From Spirochaetia bacterium (GTDB lineage: Bacteria > Spirochaetota > Spirochaetia > UBA9216): a stretch of DNA of 64,000 nucleotides. A model generated the notes under the pieces. That model did no database searches and was not told the origin of the DNA. It saw only the letters and a list, made by a program, of their open reading frames with translations. The stretch is taken from positions 864,001 through 928,000 of the forward strand of contig CAXXYH010000004.1 in NCBI GenBank assembly GCA_963677925.2, given 5' to 3'. The position numbers and the translations under genes are program-made. Of this stretch, positions 1-64,000 are shown one piece after another (positions within the stretch are counted from its first letter, which is position 1; every line of letters begins with the position of its first letter).

Positions 1-219
1 AATCATGATTTACGTGTTGAAGAAGCTGTGGCCAGGGCTGGTTATAAATATGCATGTACAACCGAAGAAGGGGTAAATGATAACGGAACTAAACGCTTTC
101 GACTGCTTCGTCTTCCTGTAACTATGCATAGAACAATGTTAGAGAATCACTTTGATATTCTAGGTTTTAGAGCTGAGATTTGTCGTGTTAGATCGTTTCT
201 GCGACTGGGGGTAAAGTAG
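1..219 (+). CDS. Polysaccharide deacetylase (NodB-like), C-terminal part, truncated by window edge
   Basis: Frame is open from base 1: ...VEEAVARAGYKYACTTEEGVN...FRLLRLPV matches the 'AGY..A.TT..G.N....L.R' end of polysaccharide deacetylases; glycan-locus context. Confidence 0.7.
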   Translation, partial: NHDLRVEEAVARAGYKYACTTEEGVNDNGTKRFRLLRLPVTMHRTMLENHFDILGFRAEICRVRSFLRLGVK

Positions 220-226
220 GCATATT

Positions 227-1678
227 ATGGGTGATAATAACACAGAAAAGAACAAAGAATTATCATTAAAGGAACGCGTCCTGAGAGGCTCTGCATTGAC
301 CTTGTTTGGGTTTGGGTTTAGCAGAGCTCTACGATTAGGTAATCATCTCATTTTAGCCTGGCTTCTTGCACCTGAAATCTTTGGTCTGATGGCATTAGTC
401 AAGGTTTTTATGCAGGGACTGGGAATGTTTACGGATATAGGCATTGGTCCAAGTATAATACAAAGCAAACGAGGTCACGATATAACTTTTCTAAATACAG
501 CCTGGAGTATCCAGGTTTTACGTGGAGCAGGATTGTGGTTAATTACATGTATTTTAGCTTGGCCATTTTCATTGTTCTATGGGAAGAATGATCCTGCGGC
601 TTCTCAGCTTGTTTATTTACTTCCAGTTTCTGGCCTTTCGGTACTTATCGGCGGATTCAAACATCCTGTTATGTACACTTTAGAAAAAGAATTAAAAATC
701 GGTAAGATAACAATAATTCAAATTGTGTCTCAACTGGTTTCACTGGCAACTATAATAATTTGGGCTTTGATAAAACCGTCAATATGGGCTTTGATCGCGG
801 GAAGTATAGTTTCGGCATTTTTTAATGTTATTATCAGTCATACAATAATTGCAAAACATAGAGTTCGCTTTCAAATTGAAAAAGAGTTCCTCGGTGAAAT
901 TATTTCATTTGGAAGATGGATTATGCTAAGCACAGCATTTACATTTTTATCAAATAATATGGATAAACTGATTTTAGGAAAAGTCTTAAGTTTAAAAGAA
1001 TTGGGTATTTATGGTATTGCAACTACATTAACAAAAATGGCACTTGATATAGCTACTCGTCTTGGTTCTTCAATTATGTATCCAGTATATTCAAAATTTC
1101 AGGATGATACTAAAAAGTTAATGTCAATTGCATTAAAATCTAGAGATATTGTGTTGTGGATAGGTTTTACTGTCAGTGTAGCTATGGCTGTTGGTTCTCC
1201 CTTATTTTTTCAAACTCTTTGGGATGTCAGATATCAATATGCAGGAGTATTGGCTCAGTGGATGATTATACTTATGTGGACCCGAATTTTGCTTTATACT
1301 ATGAGTCGTATACCCTTATCCTTAGGTAATTCAAAGTCGTTGTTCATTTCAAATGTAATTCAGACTATGGGAATTTTTATTGCTGCAGGCATATATCAGT
1401 TTGCTGGATTGCCGGGATTTATAGTTGGTTTAGCAATTGGTCCCATTGCAGCACACGTCTATCTCACTATGATTTTACCTGTTATGAGAAAGGAGATGTT
1501 AATACAAAGCTCTGTTTTTTCTGTTCTGACTTTAATTGCCGGTGGTGCTATGGTATTTTTTAATTCCTGGTTAGAGACAAATAGTTCAGAGCCTGTTTGG
1601 TTTGTTGTAGTTATTTCCATGGTAATACTAATCTGTTTAATCTCGTTATTAACAGTTTATCGAAAAATTAAACGTTAA
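227..1678 (+). CDS. Oligosaccharide flippase (Wzx/PST, MOP family)
   Basis: 483 aa, about 12 hydrophobic segments, 'LAWLLAPEIFGL...DIGIGPSIIQ' and 'DKLILGKVL...LGIY' PST motifs. Confidence 0.88.
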   Translation: MGDNNTEKNKELSLKERVLRGSALTLFGFGFSRALRLGNHLILAWLLAPEIFGLMALVKVFMQGLGMFTDIGIGPSIIQSKRGHDITFLNTAWSIQVLRGAGLWLITCILAWPFSLFYGKNDPAASQLVYLLPVSGLSVLIGGFKHPVMYTLEKELKIGKITIIQIVSQLVSLATIIIWALIKPSIWALIAGSIVSAFFNVIISHTIIAKHRVRFQIEKEFLGEIISFGRWIMLSTAFTFLSNNMDKLILGKVLSLKELGIYGIATTLTKMALDIATRLGSSIMYPVYSKFQDDTKKLMSIALKSRDIVLWIGFTVSVAMAVGSPLFFQTLWDVRYQYAGVLAQWMIILMWTRILLYTMSRIPLSLGNSKSLFISNVIQTMGIFIAAGIYQFAGLPGFIVGLAIGPIAAHVYLTMILPVMRKEMLIQSSVFSVLTLIAGGAMVFFNSWLETNSSEPVWFVVVISMVILICLISLLTVYRKIKR

Positions 1679-1785
1679 AGTGTTTTTAAATCTGTAGCAG
1701 AGGATTAGATTAATAAAGTTTTTCTTCTTTCAACTAATAATTAGATATAAAATGTTAACTAATCGAAAAATTAATAGGAACTTGT

Positions 1786-3072
1786 ATGAAGGCAAATGAA
1801 AAAAAGATATTAAAACTTCCTTACAGAAAGGAAACTACTGAGTTGTTGATTCCTGCAGAAGTAGATTTATATATTTGCGAACCTAATGATATTGAATTTG
1901 TATTGGATGATAAAGTAATTATTGATAAAGCTCTTGAAATGCAATCAGGCTCATTATCATTTCTTAATTTTGTTAGAAACAAAACTGATAAAGATGAGTC
2001 AATACTCGTTATCGTTAATGATCAGACACGACCAACGCCTACTCGTGTTGTTTTAAATTCCATAGCTGGCAGTTTGACAGATAGGAAAAATGTAACTTTT
2101 ATTATTGCGACAGGGGCTCACCGCAGACCAACAAAAGATGAGCTTGAAGACATTTTTGGAGATACATATGAATTCTTTTCAAATAATATTATTGTGCATG
2201 ACGCAAAGAGAAGTGAGCTGATGGCATATATTGGAACATCAGCATCAGGTACCGAATTGTATATAAATAAGCTGGCTTTGGATGCTGATAAAATAGTAGT
2301 GATAGGGTCTGTTGAACCTCACTATTTTGCTGGATATACTGGTGGTAGAAAAGGGATACTTCCAGGAATTGCCTCCTATAGAACTATTGAGCAAAATCAT
2401 AAACACGCACTATCAATAAATGCCAGAAGTCTGATTTTGGAAGGGAACCCGGTTCATGAAGATATGATTGATGCAATTCAACATTTAAATAAACCAATTT
2501 ATGCAATTATGACAGTTCTTGATAAAGATCAACATATCTATGCTGTCACAGCTGGCGATATTCATGATTCCTTCTATGCGGCAAAAAATGCTGCTGATGA
2601 AATTTTTGTAGTTGATATTAATGAAAAAGCGGATATTGTAATTACTGTAGCAAAAGATCCAATGGATATTGATCTTTATCAATCGCAAAAAGCGATAGAT
2701 AATGGAAAACTTGCATTGAAAAATGGAGGAATCCTGATATTGGTTTCATCTTGCCGTGATGGAATTGGTGACAATGCCTTTCTGGATCTTCTGTCATCAT
2801 GTAGCTCTCCTTTAGAGGTTATTGAAAAGATTAAAAATGAATATAAATTGGGATGGCATAAGGCTGGGAAGATGGCAGAGGCTAACCTAATAGGAGAAGT
2901 GTGGGCAGTAACTGAATTGCCGGATGATATTTTAGAAAGTATTTTTATAAAACCTTTTCCTAGTCTTCAAAATGCTTTATCTGAAGCATTAAAGATAAAA
3001 GGAGAAAATGCAAGTATTATCATATTGCCTGATGGATGTGTTACTATTCCTAGAGTAAAAGAATTGAGGTGA
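1786..3072 (+). CDS. larA: LarA-family nickel-pincer-nucleotide-dependent alpha-hydroxy-acid racemase/epimerase
   Basis: Motifs NDQTRPTP, ATGAHR, VHDA, EPHYFAGYTGGRKGILPG, QNH, DLYQSQKA retain the LarA catalytic Asp/Arg/His/Lys residues. Confidence 0.88.
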   Translation: MKANEKKILKLPYRKETTELLIPAEVDLYICEPNDIEFVLDDKVIIDKALEMQSGSLSFLNFVRNKTDKDESILVIVNDQTRPTPTRVVLNSIAGSLTDRKNVTFIIATGAHRRPTKDELEDIFGDTYEFFSNNIIVHDAKRSELMAYIGTSASGTELYINKLALDADKIVVIGSVEPHYFAGYTGGRKGILPGIASYRTIEQNHKHALSINARSLILEGNPVHEDMIDAIQHLNKPIYAIMTVLDKDQHIYAVTAGDIHDSFYAAKNAADEIFVVDINEKADIVITVAKDPMDIDLYQSQKAIDNGKLALKNGGILILVSSCRDGIGDNAFLDLLSSCSSPLEVIEKIKNEYKLGWHKAGKMAEANLIGEVWAVTELPDDILESIFIKPFPSLQNALSEALKIKGENASIIILPDGCVTIPRVKELR

Positions 3073-4289
3073 CGATAAAAATGAATCTTAAAGTAAGGAA
3101 AATTTTAGAAGAATCAATAGAAACACCGGCAGTTATATTGCCGCTTAGCTATAATGGTATCTTATTTACGAGAGCACTAAAATCAAAACATATACCAGTT
3201 ATAGGCATAATTAAATCAAAAAAGGATTGTTTCTATCACACTAACAGTTGTGCCAAGATTATAAGTTCGGATCTTTATGGCGAACATGCGTTAGCTAATC
3301 TAATTGAGGCAGGTAAACTTGCAAGGAAAAATCCCGCCTTGATTCCTACATCAGATGAAGGTGTTAAATTTATTCTTTCTAATCTCAAAGTACTTAAAAA
3401 ATATTACTTAATTAATATTCCTCAAGAATCAACTGCAAACCTGCTATTGGATAAGCAGAGTCTATATGCGTGGGGAAATGATAGATATCCATTCCCGAAA
3501 ACTTTGATTATTAAAACTGAACAAGAATTGAATGAATCTCTGGAAGACCTATTTTTCCCTGTAATAATAAAACCAAACTATAGGGACGCAAATTGGCCTG
3601 CAACTTTGGATAAGGCTGTGCTGGCTGATGATGCTCAGATAATGATTAAGGCTTTTCACAAGTTTATTCCTCATGCAGATGCTTGCCTTGTTTCAGAGTA
3701 TATACCAGGTGGTGATGAGAATATTGAAACCTGTCATGTTTTCTATGATGAAGGAAAACTCGTAAATTCATATACTGATCAAAAAATTAGACAGTATCCA
3801 CCTCTAACAGGAACAGGTTCATATATTTCTTCCTGCTATAATCCCGAAATCAAAAAAATTACTATTAATTTTTTTGATGATCATGATAATTATACCGGGG
3901 TAGGGGGAATAGAATTTAAGAAACATGATATTACTGGTGAATATAAAATAATAGAACCTTTTGTAGGTCGGCCAAGTAGTCATTTCTATACAGGTTTAGG
4001 GGAGGGTTTTAATTTCCCCTTTATTGTTTATTGTCAGATAGTCGGTAAAGAAATACCTAAATATGAACAATCATATAAAATTGTCAGCCAGTTAGATGAA
4101 GAATTTGAGCTTCAGGCTTGTAGAGAATATTTAAAATCAGGAAAAATGAGTATTGGTAAATATTTAAAAACAATTGTTACAACAGAATTATTTGTCAGGT
4201 TTTCAATAAAAGACCCATCTGTAGGTTTTGTATATTTTTTTCAGGTGATAAGTAGGTTATTAAGAAAACCATTTACAGGTATGAATTGA
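3069..4289 (+). CDS. ATP-grasp carboxylate-amine ligase (D-aspartate-ligase-like)
   Basis: LIPTSDE, FPVIIKP, SEYIPGGD, KIRQYP...GTGS, GIEFK motifs; overlaps the larA stop (GTGA). Confidence 0.8.
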   Translation: MTIKMNLKVRKILEESIETPAVILPLSYNGILFTRALKSKHIPVIGIIKSKKDCFYHTNSCAKIISSDLYGEHALANLIEAGKLARKNPALIPTSDEGVKFILSNLKVLKKYYLINIPQESTANLLLDKQSLYAWGNDRYPFPKTLIIKTEQELNESLEDLFFPVIIKPNYRDANWPATLDKAVLADDAQIMIKAFHKFIPHADACLVSEYIPGGDENIETCHVFYDEGKLVNSYTDQKIRQYPPLTGTGSYISSCYNPEIKKITINFFDDHDNYTGVGGIEFKKHDITGEYKIIEPFVGRPSSHFYTGLGEGFNFPFIVYCQIVGKEIPKYEQSYKIVSQLDEEFELQACREYLKSGKMSIGKYLKTIVTTELFVRFSIKDPSVGFVYFFQVISRLLRKPFTGMN

Positions 4290-4306
4290 TTTTAGGGGTA
4301 TATTAA

Positions 4307-5335
4307 TTGAATGCTGCATTGAACAAATTAGGTATAATCTTTATTGGAAGAAATGAAGGTGAAAGAATATTAAAAGCTGTAGAATCTTTCCCCGCGAGTT
4401 CTGCTTCTGTCATTTATGTAGATTCTGGTTCCACTGATGGAAGTGTTGATTTGATTATATCAAAAGGTATAAATGTTCATTCTTTAAGTCCTGAGAAACC
4501 CTTTACGGCTGCAAGAGGGCGAAAAGAGGGGGCTGAAATAATGTTAAAAGAATATCCAGATGTCAGATGGATCCAATTTATAGATGGCGATTGTGCATTA
4601 GATCCTTTATGGTGTGACATTGGAGTAGAATATCTGCAGAGTCATGATGAAGTTGGTATTGTCTGCGGTATCCTTGTAGAAGAAAAACCGGAATTGTCAC
4701 ATTTTAACAGAATGAATGCTTTGAGATGGAGTTCTGCTCCGATAGGCGAAATTGAGGCTTGCGGAGGTATCTTTCTGGCAAGACGAGAAGCCTATGAACA
4801 ATCCGGTGGTTTTAATGAAATTCTTCTGACCGGAGAGGAGGCTGAATTTTGTTTGAGGGTAAGAAGTTCTGGATATTTAATTATGCGTTTAAATAAGCGA
4901 ATGGCTATTCACGATTCAGATTTAATATCATTGAAGTCATGGTGGAAAAGAGCTATATGGGGTGGATATGGGGATGCCTTGCGGCATGTAACAATAAAGC
5001 ATAGTAATAATAATCCAGAGAAAAGAAAGATTAGAAGTAGTTTTATATGGGGATTATTTATGCCTTTTATCTTTTCGGTAGGTATACTGGGTAGTTTTTT
5101 TAATGAATTGTTAATTGTTTTACCTGCAATTGTTCTGATTTTATATATTCAGCTTTTATTAAGATTGATTATCAGAAACCTTAAGAACGGAAATGGCTAT
5201 AGAGACTCTTATATATATTCTTATTTGACGATAGTTAGGAAAGTACCTCATTCATTAGGTTATATCAAATTTTTTTTATATCCGAAAAATTTTAATAAAA
5301 GGCCTGACCCGCATAATAATAACAGATCTATTTAA
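4307..5335 (+). CDS. Glycosyltransferase family 2 with C-terminal membrane segments
   Basis: IGRNEG, YVDSGSTDGS, FTAARGR, QFIDGD, GGFNE..GEE motifs. Confidence 0.88.
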   Translation: MNAALNKLGIIFIGRNEGERILKAVESFPASSASVIYVDSGSTDGSVDLIISKGINVHSLSPEKPFTAARGRKEGAEIMLKEYPDVRWIQFIDGDCALDPLWCDIGVEYLQSHDEVGIVCGILVEEKPELSHFNRMNALRWSSAPIGEIEACGGIFLARREAYEQSGGFNEILLTGEEAEFCLRVRSSGYLIMRLNKRMAIHDSDLISLKSWWKRAIWGGYGDALRHVTIKHSNNNPEKRKIRSSFIWGLFMPFIFSVGILGSFFNELLIVLPAIVLILYIQLLLRLIIRNLKNGNGYRDSYIYSYLTIVRKVPHSLGYIKFFLYPKNFNKRPDPHNNNRSI

Positions 5336-5481
5336 AATTTTACTTACTGATACAAGAAAAATGAAATTGTGTCTAAATGTAGATAGACTTTTATTAAAGA
5401 TGAATATTTATCTTTGAATATTGATATATTTAGTGTGAATTAGTTAACGATGTATATAAAAAAAAAGATTGAGGTGTTGTT

Positions 5482-6375
5482 GTGGAAATTATAAAAGAAA
5501 TTAAAGTAAAAATAGGTTATTGTTATCATATAGTTTTAGGTAAAATATCACCTACTATAGCAAGTTATTCTCTCTATAAGAAGTATACAAATCGCCGTTT
5601 GAATTTAAGGAAACCTAAATATCTTGATGATTATTTAATGGGTATTAAGTTACATAATTATTCTACTAATGATTTAGTTGTGTTATGTTCAGATAAATAT
5701 CTTGTAAGAGAGTATATTTGTTCAAATGGATTAGAATATATTTTGAATGAATTGTATGCCGTGTATAATAATGTTGATTCTATCAATTGGGGGGAGTTGC
5801 CAATAGAATTTGTGATTAAATTAAATCATGGAAGTGGATTTAATTTAATTTGTAAAGATAGAGCGACTTTGGATATAGACAGTACAAAAAGAATATTAAA
5901 AAGGTGGTATAAAACAAAATTTGGTTTATATACTGTGGAACCTCATTATTTGAAGATTAAGAAAAAAATAATTGTTGAAAAATATCTGAAAGGTTCTGAA
6001 TACTGCTCCTCTCCAGATGACTATAAAATATTTTGTTTTTATGGAATACCAAAAATTATTCAAGTTTGTACTGAAAGAGATGCCGATGTTAAATATAAAT
6101 TATATGATACCTCATGGAAAGAAGTAGGTTATTTATTAGATGATTATAGGAGTAATAAAGATTTTTCTAAGCCTAAAGTCTTAACAGATATGTTAGATAT
6201 TGCGTGTAAATTATCTAATCCATTCCCATTTGTAAGAGTGGATCTGTTTCTGATGGAGGAAAAAATTATTTTTAGTGAATTAACATTTACACCATTTGCA
6301 TGTAGTTGTAGAATATTAAATTCTACTGGGCAGATTGAATTGGCTCGTGAATTTCAGAGTGAAAATTTAATTTAA
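5482..6375 (+). CDS. TupA-like ATP-grasp protein
   Basis: SDKYLVREY, FVIKLNHGSG, IIVEKYL, DYKIFCF, FVRVDLF, FSELTFTP motifs of the TupA ATP-grasp family. Confidence 0.88.
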   Translation: MEIIKEIKVKIGYCYHIVLGKISPTIASYSLYKKYTNRRLNLRKPKYLDDYLMGIKLHNYSTNDLVVLCSDKYLVREYICSNGLEYILNELYAVYNNVDSINWGELPIEFVIKLNHGSGFNLICKDRATLDIDSTKRILKRWYKTKFGLYTVEPHYLKIKKKIIVEKYLKGSEYCSSPDDYKIFCFYGIPKIIQVCTERDADVKYKLYDTSWKEVGYLLDDYRSNKDFSKPKVLTDMLDIACKLSNPFPFVRVDLFLMEEKIIFSELTFTPFACSCRILNSTGQIELAREFQSENLI

Positions 6376-6499
6376 AATGAGATTTTAATATATCTATAGA
6401 TTAATTAAAAATAAGGGGAAATAATATTAAGGAAAATACAAAAATTTTATAATAAATTAATTCTCTAAAACAATCCTATCAATAATATATTTCATTATC

Positions 6500-7703
6500 T
6501 GAACAGTGATCGTATTAACCTGGCAATTGCAAAGAATAGGTGGTCAAATTACCTCCGAAAGATATAATGATTTTACCACAAAACATTTATCAGGAAGATA
6601 AAATGGCCACCAACAAGAATGTAACACAGAAAGCAGCAAGAAGAAAGATGAGCATGTTAGAGCTCGCAGAAGATTTAGGAAATGTAAGCAAGGTATGTAA
6701 AATTATGGGTTATTCCCGCCAGCAGTTCTATGAGATTCGGAAGAAATATTAAACTTACGAATCTCAGGGATTAATCAACAGCTGACCAGGACAACGTAAT
6801 CCACATCCAAATCGAGTAGCACCTGAAATTGAAGTAGAAATTCTGGTTTATAGTTTGGAGTACACAACCCATGATTGTCTTAGAGTTTCTCAGCAGCTTG
6901 CCTTGAAAGGTGTGAACGCAAGTTAAGGCGGAGGCCGAGGAGTATGGATTAGGCATAAAATAGAAACTCGCCACCAGCGTTTTTTACGCTTGAAAGGAAA
7001 TTGATATATTAAAAATTCAAGCTTAATGATGACCAAATAAAACTACTTGAAAGAGTTAATCCTGAGATCAGAGAAAGATAAATCGAAACAAAACATACAG
7101 GTTATCTCGTTTTGATAGATACCTTTATGGATCGGACATCTGAAAGGAATCGGTAAAATATACTTACAGACAGTAATTGATTGTTATAGTCGACATGCAT
7201 TAGGAAGGCTGTATACAAATAAGCTTCCTGTGACAGCATTTCAGGTGATAAACAATGATGTTCTGCCTTTTTTCGAAGAACATAATGTGAAGGTTAAGAA
7301 TGTGCTGACCGACAATAGACATGAGTATTACGGAAGAGCGGGCTGTCATTCGTTCGAATTAGTTATTCAGTTTAAGGATATCGAGCACAGGATAACAAAG
7401 GTTCGCAGGCCACAGAGTAATGGATTTTTAAGTGGCTACATCGAACTTTACTGGATAAGTTTTTTTAGAATTAAAGGTCGTGAAAAATACTACGAATATT
7501 ATCTGAGATGCATTAAGATCTGGATAAGTTTTTGAAGTACTACAACAATGAGCGAGCACATCAAAGGTGCAATATGAAGAATAGAACACCCTCTCCGGTC
7601 ATCCTTGAGGAAATAGAAAAAGACGAGGATAATGATGGCACTGCCGCATAATGAAATTATATATTTTTCGAAGTGAGTGTCAAGGAAATACGCTAACTAA
7701 ACG
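6500..7703 (+). mobile_element. IS481-family insertion sequence, degraded (transposase pseudogene ~6602-7650)
   Basis: Fragments LELAEDLGNVSKVCKIMGYSRQQFYE, VLTDN, VRRPQSNG and YNNERAHQ with stops/frameshifts; imperfect terminal inverted repeats at ~6500-6525 and ~7678-7703. Confidence 0.82.
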
Positions 7704-7843
7704 AATTATCATAGGTGTACACTGTTTGGCTATATTGTTTTGATAAAATAAAAAACAGTCTCAAAATTTTGTGCTGTGATTAACCTATAAAAATATAGGT
7801 GAGTTTCAGCTTGCTGAAATAAATATTTTTAATTACAAACTGG

Positions 7844-7859
7844 ATTACAATATTGAAAT
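7844..7859 (+). promoter_or_regulatory. Putative enhancer (UAS) for a sigma54 activator, ATTACAATATTGAAAT
   Basis: Identical 16-mer at 30351 and near-identical copy at 34203, each upstream of a sigma54 promoter. Confidence 0.7.
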
Positions 7860-7962
7860 TAAACAAGTATATAGACACTTTCGAATAATAAAATGCTAAT
7901 TTGTACCTTGGTAATTCTTTTGTCAATAACAATTTAAATTAAAAATTTAGAACGTAGTAGTT

Positions 7963-7978
7963 TGGCATACAGATTGCA
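7963..7978 (+). promoter_or_regulatory. Sigma54 (-24/-12) promoter TGGCATACAGATTGCA
   Basis: Exact GG-N10-GC spacing, upstream of the AAGGAG RBS and the ATG at 8022. Confidence 0.8.
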
Positions 7979-8021
7979 TTATATTTATATATAATTTATT
8001 TGGATAGCAAGGAGTTTTTCG

Positions 8022-9773
8022 ATGAAGAAGCTTTTTATTTTGTTTATATGTATTATTTCTATTTTCCCGGTATATAGTGATAATACGTTACATGGGTTAA
8101 GATTGATTTTTACCGATACTGAGGATACTGAGGATACTGAGGATACTGAGGATACTGGTGAAGCCGTGGAATCAACAATTGATTTCTTTAATTTACCAAA
8201 AAATTCTGATGGGTGGACAGATTATGAAGCTCTATTACAGTATGGCTATACTGATTCAAGAGTTGTATTTGTTTCATCACTTTATGGTGATGACTCAACT
8301 GGTGAAATTTATAGTAAATCAGATCTTACTTTTGATGAATATGGTATGTTTCAACCTGCTGTATCGGTTGATATTAAACCGTTTTTGACTATAAAAGCAG
8401 CATATTCATTTATAAGAAATGGTTATCCCGATATCATGCTTCTTAGTAGGGGGGAGCAGTGGGAGGAACAATTTAATACCTTAAGCATAGGTAGGATGAA
8501 GTCAGGGCGGAGTAATGTTGAAAGGCATATAGTCAGTTCCTATGGAAGTGGTGATAGACCATCATTACATAGCACAACTGAAAAACAACTAGATATTTAT
8601 CAAGCATCATATTTTATTTTATCTGGAATACATTTTTTTGCTGATGACTGGAATGAATCGGGGCGAGGTCTTGATTTATATGGTGCATCTGTAGATACGT
8701 TATTTGAAGATTTGAGATTTGATAAACATTATAAAAATAAAATTAGTGATCCTGGATTGATGAATGTTGTAATTCGGCGTTGTATTTTTACAGATTATGC
8801 TGCTCATGACGGAGTTTTTTATGTTAACAAAGTTGAAAATATTTTTTTTGAAGAAAATATTTTTTATAAACCGAGGGATGAGAGAGATAGCACGATTTAT
8901 GGTAGAATATTTTACTTAAATCCAGGTGATGGAATTAACTTAAATCAACTTAAGAATCTAACTGCTAAAGGAAATATTCTTTTTCTTGCAGAACGCGGCG
9001 GTGCTGATGCAAGAGCTGGAGGAACTTTCAATAACAATTTGTTCATACAAGCTGGTTGTAGTATGGCTGCTAATGGCGGCAGTGGTGGTTCTGTGGTTTC
9101 AGGTGTTGTAAAAAATAATGTTTTTACTCAAGGTACTGATAACCTTGGAGTTGGAGCAGGCCTTTCGATAAAAAATGGTGTTGGTGTTGTGGTCGAAAAT
9201 AATATCTGGACAGATCCAGAAGGTATCCTGTCAGAGGCTAATGCAATAACGGTCTCAGGTGATAGTTCATATGATCTTTATGTAGCAAAAAATATTGAGA
9301 TAACTGGAAATGTTATATATGGGTATAAAGGTGAAAATGTGTATAACAGAGGAATATTTATTCCTTCAGGCCTTAGGGACATCGAGAACTTTTCAATACA
9401 TAATAATGAAATTCAAATGGTAACTGGAGCTTCATCTGTTCTCGCCGTACCCACTGATGTTTTGCCAGATATTTCATTCATGAATAATAAGTATTTTAGT
9501 ACTACGCCGGAGATTGAATGGTTTTATCAAGGCGATTTGCTGGATTGGGAAATATCCTCTGGTGAGACTGGTGCTTCTAAAGAACAGGTTGGTTATTATG
9601 GTGCATATAGAAATTTAAAAACTTATAATAACTCTCTTGGGGGGAGTGCAGATACTGAGGATTTTATGCTTGAAACATTGAAACAGTCAAGAAACCATTG
9701 GGATGAAGTGTATACTGCAGGAGCTGTTAATGATTATATCCGTGCTGGGTTTAACTTAGAATTGATTCAATAG
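8022..9773 (+). CDS. Secreted right-handed parallel beta-helix protein (pectin-lyase-like fold, possible glycan lyase/hydrolase or surface protein)
   Basis: Signal peptide MKKLFILF..., acidic linker, repeated 'xxENNIF/NNVF/GNVIY/NNEIQ' beta-helix rungs. Confidence 0.65.
   Translation: MKKLFILFICIISIFPVYSDNTLHGLRLIFTDTEDTEDTEDTEDTGEAVESTIDFFNLPKNSDGWTDYEALLQYGYTDSRVVFVSSLYGDDSTGEIYSKSDLTFDEYGMFQPAVSVDIKPFLTIKAAYSFIRNGYPDIMLLSRGEQWEEQFNTLSIGRMKSGRSNVERHIVSSYGSGDRPSLHSTTEKQLDIYQASYFILSGIHFFADDWNESGRGLDLYGASVDTLFEDLRFDKHYKNKISDPGLMNVVIRRCIFTDYAAHDGVFYVNKVENIFFEENIFYKPRDERDSTIYGRIFYLNPGDGINLNQLKNLTAKGNILFLAERGGADARAGGTFNNNLFIQAGCSMAANGGSGGSVVSGVVKNNVFTQGTDNLGVGAGLSIKNGVGVVVENNIWTDPEGILSEANAITVSGDSSYDLYVAKNIEITGNVIYGYKGENVYNRGIFIPSGLRDIENFSIHNNEIQMVTGASSVLAVPTDVLPDISFMNNKYFSTTPEIEWFYQGDLLDWEISSGETGASKEQVGYYGAYRNLKTYNNSLGGSADTEDFMLETLKQSRNHWDEVYTAGAVNDYIRAGFNLELIQ
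8115..8157 (+). repeat. In-frame 9-bp tandem repeat (GATACTGAG)x4 + GATACTG encoding (DTE)n
   Basis: Directly visible perfect tandem repeat. Confidence 0.95.
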
Positions 9774-9859
9774 AAGTTAAAATAGGTAACTATTTGCTTT
9801 GATTAGTATTTATGTGACGAATTATAATTGAATATAAACTTTCTGTAAATAAATTTAGA

Positions 9860-9893
9860 CACAAAACTCAGACGTTAGAGTTTGGGTTTTGTG
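9860..9893 (+). terminator. Stem-loop downstream of the beta-helix gene
   Basis: CACAAAACTCAGAC...GTTTGGGTTTTGTG imperfect inverted repeat with G-U pairs. Confidence 0.45.
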
Positions 9894-10089
9894 AAATAAA
9901 TAAGTTCTGATTAGGACTAATTATTGGAACTCAAATTTTTCAGATAGGGCGTGTTAATTATTTAGTATAAAAATCTCTGTATATGGTGCAAGAAAAATAG
10001 CAAAAACATCAAAAATCTATTGTAAATTATGGATGTGAATGCGCACTATCTTAGTTTAAAAGAGTATATTTTTTTCTATCTGCTTCCTT

Positions 10090-10400
10090 TTTAAAGATGT
10101 TCGCTTGATAATTCTTTGCAAAAAGAATACCAAGATTGAGTGTGTATGCAGACAAGATTAAGAGATAAGCGCAAGCCTCTTCGAATTACCTGTAAATAGT
10201 TAGGACGCTCGCCATGAAAAATTTATTAAGATTCAGGAAGAAATTTACTTTAGATAAAGAATTTCATGATAATATCGTATAAAAAGCGGTTGAAAGACGC
10301 TTTGGGCTATCTAAAAGAAAATATAGACTATGATTAAAAATTGAATTTGATGTAAGCGAGTGTGAGTAGTATACACTTTTTAATGCTATATTTGAAAAAA
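10090..10400 (+). pseudogene. Heavily decayed IS5-like DDE transposase relic
   Basis: Translated scraps 'VYADKI', 'LGRSP' and 'AVERRFGLSKRKY' resemble IS5 'ADKIY / LGRP / EGKFG..KRKY' motifs. Confidence 0.45.
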
Positions 10401-10928
10401 TTATTTAAGGAAATGACTGAAGTCATGAATACGTATAAGATAGAATCAAATAATATTGCTTAAAATACTTTTTGGGCAAGATATAGAGATTATTGGTATG
10501 GCTTTAAGCTATAAATGATTTTTTAATTATATATTTAAAAATCAAGATAATATTCATTATATTTATGTTAATATTGTTAGATAATATTAATAAAGATTTT
10601 TATATATTTGAAAATATTGTTTCTGTATTATATGTTCTTTCAAAATAACTTTCTTATGCTAAGAATAAGGGGGTGGTATTTTTTATTCCCTTAAAATATA
10701 AAGTTACAATTTTGATAATGATGCACAAGATAATTATTATAATTAAAATGATGCAAAAAAAGGGTATTAGAGACAAAGACTGAATCGGAATACTATAAAA
10801 ACATATTTATTGGATGATAAGAAGCGGTCTTGTGATGATATAGATAGTTGTTGATATTTAGATGGGAAGTTTTCTGTATGAGTATAACATTATAATCCAT
10901 GTTTTATGTAAATTAGAAAGGAATTAAA

Positions 10929-11789
10929 ATGAGTAATTTGATGAAAAGGTTAGATATGCCTAAATCAGAATTTTTAGTTTTCTCTTCAATGGGAGATAGA
11001 GCAAATATAAAATATTGGCTAAAAGGTAATAGGAATTTTGATTTATGGGTTTGTTATTATGGTGATGATGGAAATAAATATATTGACTCTTCTGATTATT
11101 ATTTTAAAAGAAAGGGTGGAAAGTTTCCTAATTTGCATTATGTATATAATAACTGGAAGAATGAAATTGATTTTTATAAAGCCGTTTTTGTTATAGATGA
11201 TGATGTTATTCTTAATGGAACTAAGATTACCAATTTATTTAATATTTTATTTGACTACAAATTGTGGTTGATTCAACCAGCTTTCAATCCTCTTGGTAAA
11301 GTTAGTCATTATCTAACAATGGTTAAACCTTATACTAAGTTTAGGTATACCAATTTTGTTGAAGTTACTTGTCCTCTATTTTTAAAAAGTAAACTTGATG
11401 AATTTATGAATGTATATGATCCAGTGCTAGTTGGATGGGGCGTTGACCATTGGTTTATAAACAATTTAGGATCTGAAATAGCCAATAAAGTAGCAGTTAT
11501 TGATGAGATAACATGTATCAATCCTTTTGATTTCACAAAAAATAGTATTAATTTTCGTGGGAAAAGAGAAATCGATACATTGCAGAGTAAAAGCAAAAGA
11601 GTTGAGGTTTGGAAGGGTGTTAAAGCTAAATATAATATTAATGATATAAAAATAAAAGAAATAGGATATGAGCGTTTGTCTTTAAATTTGTATAATTTAA
11701 TAAATATTTTTTATTATTCTCTTCTTATTCTTTGTAAGTTAATCGCACGGAGAATTAGATCGACTTTTATCTATAAAAAAAGAAGATAA
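10929..11789 (+). CDS. DUF707-like putative glycosyltransferase
   Basis: FDLWVCYYGD, DDD, QPA, TNFVEVTCPLF and GWGVD motifs of the DUF707 family. Confidence 0.72.
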   Translation: MSNLMKRLDMPKSEFLVFSSMGDRANIKYWLKGNRNFDLWVCYYGDDGNKYIDSSDYYFKRKGGKFPNLHYVYNNWKNEIDFYKAVFVIDDDVILNGTKITNLFNILFDYKLWLIQPAFNPLGKVSHYLTMVKPYTKFRYTNFVEVTCPLFLKSKLDEFMNVYDPVLVGWGVDHWFINNLGSEIANKVAVIDEITCINPFDFTKNSINFRGKREIDTLQSKSKRVEVWKGVKAKYNINDIKIKEIGYERLSLNLYNLINIFYYSLLILCKLIARRIRSTFIYKKRR

Positions 11790-11839
11790 ATATTATATAT
11801 TTATAAACAATTTTTTAATTTCAGATAAAACTATTATAG

Positions 11840-12288
11840 GGCTCGCAATCCCTAAAACTGTACCATGAGATAGATTAGTTTTCTGTCACAATATACAATA
11901 GAGACTGAAATGAAGAGATGGTTTGCAGATGAACAGATTATTAAAAACCTGAATGAATACCAATCTACTCAAAGAGTAGATTTACATCGAAAAGGATGTA
12001 CAAGCGTAGTCACTTCCCGAGGCTTAAAATAAAAAGTGCGAAATATTTTAGGCACTACCCAAAATCTGGGAATCCGACTACGAATTGTCATATCGAGAGT
12101 ATTAATGGGATTTTCAGAAATAAATTGTCTGAATACAATTTATTTTAATAGCATTAAAAAATGGGGTGTTGAATAAAATGAAGAACGCCCACAAGAACGA
12201 TTAAAATGGGTGGCACCTTACCAGTATGAAGCAATAATAGATAGGCTGAAAACTATCCTTGGTAGTGGTCAGAAAATGGAGTGAGGTC
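11840..12288 (+). mobile_element. IS3-family relic (internally deleted)
   Basis: orfA-like start MKRWFADEQIIKNLNE (11910), orfB-like end 'NEERPQERLKWVAPYQYE', terminus ...GGAGTGAGGTCA. Confidence 0.6.
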
Positions 12289-12450
12289 ACAATAATAAAC
12301 GTGCATATCAAGGTCGTAATTTGAAAAGTTGAACACCATTAAAAGTGTTTATATAAGAAATAAAAATACAAGATGGTGAAGGCGTTTTTTACGAATAATA
12401 TAACATTATAACTTTCTATGAAAGTGTCAAGGAAGTACTAAATCATTGCA
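12289..12450 (+). mobile_element. Second IS481 3'-end relic
   Basis: 'NNKRAYQGRNLKS*TP' and GTGTCAAGGAA end, homologous to 7540-7690. Confidence 0.6.
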
Positions 12451-12727
12451 GCATAATAAATTGATAGTCATCAGTTGGGTTAAAAAGACTCAAATGGAAA
12501 GTTAAGAATGCCTAAAAATCTTTGAGAACTACAGTGGATTTAAAAAAATATAAAATCTGTTTTGAATAAATGACAGAAATCATGAATAGGTATAAAATAA
12601 ATCAGACAGGGGAGTAAGAAATTAGCAAACCCTATATAGTTAGATTAACCAGAAAATCTTTAAGGAATATTTTTTATTCAAAAATTATAGAAGTGAAATC
12701 TGTAAAATAGTGGAGATTTAATAACAA

Positions 12728-13708
12728 ATGAAAGAATTAATTTCTATAGTCGTGCCAATTTTTAATGTCGAGTTGTATTTACCAAGATGTATTGATTCCT
12801 TGATTAATCAAACATATAAAAATATTGATTTAATCCTCGTTGATGATGGGTCTCCTGATCGTTGTGGTGAAATTTGTGAAAATTATCAATTTATAGACCA
12901 TAGAATACAAGTTATTCATAAAAAAAATGGGGGTCTTTCTGATGCTAGGAATGTAGGGATAAAAGCTGCAAGAGGTAATTATATCACATTTGTAGATAGT
13001 GATGACTGGGTCGTTCCGGATTTTATTGAATATCTCTATATGAATCTCAAGAAATTTGAAACGGATATCTCCATTTGTAATTTCTGTAAAACATCAACAT
13101 ATCCTTTTGAACCAGAATCCAATAAAAAAGAAATTGTTGAAGTTTTAGATAGTATTAGTGCTCTACGCCAACTAAACGGGAGGAATGGTGTAAATTTAGT
13201 AAGTGCTTGGGCTAAAATTTACAAGAAAGAGCTTTTTAATGACATACTATTTCCTATTGGGAAAATACATGAAGATGATTTTATATCATATAGAATCATT
13301 AGTAAAGCCAATACCATCTGTATAAGCAATAAGATAGGCTTATTGTATTGGCAACGAGAAGGCAGTATTACAGCTTCTAATGATATAGTAAGTAGAATAC
13401 ATAAATTGGAAGCATCAATTGAGAGACTCGATTTTTATTGTAGCTTGATGGATATAGGATTAATCTCACAAGGAGCAAGAAGTGTTTTTCATAATTTTAT
13501 TAAATATGAAAAATATCGGCAGGAAATGAAAATTAAAGATAAAACTTTCTCTAAAAAGTTGATACGCTTAAGAGTTAGGCAATCAAAGCAATCTATCTTT
13601 TTTAAGCTTTTTTATGAGTTTTATTTTATTACACCACACATAGGATACTTGATATATGAAATAATTATAAATCCGATCTTTTTAAAACCAAAATATAGAG
13701 GTAAATGA
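12728..13708 (+). CDS. Glycosyltransferase family 2 (EpsJ-like)
   Basis: ISIVVPIFN, VDDGSPD, NGGLSDARN, FVDSDD, HEDD. Confidence 0.92.
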   Translation: MKELISIVVPIFNVELYLPRCIDSLINQTYKNIDLILVDDGSPDRCGEICENYQFIDHRIQVIHKKNGGLSDARNVGIKAARGNYITFVDSDDWVVPDFIEYLYMNLKKFETDISICNFCKTSTYPFEPESNKKEIVEVLDSISALRQLNGRNGVNLVSAWAKIYKKELFNDILFPIGKIHEDDFISYRIISKANTICISNKIGLLYWQREGSITASNDIVSRIHKLEASIERLDFYCSLMDIGLISQGARSVFHNFIKYEKYRQEMKIKDKTFSKKLIRLRVRQSKQSIFFKLFYEFYFITPHIGYLIYEIIINPIFLKPKYRGK

Positions 13709-13845
13709 ACCCTCTTCTATTATTAGGGATTAAATTTAACTAATAAGATAGATGTTTAACGAAGTTATAGTCGAACTGAAAAAGAATAGGAATTGGCATT
13801 AAAAAAATAATATCAGAGGATATAAATCCTAATGGTGAGGTAAAT

Positions 13846-14853
13846 ATGAATATTATCAACATTGGAGTCTTTGCATATAATGAACAGGAAAACATTGCAA
13901 ATATAATTAACGATTTAGATCTTCAATCTGTAATGACAAACGGATTGTTCCAATTGAGTGTACAAGTTTTATGTAATGGTTGTACAGATAAAACTGTACC
14001 GATTGCGATAACTTCCGTAGAAAGATGTAAGAATATAAACAAGTTTACTGAGGTTAAAGATTATAAAGTTGGAAGTAAATCAATAACATGGAACAAATTT
14101 ATAAATTCTAATATTGAAGGTTCTGATTTTATAATCTGTATTGATGGAGATATTCGTATTCATGATCAAGATGCAATAATTAATTTGATCCATGATTTGG
14201 ATAATAGTAATTCTTATGCTTTGACTAGTAGACCTATGAAAAAATTAGATAAATTAAATAGAAAACCTTTATTGAAAGTTGCTACAAAAATAGCCGGAGC
14301 AGAACATGTTGATGGAAAAATCTGTGGGCAGTTTTATGCAGTAAAAACTGATAATATAAACAATATTCAATTACCAAATCCTTGCCTTGTTGAAGATGGT
14401 TTTTTAGCTGCTTGCTTGATAACAAGCTTATTTACACATGAAGGGGATCCTAAACTAATAAAAGCTAGTCAAAGTGTTTGTCATGAATTTGAAGTGCCTG
14501 GATCATTAAAAGAATTTTTTTATCATGATGTACGTATATTATTAGGGTGTGAGCTTAACGCAGCTTACTATTCTTTTTTATGGGAAGCCACAGATGTTAA
14601 AGAGAGAATTGAAATTTTAAATAGTTTTTCAAAATCGGATAAGATTAATGATTGTATAGAAGAACATTTAAAACATCCTGAAAGAAGTGCTTTGAAGAAA
14701 CAAAAATATTTCGATTTTCTTTTTAGAATAAGAAGCGAAAATATGCTGATTAAAATAGCAAAACTGCCAATCAGATTTTTGTATGTTGTCTATATAAATG
14801 CTGTTAAGGGAAGAGCGAAAAGGCTATTCATAGAACGTACCTTTTTTTGGTAG
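13846..14853 (+). CDS. Glycosyltransferase family 2
   Basis: FAYNE, NGCTDKT, IDGD, GQFYA, VEDG motifs. Confidence 0.8.
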   Translation: MNIINIGVFAYNEQENIANIINDLDLQSVMTNGLFQLSVQVLCNGCTDKTVPIAITSVERCKNINKFTEVKDYKVGSKSITWNKFINSNIEGSDFIICIDGDIRIHDQDAIINLIHDLDNSNSYALTSRPMKKLDKLNRKPLLKVATKIAGAEHVDGKICGQFYAVKTDNINNIQLPNPCLVEDGFLAACLITSLFTHEGDPKLIKASQSVCHEFEVPGSLKEFFYHDVRILLGCELNAAYYSFLWEATDVKERIEILNSFSKSDKINDCIEEHLKHPERSALKKQKYFDFLFRIRSENMLIKIAKLPIRFLYVVYINAVKGRAKRLFIERTFFW

Positions 14854-15482
14854 TGAGAATGGCTTGGTTTTCCTTAAATACTTAATGAGCTTATAAATTA
14901 AGGTAAATGTAAAATCATTCAAACATTTTAAAATAATAGAAATAGTCATTGTTGTATTATTTTTTCCAAAAAATATTTTATAATTGGAGGCTCTTATTCT
15001 AAAATATGAATGTGAATTATACAAATAGAAGAGCACTTATTGATTGTATCAATTTAATTAAGTTGTTAGATGTGCTATAAAGAGATCTTATATTCATTAC
15101 CTTATGAAGAAGATCGGTTCTGATGGGGTGAATGTTATAAAAGATCTGAGGATACAAAGATAAACAAGCAGATTAATTCAGTTGGAATATAGATTCCACA
15201 GCAAACCAAATTGAACTTAAAAAAACAAAACTAAGAAGTTTACTGTTTGAAAATAATTTTTATAGTATTTATTTCTTATGTTTATCTTGACGAAATGAAT
15301 TGTAGAATTTGTTCGAAAATGCTGTTAATCTTAGCTATTGTATAGTTTCAGTTTAATGTATTGAGCTTATCGGATTAGTTCATTATATTCAGAGGGATTC
15401 AAGCTATCAATAATCCGTGTTTTAGATATCTATGACAAATTGTAATACGTCAAATTATTAAACAAATTAGCTGAGGTCGCAA

Positions 15483-16388
15483 ATGGGAAAGATTGATGTA
15501 TCAATAATAATACCTTCATACAATTCTGAAGATGTACTAATAAACACATTAAAATCAATAGAAGAGCAAAAGACAAACAATGTTTTTGAAATAATTATTA
15601 TTGACTCATCACCGTCAGATAATGTTCAAAATGTATGTAAGAATAACAAAAGGATTCAGTTTATAAAGCTGAAGGAGAAAACCCTGCCTGGAATCGCCAG
15701 AAATATCGGTGCAGAACATGCAAAAGGAGAGGTTCTGATATTCTGTGATGCCGATGTATTACTACAGGAGGATGTAGTAACAAAAGTCTGGGAATTCTAC
15801 TCAAAAGGTCATAAGGCTTTTGGAGGAGCACTTATCCTTGCAGAAGGTTCTTCACTGCCAGTAGGATTGCTTGAACATTATTTCTATAATCATGAATCTC
15901 AAAAAGAGCGGCCTGTATCAAAGAGAAGTAATCTTAGTTCAGCCCTAATGATAGTGGATCGAACCTTATTTATTGAACAAGGCGGCTTTAAAAATATACC
16001 AAGAATGCAGGATACTGAATTTACTGAAAGAATATCTCGTAATGGAGCAGTTCTTATGTTTACTCCTGAAGTTGTCGGGTGTCAGCGACAAATCACTACC
16101 TGGAAAGGATTAAATCGAAAAGTATTTCTTTGTGGACACAATCTGTATTTTATTAGGTATAAGCAGAATATATCAACTAAGAAAAAAATCTTGTTGATAC
16201 TCGGGTTGCCGTTTCTATCCATTTTAAAAATGAGTAGAATAAACTTGCGGAATATAGTTTATACAACACCTTTTGGTCGTATTAAAGCCCTTTTTTGGAC
16301 ACCAGTTATGTATTATTTAGGTTTTATTTGGATGTCTGGATTTTACAAAGGTATTATCAGAAATAGAGGAATTAGTTTAAATAGATAA
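15483..16388 (+). CDS. Glycosyltransferase family 2
   Basis: VSIIIPSYN, IDSS, ARNIGA, FCDAD, GGF...QDTEF. Confidence 0.88.
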   Translation: MGKIDVSIIIPSYNSEDVLINTLKSIEEQKTNNVFEIIIIDSSPSDNVQNVCKNNKRIQFIKLKEKTLPGIARNIGAEHAKGEVLIFCDADVLLQEDVVTKVWEFYSKGHKAFGGALILAEGSSLPVGLLEHYFYNHESQKERPVSKRSNLSSALMIVDRTLFIEQGGFKNIPRMQDTEFTERISRNGAVLMFTPEVVGCQRQITTWKGLNRKVFLCGHNLYFIRYKQNISTKKKILLILGLPFLSILKMSRINLRNIVYTTPFGRIKALFWTPVMYYLGFIWMSGFYKGIIRNRGISLNR

Positions 16389-16507
16389 AAATATACAGAA
16401 ATAAAAATGTGATTAAACTTAATACGTGTGATAATATACTATGTTTAATAATGCATAATATTGTAAAATATAAATCTGTTAGAGGATATCATTAATAGAA
16501 CAATAAT

Positions 16508-19500
16508 ATGAATAGAGAAACTTCAGTCTGGTATGGGAAAAACACCAGTTTATCAAATTATAAATGCTGGTTAGATTTATTCTATAAAAACGTTGAATTA
16601 ACTCCTGATAAAATTGCAGTAATTTTTGAAAACCGTTATATTTCATATAGAGAACTTGATCTGCTTTCTAATTGGTTTTGTAATCAGATTTTAAAAAATT
16701 CAAATAATGATAATGATTTTATAGGAATTCATCTGAAAAGATCTCATATCATGCTTGCTGCGATGATTGGTGTGGCAAAAGCCGGTAAAGCTTACCTGCC
16801 ATTAGATCCTTCATTTCCGAAAGCCAGACTATTGTATATGCTCGAAGATTCTGGCACAAAATTGATAATTGCAGATGAAAATACTGGTCTTGAAGACGTA
16901 ATTGGCAATAAAGAGATTCAACTTGTGGATTCCGGGAATTGCGTGCAGGAAGAGCAAATTGATTTCATAGAATACAATTTAGAAAAACAACCAGCCTATA
17001 TATTATATACGTCAGGATCCACAGGTAAGCCGAAAGGTGTTGTTGTTGGCCATAAGGCCTTCCTGAACTTTTTATTATCAATGAAAGAAGAGCCTGGTTG
17101 TAATAGTTCAGATGTTTTACTTGCTCTTACTACTATTTCATTTGATATTTCAGGGTTGGAATTATTTCTTCCTTTAATCTGTGGCGGTACCATATATGTG
17201 GTGTCGCGTGAAGTTGTGTTAAATCCTAAAAAGATGCTGAATATCATAGAGACAAATGAAATATCAATCATTCAGGGAACTCCTGCATTATGGAAACTAC
17301 TTATAGATTATGGTTTTAAGGGAAAAGATGGGTTGAAGATCCTATGCGGTGGAGATATTTTCCCCTTGGATTTGGCAATTAATTTATATAATACAGGCTG
17401 TCCAATATGGAATATGTATGGCCCTACAGAAACAACAATCTGGTCATCAGTCTATAAGCTGGAAAAAGAACCTGATGTTGCACCCTACATAGGGTTTCCA
17501 ATTGCAAATACTGGATTTCATATATTAGATGAAGATTTGGATCCTGTTGAAAAGGGTGAGGCTGGTCTCCTTTGGATAAGCGGGGATGGTCTGTCTGATG
17601 GATACTGGAAAAAACAGGCACAAACGAATGAAGTTTTTAAAAAAATCAATAATAATTCCGGTCAATTTTTTTATAATACCGGGGACTGGGTATACGAAAC
17701 TATTGATGGCAATATTGCATTTTCAGGAAGGAAAGATAATCAGGTCAAAATTCGGGGATATCGTATAGAAATTAGTGAAATAGAGAAAAGTCTCATAAAT
17801 ATTCCTGCAATAAAAGATGCTGTAGTATTATCCAGGAAAGATAGTAAAGAAAATACAATATTAGTAGCTTTTTATATATTAGATCAAATTGATGAAGAAA
17901 TTTCATCATCTTTCATCAGAAATGAGTTGGCTAATACTTTACCTGAATACATGATTCCCGCTTATTATTTTAAGTTGGATAAGTTTCCAATGACACTGAA
18001 TAATAAGATTGATAGAACTGCTTTTCCTGATATTGGTACAATTGAAAAACAATCAGAATCCAAAGTTCAAAAGACCTTAACCTTATTGGAGTACATTCAA
18101 AAATGCTGGAATGAGTCTTTGGGCCACAAAAACTTTTCAGAACATGATAATTTTTTTGATGTTGGAGGGTATTCTGTTCTAATTGTTGATATTTTACATA
18201 AAATTGGAACTTTTCTTAATAAAGATATAGATCCCTTAATATTTTTTGAAAATCCTACGATTTATTCATTAAACAAAGCCTTAACAACAAATAAAGAAGA
18301 TATTATAATTGATTCTGCAAGTATGGATAAAGATACTCTTCTTGAAGATTCTGATGATCTTACCCTCGCTATAATTGGAATGTCCTGTGCTGTGCCGGGA
18401 GCTGAAAATGTAGAGGAATTCTGGGAGTTGTTATCTCAGGGTAAAAGCGGAATTTTGGAACATTCAGTAGATGATTTAATAAACGCCGGCATGCCTTTGG
18501 AGGTTATAGAACAGCCGAATTATATTAGGAAATCCGGAATTTTACCTTCTACTGAGTATTTTGATCATGAATTCTTTGGTTATTCACCTAAAGAAGCTAA
18601 ATTTATGGATCCGCAGCATCGATTGTTTATGCAGCATTGTTATAAAGCTTTAGAATCCGCAGGTATAAAGTCTACCGATGACAATAAAACTGCTGTTTTT
18701 GCCGGTTCCGGACAGAATAAATATCTATTAAAAAATATTATTTTTAGCAGCGAGAAAGAGGAATTTTCGGATTTTCAGATAATGGTAGGAAATGAAAATG
18801 ACTTTTTAGCATCCCGTGTTTCATATAAGCTTAATCTTAGAGGTCCTGCTGTTACTGTTCAATCCGGGTGTTCTACATCTCTCGTTGCTGTTCAGCTTGG
18901 ATATCAAAGTCTTCTTAATTATCAGTGTGATATGGCTTTATGTGGCGGTGTAAGCCTCAATGTTCCGGTAACAGAAGGGTATCTTTATGAGGAGGGCTCA
19001 ATTCTGAGTCCTACAGGAGAGTGTCGAGCGTTTGATGTTGATGCAGATGGAACAGTATTCGGTTCCGGGGTAGGTGTTATTTTATTAAAAAGATTGTCTG
19101 ATGCAGTCCGCGATAATGATCCAATAATAGCTCTCTTAAGATCTGTTGCAATTAATAATGATGGGGCTGACAAAATTGGTTATACTGCACCAAGTATTAG
19201 GGGCCAGGCTGAAGTAATATCTGAGGCATTAGCACTGGCCGATGTGAGCCCGGAACTTATAAGTTATGTCGAAACCCATGGCACGGGAACAATACTTGGA
19301 GATCCCATAGAGATCTCCGGATTGAAAAAAGCATTGAATGCTCAAAGCAGTGATAATCACAAATGTTATATTGGATCAGTTAAAACTAATATTGGTCATC
19401 TTGATACGGCTGCTGGAATTGTAAGCTTGATAAAAACAGCTCTATCTATAAAAAATAAGAAAATACCGGCTTCTTTAAACTATTTAGCCCCAAATCCTGT

Positions 19501-22075
19501 TATGAAGCTCGAAGAAACAAATTTAATTGTTAATTCTAAGCTTCGAGATTGGGAACCTGTCAAGGATAGAATTATAGCTGGCGTAAGTTCTTTTGGTATA
19601 GGTGGTACCAATGCACATGCGGTACTTGAAAAGTATAATTATGATGACATTTATGCTTCGTCCTCATCCTCGGAAAGGTTAATTTTCCCAGTTTCCGCTA
19701 AGAATGAAGATGTTCTTAAAGAGTATTTAAATCTATTATATTCCAGTATCAATGAATTCAAAAAAGAGGACATGATTAATGCTGCTTTTACCCTGAATAA
19801 TTATAGAAATAATTATATTTATCGAGGGTATTTCATTCTTTCATTAAAGAATTTGAATTCTCCTGATGATTTATCTGAAAATATATATTATTCAGTGAAA
19901 AAGGCATATAGTTCTCCAAAAGTTGTAATGCTTTTCTCAGGTCAGGGAACTCAATATACTGGAATGATTTCTGAACTCTACAATGAAAACCATGATTTTA
20001 GAAAAAACTTGCAATTTTGTTCTGACATTATAAAAAATAATACTGGTTGGAATGTAACTGAATTACTTTTTGATGAAAGATCAGAAATTTATCAGACTGA
20101 GTATACTCAACCATTATTGTTTGCTGTTGAATGGTCTATTGCTAAGACTTTAATTGATTATGGTCTGGATATCGATTATTTAATTGGACATAGTCTTGGT
20201 GAATATACAGCAGCGTGTATAGCCGGAGCATTTTCTATTGAGGAGGGTCTTCAGCTTGTTATAGATCGGGGAAGAATAATGGCTTCTGCAGGTGAAGGGC
20301 ATATGCTAGCCGTTTTTTGTTCATTTGACTCCATTGAAAGTATACTTGAAGATTATAAAGTATCTGTTGCTGGAAAAAATTCACCAAAACAAGTAGTTCT
20401 ATCAGGATCGAAATCATCAATTTCAGAAATACAAAAAATATTTGATGATAAAGGAATTATATCAAAACAACTTGGAATAAATTCAGCTTTTCATAGTGAG
20501 TTGATGGAGCCTATTCTCGATGAATTCAGAATCGCTGCCGCTCGGATTTCCTATAAACCTCTAAATAAAATTGTTGTATCAAATTGTACAGGTAACAAAC
20601 TTGAGAAGGGATTTATTTATAATGCTGATTATTGGGTTAAACATCTTCGGGGAACGATTTTATTTGAAGATGGTATAAAAAATCTGGCAGACATAGAGGA
20701 AGCTGTATATATTGAAGCGGGTCCGGGGGCTGTATTAATTAATTTTATAAGAGTAACTCTAAAAGATAATATTAAAACTACTATTCAAACTATTCCCGTA
20801 TCTGGAAACAACACTAATGGAGCCTTATTTTTTACAAAAGCCATTGGAGATATTTGGAAAGCTGGATGTAATATTAATTTAGATTATGTAAATTCTATTG
20901 AATCATCTAAAAGAATTAATCTACCTACTTATCCATTTTTAAAAAAGAAGTTGTGGATTTCTCCGGACAGAAGTTTTTCTGGATCAACCAACAATAAAAA
21001 ATTACAGAAAGTCATAGCAAACGAAATGAAAACTGAAGATGTTTCTGTTAAAAATAAATTAAAAAGAATTTGGTCTATAGTTTTAGGTTATGAAGATGTT
21101 TCAATAGATGAAAATTTCTTCGATTTAGGTGGAGATTCTTTACTTTCTGCAAAATTAATCAAGGAAATTAATGAACAGTTTCTAACAAAGATTACACTAA
21201 AAGAGGTTATGACGAATCCTACTATTAGTGGTATGGAATCGATAATTAATAAAAAAAATATTTCCAGGAATACCTTTACTGAAAGCTCAAATATGAATTA
21301 TGTAATTAAGCTGAATGATTCGGATTCTGATGAATTGTTCTATTGTGTCGTCGGGGTTCAAATATACAAAGAATTAGCTGAAAATCTCTCAGACATTGGT
21401 CGTTGTTATGGTACTTATTTACCTGAAGAAGAAGAGCTTATGAAAGGAAATTTGAAAGAAGATCAGTGGGATGTCAAAGATTTAGCAAGAAGTTATAAGA
21501 AAATAATTATCGAGCACAGTAAAGGTGTATCTGTTAATCTTATCGGAATTTCATTTGGTGGATTGGTAGCATATGAGATTGCAAAACAATTAAAAGAGAA
21601 TGGTATTGATGTAAAATTGCTTGTTATGTTGGATTCATTATTGCCGTTTGGTATCAAAAGGATTCCATATAAGTGGGTGAAATCTCATATTATTGATATT
21701 TTGAAAAATGGATTTCAAAAAGAAAATAAGAAAAAAATAAAAAATCTGATCAATAAAAAAAGAGATTTGGAAAATGATCTTATTATTAATAAACGTCAAG
21801 ATATCTATAAAGCCGCCCTTGAATTATTTGTAAATCAGCCTCAAACTATTTATTACGGTGAAAGCTTATTGGTTAAGGCGCAGGATGAAAATAATTATCC
21901 TGGATATAAAGTAGATCCGGTTTATGGTTGGGAAAAGTATATAAATAAAGATAAGATTCATACGTCTATCTCCCCTGGAGGGCATTTGGATATTCTAAAA
22001 AGTCCGAATGTAAGAATCACTGCAAAATCAATTAGAGATAATTATCTCAGAATTTTAAATGATAAAATAAAATAA
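16508..22075 (+). CDS. Hybrid NRPS-type I PKS: A(Gly)-PCP-KS-AT-ACP-TE
   Basis: A cores YTSGSTGKPKG, YGPTE, YNTGD, NKIDR; hand-derived code DILQLGMIWK (Gly-type); PCP GGYS; KS VQSGCSTS/HGTGT/NIGH; AT GHSLGE/AFHS; ACP GGDS; TE GISFGG...GGH. Confidence 0.93.
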   Translation: MNRETSVWYGKNTSLSNYKCWLDLFYKNVELTPDKIAVIFENRYISYRELDLLSNWFCNQILKNSNNDNDFIGIHLKRSHIMLAAMIGVAKAGKAYLPLDPSFPKARLLYMLEDSGTKLIIADENTGLEDVIGNKEIQLVDSGNCVQEEQIDFIEYNLEKQPAYILYTSGSTGKPKGVVVGHKAFLNFLLSMKEEPGCNSSDVLLALTTISFDISGLELFLPLICGGTIYVVSREVVLNPKKMLNIIETNEISIIQGTPALWKLLIDYGFKGKDGLKILCGGDIFPLDLAINLYNTGCPIWNMYGPTETTIWSSVYKLEKEPDVAPYIGFPIANTGFHILDEDLDPVEKGEAGLLWISGDGLSDGYWKKQAQTNEVFKKINNNSGQFFYNTGDWVYETIDGNIAFSGRKDNQVKIRGYRIEISEIEKSLINIPAIKDAVVLSRKDSKENTILVAFYILDQIDEEISSSFIRNELANTLPEYMIPAYYFKLDKFPMTLNNKIDRTAFPDIGTIEKQSESKVQKTLTLLEYIQKCWNESLGHKNFSEHDNFFDVGGYSVLIVDILHKIGTFLNKDIDPLIFFENPTIYSLNKALTTNKEDIIIDSASMDKDTLLEDSDDLTLAIIGMSCAVPGAENVEEFWELLSQGKSGILEHSVDDLINAGMPLEVIEQPNYIRKSGILPSTEYFDHEFFGYSPKEAKFMDPQHRLFMQHCYKALESAGIKSTDDNKTAVFAGSGQNKYLLKNIIFSSEKEEFSDFQIMVGNENDFLASRVSYKLNLRGPAVTVQSGCSTSLVAVQLGYQSLLNYQCDMALCGGVSLNVPVTEGYLYEEGSILSPTGECRAFDVDADGTVFGSGVGVILLKRLSDAVRDNDPIIALLRSVAINNDGADKIGYTAPSIRGQAEVISEALALADVSPELISYVETHGTGTILGDPIEISGLKKALNAQSSDNHKCYIGSVKTNIGHLDTAAGIVSLIKTALSIKNKKIPASLNYLAPNPVMKLEETNLIVNSKLRDWEPVKDRIIAGVSSFGIGGTNAHAVLEKYNYDDIYASSSSSERLIFPVSAKNEDVLKEYLNLLYSSINEFKKEDMINAAFTLNNYRNNYIYRGYFILSLKNLNSPDDLSENIYYSVKKAYSSPKVVMLFSGQGTQYTGMISELYNENHDFRKNLQFCSDIIKNNTGWNVTELLFDERSEIYQTEYTQPLLFAVEWSIAKTLIDYGLDIDYLIGHSLGEYTAACIAGAFSIEEGLQLVIDRGRIMASAGEGHMLAVFCSFDSIESILEDYKVSVAGKNSPKQVVLSGSKSSISEIQKIFDDKGIISKQLGINSAFHSELMEPILDEFRIAAARISYKPLNKIVVSNCTGNKLEKGFIYNADYWVKHLRGTILFEDGIKNLADIEEAVYIEAGPGAVLINFIRVTLKDNIKTTIQTIPVSGNNTNGALFFTKAIGDIWKAGCNINLDYVNSIESSKRINLPTYPFLKKKLWISPDRSFSGSTNNKKLQKVIANEMKTEDVSVKNKLKRIWSIVLGYEDVSIDENFFDLGGDSLLSAKLIKEINEQFLTKITLKEVMTNPTISGMESIINKKNISRNTFTESSNMNYVIKLNDSDSDELFYCVVGVQIYKELAENLSDIGRCYGTYLPEEEELMKGNLKEDQWDVKDLARSYKKIIIEHSKGVSVNLIGISFGGLVAYEIAKQLKENGIDVKLLVMLDSLLPFGIKRIPYKWVKSHIIDILKNGFQKENKKKIKNLINKKRDLENDLIINKRQDIYKAALELFVNQPQTIYYGESLLVKAQDENNYPGYKVDPVYGWEKYINKDKIHTSISPGGHLDILKSPNVRITAKSIRDNYLRILNDKIK

Positions 22076-22194
22076 ATTGGAAAAATTTAGACAGGATTAC
22101 CACCTGCTATTTTAAATTATTTGAATCTTTCTTAAAAACTTTGAATTTAGTGTATAATTATAAACAGTAAAAAAATTCAGGTGAAGGTAAAAAT

Positions 22195-25100
22195 ATGAGT
22201 GTTATGATAACTTCTATCAAGCGTTATTTTCAAACAGTTAACGCAATTTTAAAAGTTAATACTGCATATAATATTGTTCTTTGTTGTAAGCTTTCCGGGA
22301 AGATAGATATTCCTAAATTGCATAAGTGTTGGCTTGATTGTTCAGCTCTCATCCCTGAACTATATGGAGTTTGTGATGTTGAGAAGATCCAAATCGTATC
22401 CGAAGAAAAAGCATATAGTTTTGTTAAAAAAGAATCTGAAAATAATTTTGATTTAAGCGATTCTGGTGTCCCATTAAGGGCTTTTATCCTCGAGTTAAAT
22501 ACTTCTGATTGCTTGTTCTGTGTAATACAGCATCATTCGCTTATAGATCTCCATTCAAAAAACCTTCTATCAAGGACGATATCAGAACTATATAATAAAG
22601 GAAAGAGTTCTTTTAAGTTTCTTAAATACAAAGAAACAGAGCCAGCTATACTAAATATGGAGTTCTGGAAAAATCAGCTGGAAAATGAACCATCGCCTCT
22701 GTTGCTCCCTTCAGCCTTACCCGAAAGGGGTAATTTTACAGGTGATGGACATACAATTTTTGCAGATATGCCGGATTGGGTTGGTGCTGGACTTCAAAAT
22801 ATTGAAATTGAATATCAGCTTCAGGATTTCCTGATATTCCTGACTGTATATGCTGTTATGCTCTTAAGATTAAGCGGACAGGATGATTTCTTTATTGGAA
22901 TCCCGTTTTCAAATAGAAAGAACCCTGAGCGTGAGTTTATGTATGGTCCCTTTGTAAATGTTCTTCCACTTCGTGTGCAGATTGATAATTCTGATACATT
23001 CATCACTCTTTACTCAAAAATCAGAAAGCAAATGCTACTGCTGAACAGGAATCAGGATGCCCCTTTTCTTGAAATTTCCAGGCTTTATCTTGGTCAGCGT
23101 GATTCCAGGATTCCTTTTTTTATCCAGGCGGGTTTTACACGTGAAGATCCTTTTAATCTTGATCTGGATGGTCTTAAGTGTTCGACTGTTGATATTCGAC
23201 CTGATGGCGCCCAGATGGATCTTTTTCTGACATATTGGCAGGAAAATGATAGATTCCGGTATCGTTGGGAATATAACACTAATGCTTTTACTGAATCACA
23301 GGCTTTAGGTTGGAAAAAATCTTATGAGAATATACTTAAACAGGTATTAACACTCCCTGACATAAAAATTTCTGACATTTCAATGCTTCAGGATAGGTCC
23401 GGAGTTTCTGTCTTTAAGGAAACAATAAGGAAATATCCGGTTGAAATTCCTTTGCGAGCGCTTCTGGAAAAGGTAAGAAAACAAAATTCTGATATCACTG
23501 CAATCAGGGATAAAACCAGGAGCCTAAACTATAATCAGTTTGATAAGCTGGTAAATCAGTATTCATCTGTTTTATACGCAAAGGCAGGATCTGGAAAGTA
23601 CATCGCTGTGAGTATTGATAATTCCATTGAGCGGACCATTCTGATTCATTCAATAGTGAATTCCGGTAATGTCTATATCCCTGTTGATCCGAACTGGCCG
23701 TCTTCAAGGGTTGATTATATCCTTGGAAATTCAGGGGCAAGTCTTGCAGTTATTGAAAAACGCAATTCAGGAAAATACCAAAGCGATGTTGAAACAGTAT
23801 TTATAGATTATTTCCAGGTCTCTGATATAAGTACTGATATCAGAATGGATAAAAAACCTCACGATCCTTTTGCTGTGCTTTATACAAGTGGATCAACAGG
23901 TAACCCCAAGGGCGTTTTTATTAATGGGGACGGACTGATTAACAGACTCTACTGGATGCAGGAAGCCTATCCGTTAAAGCCGGGAGATTCTCTGCTGCAT
24001 AAGGTCCCATTTACGTTTGATGTTTCCATGTGGGAAATATTCTGGCCGTTTCTGTTCGGAGCTTCTCTTTATATTCCTGAACCGGCAAAACATCTTGATG
24101 ATAATTATCTTGCCAATACTATTCGTGAACAGAAAATTAAGTATGTTCACTTTGTTCCCTCACTACTTAAGAAATTTCTTGATTATGCAAAAAATACAGA
24201 TCTGCCGGAACTTAAAGCAGTTATTTGTTCCGGTGAGGCGCTTGAGGTTTCGCTTCTTGAGCAGTATTTTGCAAAAATAGGAAATAAACCGCTTCATAAC
24301 CTTTACGGCCCTACAGAGGCTTCTATTGATGTTACAGCGTGGACATGTTCAAAAGGTGATCTAGATAAGAAGCGAATACCTATAGGGTATCCCATAGCTA
24401 ATACAAGAATTTATATACTTGATAAATATGGAAAGCTCTGCCTGCCTTATGTTAAAGGTGATATTGTTATTGCAGGTATTAATGTTTCAGACGGATATGT
24501 CAATAATCCAGAACTTACTTCAAAGGTTTTTATTGAAGGTGACTGGGGATTTGGTCGTGAACGAGTGTATTTTACTGGTGATCTGGGGTTTTATTCCGAA
24601 CAGGGTATTATCTATTACGACGGTAGAAAAGATTCTCAAGTGAAGATAAACGGTATCAGGATTGAGTTGTCGGAAATCGAACGTCAGCTTGAAAAACTTA
24701 GATCAGTGAAAGCTGCTGCAGTTATAATCCCCGGTAAAAATCAAGGCGATATGACAATATTTGCGTATCTGAAAACTGAATCAAATATTGATATTACAAG
24801 TATTAAGAAGGACCTCTCTCATGTACTGCCAGGCTATATGATTCCTGGAACGTTTGTTGTTCTGGAAGATTTTCCTATGCTGACAAGCGGAAAGATAGAC
24901 AGGAAAGCTCTTACTGCCATTACCCCGGATGTGAAAACTGATTCAGCTTCTAAACCTGTAAAAGCTGCGGGGCATTCAGGAGAAATATCATCGTTGTGGA
25001 GTGAACTCCTTAATCTTGCAGAAATTCCTCTGGATATCAGTTTTTTTGATATTGGTGGTCATTCCCAGCTGCTTCCAGAACTTAAGAGCAGGCTTGAGAA

Positions 25101-25275
25101 ACTATCAGGTGTAGAGATAGAGCTGATTGATCTGTTCAATTATCCTACGGTACAATCACAGTGTGAGCTGCTCTTTAATTCCGGTTCTGAGGTTAAAATT
25201 GAGGTGTCCGGAAATGAGAGACGGCAGATAATGCGGCGTGCGGCTCAAAGAGGCAGGCAGCGGAGAAACGGGTAA
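22195..25275 (+). CDS. NRPS module C-A(Ser)-PCP
   Basis: C-domain HHSLID; A cores YTSGSTGNPKG, YGPTE, FTGD, GKIDR; hand-derived code DVWHISLIDK (Ser-type); PCP GGHS; Arg-rich C-terminal tail. Confidence 0.9.
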   Translation: MSVMITSIKRYFQTVNAILKVNTAYNIVLCCKLSGKIDIPKLHKCWLDCSALIPELYGVCDVEKIQIVSEEKAYSFVKKESENNFDLSDSGVPLRAFILELNTSDCLFCVIQHHSLIDLHSKNLLSRTISELYNKGKSSFKFLKYKETEPAILNMEFWKNQLENEPSPLLLPSALPERGNFTGDGHTIFADMPDWVGAGLQNIEIEYQLQDFLIFLTVYAVMLLRLSGQDDFFIGIPFSNRKNPEREFMYGPFVNVLPLRVQIDNSDTFITLYSKIRKQMLLLNRNQDAPFLEISRLYLGQRDSRIPFFIQAGFTREDPFNLDLDGLKCSTVDIRPDGAQMDLFLTYWQENDRFRYRWEYNTNAFTESQALGWKKSYENILKQVLTLPDIKISDISMLQDRSGVSVFKETIRKYPVEIPLRALLEKVRKQNSDITAIRDKTRSLNYNQFDKLVNQYSSVLYAKAGSGKYIAVSIDNSIERTILIHSIVNSGNVYIPVDPNWPSSRVDYILGNSGASLAVIEKRNSGKYQSDVETVFIDYFQVSDISTDIRMDKKPHDPFAVLYTSGSTGNPKGVFINGDGLINRLYWMQEAYPLKPGDSLLHKVPFTFDVSMWEIFWPFLFGASLYIPEPAKHLDDNYLANTIREQKIKYVHFVPSLLKKFLDYAKNTDLPELKAVICSGEALEVSLLEQYFAKIGNKPLHNLYGPTEASIDVTAWTCSKGDLDKKRIPIGYPIANTRIYILDKYGKLCLPYVKGDIVIAGINVSDGYVNNPELTSKVFIEGDWGFGRERVYFTGDLGFYSEQGIIYYDGRKDSQVKINGIRIELSEIERQLEKLRSVKAAAVIIPGKNQGDMTIFAYLKTESNIDITSIKKDLSHVLPGYMIPGTFVVLEDFPMLTSGKIDRKALTAITPDVKTDSASKPVKAAGHSGEISSLWSELLNLAEIPLDISFFDIGGHSQLLPELKSRLEKLSGVEIELIDLFNYPTVQSQCELLFNSGSEVKIEVSGNERRQIMRRAAQRGRQRRNG

Positions 25276-25287
25276 AGGAGCAGTCGT

Positions 25288-27264
25288 TTGTGCGGGATTA
25301 CAGGAATACTCAAGCCGGGACCGGCAAAAGAACTTAAAGCGGAAATCGAAAAATTAATTCCCTATATTGAGCATCGCGGACCTGACGGATGGGGCAGTTA
25401 CGGGGCTCCTGGGATTGCACTCGGGCACCGCCGTCTCTCTATTATTGATCTGAGTCTTGGAAGTCAGCCTATGGTGTCCGGAAATTCAGTAATAACCTTT
25501 AATGGTGAAATTTATAATTATCTGGAACTCAAAAAAGAGCTTGAATCACTTGGTGTGCTTTTTGAAACTAACAGTGATACTGAAGTTCTTCAGAAAGCAA
25601 TAGATTTCTGGGGAGATTCCGCTTATAGCAGGCTAAACGGACAGTTTGCTCTACTTCACTGGGATAAGAAAAGAAGAATATTAACTGCAGTACGGGACAG
25701 GTACGGAATTAGACCTTTATATTTTATGAAAACTGAAGGCGGCTGGTATTTTTCTTCAGAGATGAAGATTTTTGATCATATAGGCAGTCGAAAACGGTTC
25801 TGGAATCCTGAGAATCTGCTTGAGCATGGGCTTATCTGGAATACTTTGGGCGATTCCACAGTATACAGTAACATCTGCTCGCTTGAAGGCGGCTGTTTCC
25901 AGAAGTTCAGTGATGAAGGAACTTCCGGTCCGAAAAGATACTATGTTCTGGGGCAGGATGCTGGTGCAATGCTTACGGAAGCTCCAGATGTTTTGGCCGA
26001 AATCTTTCGCGAAAAGCTTTCAGAATCTGTCAAACTTAGGCTTCGAAGTGATGTTCCTGTTGGCTGTTACCTCAGCGGCGGGATTGATTCATCGGTAACC
26101 TCTTATCTTGCAAAGAAAATCAATAACAAATCATTTAAGAGTTTTTCAGTAACTTTCAGCGATCCATCCTTTGATGAGTCTGAATTCCAGAAGATAATGG
26201 TAAATTCGCTGGGGTTCGATCATTATTCTGTGAATATCGATGGCAAAGCTGTAGAAAATAATTTTTATAATGCGGCGAAACACTTTGAGAGGCCTGTTTT
26301 CAGGACAGCTCCGGTGCCGCTTTTTCTTCTTTCAGAGAAGGTTCGTGAAACTGATGTAAGGGTAGTGCTCACTGGTGAGGCTTCAGATGAAATTCTGTTT
26401 GGTTATGACACCAACAAGGAGCTTAAACTTCTTTCACTCTGGAAAAAAGGTTTGAGTGAGGAGGAGATTACAAAGATTCTCCTGCAGCTTAATCCGCATC
26501 TTGACCATTACAAAGATAAAGAGCAGGTTGGTTTTTTAAAAATGTACTACGAGGGTTTCCTGGATCGCTTTCAAAGTCCTCTTGGTGGACTGGTTATGCG
26601 AATCAGTAATAATCAGGTGTTAACCAATATATTTAATAAAGAATGGGGTCTTTCTTTCAATTTCAACAACCTTGCGGATAAAGTGGATTCATTGACTCCG
26701 CCACACGTTAAGCAGTGGGGCATATATCAGAAAAATCAATTCTGGGAGATGAAGACTTTGCTTTCCGGGTATCTTCTCTCTGCACAGGGAGACAGGATGG
26801 CGATGTCTCATGGTATTGAGGGCCGTTTTCCCTTTCTTGATCATAACCTCATTGAATGGCTGATGACTGTTCCTACAGATGTAAAAATAAATGATTTCTC
26901 AACAAAACATCTGCTTAAGGATGCTTTCAGGGATGTTATTCCGGAACCAATAATAAATAGGCCTAAAAGACCTTATACAGCACCCGACATAGCGTCATTT
27001 TTTCCTGGCGGCAGACGTGGAGAACTTGTGAAAAATTATTTAAATAGTGATATAGTGAGAGAGTACGGGATTTTTGAACCTAAAATGGTAGAAAGATTGA
27101 TTTTTAAAATAGAACGTCGAGGTCTTGAATCTGCGGGATACCGTGATAACATGATGACAACTTATCTGCTTTCCTCTCAAATTGTTGAAAGTCAAATCAG
27201 AAATCCTGAAATAAAAATTGTTGATTACTCGAATCAGACAGTGAGTGTGCTAGAGGAGTATTAA
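25288..27264 (+). CDS. asnB: Asparagine synthase (glutamine-hydrolysing)-type amidotransferase
   Basis: N-terminal MCGI, HRGPD, HRRLSIID, NGEIYN, RDRYGIRPL, LSGGIDS, GEASDE, RFPFLD; AAAGGAG RBS before TTG. Confidence 0.92.
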   Translation: MCGITGILKPGPAKELKAEIEKLIPYIEHRGPDGWGSYGAPGIALGHRRLSIIDLSLGSQPMVSGNSVITFNGEIYNYLELKKELESLGVLFETNSDTEVLQKAIDFWGDSAYSRLNGQFALLHWDKKRRILTAVRDRYGIRPLYFMKTEGGWYFSSEMKIFDHIGSRKRFWNPENLLEHGLIWNTLGDSTVYSNICSLEGGCFQKFSDEGTSGPKRYYVLGQDAGAMLTEAPDVLAEIFREKLSESVKLRLRSDVPVGCYLSGGIDSSVTSYLAKKINNKSFKSFSVTFSDPSFDESEFQKIMVNSLGFDHYSVNIDGKAVENNFYNAAKHFERPVFRTAPVPLFLLSEKVRETDVRVVLTGEASDEILFGYDTNKELKLLSLWKKGLSEEEITKILLQLNPHLDHYKDKEQVGFLKMYYEGFLDRFQSPLGGLVMRISNNQVLTNIFNKEWGLSFNFNNLADKVDSLTPPHVKQWGIYQKNQFWEMKTLLSGYLLSAQGDRMAMSHGIEGRFPFLDHNLIEWLMTVPTDVKINDFSTKHLLKDAFRDVIPEPIINRPKRPYTAPDIASFFPGGRRGELVKNYLNSDIVREYGIFEPKMVERLIFKIERRGLESAGYRDNMMTTYLLSSQIVESQIRNPEIKIVDYSNQTVSVLEEY

Positions 27265-27266
27265 TT

Positions 27267-27509
27267 ATGTCATTGAAACAAATGTTGATAGATTTTATTT
27301 GTCAGAATTTTATGGTTGAAGAACATGAGATAGATCTTGATGAATCTCTCATTGACCAGGGAATTATTGATTCATTTGGTCTTGTGGAGATTTCCGGGTT
27401 TCTTAAAAAGGAATTTGGAATTGAAACTGATCAGTCTGACATGAACAGGGCAAATTTCGGATCAATAGAAAAAATAGTAATATATGCAGAATCAAAGCGT
27501 TTGAAATAA
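27267..27509 (+). CDS. Free-standing acyl/aminoacyl carrier protein
   Basis: 80 aa acidic protein with 'GIIDSFG' phosphopantetheine site and 'NFGSI' end. Confidence 0.88.
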   Translation: MSLKQMLIDFICQNFMVEEHEIDLDESLIDQGIIDSFGLVEISGFLKKEFGIETDQSDMNRANFGSIEKIVIYAESKRLK

Positions 27510-27518
27510 GCGAAGTGC

Positions 27519-27818
27519 ATGGAAAAATTATTCTTTACCTGACTAAGCAGTGTTAGTTTTAAAAAAGATGACGGCTGCTGGCTTGATTTATATTATAAGA
27601 ATATCAATTTGGTTTCGCGGAAAATAGCTGTAATATTCGAAGATAGGAGAATTTCATATAGGAAACTTGATTATCTTGTAAACTGGTTTTTCGACAAAAT
27701 ACGCAGTTTATATTCATCCGGGACTCTGTTTGCAGGCATTTTTACAAAATATTCCAATTTGATGCTTGCAGCTAATTTTCTAAGGAATTATGTATGGAAT
27801 CAACATTTTATAAGATAA
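27519..27818 (+). pseudogene. Truncated duplicate of the 5' end of the NRPS-PKS A domain
   Basis: CWLDLYYKN...KIAVIFEDRRISYRKLDYLVNWF...GIFTKYSNLMLAA aligns with CWLDLFYKN...KIAVIFENRYISYRELDLLSNWF...GIHLKRSHIMLAA (from 16565). Confidence 0.8.
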
Positions 27819-27950
27819 CGGGCTTTCTATCAATTAATCAAAAAACTTAATGTGAAAAGTAATAAAAAGGCTCTCTCTATCAAAATCTCTATAAAAAGAC
27901 TTTGTCTCTAAATATAACGTTGTTTTTTCAGAGTGACTATTGTAAAAAAG

Positions 27951-28850
27951 TTATTTAACTGCTTCCATATAAATTGCGACATCTGTCCATAATCTATCAA
28001 AAACTGGGTTTTTCCTCATCACAGGTGAGAGACTTTGGCCTGCGGATAAGGAAATTACTTTTTCAAATCCAGCTTCAAAAAGGAAATTTTCTAGTTTGCA
28101 ATAATCCCACCAATTAACATGGTTTTTTCTATATTTCCGCTGTTTTTCTATCGAACATCGGCTTGTACATAGATTCATTGCATTTTGAAAATTATTATCT
28201 CTTATTATTGAATCAAATTCTTCATCGCTTATAGGATTATCTGCTCCATCTGAATGTATCATTGAAGCATTCGCAGCAAAATGGGATAGCATTACCTGTG
28301 GAAGCGTTGCTTTATTAAGTGGAGTAGAGAACTTCATTATGTCCATTATCTCCGGATAGCTAAACCCATCTAACCACCAAAAATATTGTCTATCGTTTCT
28401 TAAATATGCTTCATAATCTAATCTAATATTCGGGGTGACAATTTTAAATATGCCATCCTTTTTTAGTGTTCTATGGATTTCTTTGAAAAGGTAGATTGCT
28501 GAATCATCATCTATGTGTTCAATTGCAAAACGACTATGGAATAATTCTGCAGAATTGGATTCTATTGGAAGTTCATTTCTATCTAACGGATCATGTGCAA
28601 TATCGATTTCAGGATTAAATCTTGGATAAATCTCTTCACCGAGATCAACATCTATATTTGTCCAATAGGGATGGTAGAATTTACCACCGAAACCAAAATG
28701 ACCTCCTGCTGAAATATTATAAAATGCTTTCTCTTTAACACTTTTAATCCCATAAATTTCGGAATACTCTGAGAGTCTTTCTATTTTATTATCTGATTTT
28801 ATAACATCATATCCAAAAGATTTTAAAAACTTTTTAATTCGCTTTTTCAT
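27951..28850 (-). CDS. Class I SAM-dependent methyltransferase
   Basis: NISAGG, WTNID, LPIESNSAELFHSRFAIEHI, EIHRTLKKDG..KIVTP motifs. Confidence 0.75.
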   Translation of the reverse strand: MKKRIKKFLKSFGYDVIKSDNKIERLSEYSEIYGIKSVKEKAFYNISAGGHFGFGGKFYHPYWTNIDVDLGEEIYPRFNPEIDIAHDPLDRNELPIESNSAELFHSRFAIEHIDDDSAIYLFKEIHRTLKKDGIFKIVTPNIRLDYEAYLRNDRQYFWWLDGFSYPEIMDIMKFSTPLNKATLPQVMLSHFAANASMIHSDGADNPISDEEFDSIIRDNNFQNAMNLCTSRCSIEKQRKYRKNHVNWWDYCKLENFLFEAGFEKVISLSAGQSLSPVMRKNPVFDRLWTDVAIYMEAVK

Positions 28851-29253
28851 CTGTTATCCTTTATTTTCAATAATCAATATATTTTAGAATTTAATTTATT
28901 CTGTCAAGAAGTCTCGACAGAAATATATGTTAGCATGAGTGAGATCAACATAAACGATTAGTATTGGGTAACAGTTTGCATGACTCTTTAAAAATAGTGG
29001 TCTACCTGTGTAATTCTAAATAGCTTTTAAAAGGGTAAAGATATAGAATAAACATTAGCAGAACACCTTAATTACATGGTTTTTAAGGGTAACTAGAATA
29101 AAAGAATTATTAAAAAGCCTTATAGCTTGACTTAGGTGTATTTCAGGAAGATTTAAAGATTTTCTTAGTTTTTGGATATCACAAAATGCAAGTGTAAAAT
29201 TCTGAATAGGAGTTATAACGGAATTTCCTGCACAATTCAGGTTAAATGTTAAA

Positions 29254-29877
29254 TTAGAAAATAGAAGCAATGTCATTTATATAAATTGTAATCCCGATAC
29301 TAGTATTATTTCCAATTCCTGTATCAATGACAGTCTGATATTCCGGATCTGAAATAGTTGACTCGCCGTCAACTACTGTTTCGCTACTGGAATAAATAAA
29401 ACTAGCACTTAAACTGTATTCAGCGAAGGCTGATATAAAAGAATTAAAAAAGATTTCAATTCCAAACAAAGCCTCAGCACCGAACGGAATCTCGGAAAGT
29501 ATTACATAATTTATTTCATCAGTTATAGTGCTCTGTGTTATATAACCTCCGTTTATTGAAAAGCCCCAATAAGGGGAAAGCCGGCTGACATTTAAAAAAT
29601 GATTTTCATATGTGATTCCTGCAATTGAGGAAAAGGTATTAAAGTTATTTGAATAGTAGATATCTATAAGTGTGCGAAGCGATGACACCTCATTAAATCG
29701 ATATTTCATGCCTACCCCTCCTTGGTAGCTTTCAATATCAAGAAGAAGGTTTTCTGCATTAAAGATAAATCCTAATGTACCCTTATCTGGAATTGACTTC
29801 TCTTCATTTGCGAAACATAAATTTATTACAAATAAAAGAATAAATGTTGATATAAATATTACTTTTTTAAACATCAT
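29254..29877 (-). CDS. Putative outer-membrane beta-barrel protein (start moved to the ATG after AAGGAG)
   Basis: Signal peptide, alternating hydrophobic/Gly-rich strands (GVGMKYRF, GIEIFF..AFAEY, GITIY). Confidence 0.6.
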   Translation of the reverse strand: MMFKKVIFISTFILLFVINLCFANEEKSIPDKGTLGFIFNAENLLLDIESYQGGVGMKYRFNEVSSLRTLIDIYYSNNFNTFSSIAGITYENHFLNVSRLSPYWGFSINGGYITQSTITDEINYVILSEIPFGAEALFGIEIFFNSFISAFAEYSLSASFIYSSSETVVDGESTISDPEYQTVIDTGIGNNTSIGITIYINDIASIF

Positions 29878-29888
29878 AAACTCCTTGT

Positions 29889-30293
29889 TTATTGTGAACC
29901 AATCCAATTAAGATACCATCCAGTTATAGGGTCAGCCGATTTGTCTAGAGAGGAATGAAGTTCTGAAATGGAATCATCATTATATTGAGCTGCTACTCCA
30001 AAATCATATATTCCATAATCAAGGATGTCTTTAGAAATCGAAATTTCAACTGTTTTTCCATCTGGTGTATTCTTTAAAAAAGTCCAGGTAGTAGCATTAT
30101 GAAATTTATAATATATTTTATAGCATTTAATGGATGAGGATTCATTGGGTATAGTTATCTCATTATTATCCCAGGCTAATGTGAATCTCTCTGAACGTAT
30201 GATAATTTCTGTTGCACTATCATTATATTCGAAAAATTGACAGGCTGTTGTGAAAGTTAATATTAAGATTATTATGAAAACTTTTTTGTCCAT
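29889..30293 (-). CDS. Lipoprotein with a single FN3-like domain ending in HxSxDxxADPxxGWYxxW
   Basis: Lipobox FTTAC; TLAWD..YKIYY..W..YDFGVAA FN3-like pattern; homologous to the C-terminus of 34392-35366. Confidence 0.65.
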   Translation of the reverse strand: MDKKVFIIILILTFTTACQFFEYNDSATEIIIRSERFTLAWDNNEITIPNESSSIKCYKIYYKFHNATTWTFLKNTPDGKTVEISISKDILDYGIYDFGVAAQYNDDSISELHSSLDKSADPITGWYLNWIGSQ

Positions 30294-30350
30294 TGCAATT
30301 AAACTTAACACTTTAAGAGTAAAACATCAATTTAGTGTGTCAATATTTGA

Positions 30351-30366
30351 ATTACAATATTGAAAT
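30351..30366 (+). promoter_or_regulatory. Putative enhancer (UAS) ATTACAATATTGAAAT
   Basis: Identical to 7844-7859; 109 bp before the sigma54 promoter at 30460. Confidence 0.7.
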
Positions 30367-30459
30367 ATAAATATTTTTCAGATATTGAATTTAAATGTAC
30401 TTATAAGTTAAATAGTTATCCTATAGTAAATTAAATGTAACATGCAATATACTTTAGCA

Positions 30460-30475
30460 TGGCACGCTTCCTGCT
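30460..30475 (+). promoter_or_regulatory. Sigma54 promoter TGGCACGCTTCCTGCT
   Basis: Consensus TGGCACG, GG-N10-GC spacing, upstream of the AAGGAG RBS and the ATG at 30508. Confidence 0.82.
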
Positions 30476-30507
30476 TATATAAATGATATCCATTTAAGGA
30501 GCAGGTT

Positions 30508-31503
30508 ATGAAACCATTATTTAAAAATAAAAAAAGTTTGAAATTAGCAATTCTGGTTTTATTATTCTCATCATTGGCTCTTACAAGCTGTAACCTTTCA
30601 TATTTTGGTATAAGCAGCAATGATGAAGGAGCGATGAGGCTTGAGATTTCAATAAACAGTTCAAGAACCGTATTACCGGGCTCGGATACTGAAATATCCT
30701 ACTATGAAATTACCGGAACCGGTCCCAATGAAAATGAATTCACCCAGACATCAACCGGAACTGAAATTTATATATATGATCTTGCTGTTGGTGAGTGGAA
30801 TGTCTCGATCACCGCTATGAGCAGCGATGACTATGAATTAGGTTTCGGTGAAACAACTGTTATTGTACAGGCCTCTGAGCAGTCGGATGCCTCGGTGACA
30901 GTTTTGCCTTTTGAGGGTACAGGCGCTCTGGCTCTTTCTGTTCTATGGGATGAAGAAGATGTCAGCAGTCCTGAAATTACTGCGGTTCTCAGGAATTCTG
31001 CAGGCGTAGAACAGGACCTGACATTTTCAGTAGGTGCATCATCAGCTACCTTTCAGGATGATGAGATTAATTCAGGTTATTATACCTTAAGTATTCAGAT
31101 GAAAAAGAATGGAACGGTCGTTTCAGGCATCGTTGAAGCGGTAAGGATCATGCAGAACTACATGACTACCGGAAATTTCAGTTTCGAGGATATCAATAAC
31201 CCAACCGGAGATATTGCGTTAACAGTAATAGTTGAAATGGATGAACCTCTGGAGCCTGTTATTTCTGGTGCTGAAGAAACTATAGCTTACGGCTCAATTA
31301 TGACTGTGACAGCATCTGTAATTGATGATGGCGGTGATACCATTGTTTTTTCATGGTTTGTAAATGGAAGCCTTGAAGGGGAAGGTGAGTCAATTACATT
31401 CGGTTCCGATTTAAGATGGGGTACATACAGGCTTGATCTGGTTGCCAGTACAAGCGATGGAAGCCGTTCCGGTTCTGTATCACATACTTTTACGGTGGAG
31501 TGA
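30508..31503 (+). CDS. Lipoprotein with tandem Ig-like beta-sandwich domains
   Basis: Lipobox LALTSC; acidic beta-rich repeats; N-terminal two thirds homologous to 34392-35366. Confidence 0.7.
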   Translation: MKPLFKNKKSLKLAILVLLFSSLALTSCNLSYFGISSNDEGAMRLEISINSSRTVLPGSDTEISYYEITGTGPNENEFTQTSTGTEIYIYDLAVGEWNVSITAMSSDDYELGFGETTVIVQASEQSDASVTVLPFEGTGALALSVLWDEEDVSSPEITAVLRNSAGVEQDLTFSVGASSATFQDDEINSGYYTLSIQMKKNGTVVSGIVEAVRIMQNYMTTGNFSFEDINNPTGDIALTVIVEMDEPLEPVISGAEETIAYGSIMTVTASVIDDGGDTIVFSWFVNGSLEGEGESITFGSDLRWGTYRLDLVASTSDGSRSGSVSHTFTVE

Positions 31504-31630
31504 GCGAGCGTCGCATGACAGCTTGCTGACGCATGGCTGAGCGAACGAACACCGCCGCGAAGCGACAGTGGAGTAGACATATTATATAGTGTTGCAAAAG
31601 GGGCTTACTTATAAAAAGTTAGCTCCTTTT

Positions 31631-33046
31631 CTATTTGTTCTGTCTCCAGCTTTCATGAGTTATTCCAAAACGTTTGACTTTATAATTCAGAACTCTGCTT
31701 GATACATTCAGTAGTTCTGCCGCATCTTTCTGAACCCAGCTTGAACGTTCAAGTGCCTGAAGTATTAAGTTTTCTTCCACTTCCTCAAGACAGACGCCCT
31801 GTTCAGGGAGAATAATCCCTGATTCTGAAGAAGTATTTTTAGGTTCTGCGGAAGGTGTTTTACTTATGATTTTATGACGTCTATTGAAATGCAGTTCAAG
31901 TTCTTCGGGTGTAATGATATCACCTTCAGTCATAAGAACTACCCGTTCAATTGTATTTTCAAGCTCTCTTATATTTCCCGGCCAGCTGTAATCCATCAGC
32001 ATCATAAGTGCTTCCCTGTGTACTCCCCGAATACGTCTGTTTACCGAAAGTGAATACTTTCTTACAAAGTGATGGACCAATAGTCTTATGTCATCCTTCC
32101 GTTCGCGTAAAGCAGGTAGGTGTATGCTTACAACGTTTAGACGGTAATACAGGTCCTCACGTAAATCTCCGTCTTCCATCATCTGAAGAAGATCCTTGTT
32201 AGTTGCTGAAATTATACGGGTATCGGTTTTTATTGTTTTATTACTGCCTACTCGCTCGAATTCTCTTTCCTGGAGTACTCGAAGTACTTTCGCCTGGGTA
32301 TACATGCTCATATCAGCTACTTCGTCCAGAAATATCGTTCCGCCATCTGCCTGCTCAAATCTACCGACTCTTGTCCTGTCAGCACCTGTGAATGCTCCCC
32401 TTTCATAACCGAATAGTTCACTTTCAAGCAGGGTTTCAGGCAGCGCAGCGCAGTTTACCTTTACGAAGGGTTTCTTTGACCTGTCACTGTTGTAGTGAAT
32501 AGACCCGGCAATCAGTTCTTTTCCGGTTCCTGTCTCTCCTGTAATAATTACACTTGATCTGCTTTTCGCCACTCTGTTCACAATGTGAAATATTTTTTTA
32601 ATTTCAGGGCTCTGACCGATGAAGTTGGAAGGCTGATAGTTACTCTGGAATTTACTCTGATTTGATTCAAGTGTCTGTTCCTGGCTTCTTTTTTCGAGCG
32701 CTTTTTTTATCTGGAAAACAAGCTCAGGAATGTTAATCGGCTTTCTTAAAATGCCGTAAGCACCCTCTTTTACCGCTCTGACAGCCTCATTTACGCTGTC
32801 TATATCAGTATGTACAAGTACAACGGTAGTGGGGTCCTGGTCATGTGCTTCTTTAATGATTTCTTTTACTGAACCGTTCTGAAATTTGACAGTTGATATT
32901 ATCAGATCGAAATGATTTGTACTGATTAAATCTATCGCCGTATCAAAATCAAGAGCATATTCTATCTGAGTACCGGCACTTTTCAGGTATCCGGATATAT
33001 CGTTGCAGAGATTCTCGTCCTTATCAATAAATAACAAATTTTGCAT
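31631..33046 (-). CDS. Sigma54-dependent enhancer-binding protein (NtrC-like) with atypical receiver domain
   Basis: [40 protein letters not shown], Fis-type HTH; receiver reads [10 protein letters not shown] (Thr at the phospho-Asp position). Confidence 0.93.
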
Positions 33047-33095
33047 ATACTTTCATAAAACAGTACCATTTTTTATATTAGATGTCTATTTAACA

Positions 33096-33111
33096 ATTAC
33101 AGTAATGTAAC
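33096..33111. promoter_or_regulatory. Palindromic version of the UAS box (TTACA-GTAA-TGTAA) between the divergent activator and HD-GYP genes
   Basis: Same TTACA-N4-TGWAA geometry as 7844, 30351 and 34203. Confidence 0.55.
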
Positions 33112-33179
33112 TGGGCAATTGATGTCCGTAATTCTTTATCATATAATGAATTTACACTGAAGGATTTCTCAGGAGAAAA

Positions 33180-34202
33180 GTGATGTCCGAGCATTCAAGA
33201 ATACAGAAACTAAAAGAAATCTCATTTTTTGATGAGGTTGCAGAACAGGATCTGAAAGAAATAGCAGCAATAACTGTGGAAAAGAGCTATGACAGCGGTG
33301 AAATAATCATTGAAGAAAACAGCAGGGCAGAAACCTTCTTCATTATCCACAAGGGGAAAATCGAAATTCTTAAGAAATTTGAGGATGGTGAAGAGGTTAT
33401 TCTTGGGATGTACAGCGACGGGGAGTTTTTCGGTGAGATGGCCATCCTTGATGAGGGACCCCGGTCAGCTACCGCTAGAGCTGTTGATTCAACTACAGTG
33501 ATGGAAGTTTCTTATAAAGATTTTGAGAAAGTCCTGGGTGTTGTTCCGCAGATAGCTTATTCAATAATGAAAGAGCTTAGTACCCGTTTGCGGCAGACAG
33601 GAGCCCTGCTTGTCTGGGAGCTGAAACGTAAAAACCGGGAACTTGCTGAGGCTTCATATAAAACCGTTAAATCAGTTATGAATGTGATCGAGGAAAGAAC
33701 CCCGTACATGACAGGACATGCAGAGTCTGTTGCTGCACTGGCCAGGACAATCGGAAAGAATCTTGGTCTTGATGATGAGGAGCTTTATCAGATGCAGATT
33801 GGATGCCTTCTTCATGATGTTGGTATGATTGGAGTTGGAGAAAGCATTCTTTTGGATAAGAATACCGTAGATTCTGATTCTTTTGAACAGATACAGCAGC
33901 ATGTAATTCATGGAAAACAGATGATAGAAAATATCGAATATCTCAAGCCGATGATTCCACATGTGCTGTATCATCATGAAAGATATGACGGTTCTGGGTA
34001 TCCTGAAGGTTTGAAAGGCGATTCCATCCCTTTCTCTGCTAGGATTATTGCAGTTGCTGATGTTTTTTCTGCGCTTATAAGTGACAGGCCGCATAGAAGC
34101 AGGATATCAGAGAAGGATGCTGCCACATTTATAAAAGAATCTGCCGGAATTATGTTTGATCCGGTTATTGTAAAATCATTTCTTCAAACTCTTAAAACTT
34201 GA
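33180..34202 (+). CDS. Cyclic-nucleotide-binding (cNMP) + HD-GYP c-di-GMP phosphodiesterase
   Basis: cNMP motif FFGEMAIL..GPRSATARA; HD-GYP motifs LHDVG, HHERYDGSGYP, IAVAD, RP. Confidence 0.9.
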   Translation: MMSEHSRIQKLKEISFFDEVAEQDLKEIAAITVEKSYDSGEIIIEENSRAETFFIIHKGKIEILKKFEDGEEVILGMYSDGEFFGEMAILDEGPRSATARAVDSTTVMEVSYKDFEKVLGVVPQIAYSIMKELSTRLRQTGALLVWELKRKNRELAEASYKTVKSVMNVIEERTPYMTGHAESVAALARTIGKNLGLDDEELYQMQIGCLLHDVGMIGVGESILLDKNTVDSDSFEQIQQHVIHGKQMIENIEYLKPMIPHVLYHHERYDGSGYPEGLKGDSIPFSARIIAVADVFSALISDRPHRSRISEKDAATFIKESAGIMFDPVIVKSFLQTLKT

Positions 34203-34218
34203 ATTACAACATTGAAAC
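34203..34218 (+). promoter_or_regulatory. Putative enhancer (UAS) ATTACAACATTGAAAC
   Basis: 14/16 match to the boxes at 7844 and 30351; 140 bp before the sigma54 promoter at 34343. Confidence 0.65.
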
Positions 34219-34342
34219 TTGAATACAGATCTGTATAGAGAATTTCAGGAATTAAATCGTAATATTCATATCATGCATTCTTGATTTTTGTTAAGTCATT
34301 ATTATGTATATATTTATCCTCCTTAGTTGTGATGTTGGGGTT

Positions 34343-34358
34343 TGGCATGCTTATTGCT
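34343..34358 (+). promoter_or_regulatory. Sigma54 promoter TGGCATGCTTATTGCT
   Basis: GG-N10-GC spacing; lies before the GGAGG RBS and the ATG at 34392. Confidence 0.8.
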
Positions 34359-34391
34359 GATATACCCAGATATCCTTTTTTGGAGGGGAAT

Positions 34392-35366
34392 ATGAATAAT
34401 TATACTGCAAAGATAAAAAGTTTACTGGTCATAACAGTTTTAATAATTATAGTTTCGTCATGTCAGAATCCTTTGTTCTCGTTGCTTGGGGGGAAGGGGT
34501 CTCTGAATATAACTATATATTCAAGTGAATCTTCTATTTCAAGAAGTCTTGATGTGATATCCTACAAATTCTATGGAAGCGGCCCTGATGATGAAACTTT
34601 CTATAAAGAGTCTGAATCTAAAAGTATAACTGTTGACAATCTTGTTACAGGTGACTGGACTATAGAGGTCGAGGGCTATACAGCCGATGAGTCTTTAGTT
34701 TTATATGGGGAGACAAGTATATATGTTATTACCGATGAGGATAATGAGCTTGAGTTAACATTGAATGCAGTCAGCGGTGAAGGTTCGCTGTTAATTAGTG
34801 TTAATTGGGCAGCTGAGTACACTGTTGACCCTTCAGTAAGCGCTGTTATAAAAGATAAGGATGGTAATGAAACAGACATCAGTATAGATTGTACTGATGG
34901 AGTAGCTGAAACGAGTGTAGATAACCTTAGTTCAGGATATTATACGGTTTCGTTGCGATTGTATGACTCTGCGGAAGTTGTAACAGGTGGCACCTGGACA
35001 GTAAGAGTATTGAAGGCATGTACCTCTATAGTTGAAGCAGATTTTGTAAACTTAAATAAAGTTGGTGAATGCATAAGTATAATATCAGAAGATTTTACGA
35101 TTGGATGGGATTGTGATGATGCCGGTGGAAATGATTACTTCAATGTCTATTTTCGCAACCGTGGAACTTCTGCCTGGATACTATTAGAACAGATTGAAGC
35201 TGTAAGTTCACCACAAATTCAGGTAACAACATCAAAATTGTCCTATGGCGTGTATGAGTTTGCTGTAAGTTCAATATTAGACGAAGAAGAATCAGGATTA
35301 CACACTTCAATGGATGATGATGCTGATCCTGAAAGTGGTTGGTATATAGATTGGCAGGCGCCATAA
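34392..35366 (+). CDS. Lipoprotein: Ig-like domains + C-terminal FN3-like 'ADPxxGWY' domain (start corrected from 34281)
   Basis: GGAGGGG RBS before ATG 34392; lipobox IVSSC; internal homology to 30508 and 29889. Confidence 0.72.
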   Translation: MNNYTAKIKSLLVITVLIIIVSSCQNPLFSLLGGKGSLNITIYSSESSISRSLDVISYKFYGSGPDDETFYKESESKSITVDNLVTGDWTIEVEGYTADESLVLYGETSIYVITDEDNELELTLNAVSGEGSLLISVNWAAEYTVDPSVSAVIKDKDGNETDISIDCTDGVAETSVDNLSSGYYTVSLRLYDSAEVVTGGTWTVRVLKACTSIVEADFVNLNKVGECISIISEDFTIGWDCDDAGGNDYFNVYFRNRGTSAWILLEQIEAVSSPQIQVTTSKLSYGVYEFAVSSILDEEESGLHTSMDDDADPESGWYIDWQAP

Positions 35367-35525
35367 AAATTTATTAAAAAATTATGGAATTACCAAAAAA
35401 ATATTAGAAAAAGTACTGATGTATATCGGTAAAATACTACTTTATTTGTATTTTTATATTGATTTAGATGGGATATGGTATATAACGGAGAGAAACTAAA
35501 ATCAGTAAAATTTTAAGGAAGTTTC

Positions 35526-36671
35526 ATGAAAAAATACCTGTCTGCATTTTTTGTAATTCTTGTAATTTTTTTATATACAGGGTGCCCGACTGATTCTAAT
35601 ACTATCATTAGTTATGATCCTGACCCTGTTGATGATATAACTTTACTGGAAGATCCTGAAGAGGTTTTATATGTTGTTGTTAATATTGATGGAACCATTT
35701 ATGGTTTCAGTACTGACAGTGATCCGACTGTAACTAGTTCTTATGAAATGCTCGCAACAGATTCGAGCACTGAAGAAAAATATGCTAACATTCGTATTTC
35801 AGATGATTTAAAGTATTTATTATATGCAAGGGTGAATGGTGACCAGATAGATTTGGTTCTTAGAGATATTGAAATGGATGACGATGTGTTTGTAGCTCCT
35901 GATGTTGCAAGTAATGAATCGGAATTTATTGATAACAACACCATCTTCTATACCGACGATGGATATCTTTATATTTATAATGTGGGAGATTCTAGTAGAA
36001 CACTAATAATACCTCACCAGGTTAATAGATGTAACCATTGGGCCCAGATATCACCAAGTCTTGATAAAATGGTTTATAAAGATCAGGATCCATATCAGAG
36101 TAAATTAGCAATTCATTCATATACCGAAATAGATTTGGAGAATATCCCTGTAGGTGGATTTACCGATGTGAATGATATAATTTCGTACGATGGAATAACA
36201 TCGGAGGTTTCGGTTAATCTATATGATCCTTTTTATTATTCCTGGCGAAACAATGACAGCGTAATTTTTAAGAATAAACCTGGAAATACGAGTATCCTTT
36301 TTGAGAAAAATATCACTACAAGAACAGAAATGTCTTATGCATCAATCGAAATAGATTCGAATGAAGCTCTTTTCAGTAAAGTACTGGTATCTCCAGATAA
36401 ATCTACTCTTCTGTTATACGGGCATTATGGTGTTTATCTTATAGATTTAGAAGAAAATGAAAAAATGACCGGTACTATAGAACCTGTTGAATTATATACC
36501 TCTCTATCGTACAGCACAGAATATGCTTCCTTTGGTACTCAATCGGGCAGTTTTGTTTTAGGTACTGATAACTGGATTGGAATTTATAATACAGCTGAAG
36601 CATCTAAAACAAATATCTCGGTTAGTGATATTTGGGAACTTGGAACACTGTATGCTGTATATTGTCGGTGA
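35526..36671 (+). CDS. Lipoprotein, probable TolB/PD40-like beta-propeller
   Basis: Lipobox LYTGC; repeated 'ISDD.KY', 'ISPS.DK', 'VSPDKS' blade-like motifs. Confidence 0.55.
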   Translation: MKKYLSAFFVILVIFLYTGCPTDSNTIISYDPDPVDDITLLEDPEEVLYVVVNIDGTIYGFSTDSDPTVTSSYEMLATDSSTEEKYANIRISDDLKYLLYARVNGDQIDLVLRDIEMDDDVFVAPDVASNESEFIDNNTIFYTDDGYLYIYNVGDSSRTLIIPHQVNRCNHWAQISPSLDKMVYKDQDPYQSKLAIHSYTEIDLENIPVGGFTDVNDIISYDGITSEVSVNLYDPFYYSWRNNDSVIFKNKPGNTSILFEKNITTRTEMSYASIEIDSNEALFSKVLVSPDKSTLLLYGHYGVYLIDLEENEKMTGTIEPVELYTSLSYSTEYASFGTQSGSFVLGTDNWIGIYNTAEASKTNISVSDIWELGTLYAVYCR

Positions 36672-36736
36672 CTTTATATATTGACGACTTTAATATAAAA
36701 AAGTAATCTTATTTAATTAAAATTTCAGGACTATAA

Positions 36737-37450
36737 ATGAATTTTGTTCAAAAGTTTATTCTTTCACTGATAATATTTCTTCTTCCGGGTTCGCTTTTTT
36801 CCCAAAGCCGTTTTTTAGAGGAAGGTGTGGCTGGCACTGGTTTTATTATAAACACAGAAATTGATTATTCAATTGCTGAATCTACAACTTCTTTCGCTTC
36901 AATTGGTGCTTCCACGGCATATTCTATAGGCGGAATTATGGACATTGGTTTTGTTATCAATCGTGAAACAGGAATTATTAACGGTATTGAAAGTATAAAC
37001 TGGAATCTTGACCTGCTTTATAATCTGATAGCTATCAAGCAGAATGAAGTCAATCCGATCAATGTTCAGCTTGAAGTAGCTTATGGTTATACTAACTACA
37101 ATTCTGAATATCTTGATATTCATGATTATACTAAAACCAGCCAGGGCTATGAATTGGGTATCTCATTGTTTCATGAGTTTCTGCAGGAACAAATTTTTAG
37201 TTTTATATTAGGTGGTGAAGTAAAATATTCAAATTTTAATCATATCACCTATGAAAGCGGTGATCCGCTAACAGCCGTTGTAGAAAGTTATGTACACGAA
37301 GAGAATTTATACTATGGTGGTTTTGCTTTCTTGTCCTTTAAACCTGATTCAGGACCTCTCCTTTCTGTGGGTGCAGCTGCTATGTTTAATTTTAATGAAA
37401 ACTTGATGGAAATGACACCTTCTGTTATATTTATACTACCTTCTTATTAA
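36737..37450 (+). CDS. Secreted protein, probable outer-membrane beta-barrel
   Basis: Signal peptide ending LFS-Q; alternating hydrophobic strands. Confidence 0.5.
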   Translation: MNFVQKFILSLIIFLLPGSLFSQSRFLEEGVAGTGFIINTEIDYSIAESTTSFASIGASTAYSIGGIMDIGFVINRETGIINGIESINWNLDLLYNLIAIKQNEVNPINVQLEVAYGYTNYNSEYLDIHDYTKTSQGYELGISLFHEFLQEQIFSFILGGEVKYSNFNHITYESGDPLTAVVESYVHEENLYYGGFAFLSFKPDSGPLLSVGAAAMFNFNENLMEMTPSVIFILPSY

Positions 37451-37461
37451 GTAGTATAAAT

Positions 37462-37641
37462 ATGAAAATTAATAAAAAAAAAGTAAAAACTATCGGTGAT
37501 TTAATATATCTTCTTTTTGGTGCTTTATTTTTATTTATTGTTTTAATTATTGTTGTAGGACTCATTTTGTATTTTATTAAGTCATTTTTGGGAATTAATC
37601 TTTTTCCCAAACATCTTTGGGAATACGTTAATCCACTATAG
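37462..37641 (+). CDS. Small membrane protein (59 aa, missing from the ORF track)
   Basis: MKINKKKVKTIGDLIYLLFGALFLFIVLIIVVGLILYFIKSFLGINLFPKHLWEYVNPL: basic N-terminus plus one TM helix. Confidence 0.55.
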   Translation: MKINKKKVKTIGDLIYLLFGALFLFIVLIIVVGLILYFIKSFLGINLFPKHLWEYVNPL

Positions 37642-37673
37642 ATTCATTTTAACTTCTATACATAATAAAAATC

Positions 37674-38084
37674 TTGTGCATAATATATGACACTATGCAG
37701 GAAATCTTGAAAAAAATTCTTCTCCTCGGTATTGGCGGCTTTTTAGGCAGTAATGGCCGCTACTGGATATCAAGGCTTATGATACATCTAACCGGCTGGG
37801 GATATCCTCTTGGAACTCTGGTTGTTAATGCTGCAGGAAGCTTTATTCTGGGTTTTATTGCAGGTATTCCGTTAAGCAGCAAGGGTATTTCGCTCGAACT
37901 GCGTCTTTTAATAGGAACGGGCTTTTTAGGAGCCTTGACTACTTTTTCCACCTTCTCGGTGGAAACTGTTGAGATGTTTCAAAAAGGAAGCCCGGCAACA
38001 GCTTTACTGAATACCGGGCTTAATATCGGATTGGGATTTTTATTCGCCTTTATTGGATTATATCTATCCAAGCGCTACGTCTAG
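37674..38084 (+). CDS. crcB: Fluoride efflux channel (likely start 37695)
   Basis: [29 protein letters not shown] signature. Confidence 0.93.
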
Positions 38085-38879
38085 CAGCATCATTACAGTA
38101 AAACCAAGCATGGTTCCTATCGTCGCAACATCTGAATGGGTTCCCTGCTGGGATTCCGGTATTAATTCTTCAATTACTACATAAATCATTGCTCCCGCTG
38201 CAAATGCAAGTGCATACGGCAGGATTGGCTGCATCCTTACTACTGCAAATGCGCCAAGAACACCGGCAATAGGTTCAACAATACCTGAGGCCTGTCCATA
38301 TGCAAAGGCTTTTCGTCTGCTAATCCCCTCGCGTCTAAGCGGAATCGATACTGCGGCACCTTCAGGAAAGTTCTGAATGCCTATACCTATTGCAAGGGCT
38401 ATTGCTCCGCCTATCGCTGCTGAAGGCAGTCCTGCCGCCACTGCGCCGAATGCTACGCCTACAGCAAGCCCTTCGGGGAAGTTGTGGATTGTAATCGCCA
38501 GCACAAGCAGAACACTTCTCTGCCAGCTAGTTTTTACACCCTCAGCTTTATCAACCTTGAATCCGGCATGAAGATGGGGCAGCAGTTTATCTACTAGAAA
38601 GAGAAATCCGCCTCCGGCTAAGAACCCTATAACTGCCGGCATCCATTTATTACCGCCGCTGTTTTCAGACATCTCAATTGCCGGAGCCAGCAGTGACCAG
38701 TAACTTGCAGCAATCATCACGCCGGCAGCAAATCCTAACATCGCATCTAAAATATTTTTCTTAATCTCTTTAAAAAAGAAGACCAGCGCTGAACCTGCAG
38801 CTGTGACAGCATAGGTAAAAAGAGTCGCAAGCAGGGCCTGAACAACATAATTCTGATTCAAAAACCAATTCATAGTCAA
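38064..38879 (-). CDS. ZIP-family metal transporter (GufA/ZupT-like)
   Basis: GFAAGVM, HNFPEG, QNFPEG, EELIPE motifs. Confidence 0.92.
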
Positions 38880-38891
38880 ATACCTCTGTTT

Positions 38892-38930
38892 TTAACACTA
38901 TTCTAACTTTATTTTAACAAACGGGTCACA
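38892..38930 (+). promoter_or_regulatory. Pho-box array (4 hexamers at 11-bp period)
   Basis: TTAACA (38892), CTAACT (38903), TTAACA (38914), GTCACA (38925), directly upstream of pstS. Confidence 0.72.
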
Positions 38931-38979
38931 GTTAGATATGAATATACACTCAGTAATAATAATCCAAAAGGAGAGAAAA

Positions 38980-39831
38980 ATGAAGAAGATAAATAGATTA
39001 GTACTTCTTTTACTCGCAGCATCTTTTGTAGCTGCAGGTTTAGCATTCGCAGGCGGAGCTCAGGAAAGCTCAGATCCTGTCAGTTACTCAATGGGCGGAT
39101 CAACAACAGTTGAACCAATTGTAAGAAGTGCGATTGAAGCTTACGAAGCAATTCACAGCGATGTAAGACTTTCATACGAAGCACAGGGTTCATCAGTTGG
39201 TGTTCAGGGCGTTCTTGACGGAGTATATGTACTTGGCGGAGCTTCAAGAGAGCTTAAGTTAAAAGAATCAGATGCAGGTGCAGTTGCTACACCAATCGCA
39301 CTTGACGGTATAGCAGTTGTTGCTAACAACAATGTAGTCATTGACAGCCTTTCAAGAGCTGATATTGCAGGTATCTATACTGGTGCAATAATAAACTGGA
39401 AAGAGGTTGGCGGAGCTGATAAGCCAATTGTTGTAATCAACAGAGATGAAGCTTCAGGTACAAGAGTTGCTTTCTTCGAGCTTACTATCGAAAAAGAAGT
39501 AGGAAAAGAAGGCAAGTTCCTTAAAGATGCTATCACAGTTGAATCAAACGGCGACATGGTAACCAAGGTTGGTTCTACACCTGATTCAATTGGTTTCTGC
39601 GGATTCGGTTATGTTGATAAAGCTATCAGCTCAGGTGCAAAAACAATCCTTGTAGACGGTGTTGAAGCTTCTGTAGACAACGTCCTTGACGGTTCTTACT
39701 CTGTATCAAGAAAGCTCAATGTTGTAACAATGGGTGCTGCTGAAGGTTTTGCAAAAGATTTCATCGCCTTCCTTCTTGGTGACGAGGGTCAGACTATCGT
39801 TGAAGATGAGGGATTCATCGCTCTTCCATAA
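38980..39831 (+). CDS. pstS: Phosphate ABC transporter substrate-binding protein (start corrected from 38938)
   Basis: GSTTV, GSSVG, ASRELK, RDEASGTR motifs; AAGGAG RBS. Confidence 0.9.
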   Translation: MKKINRLVLLLLAASFVAAGLAFAGGAQESSDPVSYSMGGSTTVEPIVRSAIEAYEAIHSDVRLSYEAQGSSVGVQGVLDGVYVLGGASRELKLKESDAGAVATPIALDGIAVVANNNVVIDSLSRADIAGIYTGAIINWKEVGGADKPIVVINRDEASGTRVAFFELTIEKEVGKEGKFLKDAITVESNGDMVTKVGSTPDSIGFCGFGYVDKAISSGAKTILVDGVEASVDNVLDGSYSVSRKLNVVTMGAAEGFAKDFIAFLLGDEGQTIVEDEGFIALP

Positions 39832-39857
39832 TCATAAAGATCTTTTTAAATGATATA

Positions 39858-39886
39858 GGCCTGCTCGTTTGAGCAGGCTTTTTTTG
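39858..39886 (+). terminator. Rho-independent terminator after pstS
   Basis: GCCTGCTC-GTTT-GAGCAGGC followed by a T-run. Confidence 0.88.
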
Positions 39887-39981
39887 ATATTTATTACTAT
39901 TTTGATAAAAATATGGAAAAATTAGTAAATTTGGAATATCTATCTATTAGCGTATAATTGTGATTCTTTTATATAGCATAT

Positions 39982-40965
39982 TTGAGTTTAAAGGATCTTG
40001 TAATGAAGGTAACTATAATAGGAGCAGGTCGAGTTGGCACTAACGCTGCATACGCTTTGCAGATAGCAAATATCGTGTCGGAAATACAATTACTTGATGT
40101 GAATAAAGAGCTTGCAGAGGGTGAAGCTTTAGATTTTATGCACGGGGCATCTGTACTGGGTGAACAAAGGTTTTATGCCGGAGATTATGATAGGGCAGCA
40201 GATTCAGATATCTTTGTCATCACGGCAGGCGCAAGAAGAAATCCTCATGAGTCCAGGTTGGATCTAATAAACAATAACCTTAATTTAATGAATAGAATCA
40301 TGGATCAAATAATTATGTCAGGTTATAAGGACTCTGCGGTTTTTTTAATTGTTGCTAATCCTGTTGATATTCTGACTTATTCTGTTCATGAAACTTTAAA
40401 TATTAAAGATGGAAGAGTCTTAGGGCTTGGAACTATGCTAGATACAACTAGATTCAGGGGACTGATAGGTTCTGAAATTAATTTACCTAGCTCACAGATA
40501 AAGGCTTTAATTCTGGGAGAGCACGGTGATTCAATGGTGCCGGTTTGGAGCAGTTCAAGTATTAACGGTTTAAGGCTGAGTAGTTTTCCAGTAGTTACAT
40601 CGGAACTGCAGGAGAGTATCTATGCTCATACTAAACAAAGTGGGGCTGAGGTAATTAGTAAGAAGGGTGGAGCTGGATGGGCTGTGGGCGCGGTAATTTC
40701 TGAGGTTGTTCATTCGATTGCTCTTGATCAAAAGAAGCTTCTTCCTGTTAGCAGTGTGCTGAATGGTTGTTACGGTATCTACGATGTGTCGCTCAGTGTC
40801 CCAACCATTGTAGGATCGGGCGGAGCAGAACAGCATATAGAGGTTGAGCTTGACGATGATGAGTATGATAAATTACAAGAGTCTGGAGCAATTTTAAAAA
40901 GCATCATTTGTGATATTGAAGTATTAAAAAAGGAATTTTCGAGTTCATATTCTGGTTGCAGATGA
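39982..40965 (+). CDS. L-lactate/malate dehydrogenase family protein (likely start 40003)
   Basis: GAGRVG, ITAGARR..ESRLDL, VANPVD, GTMLDTTR, GEHGDS. Confidence 0.9.
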   Translation: MSLKDLVMKVTIIGAGRVGTNAAYALQIANIVSEIQLLDVNKELAEGEALDFMHGASVLGEQRFYAGDYDRAADSDIFVITAGARRNPHESRLDLINNNLNLMNRIMDQIIMSGYKDSAVFLIVANPVDILTYSVHETLNIKDGRVLGLGTMLDTTRFRGLIGSEINLPSSQIKALILGEHGDSMVPVWSSSSINGLRLSSFPVVTSELQESIYAHTKQSGAEVISKKGGAGWAVGAVISEVVHSIALDQKKLLPVSSVLNGCYGIYDVSLSVPTIVGSGGAEQHIEVELDDDEYDKLQESGAILKSIICDIEVLKKEFSSSYSGCR

Positions 40966-41056
40966 TTGAGTAATGATTATGCTTTTGAAACATATGTTAT
41001 TCAAACATTAAAGATTTGGCTGGCTTAATGAAACTTTGTTATGATATACTCCACTC

Positions 41057-42334
41057 ATGAATAAAAAAGCATCCGTACCTGACTTTCACATTAAGATAGA
41101 TGACAACCTAAAATATTCCCTGATTTTCGATCAGATTGAATTCAATAATATCGATTTCTATAAATCAGGTGCACACCTTGGGCAGTTTGCTGCATATTCT
41201 GAGGTTGATAATAATGCCTTTGAAGCTGTACGTGACCCGCTCGGTATAAACAAGCTCTTTTATACTGAAACAGAGTCCGGTAAGATTGACTTTGCTTCAG
41301 AGTTTACCGATTTGTTTATTCATAAAACACCAATCTTTTCAGTTCCGGCTGGTAAACTTGTTAGAATAGGGAAGGGTGGTGTGCGGGAAACGGTTCATTC
41401 ACTTAACATTTCCGAGACGGCTAACTCTGATTTTAACATTGCTGCTTTTAAATCTGCCTTTACTAAAAGACTGGAATCTGTTTTTACAACCATTAAATCT
41501 CTCGAAGACTCAGGATGGACTGTCTTTGTTGCCCTTTCCGGAGGTTTGGACAGTACTATTATTGCATCCAATGCATCAAGATTTTTATCAAATCCTATAG
41601 CCTGTACTCTGGACCTGGGGAAATCCGAAGATTCCGAAAAATCCATTAAAATAGCTTCATACATCGGAATTAAGCATATGACTTTTAAAACAAGCGAGGC
41701 CCAGATTCTTGAAGCACTTAAGGAGGCTCCATGGCTGTGCCAGGATTTCAGGGATTTTAATGTTCATTGTGCGGCTTTAAATATCCTGCTTGCAAAAAAT
41801 ATCAGAGAATATGCTGATAATATTCCTGAGATCGATAAGGATAAAATGATCATCCTGACCGGGGATTTGATGAATGAGTTCACCTGTGATTATGCCGGGG
41901 AAGTCATTGATGACGTTGAATACTATAAACTCCCCAGAATAGGCAAGAAAGAGCTTCAGCGCTACCTTGTAGGCGGTCTGGATACTTCAGACAGGGAGCT
42001 CTCACCATTCCGTTATTATGGTCTGAAATGCATACAGCCATATGCTGCGGTTTATGATTTGTATAATTCCGTTCCCGAGGATATCCTTACAGCTGAAGAC
42101 CCCAAGAAGCTGCTTAACTCATTTCTTGTTGATGAGACAATTTTGAGTTTTATTCCCAAGGTTAAGCTCAGAGCTCAGGTTGGCAGCCGTGAGAATATGG
42201 GGATACTCGGCCTCTGCCACAAGATGGGATTTAACGACAAAACTTACAAAGGTGATCTTATTGAAAGAGCTGGAAAAGGCGATGGGCAGATTCCTATCTT
42301 TGTCGGTCGCTACGATGTTGAAAGATTCAGTTAA
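41057..42334 (+). CDS. Asparagine-synthase-related adenylating enzyme lacking the N-terminal Cys glutaminase site
   Basis: GQFA, VRDPLGINKLFY (remnant GATase), LSGGLDS PP-loop, LTGDLMNE; no MCG start. Confidence 0.72.
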   Translation: MNKKASVPDFHIKIDDNLKYSLIFDQIEFNNIDFYKSGAHLGQFAAYSEVDNNAFEAVRDPLGINKLFYTETESGKIDFASEFTDLFIHKTPIFSVPAGKLVRIGKGGVRETVHSLNISETANSDFNIAAFKSAFTKRLESVFTTIKSLEDSGWTVFVALSGGLDSTIIASNASRFLSNPIACTLDLGKSEDSEKSIKIASYIGIKHMTFKTSEAQILEALKEAPWLCQDFRDFNVHCAALNILLAKNIREYADNIPEIDKDKMIILTGDLMNEFTCDYAGEVIDDVEYYKLPRIGKKELQRYLVGGLDTSDRELSPFRYYGLKCIQPYAAVYDLYNSVPEDILTAEDPKKLLNSFLVDETILSFIPKVKLRAQVGSRENMGILGLCHKMGFNDKTYKGDLIERAGKGDGQIPIFVGRYDVERFS

Positions 42335-42969
42335 TATTGTGGAATAAATTCTACAGATAACCTGGAATCTTCCTTAACCCCGCATACCGCCAGCTTAGTT
42401 CCACCGTTCACCGAATACAAACCGAACTTCCAACCGTCTATGCTGTCAAATGGAATCGTACTGAAATCTGCCAACGGCAGCTGCAGACCAAGCCCAATCG
42501 CCTTGATATAGCTCTCCTTCATCGTCCATATCCTGAAAAAGGCATCTATCTGCCTGTCTTTCGGAAAGCTTCTTATATATTCATTCTCATCGGGGTGAAA
42601 GTAGGATGAAAGGCTTTCAGGATCGATTTCCCTGTGGTTTTCAATATCTACGCCTATTTCATGGTTGGAAAGCGCTACAGCCGCCCATTTATGGGTATGT
42701 GAGATGTTGAAATGAATATCCGGTCTTTTAGTAAGATAGGACTTCCCGTATTTTCCGGTATCAAAGCGGTATTCAGATTCTCTGAGATCGTATTTTTCAA
42801 ACAATACTCTTCTAAGCAGTGAGTGCGCTAAAAGAATAATTTCCCTGTCCTTGCGGAAGATTTTTTTGGCTATATCCTTCTGTTTCTCTTCCGGCAGAAG
42901 TCTTATCAGTTTGTTGTATTCATTCTCCGGAATCGGGTTAGTCTGGTGCAGGACGTAAATCTTAGCCAA
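42331..42969 (-). CDS. Sfp-type 4'-phosphopantetheinyl transferase
   Basis: YGK, FNISHT, IGVDIE, FFRIWTMKESYIKAIG motifs. Confidence 0.92.
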   Translation of the reverse strand: MAKIYVLHQTNPIPENEYNKLIRLLPEEKQKDIAKKIFRKDREIILLAHSLLRRVLFEKYDLRESEYRFDTGKYGKSYLTKRPDIHFNISHTHKWAAVALSNHEIGVDIENHREIDPESLSSYFHPDENEYIRSFPKDRQIDAFFRIWTMKESYIKAIGLGLQLPLADFSTIPFDSIDGWKFGLYSVNGGTKLAVCGVKEDSRLSVEFIPQY

Positions 42970-42974
42970 GTGTT

Positions 42975-43673
42975 TTACCTGAAAAGCTTTTCGACTTCAG
43001 CACGTGTTCCGGACAGCAGAAGGTAATCGGCAATGAGCCTTTCTTTGAGTTCCGGGTTATTCCGCTTTTCGCTGAACATGTGGTTCCATGTGTTGATATT
43101 TATTACCGGGTGCGCCCCTGTGTTTGTATATTCAAAGGCTGTCGCCGGCACTGACTCTGAGAAATGCTGCACCTTTTTCTGTTTAAATGTCTGTCCGCCG
43201 CTGTAAACATCTGTAAAATCAATTTCAGAAAGTACGATGTTGTTGATATCAAAATACATTCTGAATGTTTCCACGTCATGAATCCTGTGATATTTGAAGC
43301 TTCGGTAAAAATCGTAAAACTTATCGGTAAGCCCGGATGGATGATCTTCATCGCTGAAGACTACAGTAATCTCGAAAACGAAAAAACCTTCTTCCCTTGT
43401 TTTATTGACCCAGATAGCCTCAATTCCATTGCCGGCAGCTATGTCTTCCTCCGGAATGCTGAATACCGGCTTGATTGCCTCAAAAAGATCATCATAATAA
43501 GGCGCAGAGCTTCCTTCCAGCACAGGTGATTTGGTTGTCATACATGATAGGAATAAAAACGGGAAGGCAATGATTATCAGGCACTCGATTTTTACTATAG
43601 ATTTAAAAAGATTCATCAATATTAATTTCGGAATATAAAAAATCGAATGAAGTAATTTTATGGACGGAGTCAA
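42975..43673 (-). CDS. Hypothetical lipoprotein (start probably ~43616)
   Basis: Lipobox LFLSC; DEDHP and NTWNH motifs of unknown function. Confidence 0.5.
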   Translation of the reverse strand: MTPSIKLLHSIFYIPKLILMNLFKSIVKIECLIIIAFPFLFLSCMTTKSPVLEGSSAPYYDDLFEAIKPVFSIPEEDIAAGNGIEAIWVNKTREEGFFVFEITVVFSDEDHPSGLTDKFYDFYRSFKYHRIHDVETFRMYFDINNIVLSEIDFTDVYSGGQTFKQKKVQHFSESVPATAFEYTNTGAHPVININTWNHMFSEKRNNPELKERLIADYLLLSGTRAEVEKLFR

Positions 43674-43713
43674 AAGTGAACCAGATTTTGATAATAGAAA
43701 TTACTTTAAAATC

Positions 43714-43748
43714 AACATGTAAAAGCTGCTAACCAGCTTTTACATGTT
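43714..43748 (-). terminator. 15-bp-stem hairpin downstream of folE
   Basis: AACATGTAAAAGCTG-CTAAC-CAGCTTTTACATGTT perfect inverted repeat. Confidence 0.7.
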
Positions 43749-43751
43749 ATT

Positions 43752-44315
43752 TCATTTTCTTACAGGTATCAGGTTAAGAAACTCCGCCCTTGTTGCCTCG
43801 CTCTTACGGAATGAGCCGAGTACTGATGATGTTGTCATTACCGAGTTCTGCTTTTCGACTCCGCGCATCATCATGCACATGTGCTGGCATTCCATAACGA
43901 CGCCGACGCCTTCGGGTGATACAGCCTCCATAACGGCTTCCGCAATCTGTTCGGTCAGGTTTTCCTGAATCTGCAGTCTTCGGGCAAAGTGATCGACTAT
44001 GCGAGCAAGTTTGCTTACACCGATTACAACGCTGTCTGCTACGTAGCCGATGTGACACTTGCCGAAGAAGGGCAGCATATGGTGCTCACAGAGGCTGTAG
44101 ACCTCTATATCGCGCACAATTACCATATTGTTGGATGTTGATTCAAAGATTGCGTTGTTGATAACCTTGTTCAGGTCGTCGCGGTATCCCTTAGTCAGGA
44201 ATTCCCAGGAGCGGGCGGCCCGTTCGGGTGTATTTATCAGTCCCTCGCGTTCCGGATCCTCTCCTATTTCAATAATCAGCTCACGTATAAGCTGTTCTAC
44301 TCTTTCTTTATTCAT
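43752..44315 (-). CDS. folE: GTP cyclohydrolase I
   Basis: [38 protein letters not shown]. Confidence 0.97.
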
Positions 44316-44923
44316 TTGATTTCCGCCAGGGCTTTATCAATTTCGGTCATCAACTGCCTGTAGTCTGTTGCGACAGGGACTTCAGGATTTTCCTTGATTA
44401 TGCTCTCAGGCGGGCAGAAAAGCACACCGGCGTCCGCTTTTTTTATCATTGAAAGATCGTTGTAAGAATCGCCAGATGCAATAACTTTCATTCCCATTGA
44501 ATGAAATCCTTCAACAGCTTTTCGCTTTCCGTCTTTCTGCCTGAGTGTATAGTCTGAAATCCTTCCATCAGCATCAACTATGAGTGAATTGCAGAAAATT
44601 GTGGGCCAGTCGAGCTTTCTCATAAGCGGCTGGGCAAACTGCTCAAAGGTATCAGACAGAATTACAACCTGGGTTTTAGACCGAAGCTCATCAAGGAAAT
44701 GCTTTGCGCCGGGAAGGGGATCCATCCCTCCTATAACTCTCTGGATGTCAGCCAGCTTCAGTTTGTGTTCATCAAGGATGTTCAGTCTTTTTTTCATCAG
44801 AACATCATAGTCAGGTTCATCCCTGGTTGTCATTTTGAGTTCGTCTATTCCGGTATCTATCGCAAAATTTATCCAGATTTCAGGTACGAGGACACCTTCA
44901 AGGTCTAGGCATACAAGATTCAA
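44312..44923 (-). CDS. thrH: Phosphoserine phosphatase/homoserine phosphotransferase
   Basis: [34 protein letters not shown]. Confidence 0.95.
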
Positions 44924-44924
44924 G

Positions 44925-45665
44925 TTAAGCTCCTTTTTCAGGCAGCGCCCCGGCTATCGTGTTCCAGAGGCTTGTGCTGAGTTCTTTTTTTTCGTCTTCT
45001 GACATCGATGCTGTCTCGATGGGTTTGTGTATTGTAAGGTAGAGATCGCTTGGAACAACTCTTCCCTTCTGTTCAAATGCTTTGTAGGTGCCGTCAATGG
45101 TTACCGGTACTATGGTCAACCCGGCCTTTGCAGCCATCAGTATGCTTCCGGGTTTGAATGATGCCATTTTACTGCTTCGGCTCCGGGTTCCTTCGGGAAA
45201 GATTACCTTGGGGTAGCCGTGTTCGGCTTCCTGAATGCCCTTTTCAATATCGCGCATTGCTGCTCTGAAGTTGTGTCGATCGATAAAGATGCAGTGCAGA
45301 GCCTTTGCCCATGGACCGATAACAGGCCATCTTCCAATCTGCTTTTTTGCGATAAATCCGATAGGAACGGGCAGGGTGGACATCAGGAAGGGGATGTCTG
45401 CAAATCCCTGGTGGTTGCCGATAAAAATCAGCTTCCTGTGATCAGGCAGATTTTCGAGTCCGCTGACATGCACTTTGCAGCCGGCCATAAAAAATGAATA
45501 CCTTCCCCAGCTTGTCGTAGCAAACAGTGCATAGGCGTTTATCGCCTTCTCCAGTCTCAGTATTTTGAGAATGAGAAAAGGGATGAACAGGATAAGCGAG
45601 AATATCATGAAAATGAGAAATGCTATCCCGAACAGAATGGTATGAATTAAGTCTCTCATGCGCAA
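44925..45665 (-). CDS. plsC: 1-acyl-sn-glycerol-3-phosphate acyltransferase
   Basis: NHQGFAD, FIAKK, FIDR, FPEGTRS. Confidence 0.9.
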   Translation of the reverse strand: MRMRDLIHTILFGIAFLIFMIFSLILFIPFLILKILRLEKAINAYALFATTSWGRYSFFMAGCKVHVSGLENLPDHRKLIFIGNHQGFADIPFLMSTLPVPIGFIAKKQIGRWPVIGPWAKALHCIFIDRHNFRAAMRDIEKGIQEAEHGYPKVIFPEGTRSRSSKMASFKPGSILMAAKAGLTIVPVTIDGTYKAFEQKGRVVPSDLYLTIHKPIETASMSEDEKKELSTSLWNTIAGALPEKGA

Positions 45666-45698
45666 ATATTAGCGTATTAGCCTCGTTTTTGCTATTAC

Positions 45699-45828
45699 AA
45701 ACAACTAAAAACTGCAGTTTTTAGTTGTTTACCTTAGATTTAAGGATGTTACTATATTTCCAAATATTGGAAATATAGTAACTCCAAGACAAAAGTGATA
45801 GCCCTAATTTAGGGTTATTACTTTTGTC
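45699..45828. repeat. Cluster of three long palindromes
   Basis: 45699-45730 perfect 32-bp palindrome; 45748-45782 16-bp stem with 3-nt loop; 45788-45828 20-bp stem with two G-T mismatches. Confidence 0.92.
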
Positions 45829-45867
45829 CCTATAGGATTTCGTTCGATATGATAATATACTTATCCC

Positions 45868-47001
45868 ATGAAAGACACACAATTTTTTTACGATATGAGG
45901 GATAAGGATCCCGAACTTTATAAAGCCGCAGAGATTGCAATCAGGGATGTTTTGAAGGTAAAAGCTGATGAAACAGTCCTGATTGTTACCAATCCTGTTA
46001 CCGATGTAGCTGAAATTTCCTATTCGCTTTATGATGCCGCTCTGGCTGTTGATGGAAATCCTGTGCTGATGTTTCAGCCGGTTAAGAATCAGCTTTCCTT
46101 TGCTGAAAAGGCTGTAATTGGAGCCCTGGAGTCGGAGCCCGATGTTGTTATCTCGATGAGTGCTGATAAAATCGGTAAAGACTACAAGGCTTCAGCCAAT
46201 CCGCTGGTTGCTGCTGACGGAACTTCGTACAACAGCACTTTTCACTATATTATGGGAATAGGCAAGTGCAGGGCTTTCTGGTCGCCGGGTGTCAGCAGGG
46301 AGCTTTTTGTAAAGACTGTTCCTGTTGATTATGAAAGGATGAGGCGTGAATGCGATGCAGTGAAGACTGTCCTTGATAAGGCTGATAAGGTACATATCAA
46401 GAGTCCCGGCGGAACTGATTTGTGGCTGGGCTTAAAAGGCCGGGAAGCAAAGCTTGATAACGGTGATTTCTCAATTCCAGGCGAAGGCGGAAACCTTCCG
46501 GCAGGAGAAACTTTTATCTCGCCTGAGCTTAATTCAGCAAGCGGAAAGCTTGTTTTTGACGGCAGTATCTCGGTCTACAACGGCGATATGATTGTTGTTG
46601 ACCCCGTTTATCTTGAAATAGCCGACGGCTTTGTAACCTCAGTTACTGGTAAAAAAGAGGCTGAGGCACTGCTTGAAACCATTACTCTGGGTGAGAAGAA
46701 TGCCCTTGAGTTTGAGGCTGTCGGAAAACTGCCCAAGGGCTCCGGGGAAAGCTATAAAAAGAATGCCAGAAACCTCGGCGAGCTTGGAATAGGGCTGAAT
46801 CCTGCTGCCGGAATTGACGGAAATATGCTGGGTGATGAGAAGGCCTACCGGACAATCCACATCGCGATCGGTTCAAACTATGACGAGGATGCCAACGCTC
46901 TGATTCACTGCGACTGTCTTGTTAAGGATCCCACAGTAACTGCCTACATGACCGATGGTTCAGAAGAGGTGATTCTGAAAGACGGGGAACTTGCGGTTTA
47001 A
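45868..47001 (+). CDS. M29-family (aminopeptidase T-like) metallo-aminopeptidase
   Basis: GNLPAGE, GELGIGLN, DEK..TIHIAIG.N, HCD. Confidence 0.88.
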   Translation: MKDTQFFYDMRDKDPELYKAAEIAIRDVLKVKADETVLIVTNPVTDVAEISYSLYDAALAVDGNPVLMFQPVKNQLSFAEKAVIGALESEPDVVISMSADKIGKDYKASANPLVAADGTSYNSTFHYIMGIGKCRAFWSPGVSRELFVKTVPVDYERMRRECDAVKTVLDKADKVHIKSPGGTDLWLGLKGREAKLDNGDFSIPGEGGNLPAGETFISPELNSASGKLVFDGSISVYNGDMIVVDPVYLEIADGFVTSVTGKKEAEALLETITLGEKNALEFEAVGKLPKGSGESYKKNARNLGELGIGLNPAAGIDGNMLGDEKAYRTIHIAIGSNYDEDANALIHCDCLVKDPTVTAYMTDGSEEVILKDGELAV

Positions 47002-47013
47002 TCGGCAGGATGT

Positions 47014-48246
47014 TTATTTTTTAAGCAGAATAGTTAATATGCGGTTCTTGTCGACTGTTTCAATTGTGAACGAGTAACCGCCTATGCTGATTTCATCCCC
47101 GATATCGGGGATGCGGTCAAGCCTTTCAATAATATAGCCGGCTACAGTTTCCGCGTAGTCGGTTTCCGGAATATCTACATCGAAGGAATCGCTGAACTGG
47201 TGCAGGGATGTATCTCCCATGATCCGCCATGAGTGCTCATCGAGTTTTACAATCTTTTCGATTCCCTGTTCCTCGTTTTCATCGTAAAGCTCCCCAAGTA
47301 TTTCCTCTATGATATCCTCACGGGTTACTATTCCGGCCAGTCCGCCGTATTCATCAAGAACTACGGATATGTTGAGAGTCTCTTTTTTAAACAGCCTGAA
47401 AAGCTCATGAAGCCGCCGGTTTGATGGGATAAAGATAGGCTCACGCATTATGTCTTTCAGCCGCTGGTTTCCGTTTCCCTTAATCATCATGGCGTTTACA
47501 TCGTTTGAAAGTACGATTCCAATTACATTCTCGGGCTCTTTTTCATAAACCGGGATTCTTGAAAAGCCGCGGCTGCTGATTTCTTCAATTGAGTCTTCAA
47601 TTGTCCTGGAACAGTCAAGGCTGAACACATTGGTTCTATGAGTCATGATGGCCTGTACTGTCACATCATTCAGCCTGAAGACACTTTTAACCATCTCCGA
47701 CTCATAGTTTTCAACCACACCCTCTTCCTCGGCGGCACGCACCATGTGAAGAAGTGCATCGAAGGATATTCTTCTTGTCTGTTTGTGGATGAAGAATCTT
47801 GTGATGAGCGAACTTGCGGCTGATATAAGAAAAATAACCGGAGTCAGGACCTGTGCAAGCAGATATACCGGCCAGGCAGAGATGAGGCTGATTTTATCAT
47901 TAAGGGCAATCGCAATCCGTTTTGGTGTAAGTTCGGCAAAAATGAGGATAACGAGGGTTAGGACTCCGGTCATTATCCCCACCATTTTGCTGCCGAAGAG
48001 ATCAATTGTCAGCTGGGTTGCTATGGCAGATGCCGCAATGTTAACAAGGTTGTTACCAAGAAGTATTGTTGTAAGAAGTTTATCGGGGTTTTCACCGAGT
48101 TTCCGGACCAGCTTACCCCTGTGCCCCTTTGTCTTGCTGATTACGCGAAGCTGTATAGGCGACAGGGAGGTGAAGGCTGTTTCTGTTGCTGAAAAACATC
48201 CTGAAAGCATGAGCAGGAGAACCAGATATATAATATCAGCTGTCAT
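47014..48246 (-). CDS. CNNM/CBS/CorC-domain (hemolysin/TlyC family) membrane protein
   Basis: FSATETA, TILLGNNLVN, FAELTPK, IMTHR, FSRIPV, VLDEYGG, EDIIEEILGE. Confidence 0.92.
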   Translation of the reverse strand: MTADIIYLVLLLMLSGCFSATETAFTSLSPIQLRVISKTKGHRGKLVRKLGENPDKLLTTILLGNNLVNIAASAIATQLTIDLFGSKMVGIMTGVLTLVILIFAELTPKRIAIALNDKISLISAWPVYLLAQVLTPVIFLISAASSLITRFFIHKQTRRISFDALLHMVRAAEEEGVVENYESEMVKSVFRLNDVTVQAIMTHRTNVFSLDCSRTIEDSIEEISSRGFSRIPVYEKEPENVIGIVLSNDVNAMMIKGNGNQRLKDIMREPIFIPSNRRLHELFRLFKKETLNISVVLDEYGGLAGIVTREDIIEEILGELYDENEEQGIEKIVKLDEHSWRIMGDTSLHQFSDSFDVDIPETDYAETVAGYIIERLDRIPDIGDEISIGGYSFTIETVDKNRILTILLKK

Positions 48247-48386
48247 CTCAGCCGGTTCTCCGGTGCGGGTTGGATATTAAAAAGTTTTTACTCGGTAAAG
48301 GGTCGTCGTCCATCGTTTACTAAAATACTATAATAAAAACAAATATATAATGCAATACACGCAAAATTATGTATTAGAATATAGAT

Positions 48387-49040
48387 ATGAAGAATATTGT
48401 ATGTTTCGGTGATTCTAATACATGGGGTTATAGTCCTGAAAGCGGGGAAAGATACCCCTATGAAACCAGATGGACTTCTGTACTGCAGAAGGAGCTTGGT
48501 GCCGGGTACATTGTAATCCCTGAGGGCTTAAACGGAAGAACAACAGTCTGGGATGATCCTTTCAATGAGCTCCGCAAGGGGATTGACCACCTGATGCCTG
48601 TTCTCCTGACACATAAGCCGATAGATCTGCTTGTTCTGATGCTCGGAACCAATGATTCCAAAAACTTTCTCGGAAATACATCGATGGCAATAGGCTGGGG
48701 GCTGAGGTTTCTTGTTGAAACAGTGCAGGCCTCAGGCTGCGGAAAGAATGACGGTGCCCCGACGGTCCTTATTGTAAGTCCTGCTCCGGTGAAAGAGGTG
48801 AAATCGGATAATCCGCCCTTTGATATAAGAAGTTTCGCTTCAATTGCCGGCCATAACCCGACCGAAGTTTCGAAAGGCCTGTCCGCGGAATACCGGATGA
48901 TTGCAGAAGATTTATCATGCGGCTTTTTTGATGCATCAGGCTGTGCAGAGGTAAGCGATCTGGATGGGGTTCATCTGACAATAGAGAGTCATGCTGCTTT
49001 AGGGGCTGAGCTTGCCGGGGTGATAAGACAGATATTTTGA
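48387..49040 (+). CDS. SGNH/GDSL hydrolase (arylesterase-like)
   Basis: FGDSNTWG, EGLNGRTT, MLGTND, DGVHL. Confidence 0.92.
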   Translation: MKNIVCFGDSNTWGYSPESGERYPYETRWTSVLQKELGAGYIVIPEGLNGRTTVWDDPFNELRKGIDHLMPVLLTHKPIDLLVLMLGTNDSKNFLGNTSMAIGWGLRFLVETVQASGCGKNDGAPTVLIVSPAPVKEVKSDNPPFDIRSFASIAGHNPTEVSKGLSAEYRMIAEDLSCGFFDASGCAEVSDLDGVHLTIESHAALGAELAGVIRQIF

Positions 49041-49107
49041 TTAATGTCCGGTTAAATTATAATATCTATCTTGAAAATATTTATGTATGGTATATCCTTT
49101 TAAGGAT

Positions 49108-50598
49108 ATGAAAAAAATATTATTCACAATAATTTTTTTTGCTGCAATCCTATCATCTGTTACATTTTCCTGTGATGATTTTCAATTTCCGGGTCTTACT
49201 GGTATAACCGATGATAACACAGATGATTCATCAACTAGTGATGGTGAAACTGATGATGACTCTTCGGTTCCTAACGCTGTGTCCGGATTATCAGTCGAAA
49301 GCACTTCTATTGACAGCATTGTACTCCTCTGGGCTGACAATTCCGATGATGAAGATGGCTTTATCGTGGAACAGTCTCTTATGGAAACAGAGGCTTTTAC
49401 AGAGGCCGCCGATCTGAGTTCAAATATTGAAACTGTAGTTATTTCCGGACTTTCTCAGGATACTGAGTATTTTTTTAGAGTTTATGCGTATAATGCAAAT
49501 GGTGATTCATCATATTCTGCAGTTGTTTCCGGAACCACTCTGCAGGAGCTTTCTACACCGAATAGCCCTTCTGAGCTCATGGTTACCGGTGAATCCTCCT
49601 CTACTGTAAGTCTCAGCTGGACTGATAATTCTGATAATGAAGATGGTTTTATTATTGAGATGTCGGAAACTGGATTGGAGTCTTCCTACTCCGAGGCGGC
49701 TGATACAACGGCTGATTCTGTTATTATCACTGGACTTGAAGCTGAAACTGAATATTTTTTCAGAGTTTATGCATATAAGAGTACTGATAATTCTGATTAT
49801 TCAAATGTAATTTCTGCAGAAACGGATACTGCCGGAACAATCAATACATCAGCCCCCGATACAACTGAAAGGCTGGTATTTATTCATCATTCCTGTGGAA
49901 GCAATTGGCTTGGCACAGGTAATGGAAATCTTGGTGATACACTTGGTTCAAATAACTACTTCGTTAGGGATATAACGTATAATTGGGATGAAGCTGAGCC
50001 GGGCGGAGTTGAAACTGGAGATTATACCGATACAAGACATTGGACTGAATATTGGTTTAATGATACTACAATGCCGGCTGTTTACATTACTGAATCAAAA
50101 TATGCCTCTTATACCTCAATCAGCAATCCTAGTGGGGAAAATGACATAATAATGTTTAAATCATGTTATCCCAACAGTGAAGTTTATTCTTCAATTACAG
50201 ATGAGAAAGCCTATTATAATCAGCTTCTTGACTATTTTGTTCTTCATCAGGATAAATTATTCATTCTTATCACCCCTCCAGGCGAAGCTGTTGTATCAAG
50301 TTATTTGCTGACTCAGGAACTTTGTGAATGGCTTGTTGATGAAGAAAACGGCTGGCTGAAAGATTATGCTGGAAATAACGTAGGCGTTTTTGATTTCTAT
50401 TGTGTACTTTCGGAAACTGATTCCCATCACACAATTGAAAATGGTAGCATTGTGTATGAATATGCAGCAGAATATGACGGCATATCGCCGTATCACGACG
50501 GTGATGATCACCCCAACATTATAGGAAACCAGAAATCAACCGATGAATTCATCCCTCTGTTAAACTATTACCGGAATAGATGGCGCGGTGTAGAATAA
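49108..50598 (+). CDS. Lipoprotein with two FN3 domains and an SGNH-like C-terminal domain
   Basis: Lipobox TFSC; two 'W.DNSD.EDGF....GL...TEYFFRVYAY' repeats; HHSCG, FKSCYPNS, DDHPN. Confidence 0.75.
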   Translation: MKKILFTIIFFAAILSSVTFSCDDFQFPGLTGITDDNTDDSSTSDGETDDDSSVPNAVSGLSVESTSIDSIVLLWADNSDDEDGFIVEQSLMETEAFTEAADLSSNIETVVISGLSQDTEYFFRVYAYNANGDSSYSAVVSGTTLQELSTPNSPSELMVTGESSSTVSLSWTDNSDNEDGFIIEMSETGLESSYSEAADTTADSVIITGLEAETEYFFRVYAYKSTDNSDYSNVISAETDTAGTINTSAPDTTERLVFIHHSCGSNWLGTGNGNLGDTLGSNNYFVRDITYNWDEAEPGGVETGDYTDTRHWTEYWFNDTTMPAVYITESKYASYTSISNPSGENDIIMFKSCYPNSEVYSSITDEKAYYNQLLDYFVLHQDKLFILITPPGEAVVSSYLLTQELCEWLVDEENGWLKDYAGNNVGVFDFYCVLSETDSHHTIENGSIVYEYAAEYDGISPYHDGDDHPNIIGNQKSTDEFIPLLNYYRNRWRGVE

Positions 50599-50708
50599 AT
50601 TTTTAAACTCCTATTTGCCGACAGCAGAAAAAATTATTATATTTTCTCCAAACAAATAATTAATGGGAATATCCCGCTTTAGATAGTTAATTAGGAGAGA
50701 ATTTACTG

Positions 50709-52580
50709 ATGTCAAAGAAGAAATTTAAAACCGAAATTTCGCAGCTTCTGGATCTTATCACCCATTCGCTGTATTCACACAAGGAGATCTTCCTTCGTGA
50801 GCTAGTTTCCAATTCATCTGACGCGCTTGATAAGCTTAAATACCTCACACTCACGGATGACAGTCTTAAGACCCTTAATTTTGAACCGCGCATAGATATC
50901 AGTTTTGATTCAGATGCAAAGACCTTCACTGTAGCGGATACCGGAATCGGTATGAATGCAGAGGACCTCGAGGCCAACCTCGGTACAATCGCCAGATCCG
51001 GTACTAAGAACTTCCTCAGCCAGCTTACAGGCGACGCAAAGAAGGAATCCAACCTTATCGGACAGTTCGGTGTAGGTTTCTACTCATGTTTTATGATTGC
51101 AGACAAGGTTGAGGTTATTGCAAAGAAGGCTGGCGATGAGCAGGCCTGGAAATGGTCCAGCGACGGTAAGACTGACTACACAGTTACTGAGGCTGACCGC
51201 GAAACTCAGGGTTCTACAGTTATATTGCACCTTAATGAGAGTGGCACAGAGTATGCCAACAGATGGCAGATTGAACAGCTTGTTAAAAAATATTCAAACC
51301 ACATAGCATTTCCGATCTTCCTTGAATACGACCAGTCCAACTGGGAAGGCGAGGGTGATGACCGCAAGGAAATCAAGGAACACAAGATCGAGCAGATCAA
51401 CAGTGCTTCTGCAATGTGGAAGAAATCAAAGTCCGAGCTAACCGACGAAGATTACAACGAATTCTATAAGACCATCGGTCATGATAACGAAGACCCGATG
51501 CTTCATATTCATACAAAGGCCGAGGGAACCCAGGAATACACAACCCTTTTCTACATCCCCTCCAAGGCTCCCTTTGACCTCTACCAGGCTGACTATAAGC
51601 CGGGTGTAAAGCTCTACATCAAACGTGTATTTATTACCGATGATGAGAAGGAGCTGATGCCTGTTTACCTGCGCTTCCTTCGCGGTGTCATCGATTCTGA
51701 GGACCTTCCGCTTAACGTAAGCCGTGAGATCCTGCAGCAGAACAGGGTTCTGGAATCAATCAGAAGCTCATCCGTTAAAAAGGTTCTGGGTGAGTTCAAG
51801 AAGCTTGCGGAAAACAATCCCGAGAAATACAAGGACTTCATAGAGCAGTACAACAGACCGCTCAAGGAAGGTCTCTACTCCGATTACGCGAACCGTGAAA
51901 CCATTCTGGACCTCGTTCGATACAAATCAACTGAGGAAGAGGGCTGGGTAAGCTTCAAGCAGTATCAGGATCGCATGAAGGAAGACCAGAAGGCTATTTA
52001 CTACATCACCGGCGGAAATGAGTCTACCCTCAGAAACTCTCCGCTTCTTGAGGCTTACAGGAAAAAGGGTATTGAAGTCCTGATTATGGATGATGAGATA
52101 GATGAGATTGTTACACCTTCAATAATGAAATACAGCGAAATTGAGCTTAAGGCTGTAAACAAGAGCGGCGCTGCAGATGATCTCAAGACTGAAGAGGATA
52201 AGGAAAAGGAAAAGGATCTTGAACCGGTAATTAAAAAGATTAAGAAGGTTCTGGGCGACAAGGTTAAAGATGTTGTTGCATCAACAAGGCTTTCAGATTC
52301 TCCTTCCTGTATCGTGGCTGATGAGAATGATCCTACAATGCAGATGCAGCAGATGATGCGCGCAATGGGTCAGACAGACATGCCGGAGATTGTTCCCATT
52401 CTTGAGGTTAACCCCGATCATGAGATTGTTACAAAACTCAAGGATCTTGGCGACAAGGATATGTTCAACGATATCTGCTTTCTCCTGCTTGAGCAGGCGA
52501 TGCTTGTTGAAGGTACCGAGCTTAAGGAACCTGCTGAATTCGTAAAAAGACTTAACAGGGTAATGGGTAAGGCTGTTTAG
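50709..52580 (+). CDS. htpG: Chaperone HtpG (Hsp90)
   Basis: YSHKEIFLRELVSN, DTGIGM, LGTIARSGT, IGQFGVGFYS, LPLNVSRE. Confidence 0.98.
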   Translation: MSKKKFKTEISQLLDLITHSLYSHKEIFLRELVSNSSDALDKLKYLTLTDDSLKTLNFEPRIDISFDSDAKTFTVADTGIGMNAEDLEANLGTIARSGTKNFLSQLTGDAKKESNLIGQFGVGFYSCFMIADKVEVIAKKAGDEQAWKWSSDGKTDYTVTEADRETQGSTVILHLNESGTEYANRWQIEQLVKKYSNHIAFPIFLEYDQSNWEGEGDDRKEIKEHKIEQINSASAMWKKSKSELTDEDYNEFYKTIGHDNEDPMLHIHTKAEGTQEYTTLFYIPSKAPFDLYQADYKPGVKLYIKRVFITDDEKELMPVYLRFLRGVIDSEDLPLNVSREILQQNRVLESIRSSSVKKVLGEFKKLAENNPEKYKDFIEQYNRPLKEGLYSDYANRETILDLVRYKSTEEEGWVSFKQYQDRMKEDQKAIYYITGGNESTLRNSPLLEAYRKKGIEVLIMDDEIDEIVTPSIMKYSEIELKAVNKSGAADDLKTEEDKEKEKDLEPVIKKIKKVLGDKVKDVVASTRLSDSPSCIVADENDPTMQMQQMMRAMGQTDMPEIVPILEVNPDHEIVTKLKDLGDKDMFNDICFLLLEQAMLVEGTELKEPAEFVKRLNRVMGKAV

Positions 52581-52653
52581 TTTATAATCAGGTAACCTGT
52601 AAATTACACCGGCTTGACCGGAATTATTAAGGGCAGCTTCAGTTAGGGGCTGC

Positions 52654-53985
52654 CTATTTTTTTAATCGATCGACATTCTTCTGCATTCCTTCAAAAATGC
52701 TCCGGCTTATATTTTCCGGAAATTCAGGAGGCAGATTTTTTGATGTTTCGTTAATTACATCCGGGACTTTGTTTATAATATCATCAATTAGTTTCTCGGC
52801 TGAATGAACCGCGAAACCGGTGAGCTTTGCCGTCTCAATCCAGTGGCGCCTGAATATTTTATTCCAGTGATATTTCTTACCCTTGCCGCCATGCACAGCC
52901 ATAGCCATCCTGATTTTCCCGGGATGAATCTTACCCCTGCTGTTGCCAATTGCCGGATAAACTGAGATAACATCGTAGAAAGGTGTAAGGCTGAACCGTC
53001 CCTGCGGATGTATGAAAATACTGAAATTCTTTGCATGTCCATCAGGAGCAGCAAGAAGCCAGTATAAAATCTGAGCTTTAAAGAACTGTTCCCGATCTTC
53101 AGCCGGATTTAATGAACCATTCAGGATTGAAAGTATTTCTTTGATACCCGGCCCACCATCGCTTTCATACTTATAACCTCCGGAGGTTCCTGTAGCCTGG
53201 CACATATCCTCCTGCGGGAGCCTCAGCAGTACGGTTTTGTCACTATTAAACTTGCGATCAAACCTTTTTATGCTTAGCACCTTTTCGGTACCAAAATTTA
53301 GAATACTGCAATCGGGTAGACGTAAGCCGAAATCTTTCAGGATCCTAATGCACAGCCATTCATTCTCAACTGAATCTGAAAGATCAATATTATCCTGGCC
53401 GATAATGCCGAGAGGCAGCTTGAAGATATGGGTAGTTGGAGTTGTTCCCTCAGGAAGCATCCATTGTCCATTATGAAAGAGAAATGCTGTTTTTTCCTGC
53501 GCTCCGGCCAGTGAAATCCTGAAAAACTGCTCATTGGTATTCTGATACGCTGATATTGCGCGGGATTTTAAAATACTTTCTATGTCTTTATCTGATAGAA
53601 TCTTTCCTTTTATCATTCCGGGGTTAACAGGTGGCTTGTCTGCAGGGGAGAGCTGTATGGCTCCTATACAGTCTTTTCCAACTTTTTCAAGAATGCCAAA
53701 TCCGTCAGTTGTTCTTAACCCCAGCCTGATCTGCATACGTTTCCGTATTTCCAGCGAGTCGGGAAGCAGATTGTCAAAAAACGATTCGACAATCGGACCC
53801 TTAAACTCATAGTCTGATACGGTGAGTGGAAGGGAGAGTGACAGAGGTCTTGAATTAGCTGACAGGAGCCAAGAATCAGAATAACTGAATTTACTCACAG
53901 GAGAGGTTGTCCATGTGCCGACTATTTCGTTATTCATATAGACATGAAGGCTCTGCTGCTGTTTATTTTTTCCCATTCCTACCAA
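52654..53985 (-). CDS. hipA: HipA family toxin kinase
   Basis: N-terminal 'FFDNLLPD' HipA-N domain, ISLAGAQEK, THIFK, QEDMCQA, DGHAKNFS, PFYD. Confidence 0.95.
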   Translation of the reverse strand: MVGMGKNKQQQSLHVYMNNEIVGTWTTSPVSKFSYSDSWLLSANSRPLSLSLPLTVSDYEFKGPIVESFFDNLLPDSLEIRKRMQIRLGLRTTDGFGILEKVGKDCIGAIQLSPADKPPVNPGMIKGKILSDKDIESILKSRAISAYQNTNEQFFRISLAGAQEKTAFLFHNGQWMLPEGTTPTTHIFKLPLGIIGQDNIDLSDSVENEWLCIRILKDFGLRLPDCSILNFGTEKVLSIKRFDRKFNSDKTVLLRLPQEDMCQATGTSGGYKYESDGGPGIKEILSILNGSLNPAEDREQFFKAQILYWLLAAPDGHAKNFSIFIHPQGRFSLTPFYDVISVYPAIGNSRGKIHPGKIRMAMAVHGGKGKKYHWNKIFRRHWIETAKLTGFAVHSAEKLIDDIINKVPDVINETSKNLPPEFPENISRSIFEGMQKNVDRLKK

Positions 53986-54227
53986 TCCCCGCCATCTTGA
54001 GACTCGCCTGGTTTCTGTTTCTCTATGATATGTAGTTCCAAGTCCAGAGCCGAAAGCAGTTTAAACAGGCTGTCCAGTGTGCACCTGTCGGGATTATTCT
54101 CAAGCAGTGACACTGTTTTCGGGAGCAGGCCTGTTTTATCTGCGGCCTCTGCCTGCGTCAGTTTTCTGCTTTTCCGGAAACTTTTGAGAATTACTGCAAG
54201 CTGATTTGGTCCCTGTATAAAGCTCAT
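53979..54227 (-). CDS. hipB: HipB-type HTH antitoxin
   Basis: XRE HTH (LTQAEAA..GL..KTVS.LE); overlaps the hipA start. Confidence 0.9.
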   Translation of the reverse strand: MSFIQGPNQLAVILKSFRKSRKLTQAEAADKTGLLPKTVSLLENNPDRCTLDSLFKLLSALDLELHIIEKQKPGESQDGGDW

Positions 54228-54299
54228 TATACCCTCCAGGGTTTATTTTGTAATTATACCCCAAAAGGTATAAATTGTAAATATACCTTTTAGGGTATA
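54228..54299. promoter_or_regulatory. Three hipBA operators TATACC-N6-GGTATA
   Basis: At 54228 (one mismatch), 54255 and 54282; exact 27-bp period. Confidence 0.82.
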
Positions 54300-54407
54300 A
54301 AGAAGATGTGGATGACTCTTCCTTAAATCTCTGATATGCACCTCTACATATGCCATGTTTGAGGTTGTCTTCTTGCTTTTAGCATAAAATACGTGCAATA
54401 TGTGTGA

Positions 54408-54884
54408 ATGAAAAAACTTAGAAACCCTTTTATAGGACATAAAGATTATAACTGCTTCGGCTGTGCTCCGGATAACGAGCACGGCCTGCGTATGGAATTC
54501 TGGGAGGACGGTGAAGAGATCGTCTGCCTCTGGGATGCCCCTGATTACTTTCAGGGGTATAATTACATCCTGCATGGCGGGGTGAGGGCCGCGCTGATAG
54601 ATGAGCTTGCGGCCTGGGTGGTCTTTGTAAAACTGAAGACTGCAGGCTATACGACCAGGCTTGATGTAAACTACAACGGAGGAGCTTATACCAACCGCGG
54701 CAAGGTTACCCTGCGCGGCCGTTTGATCGAAATGAAGAAGAATATCGCTGTGGTTACAGTTGATCTCTACAACGAGAAAGACGAGGTTGTAACAAGCGGA
54801 ACAGCAGAGTATTTTACGATTCCTGAAAAGATAGCCATGAAAAAGATGATGTATCCGGGGATTGAAGCCTTTTACGGCGAGTGA
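54408..54884 (+). CDS. PaaI-family hotdog thioesterase
   Basis: CFGCAPDN..GL and LHGG...LIDE motifs. Confidence 0.88.
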   Translation: MKKLRNPFIGHKDYNCFGCAPDNEHGLRMEFWEDGEEIVCLWDAPDYFQGYNYILHGGVRAALIDELAAWVVFVKLKTAGYTTRLDVNYNGGAYTNRGKVTLRGRLIEMKKNIAVVTVDLYNEKDEVVTSGTAEYFTIPEKIAMKKMMYPGIEAFYGE

Positions 54885-54899
54885 TGCAGAAGCCTGTCA

Positions 54900-55925
54900 T
54901 TAAATTGACAGGCTTTCGATTATTTTGCATATCGGACCAATATCTTCCCTTTCCACGGCAAGGCTGGTAACCATCCGGACAGCGTGGAAGCCGGCCGCGC
55001 TGCATAGGACTCCCTGCTTTTTAAGGGCGTCTACGGCCTCTGAGGCGCTGCAGCCTTTAGTTTCAAAGAAAATTATATTAGTCTCCACCTTTGCCGGATC
55101 TATTGAAGCCCAGGATGTTTCTGCAAGCGCTGCTGCTATTTCCTTTGCGGCGGCGTGATCATCGGCAATCCTTTCGACGTGATTATCAAGTGAATAGAGG
55201 CCTGCCGCTGCCAGTATACCGGCCTGCCGCATCCCCCCGCCTAACATCTTCCTTACTCTTCTGGCTTCTGCTATGAATCTGGTGCTACCGCAGAGAAGGC
55301 TCCCGACGGGGGCTCCGAGGCCCTTTGAGATACAGAATGTGACAGTGTCGGCATAGGATGAAATCTGCTTTACGCTTATGCCGCTTGCTTCGGCTGCGTT
55401 GAAGATGCGGGCGCCGTCGATGTGGACCGGAAGGCTGTGCTCTTTTGCGAGTTCGGAGACGGCCTTGAGTTCGGCTTCGGAGTAGCAGGTGCCGCCTTCC
55501 TTGTTATGGGTGTTTTCGAGTTCGATCAGTCCGGAGACGGGCATATAGTAGATATCGTCGCGGATGAGCGGCTTGATTGCTTCGGGTGTGAGGATTCCGC
55601 GTTCCCCGTCGAGTCCGATTACCGAAGAGCCGGCAATTGAGGCTGCCGAGGAGAGTTCGTAATGGATGATGTGGCTGTTTTTATGGGTTAGGACTTCCCG
55701 GCCCTTGCCGGCCTGGACGTAGATTGCTATAAGGTTGCCCATTGAGCCTGATGGAACGAAGATTGCCGCCTGTTTGCCGGTGATTTCAGCGGCGCGGTCC
55801 TGCAGGAGGTTGATGGTGGCGTCTTCGCCGTATACGTCGTCGCCGACTTCAGCCTTTGACATTGCCTCGCGCATGGCAGGGGTCGGTTTTGTTACTGTGT
55901 CTGATCTGAGATCGTATATTTTCAT
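54900..55925 (-). CDS. ltaE: Low-specificity L-threonine aldolase
   Basis: DLRSDTVT, VGDDVY, LENTHN, HIDGARIFNA, SKGLGAPVG, GGGMRQ. Confidence 0.95.
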   Translation of the reverse strand: MKIYDLRSDTVTKPTPAMREAMSKAEVGDDVYGEDATINLLQDRAAEITGKQAAIFVPSGSMGNLIAIYVQAGKGREVLTHKNSHIIHYELSSAASIAGSSVIGLDGERGILTPEAIKPLIRDDIYYMPVSGLIELENTHNKEGGTCYSEAELKAVSELAKEHSLPVHIDGARIFNAAEASGISVKQISSYADTVTFCISKGLGAPVGSLLCGSTRFIAEARRVRKMLGGGMRQAGILAAAGLYSLDNHVERIADDHAAAKEIAAALAETSWASIDPAKVETNIIFFETKGCSASEAVDALKKQGVLCSAAGFHAVRMVTSLAVEREDIGPICKIIESLSI

Positions 55926-55939
55926 CTCTGTCTCCTGTA

Positions 55940-57268
55940 TTAATTTTTAATCAGCTGATTCAGCTGGTCGAAGAATCCGGGGTAGGTGATGGCTACGGCC
56001 TCTTTATCGGTGATCGTGGTTGTCCCTTCTGCCTTGAGCCCGGCGATTGCGAGCGACATCACTATGCGGTGGTCTCCGTGACCTTCAACTTTACAGCCTT
56101 TCAGAGTACTGCCGCCTTTAATTATGAGTCCGTCATCGAGTTCGCTTATCTCCGCGCCGAGTTTTGAAAGTTCGGCTGCCATCACGGCGATACGGTCTGT
56201 TTCCTTGATTCGGGCCTGGGCGACGTTTACAAGCTTTGTTTCGCCTTCGGCAAAGCAGGCTGTGACCGCCATTGCCGGGAGTGCGTCGGGAGTAGCGTTT
56301 ATATCAAGCTCAGCGGCCCTGAGAGTTTTTTCCGGGTTGTCGGAATGTCCGGGGCCGATGACAGTGATTTCTGTTCCGTCATGGACGATTTTGCAGCCCA
56401 TCTGTTCGAGGTAGCCGAGTACTGCCTTGTCTCCCTGGGAATCGTTTATATCAAGCCCTGTGAAGATCAGTTTTGAGCCGGTAATAGCTGCGGCGCAGAA
56501 AAAGAAGGTTGCCGAGCTGAAGTCTCCGGGGATGGGGCGGCTGAAGGCTTTGTAGCTCTGGCCGCCTGATATTTCGAAGGATTTAAAGTCATTATTTTTG
56601 TAGCTGATGCCCTGCTCATCAAGCCATCGCAGGGTCATTTCAACATAGGGCTGCTCCATTAGAAGCGGGACATTTATTATGCTTTCTGCACCGGTTGCTG
56701 CTGTGGCGAGCGGGGTAGCAAGCAGAAGCGCGGACAGGTACTGGCTTGTGGGGCACTCGATTGATGTTGTGCCGCCTGTGAGCGGGCCGGTTATTGTGAA
56801 GGGAGCGCATCCGCCGGTTCCCTCGCGTTTAACATCTGTGCCGAGGTCTTCAAGGCTTTTGAGCAGGTTATCGGCTGAGCGGCGCTGAATCTGCTCATCG
56901 CCTGTGAACTGTACGGCTGTTTTTGCAAGCGCCGCCATTCCGGCTGCGAGGTAGAGTGTTGTACCTGAGTTGCCCACATCGATTGCCGGCATTCTGTCGG
57001 GGAAGCGGCCTCTGTTTCCGGTTACCTTCCATACGGCAGTGCCGTCTGCGGCGGTACCTTCGGTATCTATCAAAGCACCGAAAGCGCGGCAGGCCTCAAT
57101 GCATGAGCGGGCGTCGGCTGAATCGAGCGGGTTGGTAAGGCTGCTTTCGCCGTCGGCGAATGATGCAATAAGAAGCGCCCTGATGGTATGTGATTTTGAG
57201 GACGGAACCTGGACCTTTGTGTTTTCATCCAGTTTTTTCCGGCCTATAGAGTTAATTGTTGCGTCCAT
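55940..57268 (-). CDS. aroA: 3-phosphoshikimate 1-carboxyvinyltransferase (EPSP synthase)
   Basis: SKSHTIR, GNSGTT, SQYLSA, KETDRI, DHRIVM. Confidence 0.96.
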   Translation of the reverse strand: MDATINSIGRKKLDENTKVQVPSSKSHTIRALLIASFADGESSLTNPLDSADARSCIEACRAFGALIDTEGTAADGTAVWKVTGNRGRFPDRMPAIDVGNSGTTLYLAAGMAALAKTAVQFTGDEQIQRRSADNLLKSLEDLGTDVKREGTGGCAPFTITGPLTGGTTSIECPTSQYLSALLLATPLATAATGAESIINVPLLMEQPYVEMTLRWLDEQGISYKNNDFKSFEISGGQSYKAFSRPIPGDFSSATFFFCAAAITGSKLIFTGLDINDSQGDKAVLGYLEQMGCKIVHDGTEITVIGPGHSDNPEKTLRAAELDINATPDALPAMAVTACFAEGETKLVNVAQARIKETDRIAVMAAELSKLGAEISELDDGLIIKGGSTLKGCKVEGHGDHRIVMSLAIAGLKAEGTTTITDKEAVAITYPGFFDQLNQLIKN

Positions 57269-57295
57269 ACCTGATTATACAGTAGAATCACTGTT

Positions 57296-58669
57296 ATGTC
57301 TTATTCATTGCTAGCTGATTTGGATTCTAAAATCAGCGGCGATATCAGAAAAAAGCTTCTCCTGATTAATTATCAGCGCCTCGCTGTCGCCATGCCTGTA
57401 TTCAGTCTGTCGCTGCTGCTTTTGATTTTATTGAACGGGCAGACTATGATATGGGGTTATAAAACCGGTGATTTTGTCGGTTTCAATCTTCCTATACTGA
57501 TAGTTCAGCTGTTTTTTATGGCTTGGTATTATCTTTACCGGCCTAAAACAGAAGCAGATATAAAACCTTATCATCAATTATATATTTATCTTCATTATGC
57601 TGTTTTTATTGTATGGGCTGCAATAACATCTGCCAGTGAGTACGAAGTTTCAGGAGACTACATTGTATTCATGTTTGCTGTGCTGATTGGAGCCGGTGTG
57701 AATACTCTGAGATCCGTATATACAGTAATAATGGGAATTTTCGGAGTTGCGTTGATGCATCTCTATAATCTTCCGCTTTTACTGCAGATGCAGTTTGTTG
57801 ATGCGCTGATAATATCGCTGATTATTGTGATAGCCTTTTTCTTCTGCAGGATGAATAATAAAACGCTCATAAAACTGTTCCTTCAGGATATCGAACTCGA
57901 GCAGAGAGTTGAAGATCGTACAAAAGAGCTTGAGATGCAGACCAGCAACGCTAAGAAATCAGAGAACCTGAAAAGTATTTTTCTGGCCAATATGTCGCAT
58001 GAGATTCGAACCCCGCTCAACGGAATTATCGGCTTCTCAAGGCTTCTAAAGGATTTCAGGGACGGTGAGGAACAGCGGGAACAGTACATAGAAATTATCA
58101 ATACAAGTGCTAAAAATCTGCTTAATATTCTGAATGATATAATCGAGGTCTCAAGAATTGAAGCCGGTGAATGCGATCTTCTTCTTGAGAATATTGACCT
58201 TAATGCCGTGATTGATGAAACGGTAAGCGGATTCCTTGGTTACGATGCAGTAGTGGCTGGTTCAATCAGTCTGGAGGTCGATGGCTGTGCCGGCTCTAAT
58301 CCTTTGATGATTGTCAGTGACCGGATAAAGATCATTCAGATACTCAACAACCTCATAAGCAACGCTATCAAGTATTCCCGGGACGGCCGTATTCATGTCC
58401 GCTGCGGGATCAATCCCGCCGGAGAACTTCTGCTTGAGGTTGAAGATTCCGGAATCGGAATACGTGAGGAAGACGCAGCTCTGATCTTTGAGCGCTTCAG
58501 GCAGGCCGGCGGATGCATTTACGGGGTGCGTGAAGGTGTAGGGCTGGGACTTACCATCGTAAAAGGATATACTGATATGCTCGGGGGACGGGTTGAACTT
58601 GAGTCTGAATACGGCAGAGGTTCAATTTTCCGGATAGTCCTTACCGGAAACCTGCATAGCAGAATCTAA
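57296..58669 (+). CDS. Membrane sensor histidine kinase (HisKA + HATPase)
   Basis: Multi-TM N-terminus, ANMSHEIRTPLNG, NNLISNAIK, DSGIGI, GVGLGL. Confidence 0.92.
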   Translation: MSYSLLADLDSKISGDIRKKLLLINYQRLAVAMPVFSLSLLLLILLNGQTMIWGYKTGDFVGFNLPILIVQLFFMAWYYLYRPKTEADIKPYHQLYIYLHYAVFIVWAAITSASEYEVSGDYIVFMFAVLIGAGVNTLRSVYTVIMGIFGVALMHLYNLPLLLQMQFVDALIISLIIVIAFFFCRMNNKTLIKLFLQDIELEQRVEDRTKELEMQTSNAKKSENLKSIFLANMSHEIRTPLNGIIGFSRLLKDFRDGEEQREQYIEIINTSAKNLLNILNDIIEVSRIEAGECDLLLENIDLNAVIDETVSGFLGYDAVVAGSISLEVDGCAGSNPLMIVSDRIKIIQILNNLISNAIKYSRDGRIHVRCGINPAGELLLEVEDSGIGIREEDAALIFERFRQAGGCIYGVREGVGLGLTIVKGYTDMLGGRVELESEYGRGSIFRIVLTGNLHSRI

Positions 58670-58683
58670 AGGCGGCTGATCAC

Positions 58684-59573
58684 TTGAATCACAACAGTAA
58701 AAAAATCCTCGCACCGGCATTTATGATACTGTCGGCTTTTTCCTTTGCCTGTATGGGCGGGGTAATAAAATACGCCGAAAGTGTTCCCTACATTGAGAAA
58801 GTTTTTTTCCGTAACCTGATAATGTTTTTCCTGATTTCTGCAATGCTTATCCCTGATCTGCGAAAAGGCGGATTCAGGATTCTCGCAGGAAAGCCTCAGA
58901 ACCGGGTAAAGCTGCTGGCTGTGCGGTCGCTCTTCGGCTTTACAGGAGTTTTGTTTTACTTTTATTCGGTAGAGAGGCTTGTGCTTGCCGATTCCTCCCT
59001 GCTTAACAGCTTTCATCAATACTTGTGATTATTTTCGCGGCTTGTTTTTTTAAAGCAGAAGCTTAGGCGCTACAGTGTTCCGGCGCTTATAGCCGCCTTT
59101 GTCGGGATGATTCTTATAATAAAGCCTGGCTTCAATATGCAGCTGCTGCCTGCCGTTGCCGGTCCTTATCGGAGCGGTAACATCTGCGGCCGCCTACACG
59201 ATAATTGCCTCGCTGCGCGGCAGCGAGAACTCGCTGGTGATTATTTTCTGGTTTCCGGGTATCTCAATTATCCTTTTACTCTTTCCCTTTCTAAGGGTCT
59301 GGACCGAACCTTCAGCGGCCGAGCTTGCAGCTCTTGTTGCCACCGGTCTTTTCTCTGCCGGAGGACAGTTCTTTCTTACCCTTGCATACTCTTACGGTTC
59401 GGCCTCCGAAGTAGCTATTTACAACTACACTCATGTTGTCTTCTCCGCACTGATAGCAGTTGTTCTTTGGCGCGGAGATTCCTGATGCCTTTTCCATCGG
59501 AGGCGCAGTTCTGATTATCGGTGCAGCACTGTTTCTGTATTTCCGTGGAAAAAAAGCATCGGCTCACCTTTAA
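58684..59573 (+). CDS. DMT/EamA transporter, split by frameshifts (probably sequencing indels)
   Basis: Consecutive fragments (VFFRN, RSLFG, SAAAY, GQFFLTLAY) in different frames. Confidence 0.75.
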
Positions 59574-59660
59574 TTCTGAATAAAATCTGAAACAGGTGTG
59601 TACTATTAGGTAACAGTCTTATATCAAAAATATTGTTAGATATTCGGAGGTTTACCATTT

Positions 59661-59966
59661 ATGAAAAAAACAATCATTGTTCTGTTGATTATTTCTGCAG
59701 TCATACTTATGACTATTACTTCCTGCGCTGCCGGCCCTAATGAGTTTAAGGGTCTGGAGGATGTTGAAGGGGATGTCGCCGGTTTCTTTATGGGGCTGTG
59801 GCATGGCTTTATAGCCCTGTTCACTTTTATAATTTCACTGTTTTCGGACAAGGTTAATGTCTACGAGATTCATAACAACGGCGGATGTACAACTTCGGTT
59901 TTATCCCTCGGAGTTTCTGCATTCTTCGGAGGCGGAGGCAAGGGGTCAAGGCCGGGGCAGCCGTAA
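59661..59966 (+). CDS. Small membrane lipoprotein (frameshifted near the C-terminus)
   Basis: ITSC lipobox, AGFFMGLWHG...VYEIHNNGG then YNFGF in another frame. Confidence 0.6.
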   Translation: MKKTIIVLLIISAVILMTITSCAAGPNEFKGLEDVEGDVAGFFMGLWHGFIALFTFIISLFSDKVNVYEIHNNGGCTTSVLSLGVSAFFGGGGKGSRPGQP

Positions 59967-60001
59967 GTGGAAGGAACGCTGCAGGGACTGATTTAACAAT
60001 A

Positions 60002-60044
60002 TGTGGAAAACATGTGGAAACTTGTGATAAAAATCTGTGGATAG
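60002..60044. promoter_or_regulatory. Cluster of DnaA-box-like 9-mers
   Basis: TGTGGAAAA, TGTGGAAAC, TGTG-ATAA, TGTGGATAG versus consensus TGTGGATAA. Confidence 0.45.
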
Positions 60045-60065
60045 AAAGTGCATATGTATTAAAAT

Positions 60066-60095
60066 ACCGGGGTGTTTCTCCCCGGTTTTTTTTTT
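60066..60095 (+). terminator. Rho-independent terminator
   Basis: ACCGGG...CCCGGT followed by a long T-run. Confidence 0.7.
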
Positions 60096-60113
60096 GAGTC
60101 TGATAAAATCAGC

Positions 60114-61287
60114 TTATTCTGATAGATAAGTATCTCTGTAGCTCTTTACTTCACCAAACACTTTCAGCGCTGAGCATTGCATGTACAATTGCTCTTGTGA
60201 GTGTGTCAGCAGCAGCAGCTCCGATCTTGTTTCTATATTTGCGGGCATATATCCCCATGTTGCTTCCTGCTGAAGCACTTCAGGAGAGAGTTCGCCTGTT
60301 CCCAGAACAAAGATGGTGTCGCCGTCGAACATTGTATGAGAAGTGTCTGATGGCTCTTGCCATTCCGTCGTGTGCCATTTTCGGCAATTTTTTTTAGCCT
60401 GAGGCCCTTTGTGAGTTTTTACATTGGTGGCTATTACAGGCTATGGGTTGTATTCTTAACAGGCTCGCTGTCTGTATCAACATTTGCTGACGCAAAGCGC
60501 ATCAGGATCTGAGTAGATAGCAAAACTCATCGCCTATTTCCAGATATGCTCCGTAAAGCTCTCCGGTCTTAGGATTAACTGTGCTTCCTCCGGCATTTAC
60601 GGCAACTATTGCTCCGACAATTACACCGTTTCCAATATCCAATACTTGCAGTTCCAAGACCGCCCTTTATTCCTGCTGCAATTGCACCTGCAACCTGCTC
60701 CTACATTACCCATCTGGACGGGTCCTGAAGAAAGGTTCTCTGCTGCTTTTCGGCCGAATTCAGCAGTAGGATGTTCAGTGAATTCACGTCCGAATCTGCC
60801 CGGATCAAAAAAGTACTGCAGCCGGTACGATAGGAAACTACTCCTGCTCCTGCGGGCCAGCCTATGCCCTTTTCTTCAAGCCATCGCATAAGACCGTCTG
60901 CCGGGGCAAGGCCGTAGCGCGCTTCCGCCTGAAAGAACAACGGCATTAACCCTGTCGACAAGGTTAATAGGATCAAGAAGGTCTGTTTCCCTTGTTCCGG
61001 GGGCGGAGCCTCTAACGTCAACACCGCCTACTTGCTCCGTTTGTTGCAAAAATAACGGGTTGTACCATGGTAGTTTTTCCCTGGTAGGTTTCCCGACTTC
61101 AATTCCGGGGACATCGGTAATTGAGTTGTTGGGACCTGTTGTGTATTCAGAATCTGAGGCTTTTTTGCTCAATCACTGGTTCTGAATCGGCTTTCTTCTG
61201 ACTGTCTTCTGAAGCGCCTGAGGGCTACTGAGAGAGACAGCACAAGGAAGAACGATAAAAGTGCTTAAAACAAATTTTTTTAAACAT
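60114..61287 (-). CDS. P1/S58 (DmpA-like) peptidase, multiply frameshifted
   Basis: NSITDVPGIEVG, VDVRGSAPGTRETDLL, VLSGGSA, FDGDTIF fragments in several frames. Confidence 0.78.
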
Positions 61288-61422
61288 TTTTTGCTCCTTT
61301 TTTAGAATTTTATTAATATAAGAATAAATGCTATTCAAACCTGAGTCAATCTTTTGTTAAAAAAATACATAGAAAATATTAAGTAATATTGAATTTTTTA
61401 ATATTATAAATAATAAAAAAAA

Positions 61423-61445
61423 ACCGGGGAGTTGGCTCCCCCGGT
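61423..61445 (-). terminator. Terminator-like hairpin (minus strand)
   Basis: ACCGGGGAG...CTCCCCCGGT preceded by an A-run on the + strand. Confidence 0.55.
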
Positions 61446-61705
61446 CGTTATGAACAAGTATTTCAATTTCTGAGCGACGAAATACAATATTCCTGTAATA
61501 AAAGTTTGGTAAAACAATAAATAAATATCTGTTGAATTATTGTAAAAAAAACTTAAATTACAGCAAAAACTATATGTAAAACAAATATTAATCAACAGTC
61601 AGATGTTCATTTTTGTATTTAATAAAGATTAAAAAATAATATTTTCAGGAATCCTTCCTGTAATCCGTGTTATTTTTTAATATCATTTAATTCAGGAGTA
61701 ATAAA

Positions 61706-62516
61706 ATGCAGAGTCATGAAATTGATTATGAAATAATGGGTGATGATATCCAGATTATTGAAGTAGAACTCGATCCGGGCGAGGTGTGTAATTGCCGAGG
61801 CCGGCGCTATGAATTATATGGAAGACGGAATAACCTTCGAAGCAAAGGATGGGCGACGGAACTGAAACCGATAATTCTGTTATGGGTAAGCTTCTCGGCG
61901 CAGGTAAGCGTGTGCTTACAGGCGAATCCATCTTTATGACCCACTTTAAAAACAGCGGAATATCCGGAAAGAAGAGAGTTGCCTTTTCCGCTCCTTATCC
62001 GGGGAAGATTCTGCCGATAAATCTGGATAAACTCGGCGGCGATCTTCTCTGCCCAGAAGGATGCCTTTCTCTGTGCCGCCCCTCGGTACTCAGGTGAGTA
62101 TAGCTTTCAACAAGCGGCTTGGTACCCGGTTTTTTTCGGAGTGTGAGGGCTTCATCCTCCAGCGGCTGCGCGGCGACGGAATGGCCTTTGTCCATGCCGG
62201 AGGAACGGTTGTTAAAAAAGTGCTGCGCAATGAAAACCCTGCGCATCGATACCGGCTGTATTGTCGCCTTTACTCCAGGGCCTGGACTACAACATCGAGC
62301 AGTCCGGCGGGTCTGAAGTCGATGTTTTTCGGCGGTGAGGGCCTGTTTCTTGCAACCTTAAGCGGCACGGGTACCGTACTTCTGCAGTCAATGCCCTTTG
62401 CCCCGCCTTGCAGACCGAATCCTGCGCCAGGCTGGCACCGCGAACACGGGCGGCAGGCGGCAGGGCGAGGGCAGTAATTCTCGGCGCACTGGGGGAACAT
62501 GCTTGACGGGGATTGA
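61706..62516 (+). CDS. TIGR00266/AIM24 family protein, frameshifted
   Basis: [50 protein letters not shown]. Confidence 0.82.
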
Positions 62517-62527
62517 TGGAGCATTAA

Positions 62528-63272
62528 ATGCAGAGCATTAGATGTTCCCACTGCGGGGCTGATATCAGCGGCAGATATTTCTCCGATTACTGGGGGCAAC
62601 TTATACTGCGCCGCGCACTACCGGAATGTCCCGCAGTGCGCCTACTGCGGGCGGCTAATTTCTTCAAAAACTGACTAAAGGCGGCAGGACATATTCGGAC
62701 GGCCGCCGGAATCTGCGGAATCTGTCTGCCGTCTTCGGTAAATGATCCTAAAACGGGGCTTGAGCTGCTTCAGTCTGTACATGATCAGCTTTCCGTCCGA
62801 AGGAATAATTATTAAACCCTTCAAGCCCCCGAGTTCCTTCTCATAAGCCGCTCCAGGGCTGAAGCAGCTTGATAAAAGCAGCGGTGAGAAGCAGGGTTTT
62901 GCCGTTTTCAACCGGAAAATGGTAAACGGCAAAATCAGTGAGTTCAAAAATGCAGATTATATATCCTGCAGGGGCTTCCTGAAATGAGTTTCATATCAAC
63001 CTGCACCCATGAACTGATGCATATCTGGTTTTACAGCCATTAACCTGACAGATATTAAACCGCTGCTTTTGGAAGGCAGCTGCAACATGGCCGCCTACCT
63101 TGTATTAAAAAGGCAGCTTACACCCGAGGCTGAGTTTCTAATAAAGGGGCTGTTTGAAGACAAAGGATAAGATATACGGAACAGGGTGTTTCGGAAGGTT
63201 CAGAAGCTGGCATCACGTCTCGGAACAGCAGGCTGGTTAGAGTACCTTAAAACACATAAAAAGAATTCTAAA
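62528..63272 (+). CDS. Bacterial DA1-like protein (LIM-like CxxC Zn fingers + HExxH metallopeptidase), frameshifted
   Basis: Reconstructed RCSHCG...YC..H...QCAYCGR...ICGIC, then THELMHIW and EGSCNMAAY. Confidence 0.62.
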
Positions 63273-63653
63273 AAAGGTTCTAATACCTCACATATACAAC
63301 CGGTTGTCCGTTCTCACCTGAACAAGCATAAGCTGTATATTTTCATCTCTAAGGTTATTTACCCACAATCATCCTGCCTATCATCCCGGCAATCTCTTCC
63401 GGAGTCATAGGGCATGATGCTGCGTTCAGCCGGTTGTTCTGGAAAAAGGACCCGATACGGGCTTTCAGTTCCTTCACGCCCTGTACAAAAAGTCCTCTTC
63501 GGCCAGATCCCTTTTCCGGAAGGGCTCCCTGACGCACAAGCTCCAGTTCTGCAGCCTCGCTTGGTATAAGTCTTTTGTTGATTATATAGTACCTGGATAC
63601 CAACGGCGCCCTCCCGAACACTTATGGATTTTGAAATGAAGTAATAAAGATTC

Positions 63654-63681
63654 CCCCGCAGCCGCGAATCCGGCTGCGGGG
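63654..63681 (-). terminator. GC-rich hairpin downstream of a minus-strand gene
   Basis: CCCCGCAGCCG-CGAATC-CGGCTGCGGGG. Confidence 0.6.
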
Positions 63682-64000
63682 TTAAAATGTTAGCGAATTG
63701 TAATTCTTCCCTCGGTCATCGGAGTAATGGTTCCTCCAAGTGAGATAATGTATTCGATAAATGCATCTCTCCTGCATAAGGGATGTGTCGTAGTAGTCAA
63801 CTGCATCAGTAAACATTCCGTAGGCCGTCGCCGCCTGCTGCAAGGTAGCTGTTTGTAGCAATCCTGTACTCGGCATTCGGATCAACCTTTTTTGCCGTTG
63901 ATCATAAGATCGGTAACAGTTCCCTGCCGCAGAGTCAATTGTGAACTTAACGCCCTTTGATACCTGGGGGCATTGCTCCGTGGCCGATCGCAGCTGGAGT
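63682..64000 (-). CDS. C-terminal part of an unidentified protein, possibly an outer-membrane barrel (frameshifted, truncated)
   Basis: Ends in an alternating strand with terminal Phe (...LTF*), followed by a hairpin. Confidence 0.3.
   Translation of the reverse strand, partial: LQLRSATEQCPQVSKGVKFTIDSAAGNCYRSYDQRQKRLIRMPSTGLLQTATLQQAATAYGMFTDAVDYYDTSLMQERCIYRIHYLTWRNHYSDDRGKNYNSLTF

Follow-up and report, generated by a model that had tools for sequence, protein, structure and literature searches.

In the Dlt system (DltA/DltC/DltB/DltD), which D-alanylates teichoic acids, an adenylating enzyme loads a small carrier and the cargo is passed to a cell-surface glycopolymer. The O-antigen (rfb) cluster of Vibrio cholerae O1 encodes a carrier protein and an adenylating enzyme/ligase which together give an amino sugar an unusual N-acyl group, the tetronate acylation of perosamine. 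The type I PKSs WcbR and RkpA are thought to make a lipid part. Both are encoded in clusters for capsular-polysaccharide biosynthesis and export, wcb in Burkholderia and rkp in rhizobia, according to one report (PMC3908369). Two further activities have been described: enzymes of the WbuX family equip O-chains with acetamidino groups (PMC10607449), and an AsnB homologue amidates an ACP-bound malonyl or succinyl unit in starter systems (10.64898/2026.04.24.720606; PMC7756379).

The locus described here lies partly in a window of 64,000 nucleotides of Spirochaetia DNA, the whole stretch analysed (genome G000). The genes between 227 and 28,850 are real and cover the 3' two-thirds of a polysaccharide locus of the Wzx type, ~43 kb long and low in GC (26-36% within it, 40-50% outside), whose start lies ~14 kb before the window; the upstream part encodes two polysaccharide deacetylases, DegT, a GFO/IDH/MocA oxidoreductase, WecG and GT4. 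The flanks are syntenic with those of a congener, while the content of the locus is much more diverged: between G000 and G001, Wzx and GT2 are 35-36% identical and the cassette genes 57-78%, against mostly 81-99% for the flanking genes, of which the two adjoining the right locus edge reach only 69-73%. The last genes of the locus form the cassette, comprising a hybrid A-PCP-KS-AT-ACP-TE, a C-A-PCP module, an AsnB homologue, a free ACP and a SAM-methyltransferase-like gene (Table 1). A candidate phosphopantetheinyl transferase lies in the conserved flank, and its cassette-adjoining match in G018 carries Pfam ACPS and AASDHPPT_N. The minus-strand methyltransferase-like gene, the IS481-like relic, the hybrid 5'-end relic and the ~14 kb upstream continuation were absent from an earlier note on this DNA.

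Table 1 Features of the polysaccharide locus, its thiotemplate cassette and the conserved flank (window coordinates)
Feature	Position	Strand	Evidence
Wzx-type flippase	227..1678	+	Polysacc_synt_3 168 bits, Polysacc_synt 81 bits; about 8 hydrophobic segments
LarA-like nickel-pincer 2-hydroxyacid racemase homologue	1786..3072	+	Lar_N 179 bits, LarA_C 68 bits
Probable ATP-grasp carboxylate-amine ligase	3069..4289	+	LysX E 0.0026; Atlas feature score 0.98 to CPSase_L_D2/ATPgrasp_Ter clusters
GT2 glycosyltransferase	4307..5335	+	Glycos_transf_2 E 2.9e-10; 36% identity to G001 locus gene
TupA-like ATP-grasp ligase	5482..6375	+	ATPgrasp_TupA 142 bits
Degraded IS481-like transposase relic, interrupting the locus	6540..7650	+	Short stop-broken ORFs only
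Secreted protein, probably right-handed beta-helix	8022..9773	+	Hydrophobic N-terminus; Atlas lead
Weak DUF707-like protein	10929..11789	+	DUF707 E 0.0037, under cut-off
GT2 glycosyltransferase	12728..13708	+	Glycos_transf_2 137 bits
Possible GT2-like protein	13846..14853	+	PgaC/IcaA N-terminal match alone, E 2.4e-4
GT2 glycosyltransferase	15483..16388	+	Glycos_transf_2 95 bits; ends 119 bp before hybrid gene
Hybrid A(Gly-type)-PCP-KS-AT(malonyl-type)-ACP-TE, 1855 aa	16508..22075	+	Pfam domains
C-A(Ser-type)-PCP module	22195..25275	+	Pfam and translation; divergent C domain with HHSLID
Glutamine-dependent AsnB-type amidotransferase	25288..27264	+	Asn_synthase 266 bits and GATase_7; TIGR01536 421 bits (above cut-off)
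Free-standing carrier protein (ACP)	27267..27509	+	PP-binding 30 bits; 3 bp after AsnB; serine motif IDSFG
Relic of hybrid-gene 5' end	27573..27773	+	55-56% amino-acid identity to hybrid residues 19-85
Class I SAM-methyltransferase-like protein, cassette-associated	27951..28850	-	Methyltransf_11 E 2.4e-6 over C-terminal part
Candidate Sfp-type phosphopantetheinyl transferase	42331..42969	-	Conserved flank; 36.6% identity (E 4e-36) to cassette-adjoining G018 gene

Most of the gene calls in the earlier note hold: Wzx, the LarA-like protein, the hybrid, C-A-PCP, AsnB and ACP are all strong matches, and the last GT2 does end 119 bp before the NRPS-PKS. As it had stated, no dedicated exporter was seen in the window, and a Pfam profile search of 1-34 kb matched no transporter family besides Wzx. 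Three of its four GT2s stand, the fourth (13846-14853) matching only a PgaC-like N-terminus; its DUF707-like gene falls under the cut-off; and one of its two ATP-grasp ligases, the TupA-like, is clear, the other (3069-4289) being weak, with LysX and Atlas matches and none in Pfam. Among NCBIfam models, the LarA-like protein matches malate racemase LarAH6 best, at 379 bits against a cut-off of 500. The secreted protein has no Pfam match; it shares about 150 features with Beta_helix/Pel9A-like clusters in the Atlas (scores of 0.94-0.95), which offers a lead only towards glycan processing. The LarA, ATP-grasp, DUF707-like and beta-helix genes have no counterpart in the loci of G001, G018, G613, G529 and G543. 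Judged by this comparison of gene content, LarA and both ATP-grasp genes are peculiar to the locus of this strain, and they lie outside the conserved system, as do the DUF707-like and beta-helix genes.

Each of the five cassette ORFs is complete, and its catalytic and carrier motifs are intact. Pfam detects no reducing domains in the hybrid, whose translation shows the KS Cys and two His, GHSLG and SAFH in the AT, carrier serines in GGYS and GGDS, and GISFGG in the TE. Using GrsA numbering and motif anchors, we re-read the two A-domain signatures from the translations identically to the earlier reading: the Gly-type DILQLGMIWK is conserved in the five of five hybrids that have an A domain, and the Ser-type DVWHISLIDK recurs as DVWH[IVMF]SL[IV]DK in all eight C-A-PCPs. 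The C domain reaches only 66 bits to solved C domains. AsnB has its glutaminase Cys at position 2 and the PP-loop SGGIDSS. The methyltransferase-like protein, with a weak PDB match to 3bkw, belongs to a family with just 21 further clusters in a set of 5.8 billion proteins; orthologues (57-60%) adjoin the cassette in G001, G018 and G529.

The core cassette occurs in eight Spirochaetota genomes from five families (G000, G001, G018, G613, G529, G543, G090 and G220), and glycan-assembly genes abut it in seven; the eighth, G220, is uninformative, as its 23 kb contig, on which glycan genes were not seen, is too short to tell. The check proposed earlier, whether the NRPS-PKS/AsnB/ACP set recurs beside wzx/GT genes, is therefore positive in 7/8 cassette genomes, although not in the 'unrelated genomes' envisaged, since all bearers belong to one phylum and are not independent cases. 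In G018, the cassette sits between Wzx/GT genes (upstream GT4, Wzx, GT4, LbH, GDSL, AT3 and PPTase) and Wza/Wzc-like genes (downstream GNVR and Poly_export). Its neighbours in G001 are GT2, GT4, LbH, AT3 and Wzx. Wzx, a Wzy_C-like gene, WecG, GT4 and GT2s lead same-strand into the cassette in G613, which has AT3 at the cassette end; G529 has Wzx, RgpF, GT4 and GT2 and then the cassette; G543 carries GT2, MBOAT and WecG nearby; and G090 has a Bac_transf initiating transferase 518 bp upstream. Glycosyltransferase sets vary from locus to locus, with the cassette and its A-domain signatures staying conserved. An AT3 membrane acyltransferase adjoins the cassette in four relatives, and in four a WbuX-like N-acetyl-sugar amidotransferase homologue is inserted between ACP and PKS.

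Since the cassette sits at the end of a polysaccharide cluster here and in most relatives examined, it probably makes a decoration of the sugar coat. We propose, with a probability of roughly 0.55 and on genomic grounds, that it is a conserved thiotemplate set making a small acyl or aminoacyl group for the Wzx-dependent, horizontally variable polysaccharide of the locus; that its product ends up on the surface glycan is, by slightly better than even odds, what we expect. We found no published description of such a system in the literature. The earlier note pointed to the amidation of uronic acids by AsnB-type enzymes. Amidation of a carrier-bound acid is more likely: AsnB, with its Cys2, adjoins the free ACP in all eight genomes, and an ACP-bound starter fits that constant pairing better. 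In this scheme, the AT domain would malonylate two carriers, its own ACP and the free one, and AsnB would convert the acid held on the ACP into a malonamyl-type starter by amidation, as in the glutarimide and gladiolin pathways. The divergent, starter-like C domain could then couple this starter to Ser on the PCP, and the KS would add one malonate, with the beta-keto group retained. In three relatives the PKS begins with the KS and has no A-PCP, an arrangement that argues for feeding of the KS from the C-A-PCP module; Gly from the A-PCP didomain would be incorporated at some step. The TE may transfer the unit, of roughly 250-350 Da, onto an amine or hydroxyl in the repeat unit, or in four relatives the adjacent AT3 enzyme may do so; the upstream de-N-acetylases and DegT aminotransferase could supply free amines. 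The amidated starter is made less secure by the pairing of AsnB and ACP without a discrete AT gene, unlike the glutarimide and gladiolin systems.

Several points weaken the assignment of the product to a glycan: the usual products of a TE are free acids or cycles, no AT3, MBOAT or LbH transferase that could attach the product is present in the window locus, and in G543 a free product could leave through an ABC half-transporter encoded about 2 kb from the PKS. The likeliest alternative, though itself unlikely, is a free secreted small metabolite (e.g. tetramate-like or an amidated Ser/Gly ketide), with polysaccharide loci being merely recombination-prone accessory islands, a reading with which the terminal TE, the low-GC variable island with its IS relic, the G543 transporter and the G220 contig all agree. 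Against it stand the tight same-strand abutment to glycan genes in most of the seven loci having them, the G018 cassette flanked on both sides, the AT3 gene 4 bp before the PKS in G543, the exporter not seen in the window, and a control in which 0 of 84 generic NRPS-PKS loci had an AsnB, ACP, MT, PP-loop or Wzx match at E<=1e-15. Less likely again is a reversal of roles, in which a lipid-free peptide-ketide would serve as aglycone, be glycosylated by the glycosyltransferases of the locus and leave through Wzx, the end product being a glycosylated metabolite or glycoconjugate and no decorated polymer. Glycosyltransferases do adjoin the cassette directly, and a Wzy-type O-antigen-like locus in Collimonas has been proposed to glycosylate and secrete an NRPS-PKS product (PMC8313283). 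However, the G000 locus has in total about 8-9 glycosyltransferases, along with a second-step transferase of the WecG type, a candidate polymerase with 10 TM segments, and genes for sugar nucleotides and deacetylases; with the Wza/Wzc-like export genes of G018, this is the content typically seen where a polymer is assembled on undecaprenyl phosphate.

The cassette of G000 may not work as in its relatives, given its rearrangement and the IS relic in the locus. Its gene order differs from that of four of the seven relatives (G001, G018, G613 and G090); in G220 the hybrid is also last, but C-A-PCP follows the AsnB-ACP pair. The hybrid 5'-end relic (71% nucleotide identity over 70 bases) occupies the position after the ACP where relatives carry the hybrid, and the methyltransferase-like gene is inverted. 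The IS481-like relic, single-copy in the genome, includes a 101-aa piece 50.6% identical to an annotated ISAs19-family transposase. That these four features mark a decaying remnant whose glycan contribution is lost in G000 is nevertheless improbable, given the intact ORFs and motifs and 10-residue A-domain signatures identical to those of relatives.

Compared with described systems, the proposed decoration cassette combines several partial likenesses. The V. cholerae O1 system differs in that its carrier and ligase are accompanied neither by C, KS, AT or TE domains nor by an AsnB partner. WcbR and RkpA share a type I PKS inside a polysaccharide cluster, a likeness of context, and differ as PKS-only systems of other bacterial phyla without NRPS modules, AsnB or free ACP. 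From the exosortase/PEP-CTERM EPS-associated set of ligase, carrier and amidotransferase, TIGR03108 matches the window AsnB (339 bits) and TIGR03098 the ligase of a second AsnB-ACP-WbuX-like-ligase set in G220 (403 bits), both under the curated cut-offs; the window differs from this set and from the WbuX type (TIGR03573) in having no WbuX-like gene or stand-alone ligase. The likeness to Dlt lies in the free ACP, whose best NCBIfam match is DltC (36 bits, under cut-off), in the A domains (263-278 bits to DltA models) and in the MBOAT gene of G543, whereas the window has neither MBOAT nor DltD, its NRPS-PKS is multi-modular with C, KS, AT and TE domains, and the glycan of this diderm organism is Wzx-dependent. 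Amidated-starter PKSs (GbnA/B/C for gladiolin; SmdFGH/ChxBCD/GdsBCD for glutarimides) likewise place a stand-alone ACP by a glutamine-dependent AsnB homologue beside a KS-containing module, and it is by this gene arrangement that GbnC/ChxD are likened to the window AsnB. They employ a discrete AT where only a cis AT domain is present here, continue with a trans-AT PKS instead of a C-A(Ser)-PCP module, and lie in antibiotic clusters, whereas this cassette lies in a polysaccharide locus, where, if our reading is true, it would represent glycan tailoring of a kind not yet described.

The last genes of the Wzx-type polysaccharide locus in the window form a cassette of C-A-PCP, AsnB, free ACP and hybrid A-PCP-KS-AT-ACP-TE genes, often accompanied by a methyltransferase (MT)-like gene, and this cassette recurs in other Spirochaetota genomes. 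Among 41 relatives searched, full-length orthologues of the hybrid occur in the congener G001 (58%) and in G018 (48%), and a class-wide sample of 401 genomes, ten of which gave any match at E<=1e-200, added G613 (45%) and two KS-first versions (G529 and G543, 39%). When a phylum-wide sample of 401 genomes was queried with AsnB, G090 and G220 were found, both outside the class. The distribution of the cassette is patchy, since three of the 38 genomes of family f89 carry it. The earlier note had proposed a co-localisation check, and in the fetched neighbourhoods, compared by local BLAST and Pfam, the cassette adjoins glycan-assembly genes in seven of the eight genomes, which all come from a single phylum and do not count as independent cases; G220 shows no glycan gene within its 23 kb. 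A Wzx gene lies no more than about 17 kb from the cassette in five of the eight.

Gene order around the cassette in the seven genomes other than that of the window
Genome	Genes in order
G001	Wzx, GT2, GT4, A-domain protein, AT3, LbH, GT2, GT4, GT2, LbH, C-A-PCP, AsnB, ACP, hybrid, MT
G018	Upstream part: GT4, Wzx, GT4, LbH, GDSL, AT3, divergent PPTase; cassette part: C-A-PCP, AsnB, ACP, WbuX-like, hybrid, opposite-strand esterase, then MT, GNVR, Poly_export
G613	Upstream part: Wzx, Wzy_C-like, GT2, WecG, GT4, GT2, LbH, GT2, GT4, A-PCP-TE, LbH; cassette part: C-A-PCP, AsnB, ACP, WbuX-like, hybrid, AT3 convergent on its end
G529	Wzx, RgpF, GT4, GT2, MT, C-A-PCP, AsnB, ACP, convergent with KS-AT-ACP-TE
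G543	AT3, then 4 bp, KS-AT-ACP-TE, this pair convergent with ACP, AsnB, C-A-PCP, A-PCP-TE, GT2, 354-aa gene, MBOAT; nearby: WecG, further GT2 genes, ABC half-transporter about 2 kb off
G090	Bac_transf initiating transferase, C-A-PCP, AsnB, ACP, WbuX-like, KS at contig end
G220	Contig start: AsnB, ACP, WbuX-like, C-A-PCP, hybrid

The glycosyltransferases around the cassette differ between genomes (GT2-rich against GT4-rich sets, with Wzx 24-35% identical) while the cassette itself is kept. As a crude control we used 84 generic NRPS-PKS loci, four genomic and 80 metagenomic, with 29-41% identity to the hybrid; none of the 84 gave an AsnB, ACP, MT, WbuX-like or Wzx match at E<=1e-15, and a GT2 match was found in one. 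The four genomic control loci came from a scan of genome contigs with the hybrid, the best of them 37% identical over KS-AT only and none an orthologue, and the 80 metagenomic loci from a scan of metagenome contigs with an 11-sequence alignment, which picked up generic motifs and took in none of the 42-49% orthologues. The association of the cassette with glycan loci is real and recurrent. In four of the eight genomes, a gene for an AT3-family membrane acyltransferase is found no more than about 1 kb from a thiotemplate gene, directly beside it in G001, G543 and G613 and with a PPTase gene between in G018; in G543, 4 bp separate the AT3 stop codon from the start of the PKS. The window locus holds no AT3 gene.

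The gene and domain content described in the earlier note was borne out by the ORF listing and family scans, in which the genes from Wzx through ACP (227-27509) all lie on the same strand and 119 bp separate the last GT2 gene from the hybrid. Because this same-strand run continues into the 20 kb upstream of the window, the full locus measures about 43 kb. The upstream part carries a LuxR/VpsT-like regulator, a 447-aa protein with about ten TM segments and no family match (a Wzy candidate, whose equivalent in G613 has a weak Wzy_C match, E 2.6e-4), WecG/TagA, a Kdo-kinase-like gene, a GFO/IDH/MocA oxidoreductase, an NAD epimerase/dehydratase, a GT4, a polysaccharide deacetylase, a GNAT, a GT2, a DegT aminotransferase, a FemAB-like Acetyltransf_6 gene and a second deacetylase reaching the window edge. 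The locus as a whole therefore holds Wzx, at least four GT2 genes, a GT4 and WecG/TagA. Within its 43 kb there is no match to an initiating phosphoglycosyl transferase, Wza/Wzc or WaaL, although relatives do have such genes (Bac_transf in G090; GNVR and Poly_export in G018). The window genome and its congener have syntenic flanks, with identities that are mostly 81-99% but drop to 69-73% for the two genes bordering the locus on the right. Within the locus, identity amounts to 35-36% for Wzx and GT2 and to 57-78% for the cassette genes. GC content is 26-36% in the locus against 40-50% further right and 49% further left. Divergence and GC together read as the usual picture of a serotype-type glycan locus at a variable site. 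Just right of the locus lies a sigma-54-dependent response regulator, and the LuxR/VpsT-like regulator marks its left edge; both are 96-98% conserved in the congener and may control the locus. A promoter and terminator scan of 12000-30500 gave the same counts as shuffled sequence.

Coordinates of features in the window and in related stretches
Feature	Stretch	Position	Strand	Basis
Wzx flippase	window	227-1678	+	ORF listing and family scan
LarA-like racemase homologue	window	1786-3072	+	family scan
406-aa protein resembling ATP-grasp carboxylate-amine ligase	window	3069-4289	+	LysX E 0.0026; Atlas 0.98; no Pfam match
GT2	window	4307-5335	+	family scan
TupA-like ATP-grasp	window	5482-6375	+	family scan
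IS481-like relic	window	6540-7650		protein search
Secreted 583-aa protein, right-handed beta-helix lead	window	8022-9773	+	similarity lead
DUF707-like gene, weak	window	10929-11789	+	family scan
GT2	window	12728-13708	+	family scan
GT2-like gene, weak	window	13846-14853	+	family scan
GT2	window	15483-16388	+	family scan
Hybrid A-PCP-KS-AT-ACP-TE	window	16508-22075	+	Pfam domains
C-A-PCP	window	22195-25275	+	Pfam domains
AsnB	window	25288-27264	+	family scan
Free ACP, 80 aa	window	27267-27509	+	family scan
Relic resembling hybrid 5' end	window	27573-27773
Methyltransferase-like gene, conserved	window	27951-28850	-	family scan
Sigma-54-dependent response regulator	window	31631-33046	-
Candidate Sfp-type phosphopantetheinyl transferase	window	42331-42969	-
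LuxR/VpsT-like regulator	L116 (upstream of window)	6076-6747	+
AT3	G543:C1	4260840-4261934
AT3	G613:C52	92944-94089
AT3	G001:C7	135990-137129
AT3	G018:C4	566401-567408
Split C-A-PCP	L014 (G001:C7)	123976-127118
Second AsnB/ACP set of G220	L119 (G220:C26)	14764-19860

Part of the locus is peculiar to the window genome. None of the loci compared (G001, G018, G613, G529 and G543) has a counterpart of the LarA gene, of either ATP-grasp gene, of the beta-helix protein or of the DUF707-like gene, all of which are specific to the glycan of this strain. The group at 1786-6375, where a LarA-like 2-hydroxyacid racemase homologue is flanked by the two ATP-grasp genes and a GT2, is unique to this locus and suggests a second, independent and strain-specific substituent on the same glycan, a hydroxy-acid (malate- or lactate-like) amide. 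The stretch that separates the TupA-like ATP-grasp gene from the beta-helix gene contains only short coding fragments, one of which shares 50.6% identity with a transposase annotated as IS481-like (ISAs19 family); this heavily degraded relic is single-copy in the genome and had no match among plasmids by DNA search.

The A, PCP, KS, AT, ACP and TE Pfam domains of the hybrid and C-A-PCP all score over cut-off. The translations retain the catalytic cysteine and both histidine motifs of the KS, GHSLG and SAFH in the AT (SAFH presumably being malonyl-type), and the carrier serines of both hybrid carriers, of the PCP of C-A-PCP and of the free ACP; the TE motif is GISFGG and that of the C domain HHSLID, and neither protein contains a KR, DH or ER domain. 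By its domains and its catalytic and carrier residues, the set classes as a modular NRPS-PKS hybrid (type I, cis-AT). AsnB is predicted to be a glutamine-hydrolysing amidotransferase because Cys2 and the SGGIDSS PP-loop are both present. With the ten A-domain specificity positions placed by GrsA numbering and motif anchors, we re-derived from the translations the very signatures given in the earlier note, DILQLGMIWK for the A domain of the hybrid and DVWHISLIDK for that of C-A-PCP, which we take to be one position each off the published Gly and Ser signatures. The best solved relatives are LgrA (second A domain the better match), 5u89 and 4zxh for the former, and LgrA, 8xjz, Txo2 and EntF for the latter. 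LgrA module 2, the DhbF fragment and AB3403 activate Gly and EntF activates Ser, and in this these relatives agree with the predicted specificities. The C domain of C-A-PCP has diverged, with a score of 66 bits against solved C domains. The candidate phosphopantetheinyl transferase gene is found in the conserved flank, some 13.5 kb downstream of the cassette, and shares 36.6% identity with the PPTase gene adjacent to the cassette of G018.

Comparison across the eight genomes separates a constant core from exchangeable parts. C-A-PCP, AsnB, ACP and KS-AT-ACP-TE are present in all eight (the PKS of G090 being cut by the contig end), ACP directly follows AsnB in every one, and the signature of the Ser-type A domain is always DVWH[IVMF]SL[IV]DK. 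The Gly-type signature is identical in the five hybrids that have an A domain, its columns invariant or nearly so in the 11-sequence alignment; the PKS is KS-first in G529, G543 and G090, and G543 has a separate A-PCP-TE with a Gly-like signature instead. The MT-like gene accompanies the cassette in four genomes; among 5.8 billion proteins its family numbers just 21 further clusters, several of them on contigs equal in length to contigs that carry hybrid orthologues. A WbuX-like PP-loop gene was found in G018, G613, G090 and G220 and not in G000 (the window genome), G001, G529 or G543; the G018 gene and the second G220 gene reach 146-157 bits against the TIGR03573 cut-off of 203, and each of the others either shares 55-56% identity with the G018 gene or has its weak Pfam matches. 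The TE nucleophile (hybrid residues ~1678-1686) is Ser (GxSFGG) in four of 11 aligned orthologues and Cys (GGECVGG) in seven, the two types being so different in sequence that it looks as if the TE domain had been swapped. A link between the Cys-type TE and the WbuX-like gene was rejected, since the gene accompanies a Ser TE in G220 and is missing beside the Cys TE of G543. The metagenomic protein P0004 (2902 aa) proved not to be a fusion of C-A-PCP and hybrid: its order is A-PCP-KS-AT-ACP-C-A-PCP-TE, and its C-A-PCP, only 27% identical to that of the window, says nothing on module order. A second AsnB-ACP pair occurs in G220, 2 kb after the main cassette, in a set of AsnB, ACP, WbuX-like PP-loop and AMP-ligase (TIGR03098-like, 403 bits) genes, which demonstrates that the AsnB/ACP/PP-loop triad forms a separate module. 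The C-A-PCP gene of G001 is divided between a 218-aa piece, which covers the N-terminal portion of the C domain, and an ORF of 837 aa, with an overlap of about 28 bases; a frameshift, an error of sequencing or a natural split could account for this.

Our best guess at the chemistry runs from an amidated starter through condensation with Ser and extension by malonate to release by the TE. No cassette contains a discrete AT gene, so the AT domain of the PKS itself would have to load the free ACP. AsnB may then amidate the ACP-bound starter, a reading based on the strict AsnB-ACP pairing and the intact glutaminase site, which match systems that amidate ACP-bound malonyl or succinyl. The C domain, divergent and module-initial like a starter C domain, would condense the amidated starter with Ser; the KS, probably fed from the C-A-PCP module because KS-first PKS variants exist, would add one non-reduced malonate; Gly would enter the chain at a step that we do not place; and the TE would release the product. 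Of all steps in the scheme, transfer to the glycan has the least support. In the relatives, AT3 (once MBOAT) beside the thiotemplate genes could provide a route to the extracytoplasmic polymer; the only candidates in the window genome would be the TE and the GNAT, FemAB-like or ATP-grasp enzymes, and the two deacetylases and DegT could supply free sugar amines.

We put at roughly 45% the reading in which an NRPS-PKS tailoring line, with AsnB and the free ACP providing the starter, builds an amidated Ser/Gly/ketide unit and transfers it to a Wzx-dependent polysaccharide, as a portable module swapped between spirochaete glycan loci. That the cassette product becomes part of the glycan at all is, in our estimate, slightly better than an even bet. 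Of the earlier interpretation of a glycan-decorating line, then, the association with glycan loci stands, and the chemistry and the covalent link are what we infer. Release of the product as a free metabolite seems unlikely to us. Slightly less likely still is a reversal of roles, in which the product would be an aglycone glycosylated by the locus; this draws on a proposal for Collimonas, set out in PMC8313283, in which an NRPS-PKS product is glycosylated and secreted by means of a Wzy-type locus.

The copy in the window has also been rearranged. The order in G001, G018, G613 and G090 is C-A-PCP, AsnB, ACP, (WbuX-like), PKS; here the hybrid stands ahead of C-A-PCP and the MT-like gene is inverted. 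The relic directly after ACP has 55-56% amino-acid identity to hybrid residues 19-85 and a DNA identity of only 71%, too low for a recent copy of the hybrid gene as it now stands. These ~66-85 codons of a second, diverged hybrid 5' end mark the ancestral PKS position, and indicate recombination between two cassette alleles. The displaced hybrid, the inverted MT-like gene and the relic could point to an inactive copy, compatible with any of the three product readings, but all cassette ORFs are intact and we consider inactivity improbable.

Antigenicity, recognition by phages and the immune system, and the properties of biofilms all depend on the non-sugar substituents that bacterial surface glycans carry. 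The routes to them known to us are acyl-CoA, ATP-grasp ligases and the single-step Dlt carrier system. If the tailoring reading is true, the cassette would provide the first true NRPS-PKS product as a polysaccharide substituent, thiotemplate chemistry would join glycan tailoring and link natural-product assembly lines to polysaccharide biosynthesis, and 'orphan' NRPS-PKS clusters counted as antibiotic-like by genome mining would be accounted for. The cassette is small and amenable to testing: it has five genes, and its predicted substrates are Gly, Ser, malonyl-CoA and Gln.

Several known systems resemble the cassette. In the Dlt pathway, a carrier protein delivers its cargo to a surface glycopolymer, and the best NCBIfam match of the free ACP is PRK05087 DltC, at 36.3 bits under the cut-off of 68; however, MBOAT (DltB) and DltD are absent from the window, and MBOAT occurs only in the G543 locus. 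Exosortase-associated EPS ligase/carrier/AsnB sets (TIGR03098, TIGR03108) are among the closest analogies, but the window AsnB scores 338.9 bits to TIGR03108 against a cut-off of 816.9. Systems in which an AsnB homologue converts an ACP-bound malonyl or succinyl starter to its amide are described in 10.64898/2026.04.24.720606 and PMC7756379; as there, a stand-alone ACP adjoins an AsnB with the glutaminase nucleophile (in all eight genomes), whereas the cassette has no dedicated acyltransferase for the ACP. Type I PKS genes of the WcbR/RkpA kind sit inside capsule clusters (PMC3908369). The cassette fails to complete, or cannot complete, membership of any of these systems, and no NRPS-PKS cassette in Wzx, O-antigen or EPS loci or in spirochaetes is described in the full-text literature covered, outside which lie most subscription journals and supplements. 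On our analysis, the cassette would be a variant, new to that literature, of carrier-protein-dependent glycopolymer tailoring.

Follow-up and report, generated by a model that had tools for sequence, protein, structure and literature searches.

In the cell wall of Lactiplantibacillus plantarum, LarA supplies D-lactate and the D-Ala-D-lactate ligase (Ddl) builds it in, and in Enterococcus faecium an aspartate racemase is paired with a D-aspartate ligase (Aslfm). The glucuronamide of Campylobacter jejuni HS:2 is made by an ATP-grasp enzyme. This glucuronamide step has been described for the HS:2 capsule (PMC11800379). In O-antigens, including those of Vibrio vulnificus, Pseudoalteromonas rubra, Shewanella algae and Tenacibaculum (Flexibacter) maritimum, D- or L-malyl groups are known to be amide-linked to 3-amino sugars, and 2-hydroxyglutaryl linkages are known as well (PMC3210612). 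No biosynthetic genes for such amide-linked malyl or hydroxyglutaryl groups on bacterial surface sugars are assigned in the available part of that source or in the literature that we searched. Here we analysed a window, i.e. a stretch of 64,000 nucleotides from a Spirochaetia genome, in which the gene for a LarA homologue (LarAH) is followed by those for a divergent ATP-grasp ligase and a GT2 glycosyltransferase. We propose that these three form a glycan-tailoring module, in which D-malate or a similar hydroxy-diacid is supplied and then amide-linked to a glycan amine, and we place the probability of this reading at roughly 0.45.

The surface glycan locus and its predicted racemase

The window opens with the 3' end of a CE4 polysaccharide deacetylase gene (positions 1-219, on the + strand like every feature below), whose complete 323-aa frame lies at 13248-14219 of the genome stretch L031; it matches Polysacc_deac_1 at 3.8e-29, and its top NCBIfam model, the oligosaccharide deacetylase HfsH, stays below cut-off. 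A MOP/Wzx-type flippase follows (227-1678; Pfam Polysacc_synt_3, 3.4e-49), which matches the NCBIfam MOP flippase and O-glycosylation flippase models below their cut-offs and is 46% identical to the flippases of two loci discussed below (L012 and L013). LarAH (1786-3072) lies between the flippase and the GT2 gene (4307-5335; Pfam Glycos_transf_2, 2.9e-10), downstream of a deacetylase, as the original prediction had stated. The GT2 gene starts 17 nt after the ATP-grasp gene. It is followed by a second, TupA-like ATP-grasp (5482-6375; Pfam ATPgrasp_TupA, 2.9e-41), for which no homologue was found in the related loci L011-L014 at E<=1e-8; this gene is part of the locus and lies outside the conserved trio. 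Further downstream are a fragment of an IS481-family transposase (7230-7535; NCBIfam transpos_IS481, 1.1e-11, covering only profile positions 174-231 of 284) and the remainder of a low-GC glycan region (8022-16388), with a 583-aa protein that is 30% identical to a 595-aa protein of L012, a 286-aa protein, three GT2 or GT2-like genes and ORF-free gaps. The GC content is 0.314 over bases 1-16400 against 0.427 over bases 30000-64000. Directly 3' of the glycan genes, and on the same strand, Pfam identifies a hybrid PKS (A-KS-AT-ACP-TE, 1855 aa), an NRPS C-A-T protein (1026 aa) and an AsnB-like amidotransferase (16508-27264); a SusC/SusD-like assignment of the genes at 22195-27264 was rejected, given that Pfam assigns them to PKS, NRPS and AsnB. 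A Bacteroidota origin was rejected as well: all named relatives of HtpG are spirochaetes, and most carry the label Spirochaetales.

From the upstream regulator through base 27264 every gene lies on one strand. The locus encodes Wzx, at least five glycosyltransferases (GT2, GT4, WecG), two CE4 deacetylases, a GNAT, a Fem-like Acetyltransf_6 protein, an SDR epimerase, a DegT-type aminotransferase and a GFO/IDH/MocA oxidoreductase, whose best model, UDP-GlcNAc 3-dehydrogenase, is matched below cut-off. The locus thus combines a flippase with several glycosyltransferases and enzymes of sugar modification, all encoded on the same strand, as in a Wzx/Wzy-type surface glycan locus. The candidate membrane proteins of 583 aa and 447 aa, considered for the role of Wzy, have no family match, and no initiating phosphoglycosyltransferase was identified in the 30 kb examined.

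LarAH (428 aa) contains the Pfam domains Lar_N (PF09861, 8.6e-53) and LarA_C (PF21113, 1.3e-18), both above their gathering scores. Alignment with L. plantarum LarA (5HUQ) and Mar2 (6D6Z) places D79, R82, H112, H179, K189, H205 and Y298/Q299/K302 of LarAH at D72, R75, H108, H174, K184, H200 and Y294/Q295/K298 of LarA1. The two catalytic histidines (LarA1 H108 and H174) and the cofactor-binding residues R75, K184 and H200, with roles as described in section 6 of PMC11770544, are accordingly kept as H112, H179, R82, K189 and H205, and none of the catalytic or cofactor-binding residues varies among five aligned LarAHs. Every such residue checked against both structures was conserved, which bears out the earlier claim that the NPN-site motifs are retained. 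At the pocket positions F175, F176, W358 and T359 of LarA1, the window LarAH has Y, F, H and K, and its 'LGWHKAG' aligns without gaps to 'LGAHKAA' of Mar2 across the W358/T359 positions. The malate-racemase signature is H or Q plus K at these two positions (PMC11770544 section 6); they are H, K in the LarAH of L011 and Q, K in that of L013. LarAH is therefore predicted to be a nickel-pincer-dependent 2-hydroxy-acid racemase with a malate-racemase-like pocket, and by the published specificity rule this pocket would fit a malate-type hydroxy-dicarboxylate. The closest solved structure by sequence is Mar2 (6D6Z, 3.3e-59). The top NCBIfam model is the LarAH6 malate racemase (379.3 bits, below the cut-off of 500), and the LarAH5 model gives 286.9 bits, below its cut-off of 462.

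The Y,F/H,K clade to which LarAH belongs has hundreds of members at 53-61% identity. The host genome encodes two further full-length LarAHs, one of which scores 548, above the malate-racemase equivalog cut-off of 500. The LarAHs of a genome of the same genus (G005) are at most 37% identical to the window LarAH, and a candidate orthologue there, at C9, was rejected at an identity of only ~28%.

The ATP-grasp ligase and the recurrence of the trio

The gene after LarAH (3081-4289) encodes 402 aa from ATG 3081, the length of the protein on record, and its longest ORF begins at GTG 3069. We took ATG 3081 as the start because the N-termini of the homologues begin there, the position being the start in all 10 close homologues. 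LarAH and the ligase are then separated by 8 nt. The 4-bp overlap of the original prediction exists only with GTG 3069 and is probably not real, and the translational coupling that was read from it is not supported; in the two other paired loci the intergenic gap is ~35 nt and at least 116 nt. The ligase has no Pfam match even at E<=10, its sole NCBIfam match is LysX (E=0.0026, 16.9 bits), and solved structures are matched by sequence only insignificantly (RimK and DdlB at E 2-3). The AlphaFold2 model (pLDDT 93.9, pTM 0.91) is matched by Foldseek to PurK, PurT, biotin carboxylase, RizA, DdlB and PylC (E 3e-15 to 1e-13, TM ~0.5-0.65). By this modelled fold the protein is an ATP-grasp enzyme, and the identity assigned to it beforehand holds, albeit without Pfam support.

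Distant relatives of the ligase (22-27% identity) carry the Pfam ATP-grasp domains PF02786, PF15632 and PF07478. The loose relative group is labelled 'D-aspartate ligase' or 'ATP-grasp carboligase' at source, the former label being attached to homologues of 22-43% identity. The lysine in 'VIIKP', the hinge 'SEYIPGG' and both glutamates are kept in the window ligase, and would represent the ATP-binding Lys, the hinge E-x-I motif and part of the Mg-binding E-x-N motif. The Mg-ligand motif reads E-P-F-V-G-R-P, as against E-x-N-x-(G)-R-P in relatives; the position of the Mg-binding Asn is thus F in the window ligase, whose close relatives have F, C or S there. A word-indexed search returned about ten close relatives. 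A profile search yielded, at E<=1e-30, 1253 cluster representatives; of its 150 best matches, 40 are longer than 500 aa, and these include fusions to Polysacc_deac_1 (five), GT4 (two), GT2 (one), GNAT (two) and Acetyltransf_6 (one); a LarA domain was fused to the ligase in 0 of the 40. The fusions to deacetylases, glycosyltransferases and GNATs support the notion of a re-acylation step at a freed glycan amine.

The trio of LarAH, ATP-grasp and GT2 genes recurs in the same order in a Spirochaetaceae MAG (L011; 59, 69 and 49% identity to the window, respectively) and in a Planctomycetota MAG (L013; 47, 56 and 47%), and the trio loci lie within glycan or envelope gene clusters. Beside the trio of L011 there are likewise an NRPS C-A-T module and a KS, which share 35-47% identity with stretches of the window PKS. 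In a Bacteroidetes MAG (L012), the ATP-grasp and GT2 genes occur without LarAH, and a GNAT gene takes its place. A GT2 homologue (45-49% identity) lies directly 3' of the ATP-grasp in L011, L012 and L013, so that the ligase and GT2 occur together in all four loci, the window included, with an ATP-grasp at least 56% identical. The pairing with LarAH was found in three of the six loci with an ATP-grasp at least 37% identical, among the matches listed, one unpaired locus (L014) ending at a contig edge, and in none of 61 loci of distant ATP-grasp relatives, again among the matches listed. In a metagenome scan, one close ligase relative (39% identity) was found without LarAH among the matches listed, and LarAH was absent beside at least 45 distant relatives. 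Viewed from the racemase, the ligase accompanies only two of the best 12 LarAH loci returned from 401 genomes of the class and is absent from the other 10. The earlier expectation that the pairing is conserved elsewhere is supported in part, by the trio in L011 and L013, and these fractions show the pairing to be rare.

We placed LarAH in a tree of LarA homologues, as had been suggested, using the 120 best matches. The window and L011 LarAHs cluster with P0044, which is not paired with a ligase, and the apparently unpaired P0045 (SH-aLRT 97), and the L013 LarAH falls outside the 120. P0044 (genome G230), the nearest unpaired LarAH, has unrelated gene neighbours and no ligase. The three ligase-paired LarAHs are not one clade, which points to repeated recruitment of LarAH to the ligase. 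As judged from these comparisons, the pairing is rare and yet appears to have arisen more than once. In the literature searched on LarA homologues, the nickel-pincer cofactor and malyl, polysaccharide or capsule tailoring, we found no description of a LarA-ATP-grasp pairing, and the terms 'ATP-grasp' and 'COG3919' are absent from the supplementary files available for PMC7583248.

Cofactor supply and alternative readings

No larB, larC or larE was found in the window, as had been noted from the start. The original prediction had looked to the rest of the genome for these genes, naming their absence in advance as evidence against it, and genome-wide they were not found either: in the host genome (99.63% complete, 4 contigs) LarC has 0 matches with PF01969 and TIGR00299, the best LarE match (TIGR00268) reaches 32.1 bits with a cut-off of 150, and the best LarB match (NF033503) reaches 38.7 bits with a cut-off of 175. 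LarC is also missing from 35 of the 70 LarAH-bearing genomes sampled in the class, closed genomes included; the closed genomes without LarC have up to 6 LarAHs each at E<=1e-30, and all five closed LarC-less genomes of the class sample lack LarB and LarE as well. Because half of the LarAH-bearing genomes sampled in the class lack LarC, we did not treat the missing cofactor genes as decisive. On these gene counts, cofactor supply is a class-wide puzzle and is not confined to the window gene. The literature consulted on the LarA system treats the reverse case, LarBCE without LarA, and does not discuss the present one. The racemase could work in the host only with nickel-pincer cofactor from a source other than LarB, LarC and LarE. 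We consider it less likely than not that a nickel-pincer enzyme sets the stereochemistry of a surface glycan in a bacterium unable to make the cofactor by the only known route. The genomes of L011 and L013 have LarC and LarE matches, and the genome of L012, whose locus is without LarAH, has neither, which fits the racemase as an optional step that sets stereochemistry.

The constancy of the ATP-grasp and GT2 genes in all four close loci, with a GNAT gene in place of LarAH in L012, raises the alternative that these two genes are the working unit, that they attach some other carboxylate to the glycan (for instance an L-hydroxy acid or an amino acid drawn directly from metabolism), and that LarAH does something else and is only loosely tied to them. 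The clade of LarAH counts hundreds of members against about ten close ligase relatives, 10 of the best 12 LarAH loci lack the ligase, and no LarA fusion was seen, all of which would agree with such a loose association. However, LarAH lies directly 5' of the ligase in the window, L011 and L013 although these LarAHs are not each other's closest relatives, and chance adjacency arising twice is unlikely; in the window, moreover, LarAH sits inside a single-strand operon at a gap of 8 nt. We regard this alternative as unlikely. A loose association is not the only way to set the racemase aside, as the module could have been acquired horizontally from an organism able to make the cofactor, leaving LarAH an inactive passenger in the host while the ligase uses an enantiomer already available. 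The host's lack of LarB, LarC and LarE would be explained by this, and the low GC of the locus, its IS fragment, the ability of L012 to manage without LarAH, the restriction of the window's ATP-grasp to the host's own genome among the 11 genomes of the host's family, and the identity ceiling of 37% for LarAHs in G005 are in keeping with it. Yet the LarAH frame is intact with every catalytic and cofactor residue checked in place, two further full-length LarAHs reside in the genome, one of them above the malate-racemase cut-off (548 vs 500), and the retention of LarAHs across the LarC-less genomes of the class sample, with up to 6 in closed ones, argues that these enzymes work. We hold a passenger role to be improbable.

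The remaining alternative concerns the bond that is formed. The ligase might activate the carboxylate of a glycan uronic acid or of an amino acid, to be attacked by the 2-hydroxyl of the hydroxy acid, giving an ester (depsi) bond as in D-Ala-D-lactate ligases. ATP-grasp ligases with D-lactate as nucleophile are indeed known, DdlB is among the structural matches of the ligase model, and the second, TupA-like ATP-grasp of the locus could perform an amide step. The deacetylase fusions of the ligase family, however, point to an amine acceptor, and the malyl and hydroxyglutaryl glycan substituents described are amide-linked (PMC3210612), so that we consider an ester product very improbable.

Proposed role and comparison with known systems

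Returning to the glycan-tailoring module as our preferred reading, we infer the following scheme of substrate, chemistry, acceptor and activities. LarAH would act on a free 2-hydroxy-dicarboxylic acid and invert its C2, the conversion of L-malate into D-malate being the most likely case. The ATP-grasp ligase would then activate a carboxylate of the hydroxy acid as an acyl phosphate and transfer the acyl group, with formation of an amide, to a sugar of the growing surface glycan that bears a free amine. The acceptor amine may be provided by one of the two deacetylases of the locus or by the oxidoreductase/aminotransferase pair, and the GT2 enzyme may act on the same sugar or the next one. In both spirochaete loci, however, PKS/NRPS genes are close to the trio, so that the acceptor may be something other than a sugar. 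The biosynthetic role originally predicted, in which a D-hydroxy acid is made and ligated to an amino sugar, accordingly gains from the recurrence of the trio, the malate-type pocket and the ligase fusions, and loses the coupling by overlap, the larBCE genes and a wide distribution. Several observations count against the module: larBCE is missing from the genome, the pairing is rare, P0044 lies among unrelated genes, none of the 40 long ligase relatives has a LarA fusion, the ligase clade has F at the Mg-binding Asn site, and LarAH lies under both malate-racemase cut-offs.

If the proposal is true, the trio is a candidate pathway for amide-linked malyl, hydroxyglutaryl and similar acyl groups. 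The LarA superfamily, discussed mostly for catabolism, would then extend to glycan tailoring, and a large ATP-grasp family missed by Pfam would gain a function. If, in addition, the nickel-pincer enzyme does set the stereochemistry of the glycan in a host of this kind, which we consider less likely than not, spirochaetes without LarBCE would either take the cofactor or a late precursor from neighbours or have an unrecognised biosynthetic route, and the trio would be the first proposal of a genetic route to D-malyl-type decorations on surface polysaccharides. The lack of LarC in half of the LarA-bearing genomes sampled in the class points to cofactor sharing or an unknown pathway.

Among characterised LarA homologues, Mar1 and Mar2 (LarAH5 and LarAH6) share with the window LarAH the two-domain architecture, the catalytic and cofactor residues, and H plus K at the W358/T359 positions. 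In contrast to them, the window LarAH falls under both equivalog cut-offs into a separate large Y,F/H,K clade, and it sits in a glycan operon of a genome without LarBCE. For the Mar2 group, malic enzyme is listed among the gene neighbours (PMC7583248 Table S1), which suggests a role of that group in malate use. The C. jejuni HS:2 system resembles the window in that an ATP-grasp enzyme decorates a surface polysaccharide, and its enzyme resembles the window's TupA-like ATP-grasp; there, however, it is the carboxylate of the sugar that is activated, for the addition of an amine, the reverse of the polarity proposed for the window ligase. The malyl O-antigens, in which 3-amino sugars carry malate in its D as well as its L form, demonstrate that products of the proposed class exist.

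The aspartate racemase and Aslfm of E. faecium likewise pair a racemase with an ATP-grasp enzyme, and malate corresponds to aspartate with a hydroxyl in place of the amino group; in O-antigens, the '4-D-malyl' linkage (PMC3210612) would mirror the activation of the beta-carboxyl in this comparison. The window racemase is of the nickel-pincer type and not a PLP-independent Asp/Glu racemase, and the target of the pair is probably a glycan and not peptidoglycan; distant homologues of the window ligase that carry the 'D-aspartate ligase' label are only 22-27% identical to it. LarA and Ddl of L. plantarum share with our proposal a nickel-pincer racemase that feeds a D-hydroxy acid to an ATP-grasp ligase for an envelope polymer. 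In L. plantarum the acid is lactate, it is esterified into a peptidoglycan precursor, and the two genes lie apart, with LarB, LarC and LarE in the lar operon, whereas in the window the pocket is malate-like, the ligase is unrelated to Ddl beyond its fold, and the two genes are adjacent in a glycan locus.

Gene content and layout of the locus

The genes in the first 27 kb of the window all lie on the + strand. A MOP/Wzx flippase gene (227-1678; Pfam Polysacc_synt_3, 3.4e-49) is followed by the genes for a 428-aa LarA homologue, or LarAH (1786-3072; Pfam Lar_N 8.6e-53, LarA_C 1.3e-18), an ATP-grasp protein without a Pfam match, assigned from its modelled fold (3069-4289, or 3081-4289 from ATG), and a Pfam-recognised GT2 (4307-5335); we refer to the last three as the trio. 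The same strand upstream of the window encodes a LuxR-type regulator, a WecG-type transferase, a GFO/IDH/MocA oxidoreductase (best model UDP-GlcNAc 3-dehydrogenase, with a score under the cut-off), an SDR epimerase, a GT4, a CE4 deacetylase, a GNAT, a GT2, a DegT-type aminotransferase, a Fem-like Acetyltransf_6 protein and, reaching into the window as far as base 219, a second CE4 deacetylase. A second, TupA-like ATP-grasp (5482-6375, +; Pfam) starts 146 nt past the GT2 of the trio; it is not common to the related loci and may form an amide on this glycan in a step of its own. The glycan region also contains an IS481-family transposase fragment (7230-7535) and two intervals, each about 1 kb long, in which no ORF reaches 50 aa (9774-10928 and 11790-12727), which suggests that part of the locus has been rearranged or has decayed. 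GC is 0.31 in the glycan part and 0.43 in the window's right-hand half.

After the glycan genes come (16508-27264, +) a hybrid PKS of 1855 aa (adenylation/FAAL-like, KS, AT, two ACP matches, TE), an NRPS C-A-T module of 1026 aa and an AsnB-like amidotransferase. The related trio of a Spirochaetaceae MAG (locus L011) is likewise adjoined by an NRPS module and a KS, and with such genes near the trio in both spirochaete loci the acceptor may be something other than a sugar. Two small proteins of 217 and 140 aa (29254-30311, -), neither with a Pfam match, share 35-40% identity with the two genes that separate GT2 from NRPS in L011 (5848-6889), and are part of the content common to both loci. Further along, a 443-aa protein (52654-53985, -) carries a HipA-type N-terminal domain and is probably the kinase of a toxin-antitoxin pair.

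Identity of the putative ligase

Pfam returned nothing for the 3069-4289 product, even at E<=10, NCBIfam returned only LysX (E=0.0026), and no solved structure rose above noise in a sequence search. An AlphaFold2 model from 34 sequences (pLDDT 93.9, pTM 0.91) was matched by Foldseek to PurK, PurT, biotin carboxylase, the L-amino-acid ligase RizA, DdlB and PylC (E 3e-15 to 1e-13), at TM of about 0.5-0.65. As judged from this predicted structure, the gene after the LarAH encodes an ATP-grasp fold, which bears out the original prediction. Ten close relatives, at 38-69% identity, came from a word-indexed protein search, which also turned up proteins at 20-27% identity with Pfam ATP-grasp domains and with source labels that include ‘D-aspartate ligase’. 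In ATP-grasp enzymes, the Glu/Asn pair of E-x-N binds Mg. At the site that reads E-x-N-x-(G)-R-P in relatives, the sequence of the window protein is E-P-F-V-G-R-P, and the Asn position is F, C or S in its close relatives. The same replacement, by F, T, C or S with the flanking G-R-P kept, occurs in part of the family; a regular expression for E-[PA]-x-x-G-R-P matches 43 of the top 150 relatives (P0166-P0315), many of them with the Asn retained.

Translational coupling of the two genes through a 4-bp overlap had been proposed. A GTG start at 3069 would indeed overlap the LarAH stop by 4 bases (junction gaggTGAcgataaaaATGaat), but all ten close homologues start at the position of ATG 3081 and the recorded protein is 402 aa. 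Because the homologue N-termini and this record point to ATG 3081, the genes are likely separated by an 8-nt gap, and the proposed coupling was not borne out. The gap is about 35 nt in L011 and at least 116 nt in L013, a Planctomycetota locus. The close linkage itself is real.

An exhaustive profile search placed 1253 cluster representatives in the ATP-grasp family at E<=1e-30. Among the top 150 profile matches, all 40 proteins longer than 500 aa were scanned with Pfam, which identified fusions to polysaccharide deacetylase (five), GT4 (two), GNAT (two), GT2 (one) and Acetyltransf_6 (one), a second ATP-grasp in several, and LarA in none of the 40. The deacetylase fusions support a ligase that would re-acylate an amine freed on the glycan, in line with the earlier proposal that it may act on an amine exposed by a deacetylase.

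Residues, likely substrate and cofactor genes of the LarA homologue

Counted in the printed alignment with L. plantarum LarA (5HUQ), the window LarAH has His at H108, H174 and H200, Lys at K184, Arg at R75 and Tyr-Gln-x-x-Lys at Y294/Q295/K298. These catalytic and cofactor columns are invariant in an alignment with its two paired homologues and two same-genome paralogues, confirming the retention of the NPN-site motifs noted earlier. As given in section 6 of one study (PMC11770544), specificity can be read at LarA1 F175, F176, W358 and T359: these residues are F, F, W, E/Q in lactate racemases and Y, F, H/Q, T in 2-hydroxyglutarate racemases, whilst malate racemases have H/Q and then K at the last two positions, with the Lys proposed to hold the second carboxylate. 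The window LarAH has Y, F, H, K at these positions, and the last two are H, K in L011 and Q, K in L013. Among NCBIfam models, that of the LarAH6 malate racemase fits the window LarAH best; since its 379 bits fall under the cut-off of 500, we call it malate-racemase-like on the basis of these residues and place it outside the LarAH6 equivalog family.

Among the listed relatives of the window's HtpG (71-85% identity), all the source names given are those of spirochaetes: Spirochaetales, Spirochaeta, Sediminispirochaeta, Marispirochaeta, and MAGs under the labels Spirochaetes or Spirochaetota. Lar_N matches five times in the host genome (99.63% complete, 4 contigs), and three of these matches are full-length LarAHs. 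One paralogue (L002; G000:C3:463318-466914) passes the LarAH6 cut-off (548 vs 500), and its gene overlaps that of an acylating aldehyde dehydrogenase; the other (L001; G000:C4:737870-741469) is nearest to the LarAH10 racemases of hydrophobic hydroxy acids and faces a gene for an ABC substrate-binding protein. Genome-wide, LarC had no match with two models, and LarE and LarB had only weak matches, far under the cut-offs. The original prediction took a genome lacking larBCE as refuting its reading, and on its own terms this result does so. LarC and LarE both occur in the L011 and L013 genomes, and neither occurs in that of L012, a Bacteroidetes MAG. When LarAH (E<=1e-30) and LarC searches were cross-tabulated over 151 evenly sampled genomes from the class, 70 had a strong LarAH and 47 LarC, with 35 having both, 35 LarAH only and 12 LarC only. 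Five single-contig LarAH-only genomes had no LarE or LarB above cut-offs, and one of these five had six LarAHs at E<=1e-30. Passages of three papers take up LarBCE without LarA, not the reverse (PMC11796402, PMC13524815, PMC7583248). Because half of the LarAH-bearing sampled genomes also lack LarC, the missing LarBCE is a class-wide puzzle and no proof that the window LarAH is dead.

Recurrence of the trio and proposed mechanism

A scan with the ATP-grasp, using one genome per species, found 20 loci, four of them close. L011 has the LarAH, ATP-grasp and GT2 at 59/69/49% identity to the window, and L013 has the same gene order at 47/56/47%. L012 has a GNAT, the ATP-grasp (63%) and the GT2 without a LarAH, together with most window glycan genes at 36-53% identity; in L014 (Rokubacteria, ATP-grasp 37%) the contig ends at the locus, with an HbpS-like gene upstream. 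A metagenome scan added at least one further close locus, L032 (ATP-grasp 39%), without a LarAH, and none of the 16 and 45 distant-relative loci listed by the two scans had a LarAH match. From the racemase side, the window LarAH has at least 4781 relatives at E<=1e-60, the best 120 being 53-64% identical with the H,K motif in 119. In a tree of 123 LarAHs, from a quick search and with all three paired proteins on long branches, the window and L011 proteins cluster with the unpaired P0044 and P0045 (SH-aLRT 97), and that of L013 falls outside all 120 top matches. P0044 lies among unrelated genes, and a class search with it over 401 genomes found the ligase at 2 of the best 12 LarAH loci, namely the window and a contig equal to L011. 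The ATP-grasp occurs in 1 of 11 genomes of the window's family. The pairing is thus rare. Even so, it joins one ligase-GT2 pair to LarAHs of different lineages in three phyla, for which function is a better explanation than inheritance.

From the genes, the predicted fold, the conserved residues, the recurring trio and the fusions, we infer roles for the three proteins. The LarAH would supply D-malate or the D form of a similar hydroxy-diacid, the ATP-grasp would activate one of its carboxylates and form an amide with a glycan amine, and the GT2 would act on the same glycan unit. Related structures are described in a review (PMC3210612): Pseudoalteromonas rubra has 2-acetamido-3-(N-malyl)amino-2,3-dideoxyglucuronic acid, its malate in the L form, Vibrio vulnificus carries 4-D-malyl on a 3-amino sugar of that type, Shewanella algae contains D-malic acid, and Flexibacter maritimus has an amide-linked 2-hydroxyglutaryl bridge. 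An optional racemase step would yield closely related glycans differing only in malate configuration.

The ligase-GT2 pair might use another acid, the LarAH being incidental, as the loci without a LarAH would allow; against this stand the different LarAH lineages found beside that pair. The LarAH might also be an inactive passenger in this host, a reading to which the missing LarBCE lends weight and against which its intact catalytic columns can be set. The bond could be an ester; the deacetylase fusions and the amide-linked glycans are consistent with the amide of our proposed mechanism.

We found no description in the literature of a glycan locus that combines a nickel-pincer racemase, this ATP-grasp family and a GT2. 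A racemase that feeds an ATP-grasp ligase for an envelope polymer has precedents in LarA with Ddl and in aspartate racemase with D-aspartate ligase, and the trio would follow the same racemase-to-ligase logic.

Follow-up and report, generated by a model that had tools for sequence, protein, structure and literature searches.

Three sigma-54 promoters in the 64,000-nucleotide stretch of Spirochaetia DNA analysed here (the window) are preceded by the same short box. The question raised by this locus is whether that box is an enhancer and, if so, which regulator reads it. Related genomes indicate that the box would be the docking site of a neighbouring enhancer-binding protein (bEBP), and the explanation favoured here with good confidence is a compact Spirochaetia sigma-54 regulon, in which the bEBP at 31631-33046 would act via the boxes on three targets. 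The regulon is new; the kind of bacterial gene switch is already known, and the case is well supported but ordinary.

The three boxes and three promoters described in the sequence-only reading of this DNA were all found at the positions given there:

7841..7859, + strand: candidate enhancer box 1, TGGATTACAATATTGAAAT, core ATTAC-N6-GAAAT, one of the three genome copies of the 15-mer
7963..7978, + strand: sigma-54 -24/-12 element 1, TGGCATACAGATTGCA, one mismatch to TGGCAC-N5-TTGCW
30348..30366, + strand: candidate enhancer box 2, TGAATTACAATATTGAAAT, from 15-mer matches and repeat search
30460..30475, + strand: sigma-54 -24/-12 element 2, TGGCACGCTTCCTGCT, 109 bp from the start of box 2
34200..34218, + strand: candidate enhancer box 3, TGAATTACAACATTGAAAC, beginning at the HD-GYP stop codon
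34343..34358, + strand: sigma-54 -24/-12 element 3, TGGCATGCTTATTGCT, 140 bp from the start of box 3

Element 1 lies 119 bp 3' of the start of box 1 and 44 bp 5' of the ATG at 8022, and the distances of 119, 109 and 140 bp agree with those reported earlier. All three boxes have the same orientation, 109-140 bp 5' of elements that are near-consensus (at most one mismatch to the sigma-54 consensus). Counting both strands, the 5,044,142-base genome has three matches to the 15-mer ATTACAAYATTGAAA, starting at 7844, 30351 and 34203 only, and the chance expectation under a zero-order model of the whole genome is 0.07 copies. The letters are ATTACAATATTGAAA at 7844 and 30351 and ATTACAACATTGAAA at 34203, and just these three copies came out of an independent repeat search, as members of a 19-nt family, TGRATTACAAYATTGAAAY. 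Among the 72 genome-wide sites with at most one mismatch to TGGCAC-N5-TTGCW, an exact box occurs within 200 bp upstream in only three; two further sites have only look-alikes with three mismatches. For a genome scan the sequence-only reading had suggested the loose pattern TTACA-N4-TGWAA, which, with 91 matches, is not specific alone. The stricter TTACA-N4-TGTAA gives 28 matches genome-wide, equal to 14 palindromic sites.

Comparison with the sister species G001, whose bEBP is 96% identical, provides a phylogenetic footprint. Box 2 is identical at 17/18 positions and box 3 at 16/18, and the -24/-12 elements of targets 2 and 3 at 17/18 and 16/18, while the adjacent box-promoter spacers agree at 47/92 and 75/123 positions (51-61%). 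The substitutions in the G001 boxes are confined to the central N6 (ATTACgATATTGAAA, ATTACAAgATTGAAA), and the leader of target 2 is identical throughout (31/31). Measured from the first T of TTAC, the distances in this genome and in G001 are 108 vs 109 bp and 139 vs 139 bp, and the target-3 spacer contains two compensating 1-bp indels. G001 also has a different glycan locus, in which a further sigma-54 promoter, preceding the gene for a 591-aa secreted protein, stands behind TTACAAATTTGAAA and TTACCGTTTTGAAA, 129 and 110 bp upstream.

Face-of-helix dependence is established for NtrC-type activators, and the boxes had been described as helically phased. The three distances lend this description modest support (P ~0.03), as triples drawn at random from 70-160 bp are as tightly phased (a 0.06-turn arc) in 2.9% of cases when the helical repeat is left free over 10.3-10.6; no common phase extends across the orthogroup, where distances range over 54-260 bp. 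That the box is an enhancer whose spacings differ by whole turns (10 and 21 bp) through coincidence, and not because a face-of-helix constraint was selected, is a real possibility, if not the favoured one. It draws on there being three distances only, on the frequency of equally tight random triples and on the scattered phases of the orthogroup. Against it, spacer length is kept relative to G001 despite 39-49% sequence change, in one case through the compensating indels. Adding the 129-bp site of G001 brings four distances within 0.05 turn (P ~0.005), but this needs the choice of 129 over 110 among two candidate sites, the one at 110 bp being ~0.2 turn out of phase. Helical phasing of the boxes is only modestly supported.

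The genes behind the promoters, and two neighbours, are as follows:

8022..9773, + strand: target 1, a 583-aa secreted protein (from translation), N-terminal signal sequence by eye
29254..29907, - strand: 217-aa neighbour protein with signal sequence and C-terminal Phe, its gene downstream of the small lipoprotein gene
29889..30293, - strand: small lipoprotein, homologous to the C-terminal FN3-like domain of target 3 (tblastn E 1.8e-11)
30508..31503, + strand: target 2, a 331-aa lipoprotein with lipobox LTSC and Ig/PKD-like domains
34392..35366, + strand: target 3, a 324-aa lipoprotein with lipobox VSSC and an FN3-like C-terminal domain

The N-termini of all three targets were judged by eye to be signal or lipoprotein-type sequences. 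Target 1 carries a (TED)n linker after its signal sequence, and its gene opens an AT-rich glycan / PKS-NRPS locus; a fragment of an IS481 transposase is found 300 bp 5' of box 1. The protein has no match among Pfam or NCBIfam models. It is probably a right-handed beta-helix protein, its language-model neighbours being beta-helix clusters (scores 0.93-0.95) and its family profile matching lacto-N-biosidase chain 6kqs (E 0.0013). The target 2 family is restricted to Spirochaetota, with a C-terminal domain that weakly matches PKD domains (E 2.8e-4), and target 3 is a paralogue of target 2 in its N-terminal two thirds (27% identity over 226 aa, E 8e-22). A third paralogue of this lipoprotein family in the genome (C4:1731979) has neither box nor sigma-54 element. 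The small lipoprotein gene is divergent from target 2, its ATG ~55 bp from box 2. No -24/-12 element was seen on its strand, and its homologues elsewhere (L046, L071, L075) stand behind sigma-54 promoters with dyads. The 217-aa neighbour, for which there is no Pfam match, is possibly a small outer-membrane barrel, read by eye.

Boxes 2 and 3 flank the bEBP gene, each no more than 1.3 kb away. The regulator and its divergent neighbour lie in the interval between them:

31631..33046, - strand: bEBP, 471 aa, PF00072, PF00158 and PF02954
33097..33110, unstranded: perfect palindrome TTACAGTAATGTAA (TTAC-N6-GTAA), in the spacer of the divergent bEBP and HD-GYP genes
33119..33147, + strand: sigma-70-like promoter TTGATG-17-TATAAT before the HD-GYP gene, a consensus match only
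33180..34202, + strand: cNMP-binding HD-GYP protein, PF00027 and PF13487, with the motif HHERYDGSGYP

This genome has one rpoN and 21 bEBPs, and by coordinate comparison several of the other bEBP genes lie within ~3 kb of a strong -24/-12 element. The bEBP at 31631-33046 comprises a degenerate receiver, an AAA+ sigma-54 activation domain with GAFTGA, a Fis-type HTH and a conserved C-terminal tail. Its HTH and tail, WVQKDAAxLLxISxRxLNYKIKxFGITHxxWxQN, are nearly invariant across 29 orthologues, and the HTH is unlike those of the other 20 bEBPs. The receiver has Thr52 at the expected position of the phospho-acceptor Asp (non-Asp in 12/29 orthologues), and no kinase gene adjoins or is linked to the bEBP gene; the predicted input is not classical phosphorylation. 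The regulon had been called self-contained, which holds in that regulator and targets stand together; it does not extend to a sensor input, and the receiver lacks the Asp. New here are this non-Asp receiver, the lack of an adjacent kinase gene and the cNMP-binding HD-GYP protein, a predicted c-di-GMP phosphodiesterase, as conserved divergent neighbour (adjoining in 14/29 non-redundant orthologue loci).

The fully palindromic box variant reported at 33097 is present as placed, in the bEBP/HD-GYP spacer. It is a perfect core match to the family dyad, ends 8 bp 5' of the sigma-70-like -35 hexamer and is a candidate site for autoregulation or for control of the HD-GYP gene. The sigma-70 promoter scan overall found sites no more numerous than in shuffles, and a perfect dyad occupies this spacer in 2/14 lineages only. 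The whole spacer is 130/133 identical within the genus, and therefore yields no site-specific footprint.

At a threshold of E <= 1e-118, bEBP orthologues occur in 28/401 Spirochaetia genomes, with no match in 373/401. The 29 non-redundant loci (118 kb) hold 18 perfect TTAC-N6-GTAA dyads, vs 1.6 +/- 1.2 in shuffles. The family-wide site is ATTAC-N6-GTAAT, of which the three boxes are one-mismatch versions (GAAAT arm); this departure in one arm, GAAA for GTAA, counts against the proposed reading. A further point against it is that each promoter of this genome has only one clear dyad, whereas many orthologue loci carry two, 24-32 bp apart. In the DNA fetched, 24/28 genomes have a sigma-54-like element (at most two mismatches) with an ATTAC-N6-GTAAT-type dyad 54-260 bp upstream. 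These dyads have at most one mismatch, except for a GTAC-N6-GTAC variant in G020, and the G389 example, 28 kb from its bEBP orthologue, was taken from the locus of a target 1 homologue. In 12 genomes the dyad is perfect and its sigma-54 element has at most one mismatch, and the gene that follows dyad and element is mostly a target 2 or target 3 homologue. No dyad-bearing sigma-54 element was found in the DNA fetched around 4/28 orthologues (G038 and G388 on short contigs, G091 with only 3.2 kb covered, G180 with none in 20 kb). Gene order is the same in G206, the closest other lineage (bEBP 71% identical), which has GAAA-type boxes, TTACATCTTTGAAA at 130 bp and ATACAATATTGAAT at ~150 bp. Target 1 homologues occur in 6 other genomes, with the full arrangement in G389 only, where TTACAAATTTGTAA lies 247 bp upstream of a perfect sigma-54 element. 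The composite pattern 'perfect dyad + N55-115 + TGGYAY-N5-YTGC' gave 3 hits in 5 whole genomes, 2/3 of them beside a bEBP orthologue, and 0 in the reversed control. Co-occurrence across genomes and the footprint together support the earlier claim that the bEBP uses the box as an enhancer; it would therefore co-regulate the two Ig-like lipoproteins and the beta-helix protein.

It is unlikely that the box, though functional, is bound by a different regulator, either a nitrogen-regulon bEBP or a non-bEBP factor. Candidates are the bEBP at C4:1011929-1013470 next to amtB and a NifA-like bEBP next to nifH. Nitrogen-regulon promoters of this genome (amtB, nifH, transporters) carry TACA-N4-TGTA dyads, and five strong sigma-54 promoters in other parts of the genome have TACATTWATGTA-type dyads 88-154 bp upstream. 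Since a single mismatch separates the boxes from either pattern, TACA-N4-TGTA or TTAC-N6-GTAA, another bEBP could in principle recognise them, and the 33097 palindrome matches both. However, box position 5 is altered in G001 (TTACG, TTACC), which breaks TACA and keeps TTAC. In the 24 genomes, TTAC-N6-GTAA dyads accompany bEBP orthologues and lipoprotein targets, not nitrogen genes, and the HTHs of nitrogen-type bEBPs (ITERKMGLRVAKY, LTNRMIGVRMQKY) are unlike that of the bEBP at 31631-33046. That the shared 19 nt were left behind by duplication of a promoter cassette or by a small mobile element, or match by chance, with no regulatory role, is highly improbable. In its favour, the promoters of targets 2 and 3 may have a common origin, the two being paralogues, and box 1 has the IS481 fragment 300 bp to its 5' side. 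Against it, the sharing is limited to 19 nt between unalignable flanks, target 1 is unrelated to the other two, the box is a conserved island within diverged G001 spacers, the dyad recurs in distant genomes, and chance would give 0.07 copies of the 15-mer in this genome.

In the preferred reading, a regulon run by the neighbouring bEBP, sigma-54 RNA polymerase would wait in a closed complex at each of the three -24/-12 elements. The bEBP, as dimers, would bind the 16-bp dyad ATTAC-N6-GAAAT, 108-139 bp upstream, via the C-terminal Fis-type HTH. The bEBP would then form an AAA+ ring, with the AT-rich spacer looped to contact the polymerase, and ATP hydrolysis and the GAFTGA loop would open the promoter. 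The proposed targets are the two paralogous Ig-like lipoproteins flanking the regulator and, 22 kb away, the secreted beta-helix protein that heads a strain-variable glycan locus. The 33097 palindrome probably gives the bEBP control of itself and/or the HD-GYP gene.

Among known systems, NtrC (NRI)/glnAp2 of enteric bacteria has the same REC-AAA+-Fis-HTH architecture, confirmed here. NtrC combines dyad sites ~100-140 bp 5' of a sigma-54 -24/-12 promoter with DNA looping and sites near its own operon. Its dyad, TGCACC-N5-GGTGCA, differs from ATTAC-N6-GTAAT, and the bEBP described here, unlike NtrC, has neither the receiver phospho-acceptor Asp nor a linked kinase gene. In place of nitrogen genes, its proposed targets are surface lipoproteins and a glycan locus. 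The NCBIfam ntrC models score under the cut-off (391.9 vs 558.6).

PrsR, the PEP-CTERM-box response regulator (TIGR02915, with PrsK and exosortase), is similar as a sigma-54 bEBP tied to exopolysaccharide loci and secreted-protein families. This analogy had been drawn earlier and proves loose: TIGR02915 gives 362.7 bits where its cut-off asks for 502.6, and another model scores higher; unlike in the PrsR system, no PrsK-like kinase adjoins the bEBP. The stated absence of an exosortase (PF09721) stands and now extends to the whole 99.6%-complete genome; no PEP-CTERM-like tail was seen by eye in targets 1-3, which end ...NLELIQ, ...HTFTVE and ...IDWQAP.

FleQ and VpsR, c-di-GMP-responsive atypical bEBP-family regulators of exopolysaccharide genes, resemble this bEBP, as predicted here, in a receiver-like N-terminus that does not rely on phosphorylation, in control of cell-surface or matrix genes and in a genomic c-di-GMP link, here the HD-GYP neighbour. 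Unlike them, this bEBP keeps GAFTGA and is predicted to act at true -24/-12 promoters, and its post-Walker-A residues are Gly-Ser, whereas the c-di-GMP-binding ones of FleQ are Arg-Asn.

The Rrp2-RpoN-RpoS pathway of Borrelia burgdorferi likewise pairs a spirochaete bEBP with sigma-54, ultimately controlling surface lipoproteins; small genomes of the same class have a single bEBP-like match, consistent with the Borrelia lineage. Rrp2 acts at one promoter (rpoS) and is not known to need an enhancer site. In the regulon described here, by contrast, the HTH is highly conserved and the dyads lie upstream of the structural genes themselves.

The three sigma-54 promoters of the window and their common upstream box, which had been described in the sequence-only reading, were confirmed: GG-N10-GC elements start at 7963, 30460 and 34343, and the box starts 119, 109 and 140 bp upstream of them (targets 1, 2 and 3, respectively). 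The regulatory features, read directly in the sequence, and the genes around them are as follows.

7844 (+), start of box 1, ATTACAATATTGAAA
7963 (+), start of the sigma-54 element of target 1, TGGCATACAGATTGCA
8022..9773 (+), target 1
30351 (+), start of box 2, ATTACAATATTGAAA
30460 (+), start of the sigma-54 element of target 2, TGGCACGCTTCCTGCT
30508..31503 (+), target 2
31631-33046 (-), gene of the enhancer-binding protein (bEBP)
33097, palindrome TTACAGTAATGTAA, in the 133-bp spacer between the bEBP and HD-GYP genes
33180-34202 (+), HD-GYP gene, divergent neighbour of the bEBP gene
34203 (+), start of box 3, ATTACAACATTGAAA
34343 (+), start of the sigma-54 element of target 3, TGGCATGCTTATTGCT
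34392..35366 (+), target 3

In all three promoters, the GG and GC doublets are exactly 10 nt apart, one of the 11 specified positions is mismatched, and a start codon with a Shine-Dalgarno-like sequence follows 33-44 nt after the element. The genome (5,044,142 bases in four contigs, 41-43% G+C) contains one rpoN gene (one PF04552 match, E 2.1e-56, in a 484-aa open frame) and encodes 21 proteins with a full sigma-54 activation domain. On both strands of the whole genome, the exact 15-mer has three matches, with 0.07 expected from zero-order composition, and these are exactly the three boxes upstream of the promoters. An independent repeat finder returned the same three copies of the 19-nt family TGRATTACAAYATTGAAAY. 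Sites with at most one mismatch to TGGCAC-N5-TTGCW number 72 on both strands of the genome, and only these three have the box upstream. No RNA family was matched by Rfam anywhere in the window. Sigma-70 promoter and terminator scans gave results at or below shuffle level, and operons were consequently not defined from them.

The bEBP (471 aa) is composed of Response_reg, Sigma54_activat, AAA_lid_14 and HTH_8 domains (Pfam). Its AAA+ domain (PF00158, E 2.4e-73) has intact Walker motifs and reads ERGAFTGA, while its Fis-type C-terminal HTH (PF02954, E 3.2e-11, residues 420-460) is, together with the C-terminal tail, almost invariant in 29 orthologues and distinct from that of each of the 20 further bEBPs encoded in this genome. 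Orthologues are present in 28 of 401 Spirochaetia genomes (E at most 1e-118, 45-96% identity); paralogues begin near 43% identity. The 29 non-redundant loci (118 kb) contain 18 perfect TTAC-N6-GTAA palindromes versus 1.6 ± 1.2 (maximum 6) in shuffles, and most of the 18 are located 72-155 bp upstream of a sigma-54-like element, with a target-2 or target-3 homologue next and the bEBP gene adjoining. The family consensus with its flanking bases is ATTAC-N6-GTAAT, and the boxes here agree with it at nine of ten specified positions. A single clear dyad is found per promoter in this genome; many orthologue loci have two, 24-32 bp apart. Genome G206, with a bEBP 71% identical, has the gene order of the window and GAAA-type boxes (wider flanks), and in genome G263 a perfect -24/-12 element has TTACAATATTGTAA 104 bp and TTACAATATGGTAA 134 bp away.

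In all the DNA fetched, a sigma-54-like element (at most two mismatches) with a dyad 54-260 bp upstream was found in 24 of the 28 orthologue genomes, a count in which the dyads have at most one mismatch, except for GTAC-N6-GTAC in G020, and in which the G389 example comes from a target-1 homologue locus 28 kb from the orthologue. In 12 genomes the dyad is perfect and its promoter has at most one mismatch. The four genomes without a pair are G038, G388 and G091, represented by short contigs or short fetches, and G180, which has none within 20 kb. Five whole genomes together contain three matches to the composite of a perfect dyad, 55-115 nt and TGGYAY-N5-YTGC, and the reversed control has none; two of the matches adjoin a bEBP orthologue and the third lies beside a different bEBP gene. 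Another G206 locus (contig C17, 1501-1640 of the extracted stretch) has a perfect TTACATATAAGTAA with TGGCATAGTGTTTGC 122 bp downstream of it, in the interval between the genes of a different REC-AAA+-HTH bEBP and of a large membrane protein. More than one bEBP lineage of the Spirochaetia may use dyads resembling TTAC-N6-GTAA.

The sister species G001, of the same genus, has a bEBP that is 96% identical and is syntenic with the window from 29273 to 35536 at 86% identity, the glycan locus lying outside the synteny. At the two promoters in the syntenic part, identity varies by element.

Identical positions between this genome and the sister species (target-2 promoter; target-3 promoter)
Box: 17/18; 16/18
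Spacer: 47/92; 75/123
-24/-12 element: 17/18; 16/18
Leader: 31/31; 29/32

The substitutions in the sister-species boxes fall in the central six bases. The spacers maintain their lengths (108 versus 109 and 139 versus 139 bp, counted from the first T of TTAC), that of target 3 with two compensating 1-bp indels. A further sigma-54 element, TGGCATATATTTTGCT, lies in the different glycan locus of the sister species, with TTACAAATTTGAAA and TTACCGTTTTGAAA respectively 129 and 110 bp upstream; a 591-aa secreted protein and then a GT2 gene follow downstream. Homology of this protein to target 1 was not detected (BLASTP E 0.36; hhalign probability 2.3%). By eye only, the two have in common a short G-[ND]-DSTG ... 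PFxTIxAA motif, which we take to be typical of beta-helix N-termini.

The dyad core is not rare in this genome: perfect TTAC-N6-GTAA occurs at 96 sites, no more than composition predicts. Strong sigma-54 promoters outside the window, at the following positions of contigs C4 and C3, have dyads of another class, TACATTWATGTA (TACA-N4-TGTA), 88-217 bp upstream.

C4:1013542, promoter with a TACATTWATGTA-type dyad
C4:2476243, promoter with a TACATTWATGTA-type dyad
C4:2249736, promoter with a TACATTWATGTA-type dyad
C4:735170, promoter with a TACATTWATGTA-type dyad
C3:1294484, promoter with a TACATTWATGTA-type dyad
C3:245349, promoter with a TACATTWATGTA-type dyad

These promoters precede genes for an ammonium transporter, ABC transporters and an aminotransferase, as well as nifH; a dyad of this nitrogen type, TTACATTTATGTAA, lies upstream of amtB, and NifA/NtrC-like bEBP genes adjoin. 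The class probably represents the nitrogen regulon of the organism; its conserved core is TACA...TGTA, whereas the class of the neighbouring bEBP conserves TTAC...GTAA with a variable fifth base, and the boxes here are one mismatch from TACA-N4-TGTA and from TTAC-N6-GTAA alike. They are assigned to the neighbouring bEBP because the fifth base varies in the sister species (TTACG, TTACC) and because dyad and bEBP are linked across genomes. Cross-genome co-occurrence and the footprint against the sister species support the central proposal of the earlier reading, namely that the neighbouring bEBP would use the box and co-regulate the three targets.

The palindrome reported at 33097 in front of the activator gene is present and fits both dyad classes, but the autoregulatory role suggested by its position is less well supported. 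The spacer containing it is clearly constrained (130/133 identical in the sister species), with no footprint specific to the palindrome, and among 14 lineages the spacer dyad is perfect in two (this genus and G180), has one mismatch in two and is absent from ten. Autoregulation through this site is therefore no family trait; in this genus it is plausible.

The box distances had also been interpreted as differing by about whole helical turns. Measured from TTAC (first T) to TGGCA (T), they are 108, 118 and 139 bp and agree within 0.05 turn at 10.5 bp per turn. Random triples are as closely phased in 2.9% of trials, with a helical repeat of 10.3-10.6 allowed. Adding the 129-bp site of the sister species gives P about 0.005, whereas the other candidate, at 110 bp, is out of phase by about 0.2 turn. 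The spacer lengths kept in the sister species provide independent support. Box distances in the orthologue family have no common phase, as would be expected if each promoter has its own bend. Face-of-helix phasing is thus probable but not established. Two HU/IHF-family proteins are encoded in the genome. A TGKTAAKT-like motif, weak in AT-rich DNA, is found 53-54 bp upstream of the T of TGGCA at all three promoters (7909-7916, 30407-30413 and 34289-34296, +); given this fixed distance, the variable length (56, 66 and 87 bp) falls between box and motif, which could be a bend or an HU/IHF-type site. At the target-2 promoter, TTATCCTATAGTAA (30416-30429, +) is located 44 bp upstream, one mismatch from TTAC-N6-GTAA, and may be a second, promoter-proximal site; its sister-species counterpart (locus L021, about 14055, -) keeps the arms (TTAT...GTAA) and has an altered centre.

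Targets 2 (331 aa) and 3 (324 aa) are paralogous lipoproteins (27% identical over 226 residues). Their family matches no model of Pfam or NCBIfam; its closest language-model clusters are Spirochaetota hypothetical or Ig-like proteins, and its C-terminal domain weakly resembles PKD domains. A single-protein scan with the lipoprotein returned only the sister-species record. A third paralogue in this genome (C4:1731979-1732599, +) has neither sigma-54 element nor dyad upstream, and the regulon accordingly does not take in every family member. Divergent from target 2 are genes for a small lipoprotein homologous to the target-3 C-terminal domain and for a signal-peptide protein ending in Phe. In target 1 (583 aa), a signal sequence is followed by a (TED)n linker; the protein has no Pfam or NCBIfam match even at E 5, and all its language-model neighbours belong to right-handed beta-helix clusters. 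The beta-helix and Ig-like folds are predicted from language-model neighbours and weak profile matches. The acidic linker, directly after the signal sequence, is encoded by a 9-nt tandem repeat, GATACTGAG (8106-8171, +).

Target 1 is the first gene of an AT-rich (32% G+C) same-strand run of GT2 glycosyltransferases, a hybrid PKS-NRPS pair and an asparagine synthase homologue. Between genes of this locus lie stretches of about 0.6-1.2 kb (9774-10928, 11790-12727 and 14854-15482) in which the coding strand has no ORF of at least 45 aa; they may be decayed genes or contain separate promoters. Such gaps separate some of the glycan genes 10929-27264, and these genes may or may not be co-transcribed with target 1. 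The PKS-NRPS pair (A-KS-AT-PCP-TE and C-A-PCP) occupies 16508-25275 (+) within the glycosyltransferase locus. Downstream of the asparagine synthase gene, where long ORFs are absent, 70 nt at 27621-27690 are 71% identical to the start of the first PKS-NRPS gene and may be what is left of a further adenylation gene. This strain-specific locus has at its edge, some 300 bp before box 1, a transposase fragment: a 101-aa ORF (7230-7535, +) that aligns with the central part of the IS481-family model NF033577 (E 1.1e-11, profile positions 174-231 of 284).

Outside this genome, target 1 has homologues in 6 of 400 genomes. The G389 homologue is a 663-aa lipoprotein whose gene lies 28 kb from the bEBP orthologue and is preceded by a perfect TGGCACAATTATTGCT and, 247 bp upstream of that element, by TTACAAATTTGTAA; the G349 locus has a sigma-54-like element without a dyad, and no pair of sigma-54-like element and dyad was found upstream in the homologue loci of G143, G171, G206 and G324. 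The predicted membership of target 1 is well supported in this genus, owing to the exact box here and the analogous promoter in the sister species; across the family, membership of the beta-helix protein is occasional.

Compared with Aquifex NtrC1, the bEBP receiver has Thr52 at the phospho-acceptor Asp position (LIIS-T versus VVLL-D), and D-K-D is aligned with E-D-D, which places a Lys in the acidic pair. The acceptor position is D in 17 of 29 orthologues and T, N, Q, S or E in the other 12. No histidine kinase (HisKA/HATPase) was found among the 28 window proteins or 11 neighbours of distant orthologues. Since its phospho-acceptor is absent, the bEBP is not a canonical two-component response regulator. 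The divergent HD-GYP protein has a cNMP-binding domain and an HD_5 domain (PF13487, E 1.2e-38), reads LLHDVG and HHERYDGSGYP, and is a predicted c-di-GMP phosphodiesterase. In 14 of the 29 non-redundant orthologue loci, a gene for such a cNMP-binding HD-GYP protein diverges from the bEBP gene; the acceptor is non-Asp in 7 of these 14 versus 4 of the 15 unlinked loci, a difference that is not significant and comes from related, non-independent genomes. Judged by eye, residues that we take to be of the FleQ type for c-di-GMP are absent from the bEBP.

Beside the HD-GYP gene in G263, G399 and G292, a dyad-bearing sigma-54 promoter drives the gene of a protein of about 220 aa (locus L067, 11754-12428, -, with homologues in L068, L070 and L071). 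Only the L067 copy was compared with Pfam; its cNMP-binding match is weak, below the Pfam cut-off (E 3.8e-5). The genome under study has no homologue of this protein.

From the HD-GYP linkage, the loss of the phospho-acceptor, the lack of an adjacent kinase and the cNMP-like protein behind a dyad promoter in three genomes, a speculative and rather unlikely reading can be formulated: the bEBP would be a phosphorylation-independent 'pseudo-receiver' activator, with the divergent cNMP-binding HD-GYP protein as its sensory partner. The latter would act in trans on the receiver domain, by direct contact or via a local c-di-GMP pool. A predicted fold of the HD-GYP protein with receiver residues 1-125 scored 0.38 (runs 0.39, 0.38 and 0.36; best of three controls 0.00), a pass in a range, up to 0.60, that is wrong more often than right unless the pairing is likely beforehand. 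Partner pLDDT was at least 84, and the runs shared 100% of contacts. The mark is attained by 116 of 157 solved complexes and 2 of 215 mismatched pairs, and at scores of up to 0.60 by only 18 of the 157 complexes together with both passing mismatches. Fused REC-HD-GYP proteins exist, and the pass may therefore echo memory of such structures. A functional link between the HD-GYP protein and the receiver is thus put forward as a hypothesis only. If it were true, cyclic nucleotides rather than a histidine kinase would time sigma-54 activation of an Ig-like lipoprotein coat and a glycan locus, which would amount to cyclic-nucleotide control of a sigma-54 switch in free-living Spirochaetia.

Among known systems, the analogy previously drawn with PrsR and its PEP-CTERM genes is thematic only. 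The bEBP scores 362.7 bits against TIGR02915, below the cut-off of 502.6, and PrsR identity was rejected. The earlier remark that no exosortase is visible extends to the whole genome (99.63% complete), where PF09721 has no match; by eye, no PEP-CTERM tail (PEP motif, transmembrane helix, basic tail) is present at the target C-termini, and TIGR02595 is not among the NCBIfam matches. Among sigma-54 circuits of Spirochaetia, the one mainly studied is, to our knowledge, the Rrp2 pathway of Borrelia. What is described here is a new, well-delimited predicted regulon in this class, consisting of the operator ATTAC-N6-GTAAT, a regulator orthogroup and a target set of Spirochaetota-restricted Ig-like lipoproteins, small FN3-like lipoproteins and beta-helix proteins heading variable glycan loci. 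No description of the regulon, the dyad or the lipoprotein family was found in literature outside subscription journals, including passages of the recent survey PMC12316311. The surface and glycan-locus targets fit the proposal of Francke et al. 2011 (PMC3162934) that the cell exterior is the chief object of sigma-54 control.

The input route may be one not studied before, as the phospho-acceptor has been lost repeatedly and the cNMP/HD-GYP neighbour is conserved; in other respects, the regulon has the standard bEBP/UAS arrangement. The dyads lie 108-139 bp upstream of the -24/-12 elements, within the range of about 70-200 bp for an upstream enhancer site (UAS), and are conserved with the regulator. 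With sigma-54 promoter, bEBP and UAS all recognizable in sequence, the system would work like the NtrC-type enhancer/sigma-54 switch.
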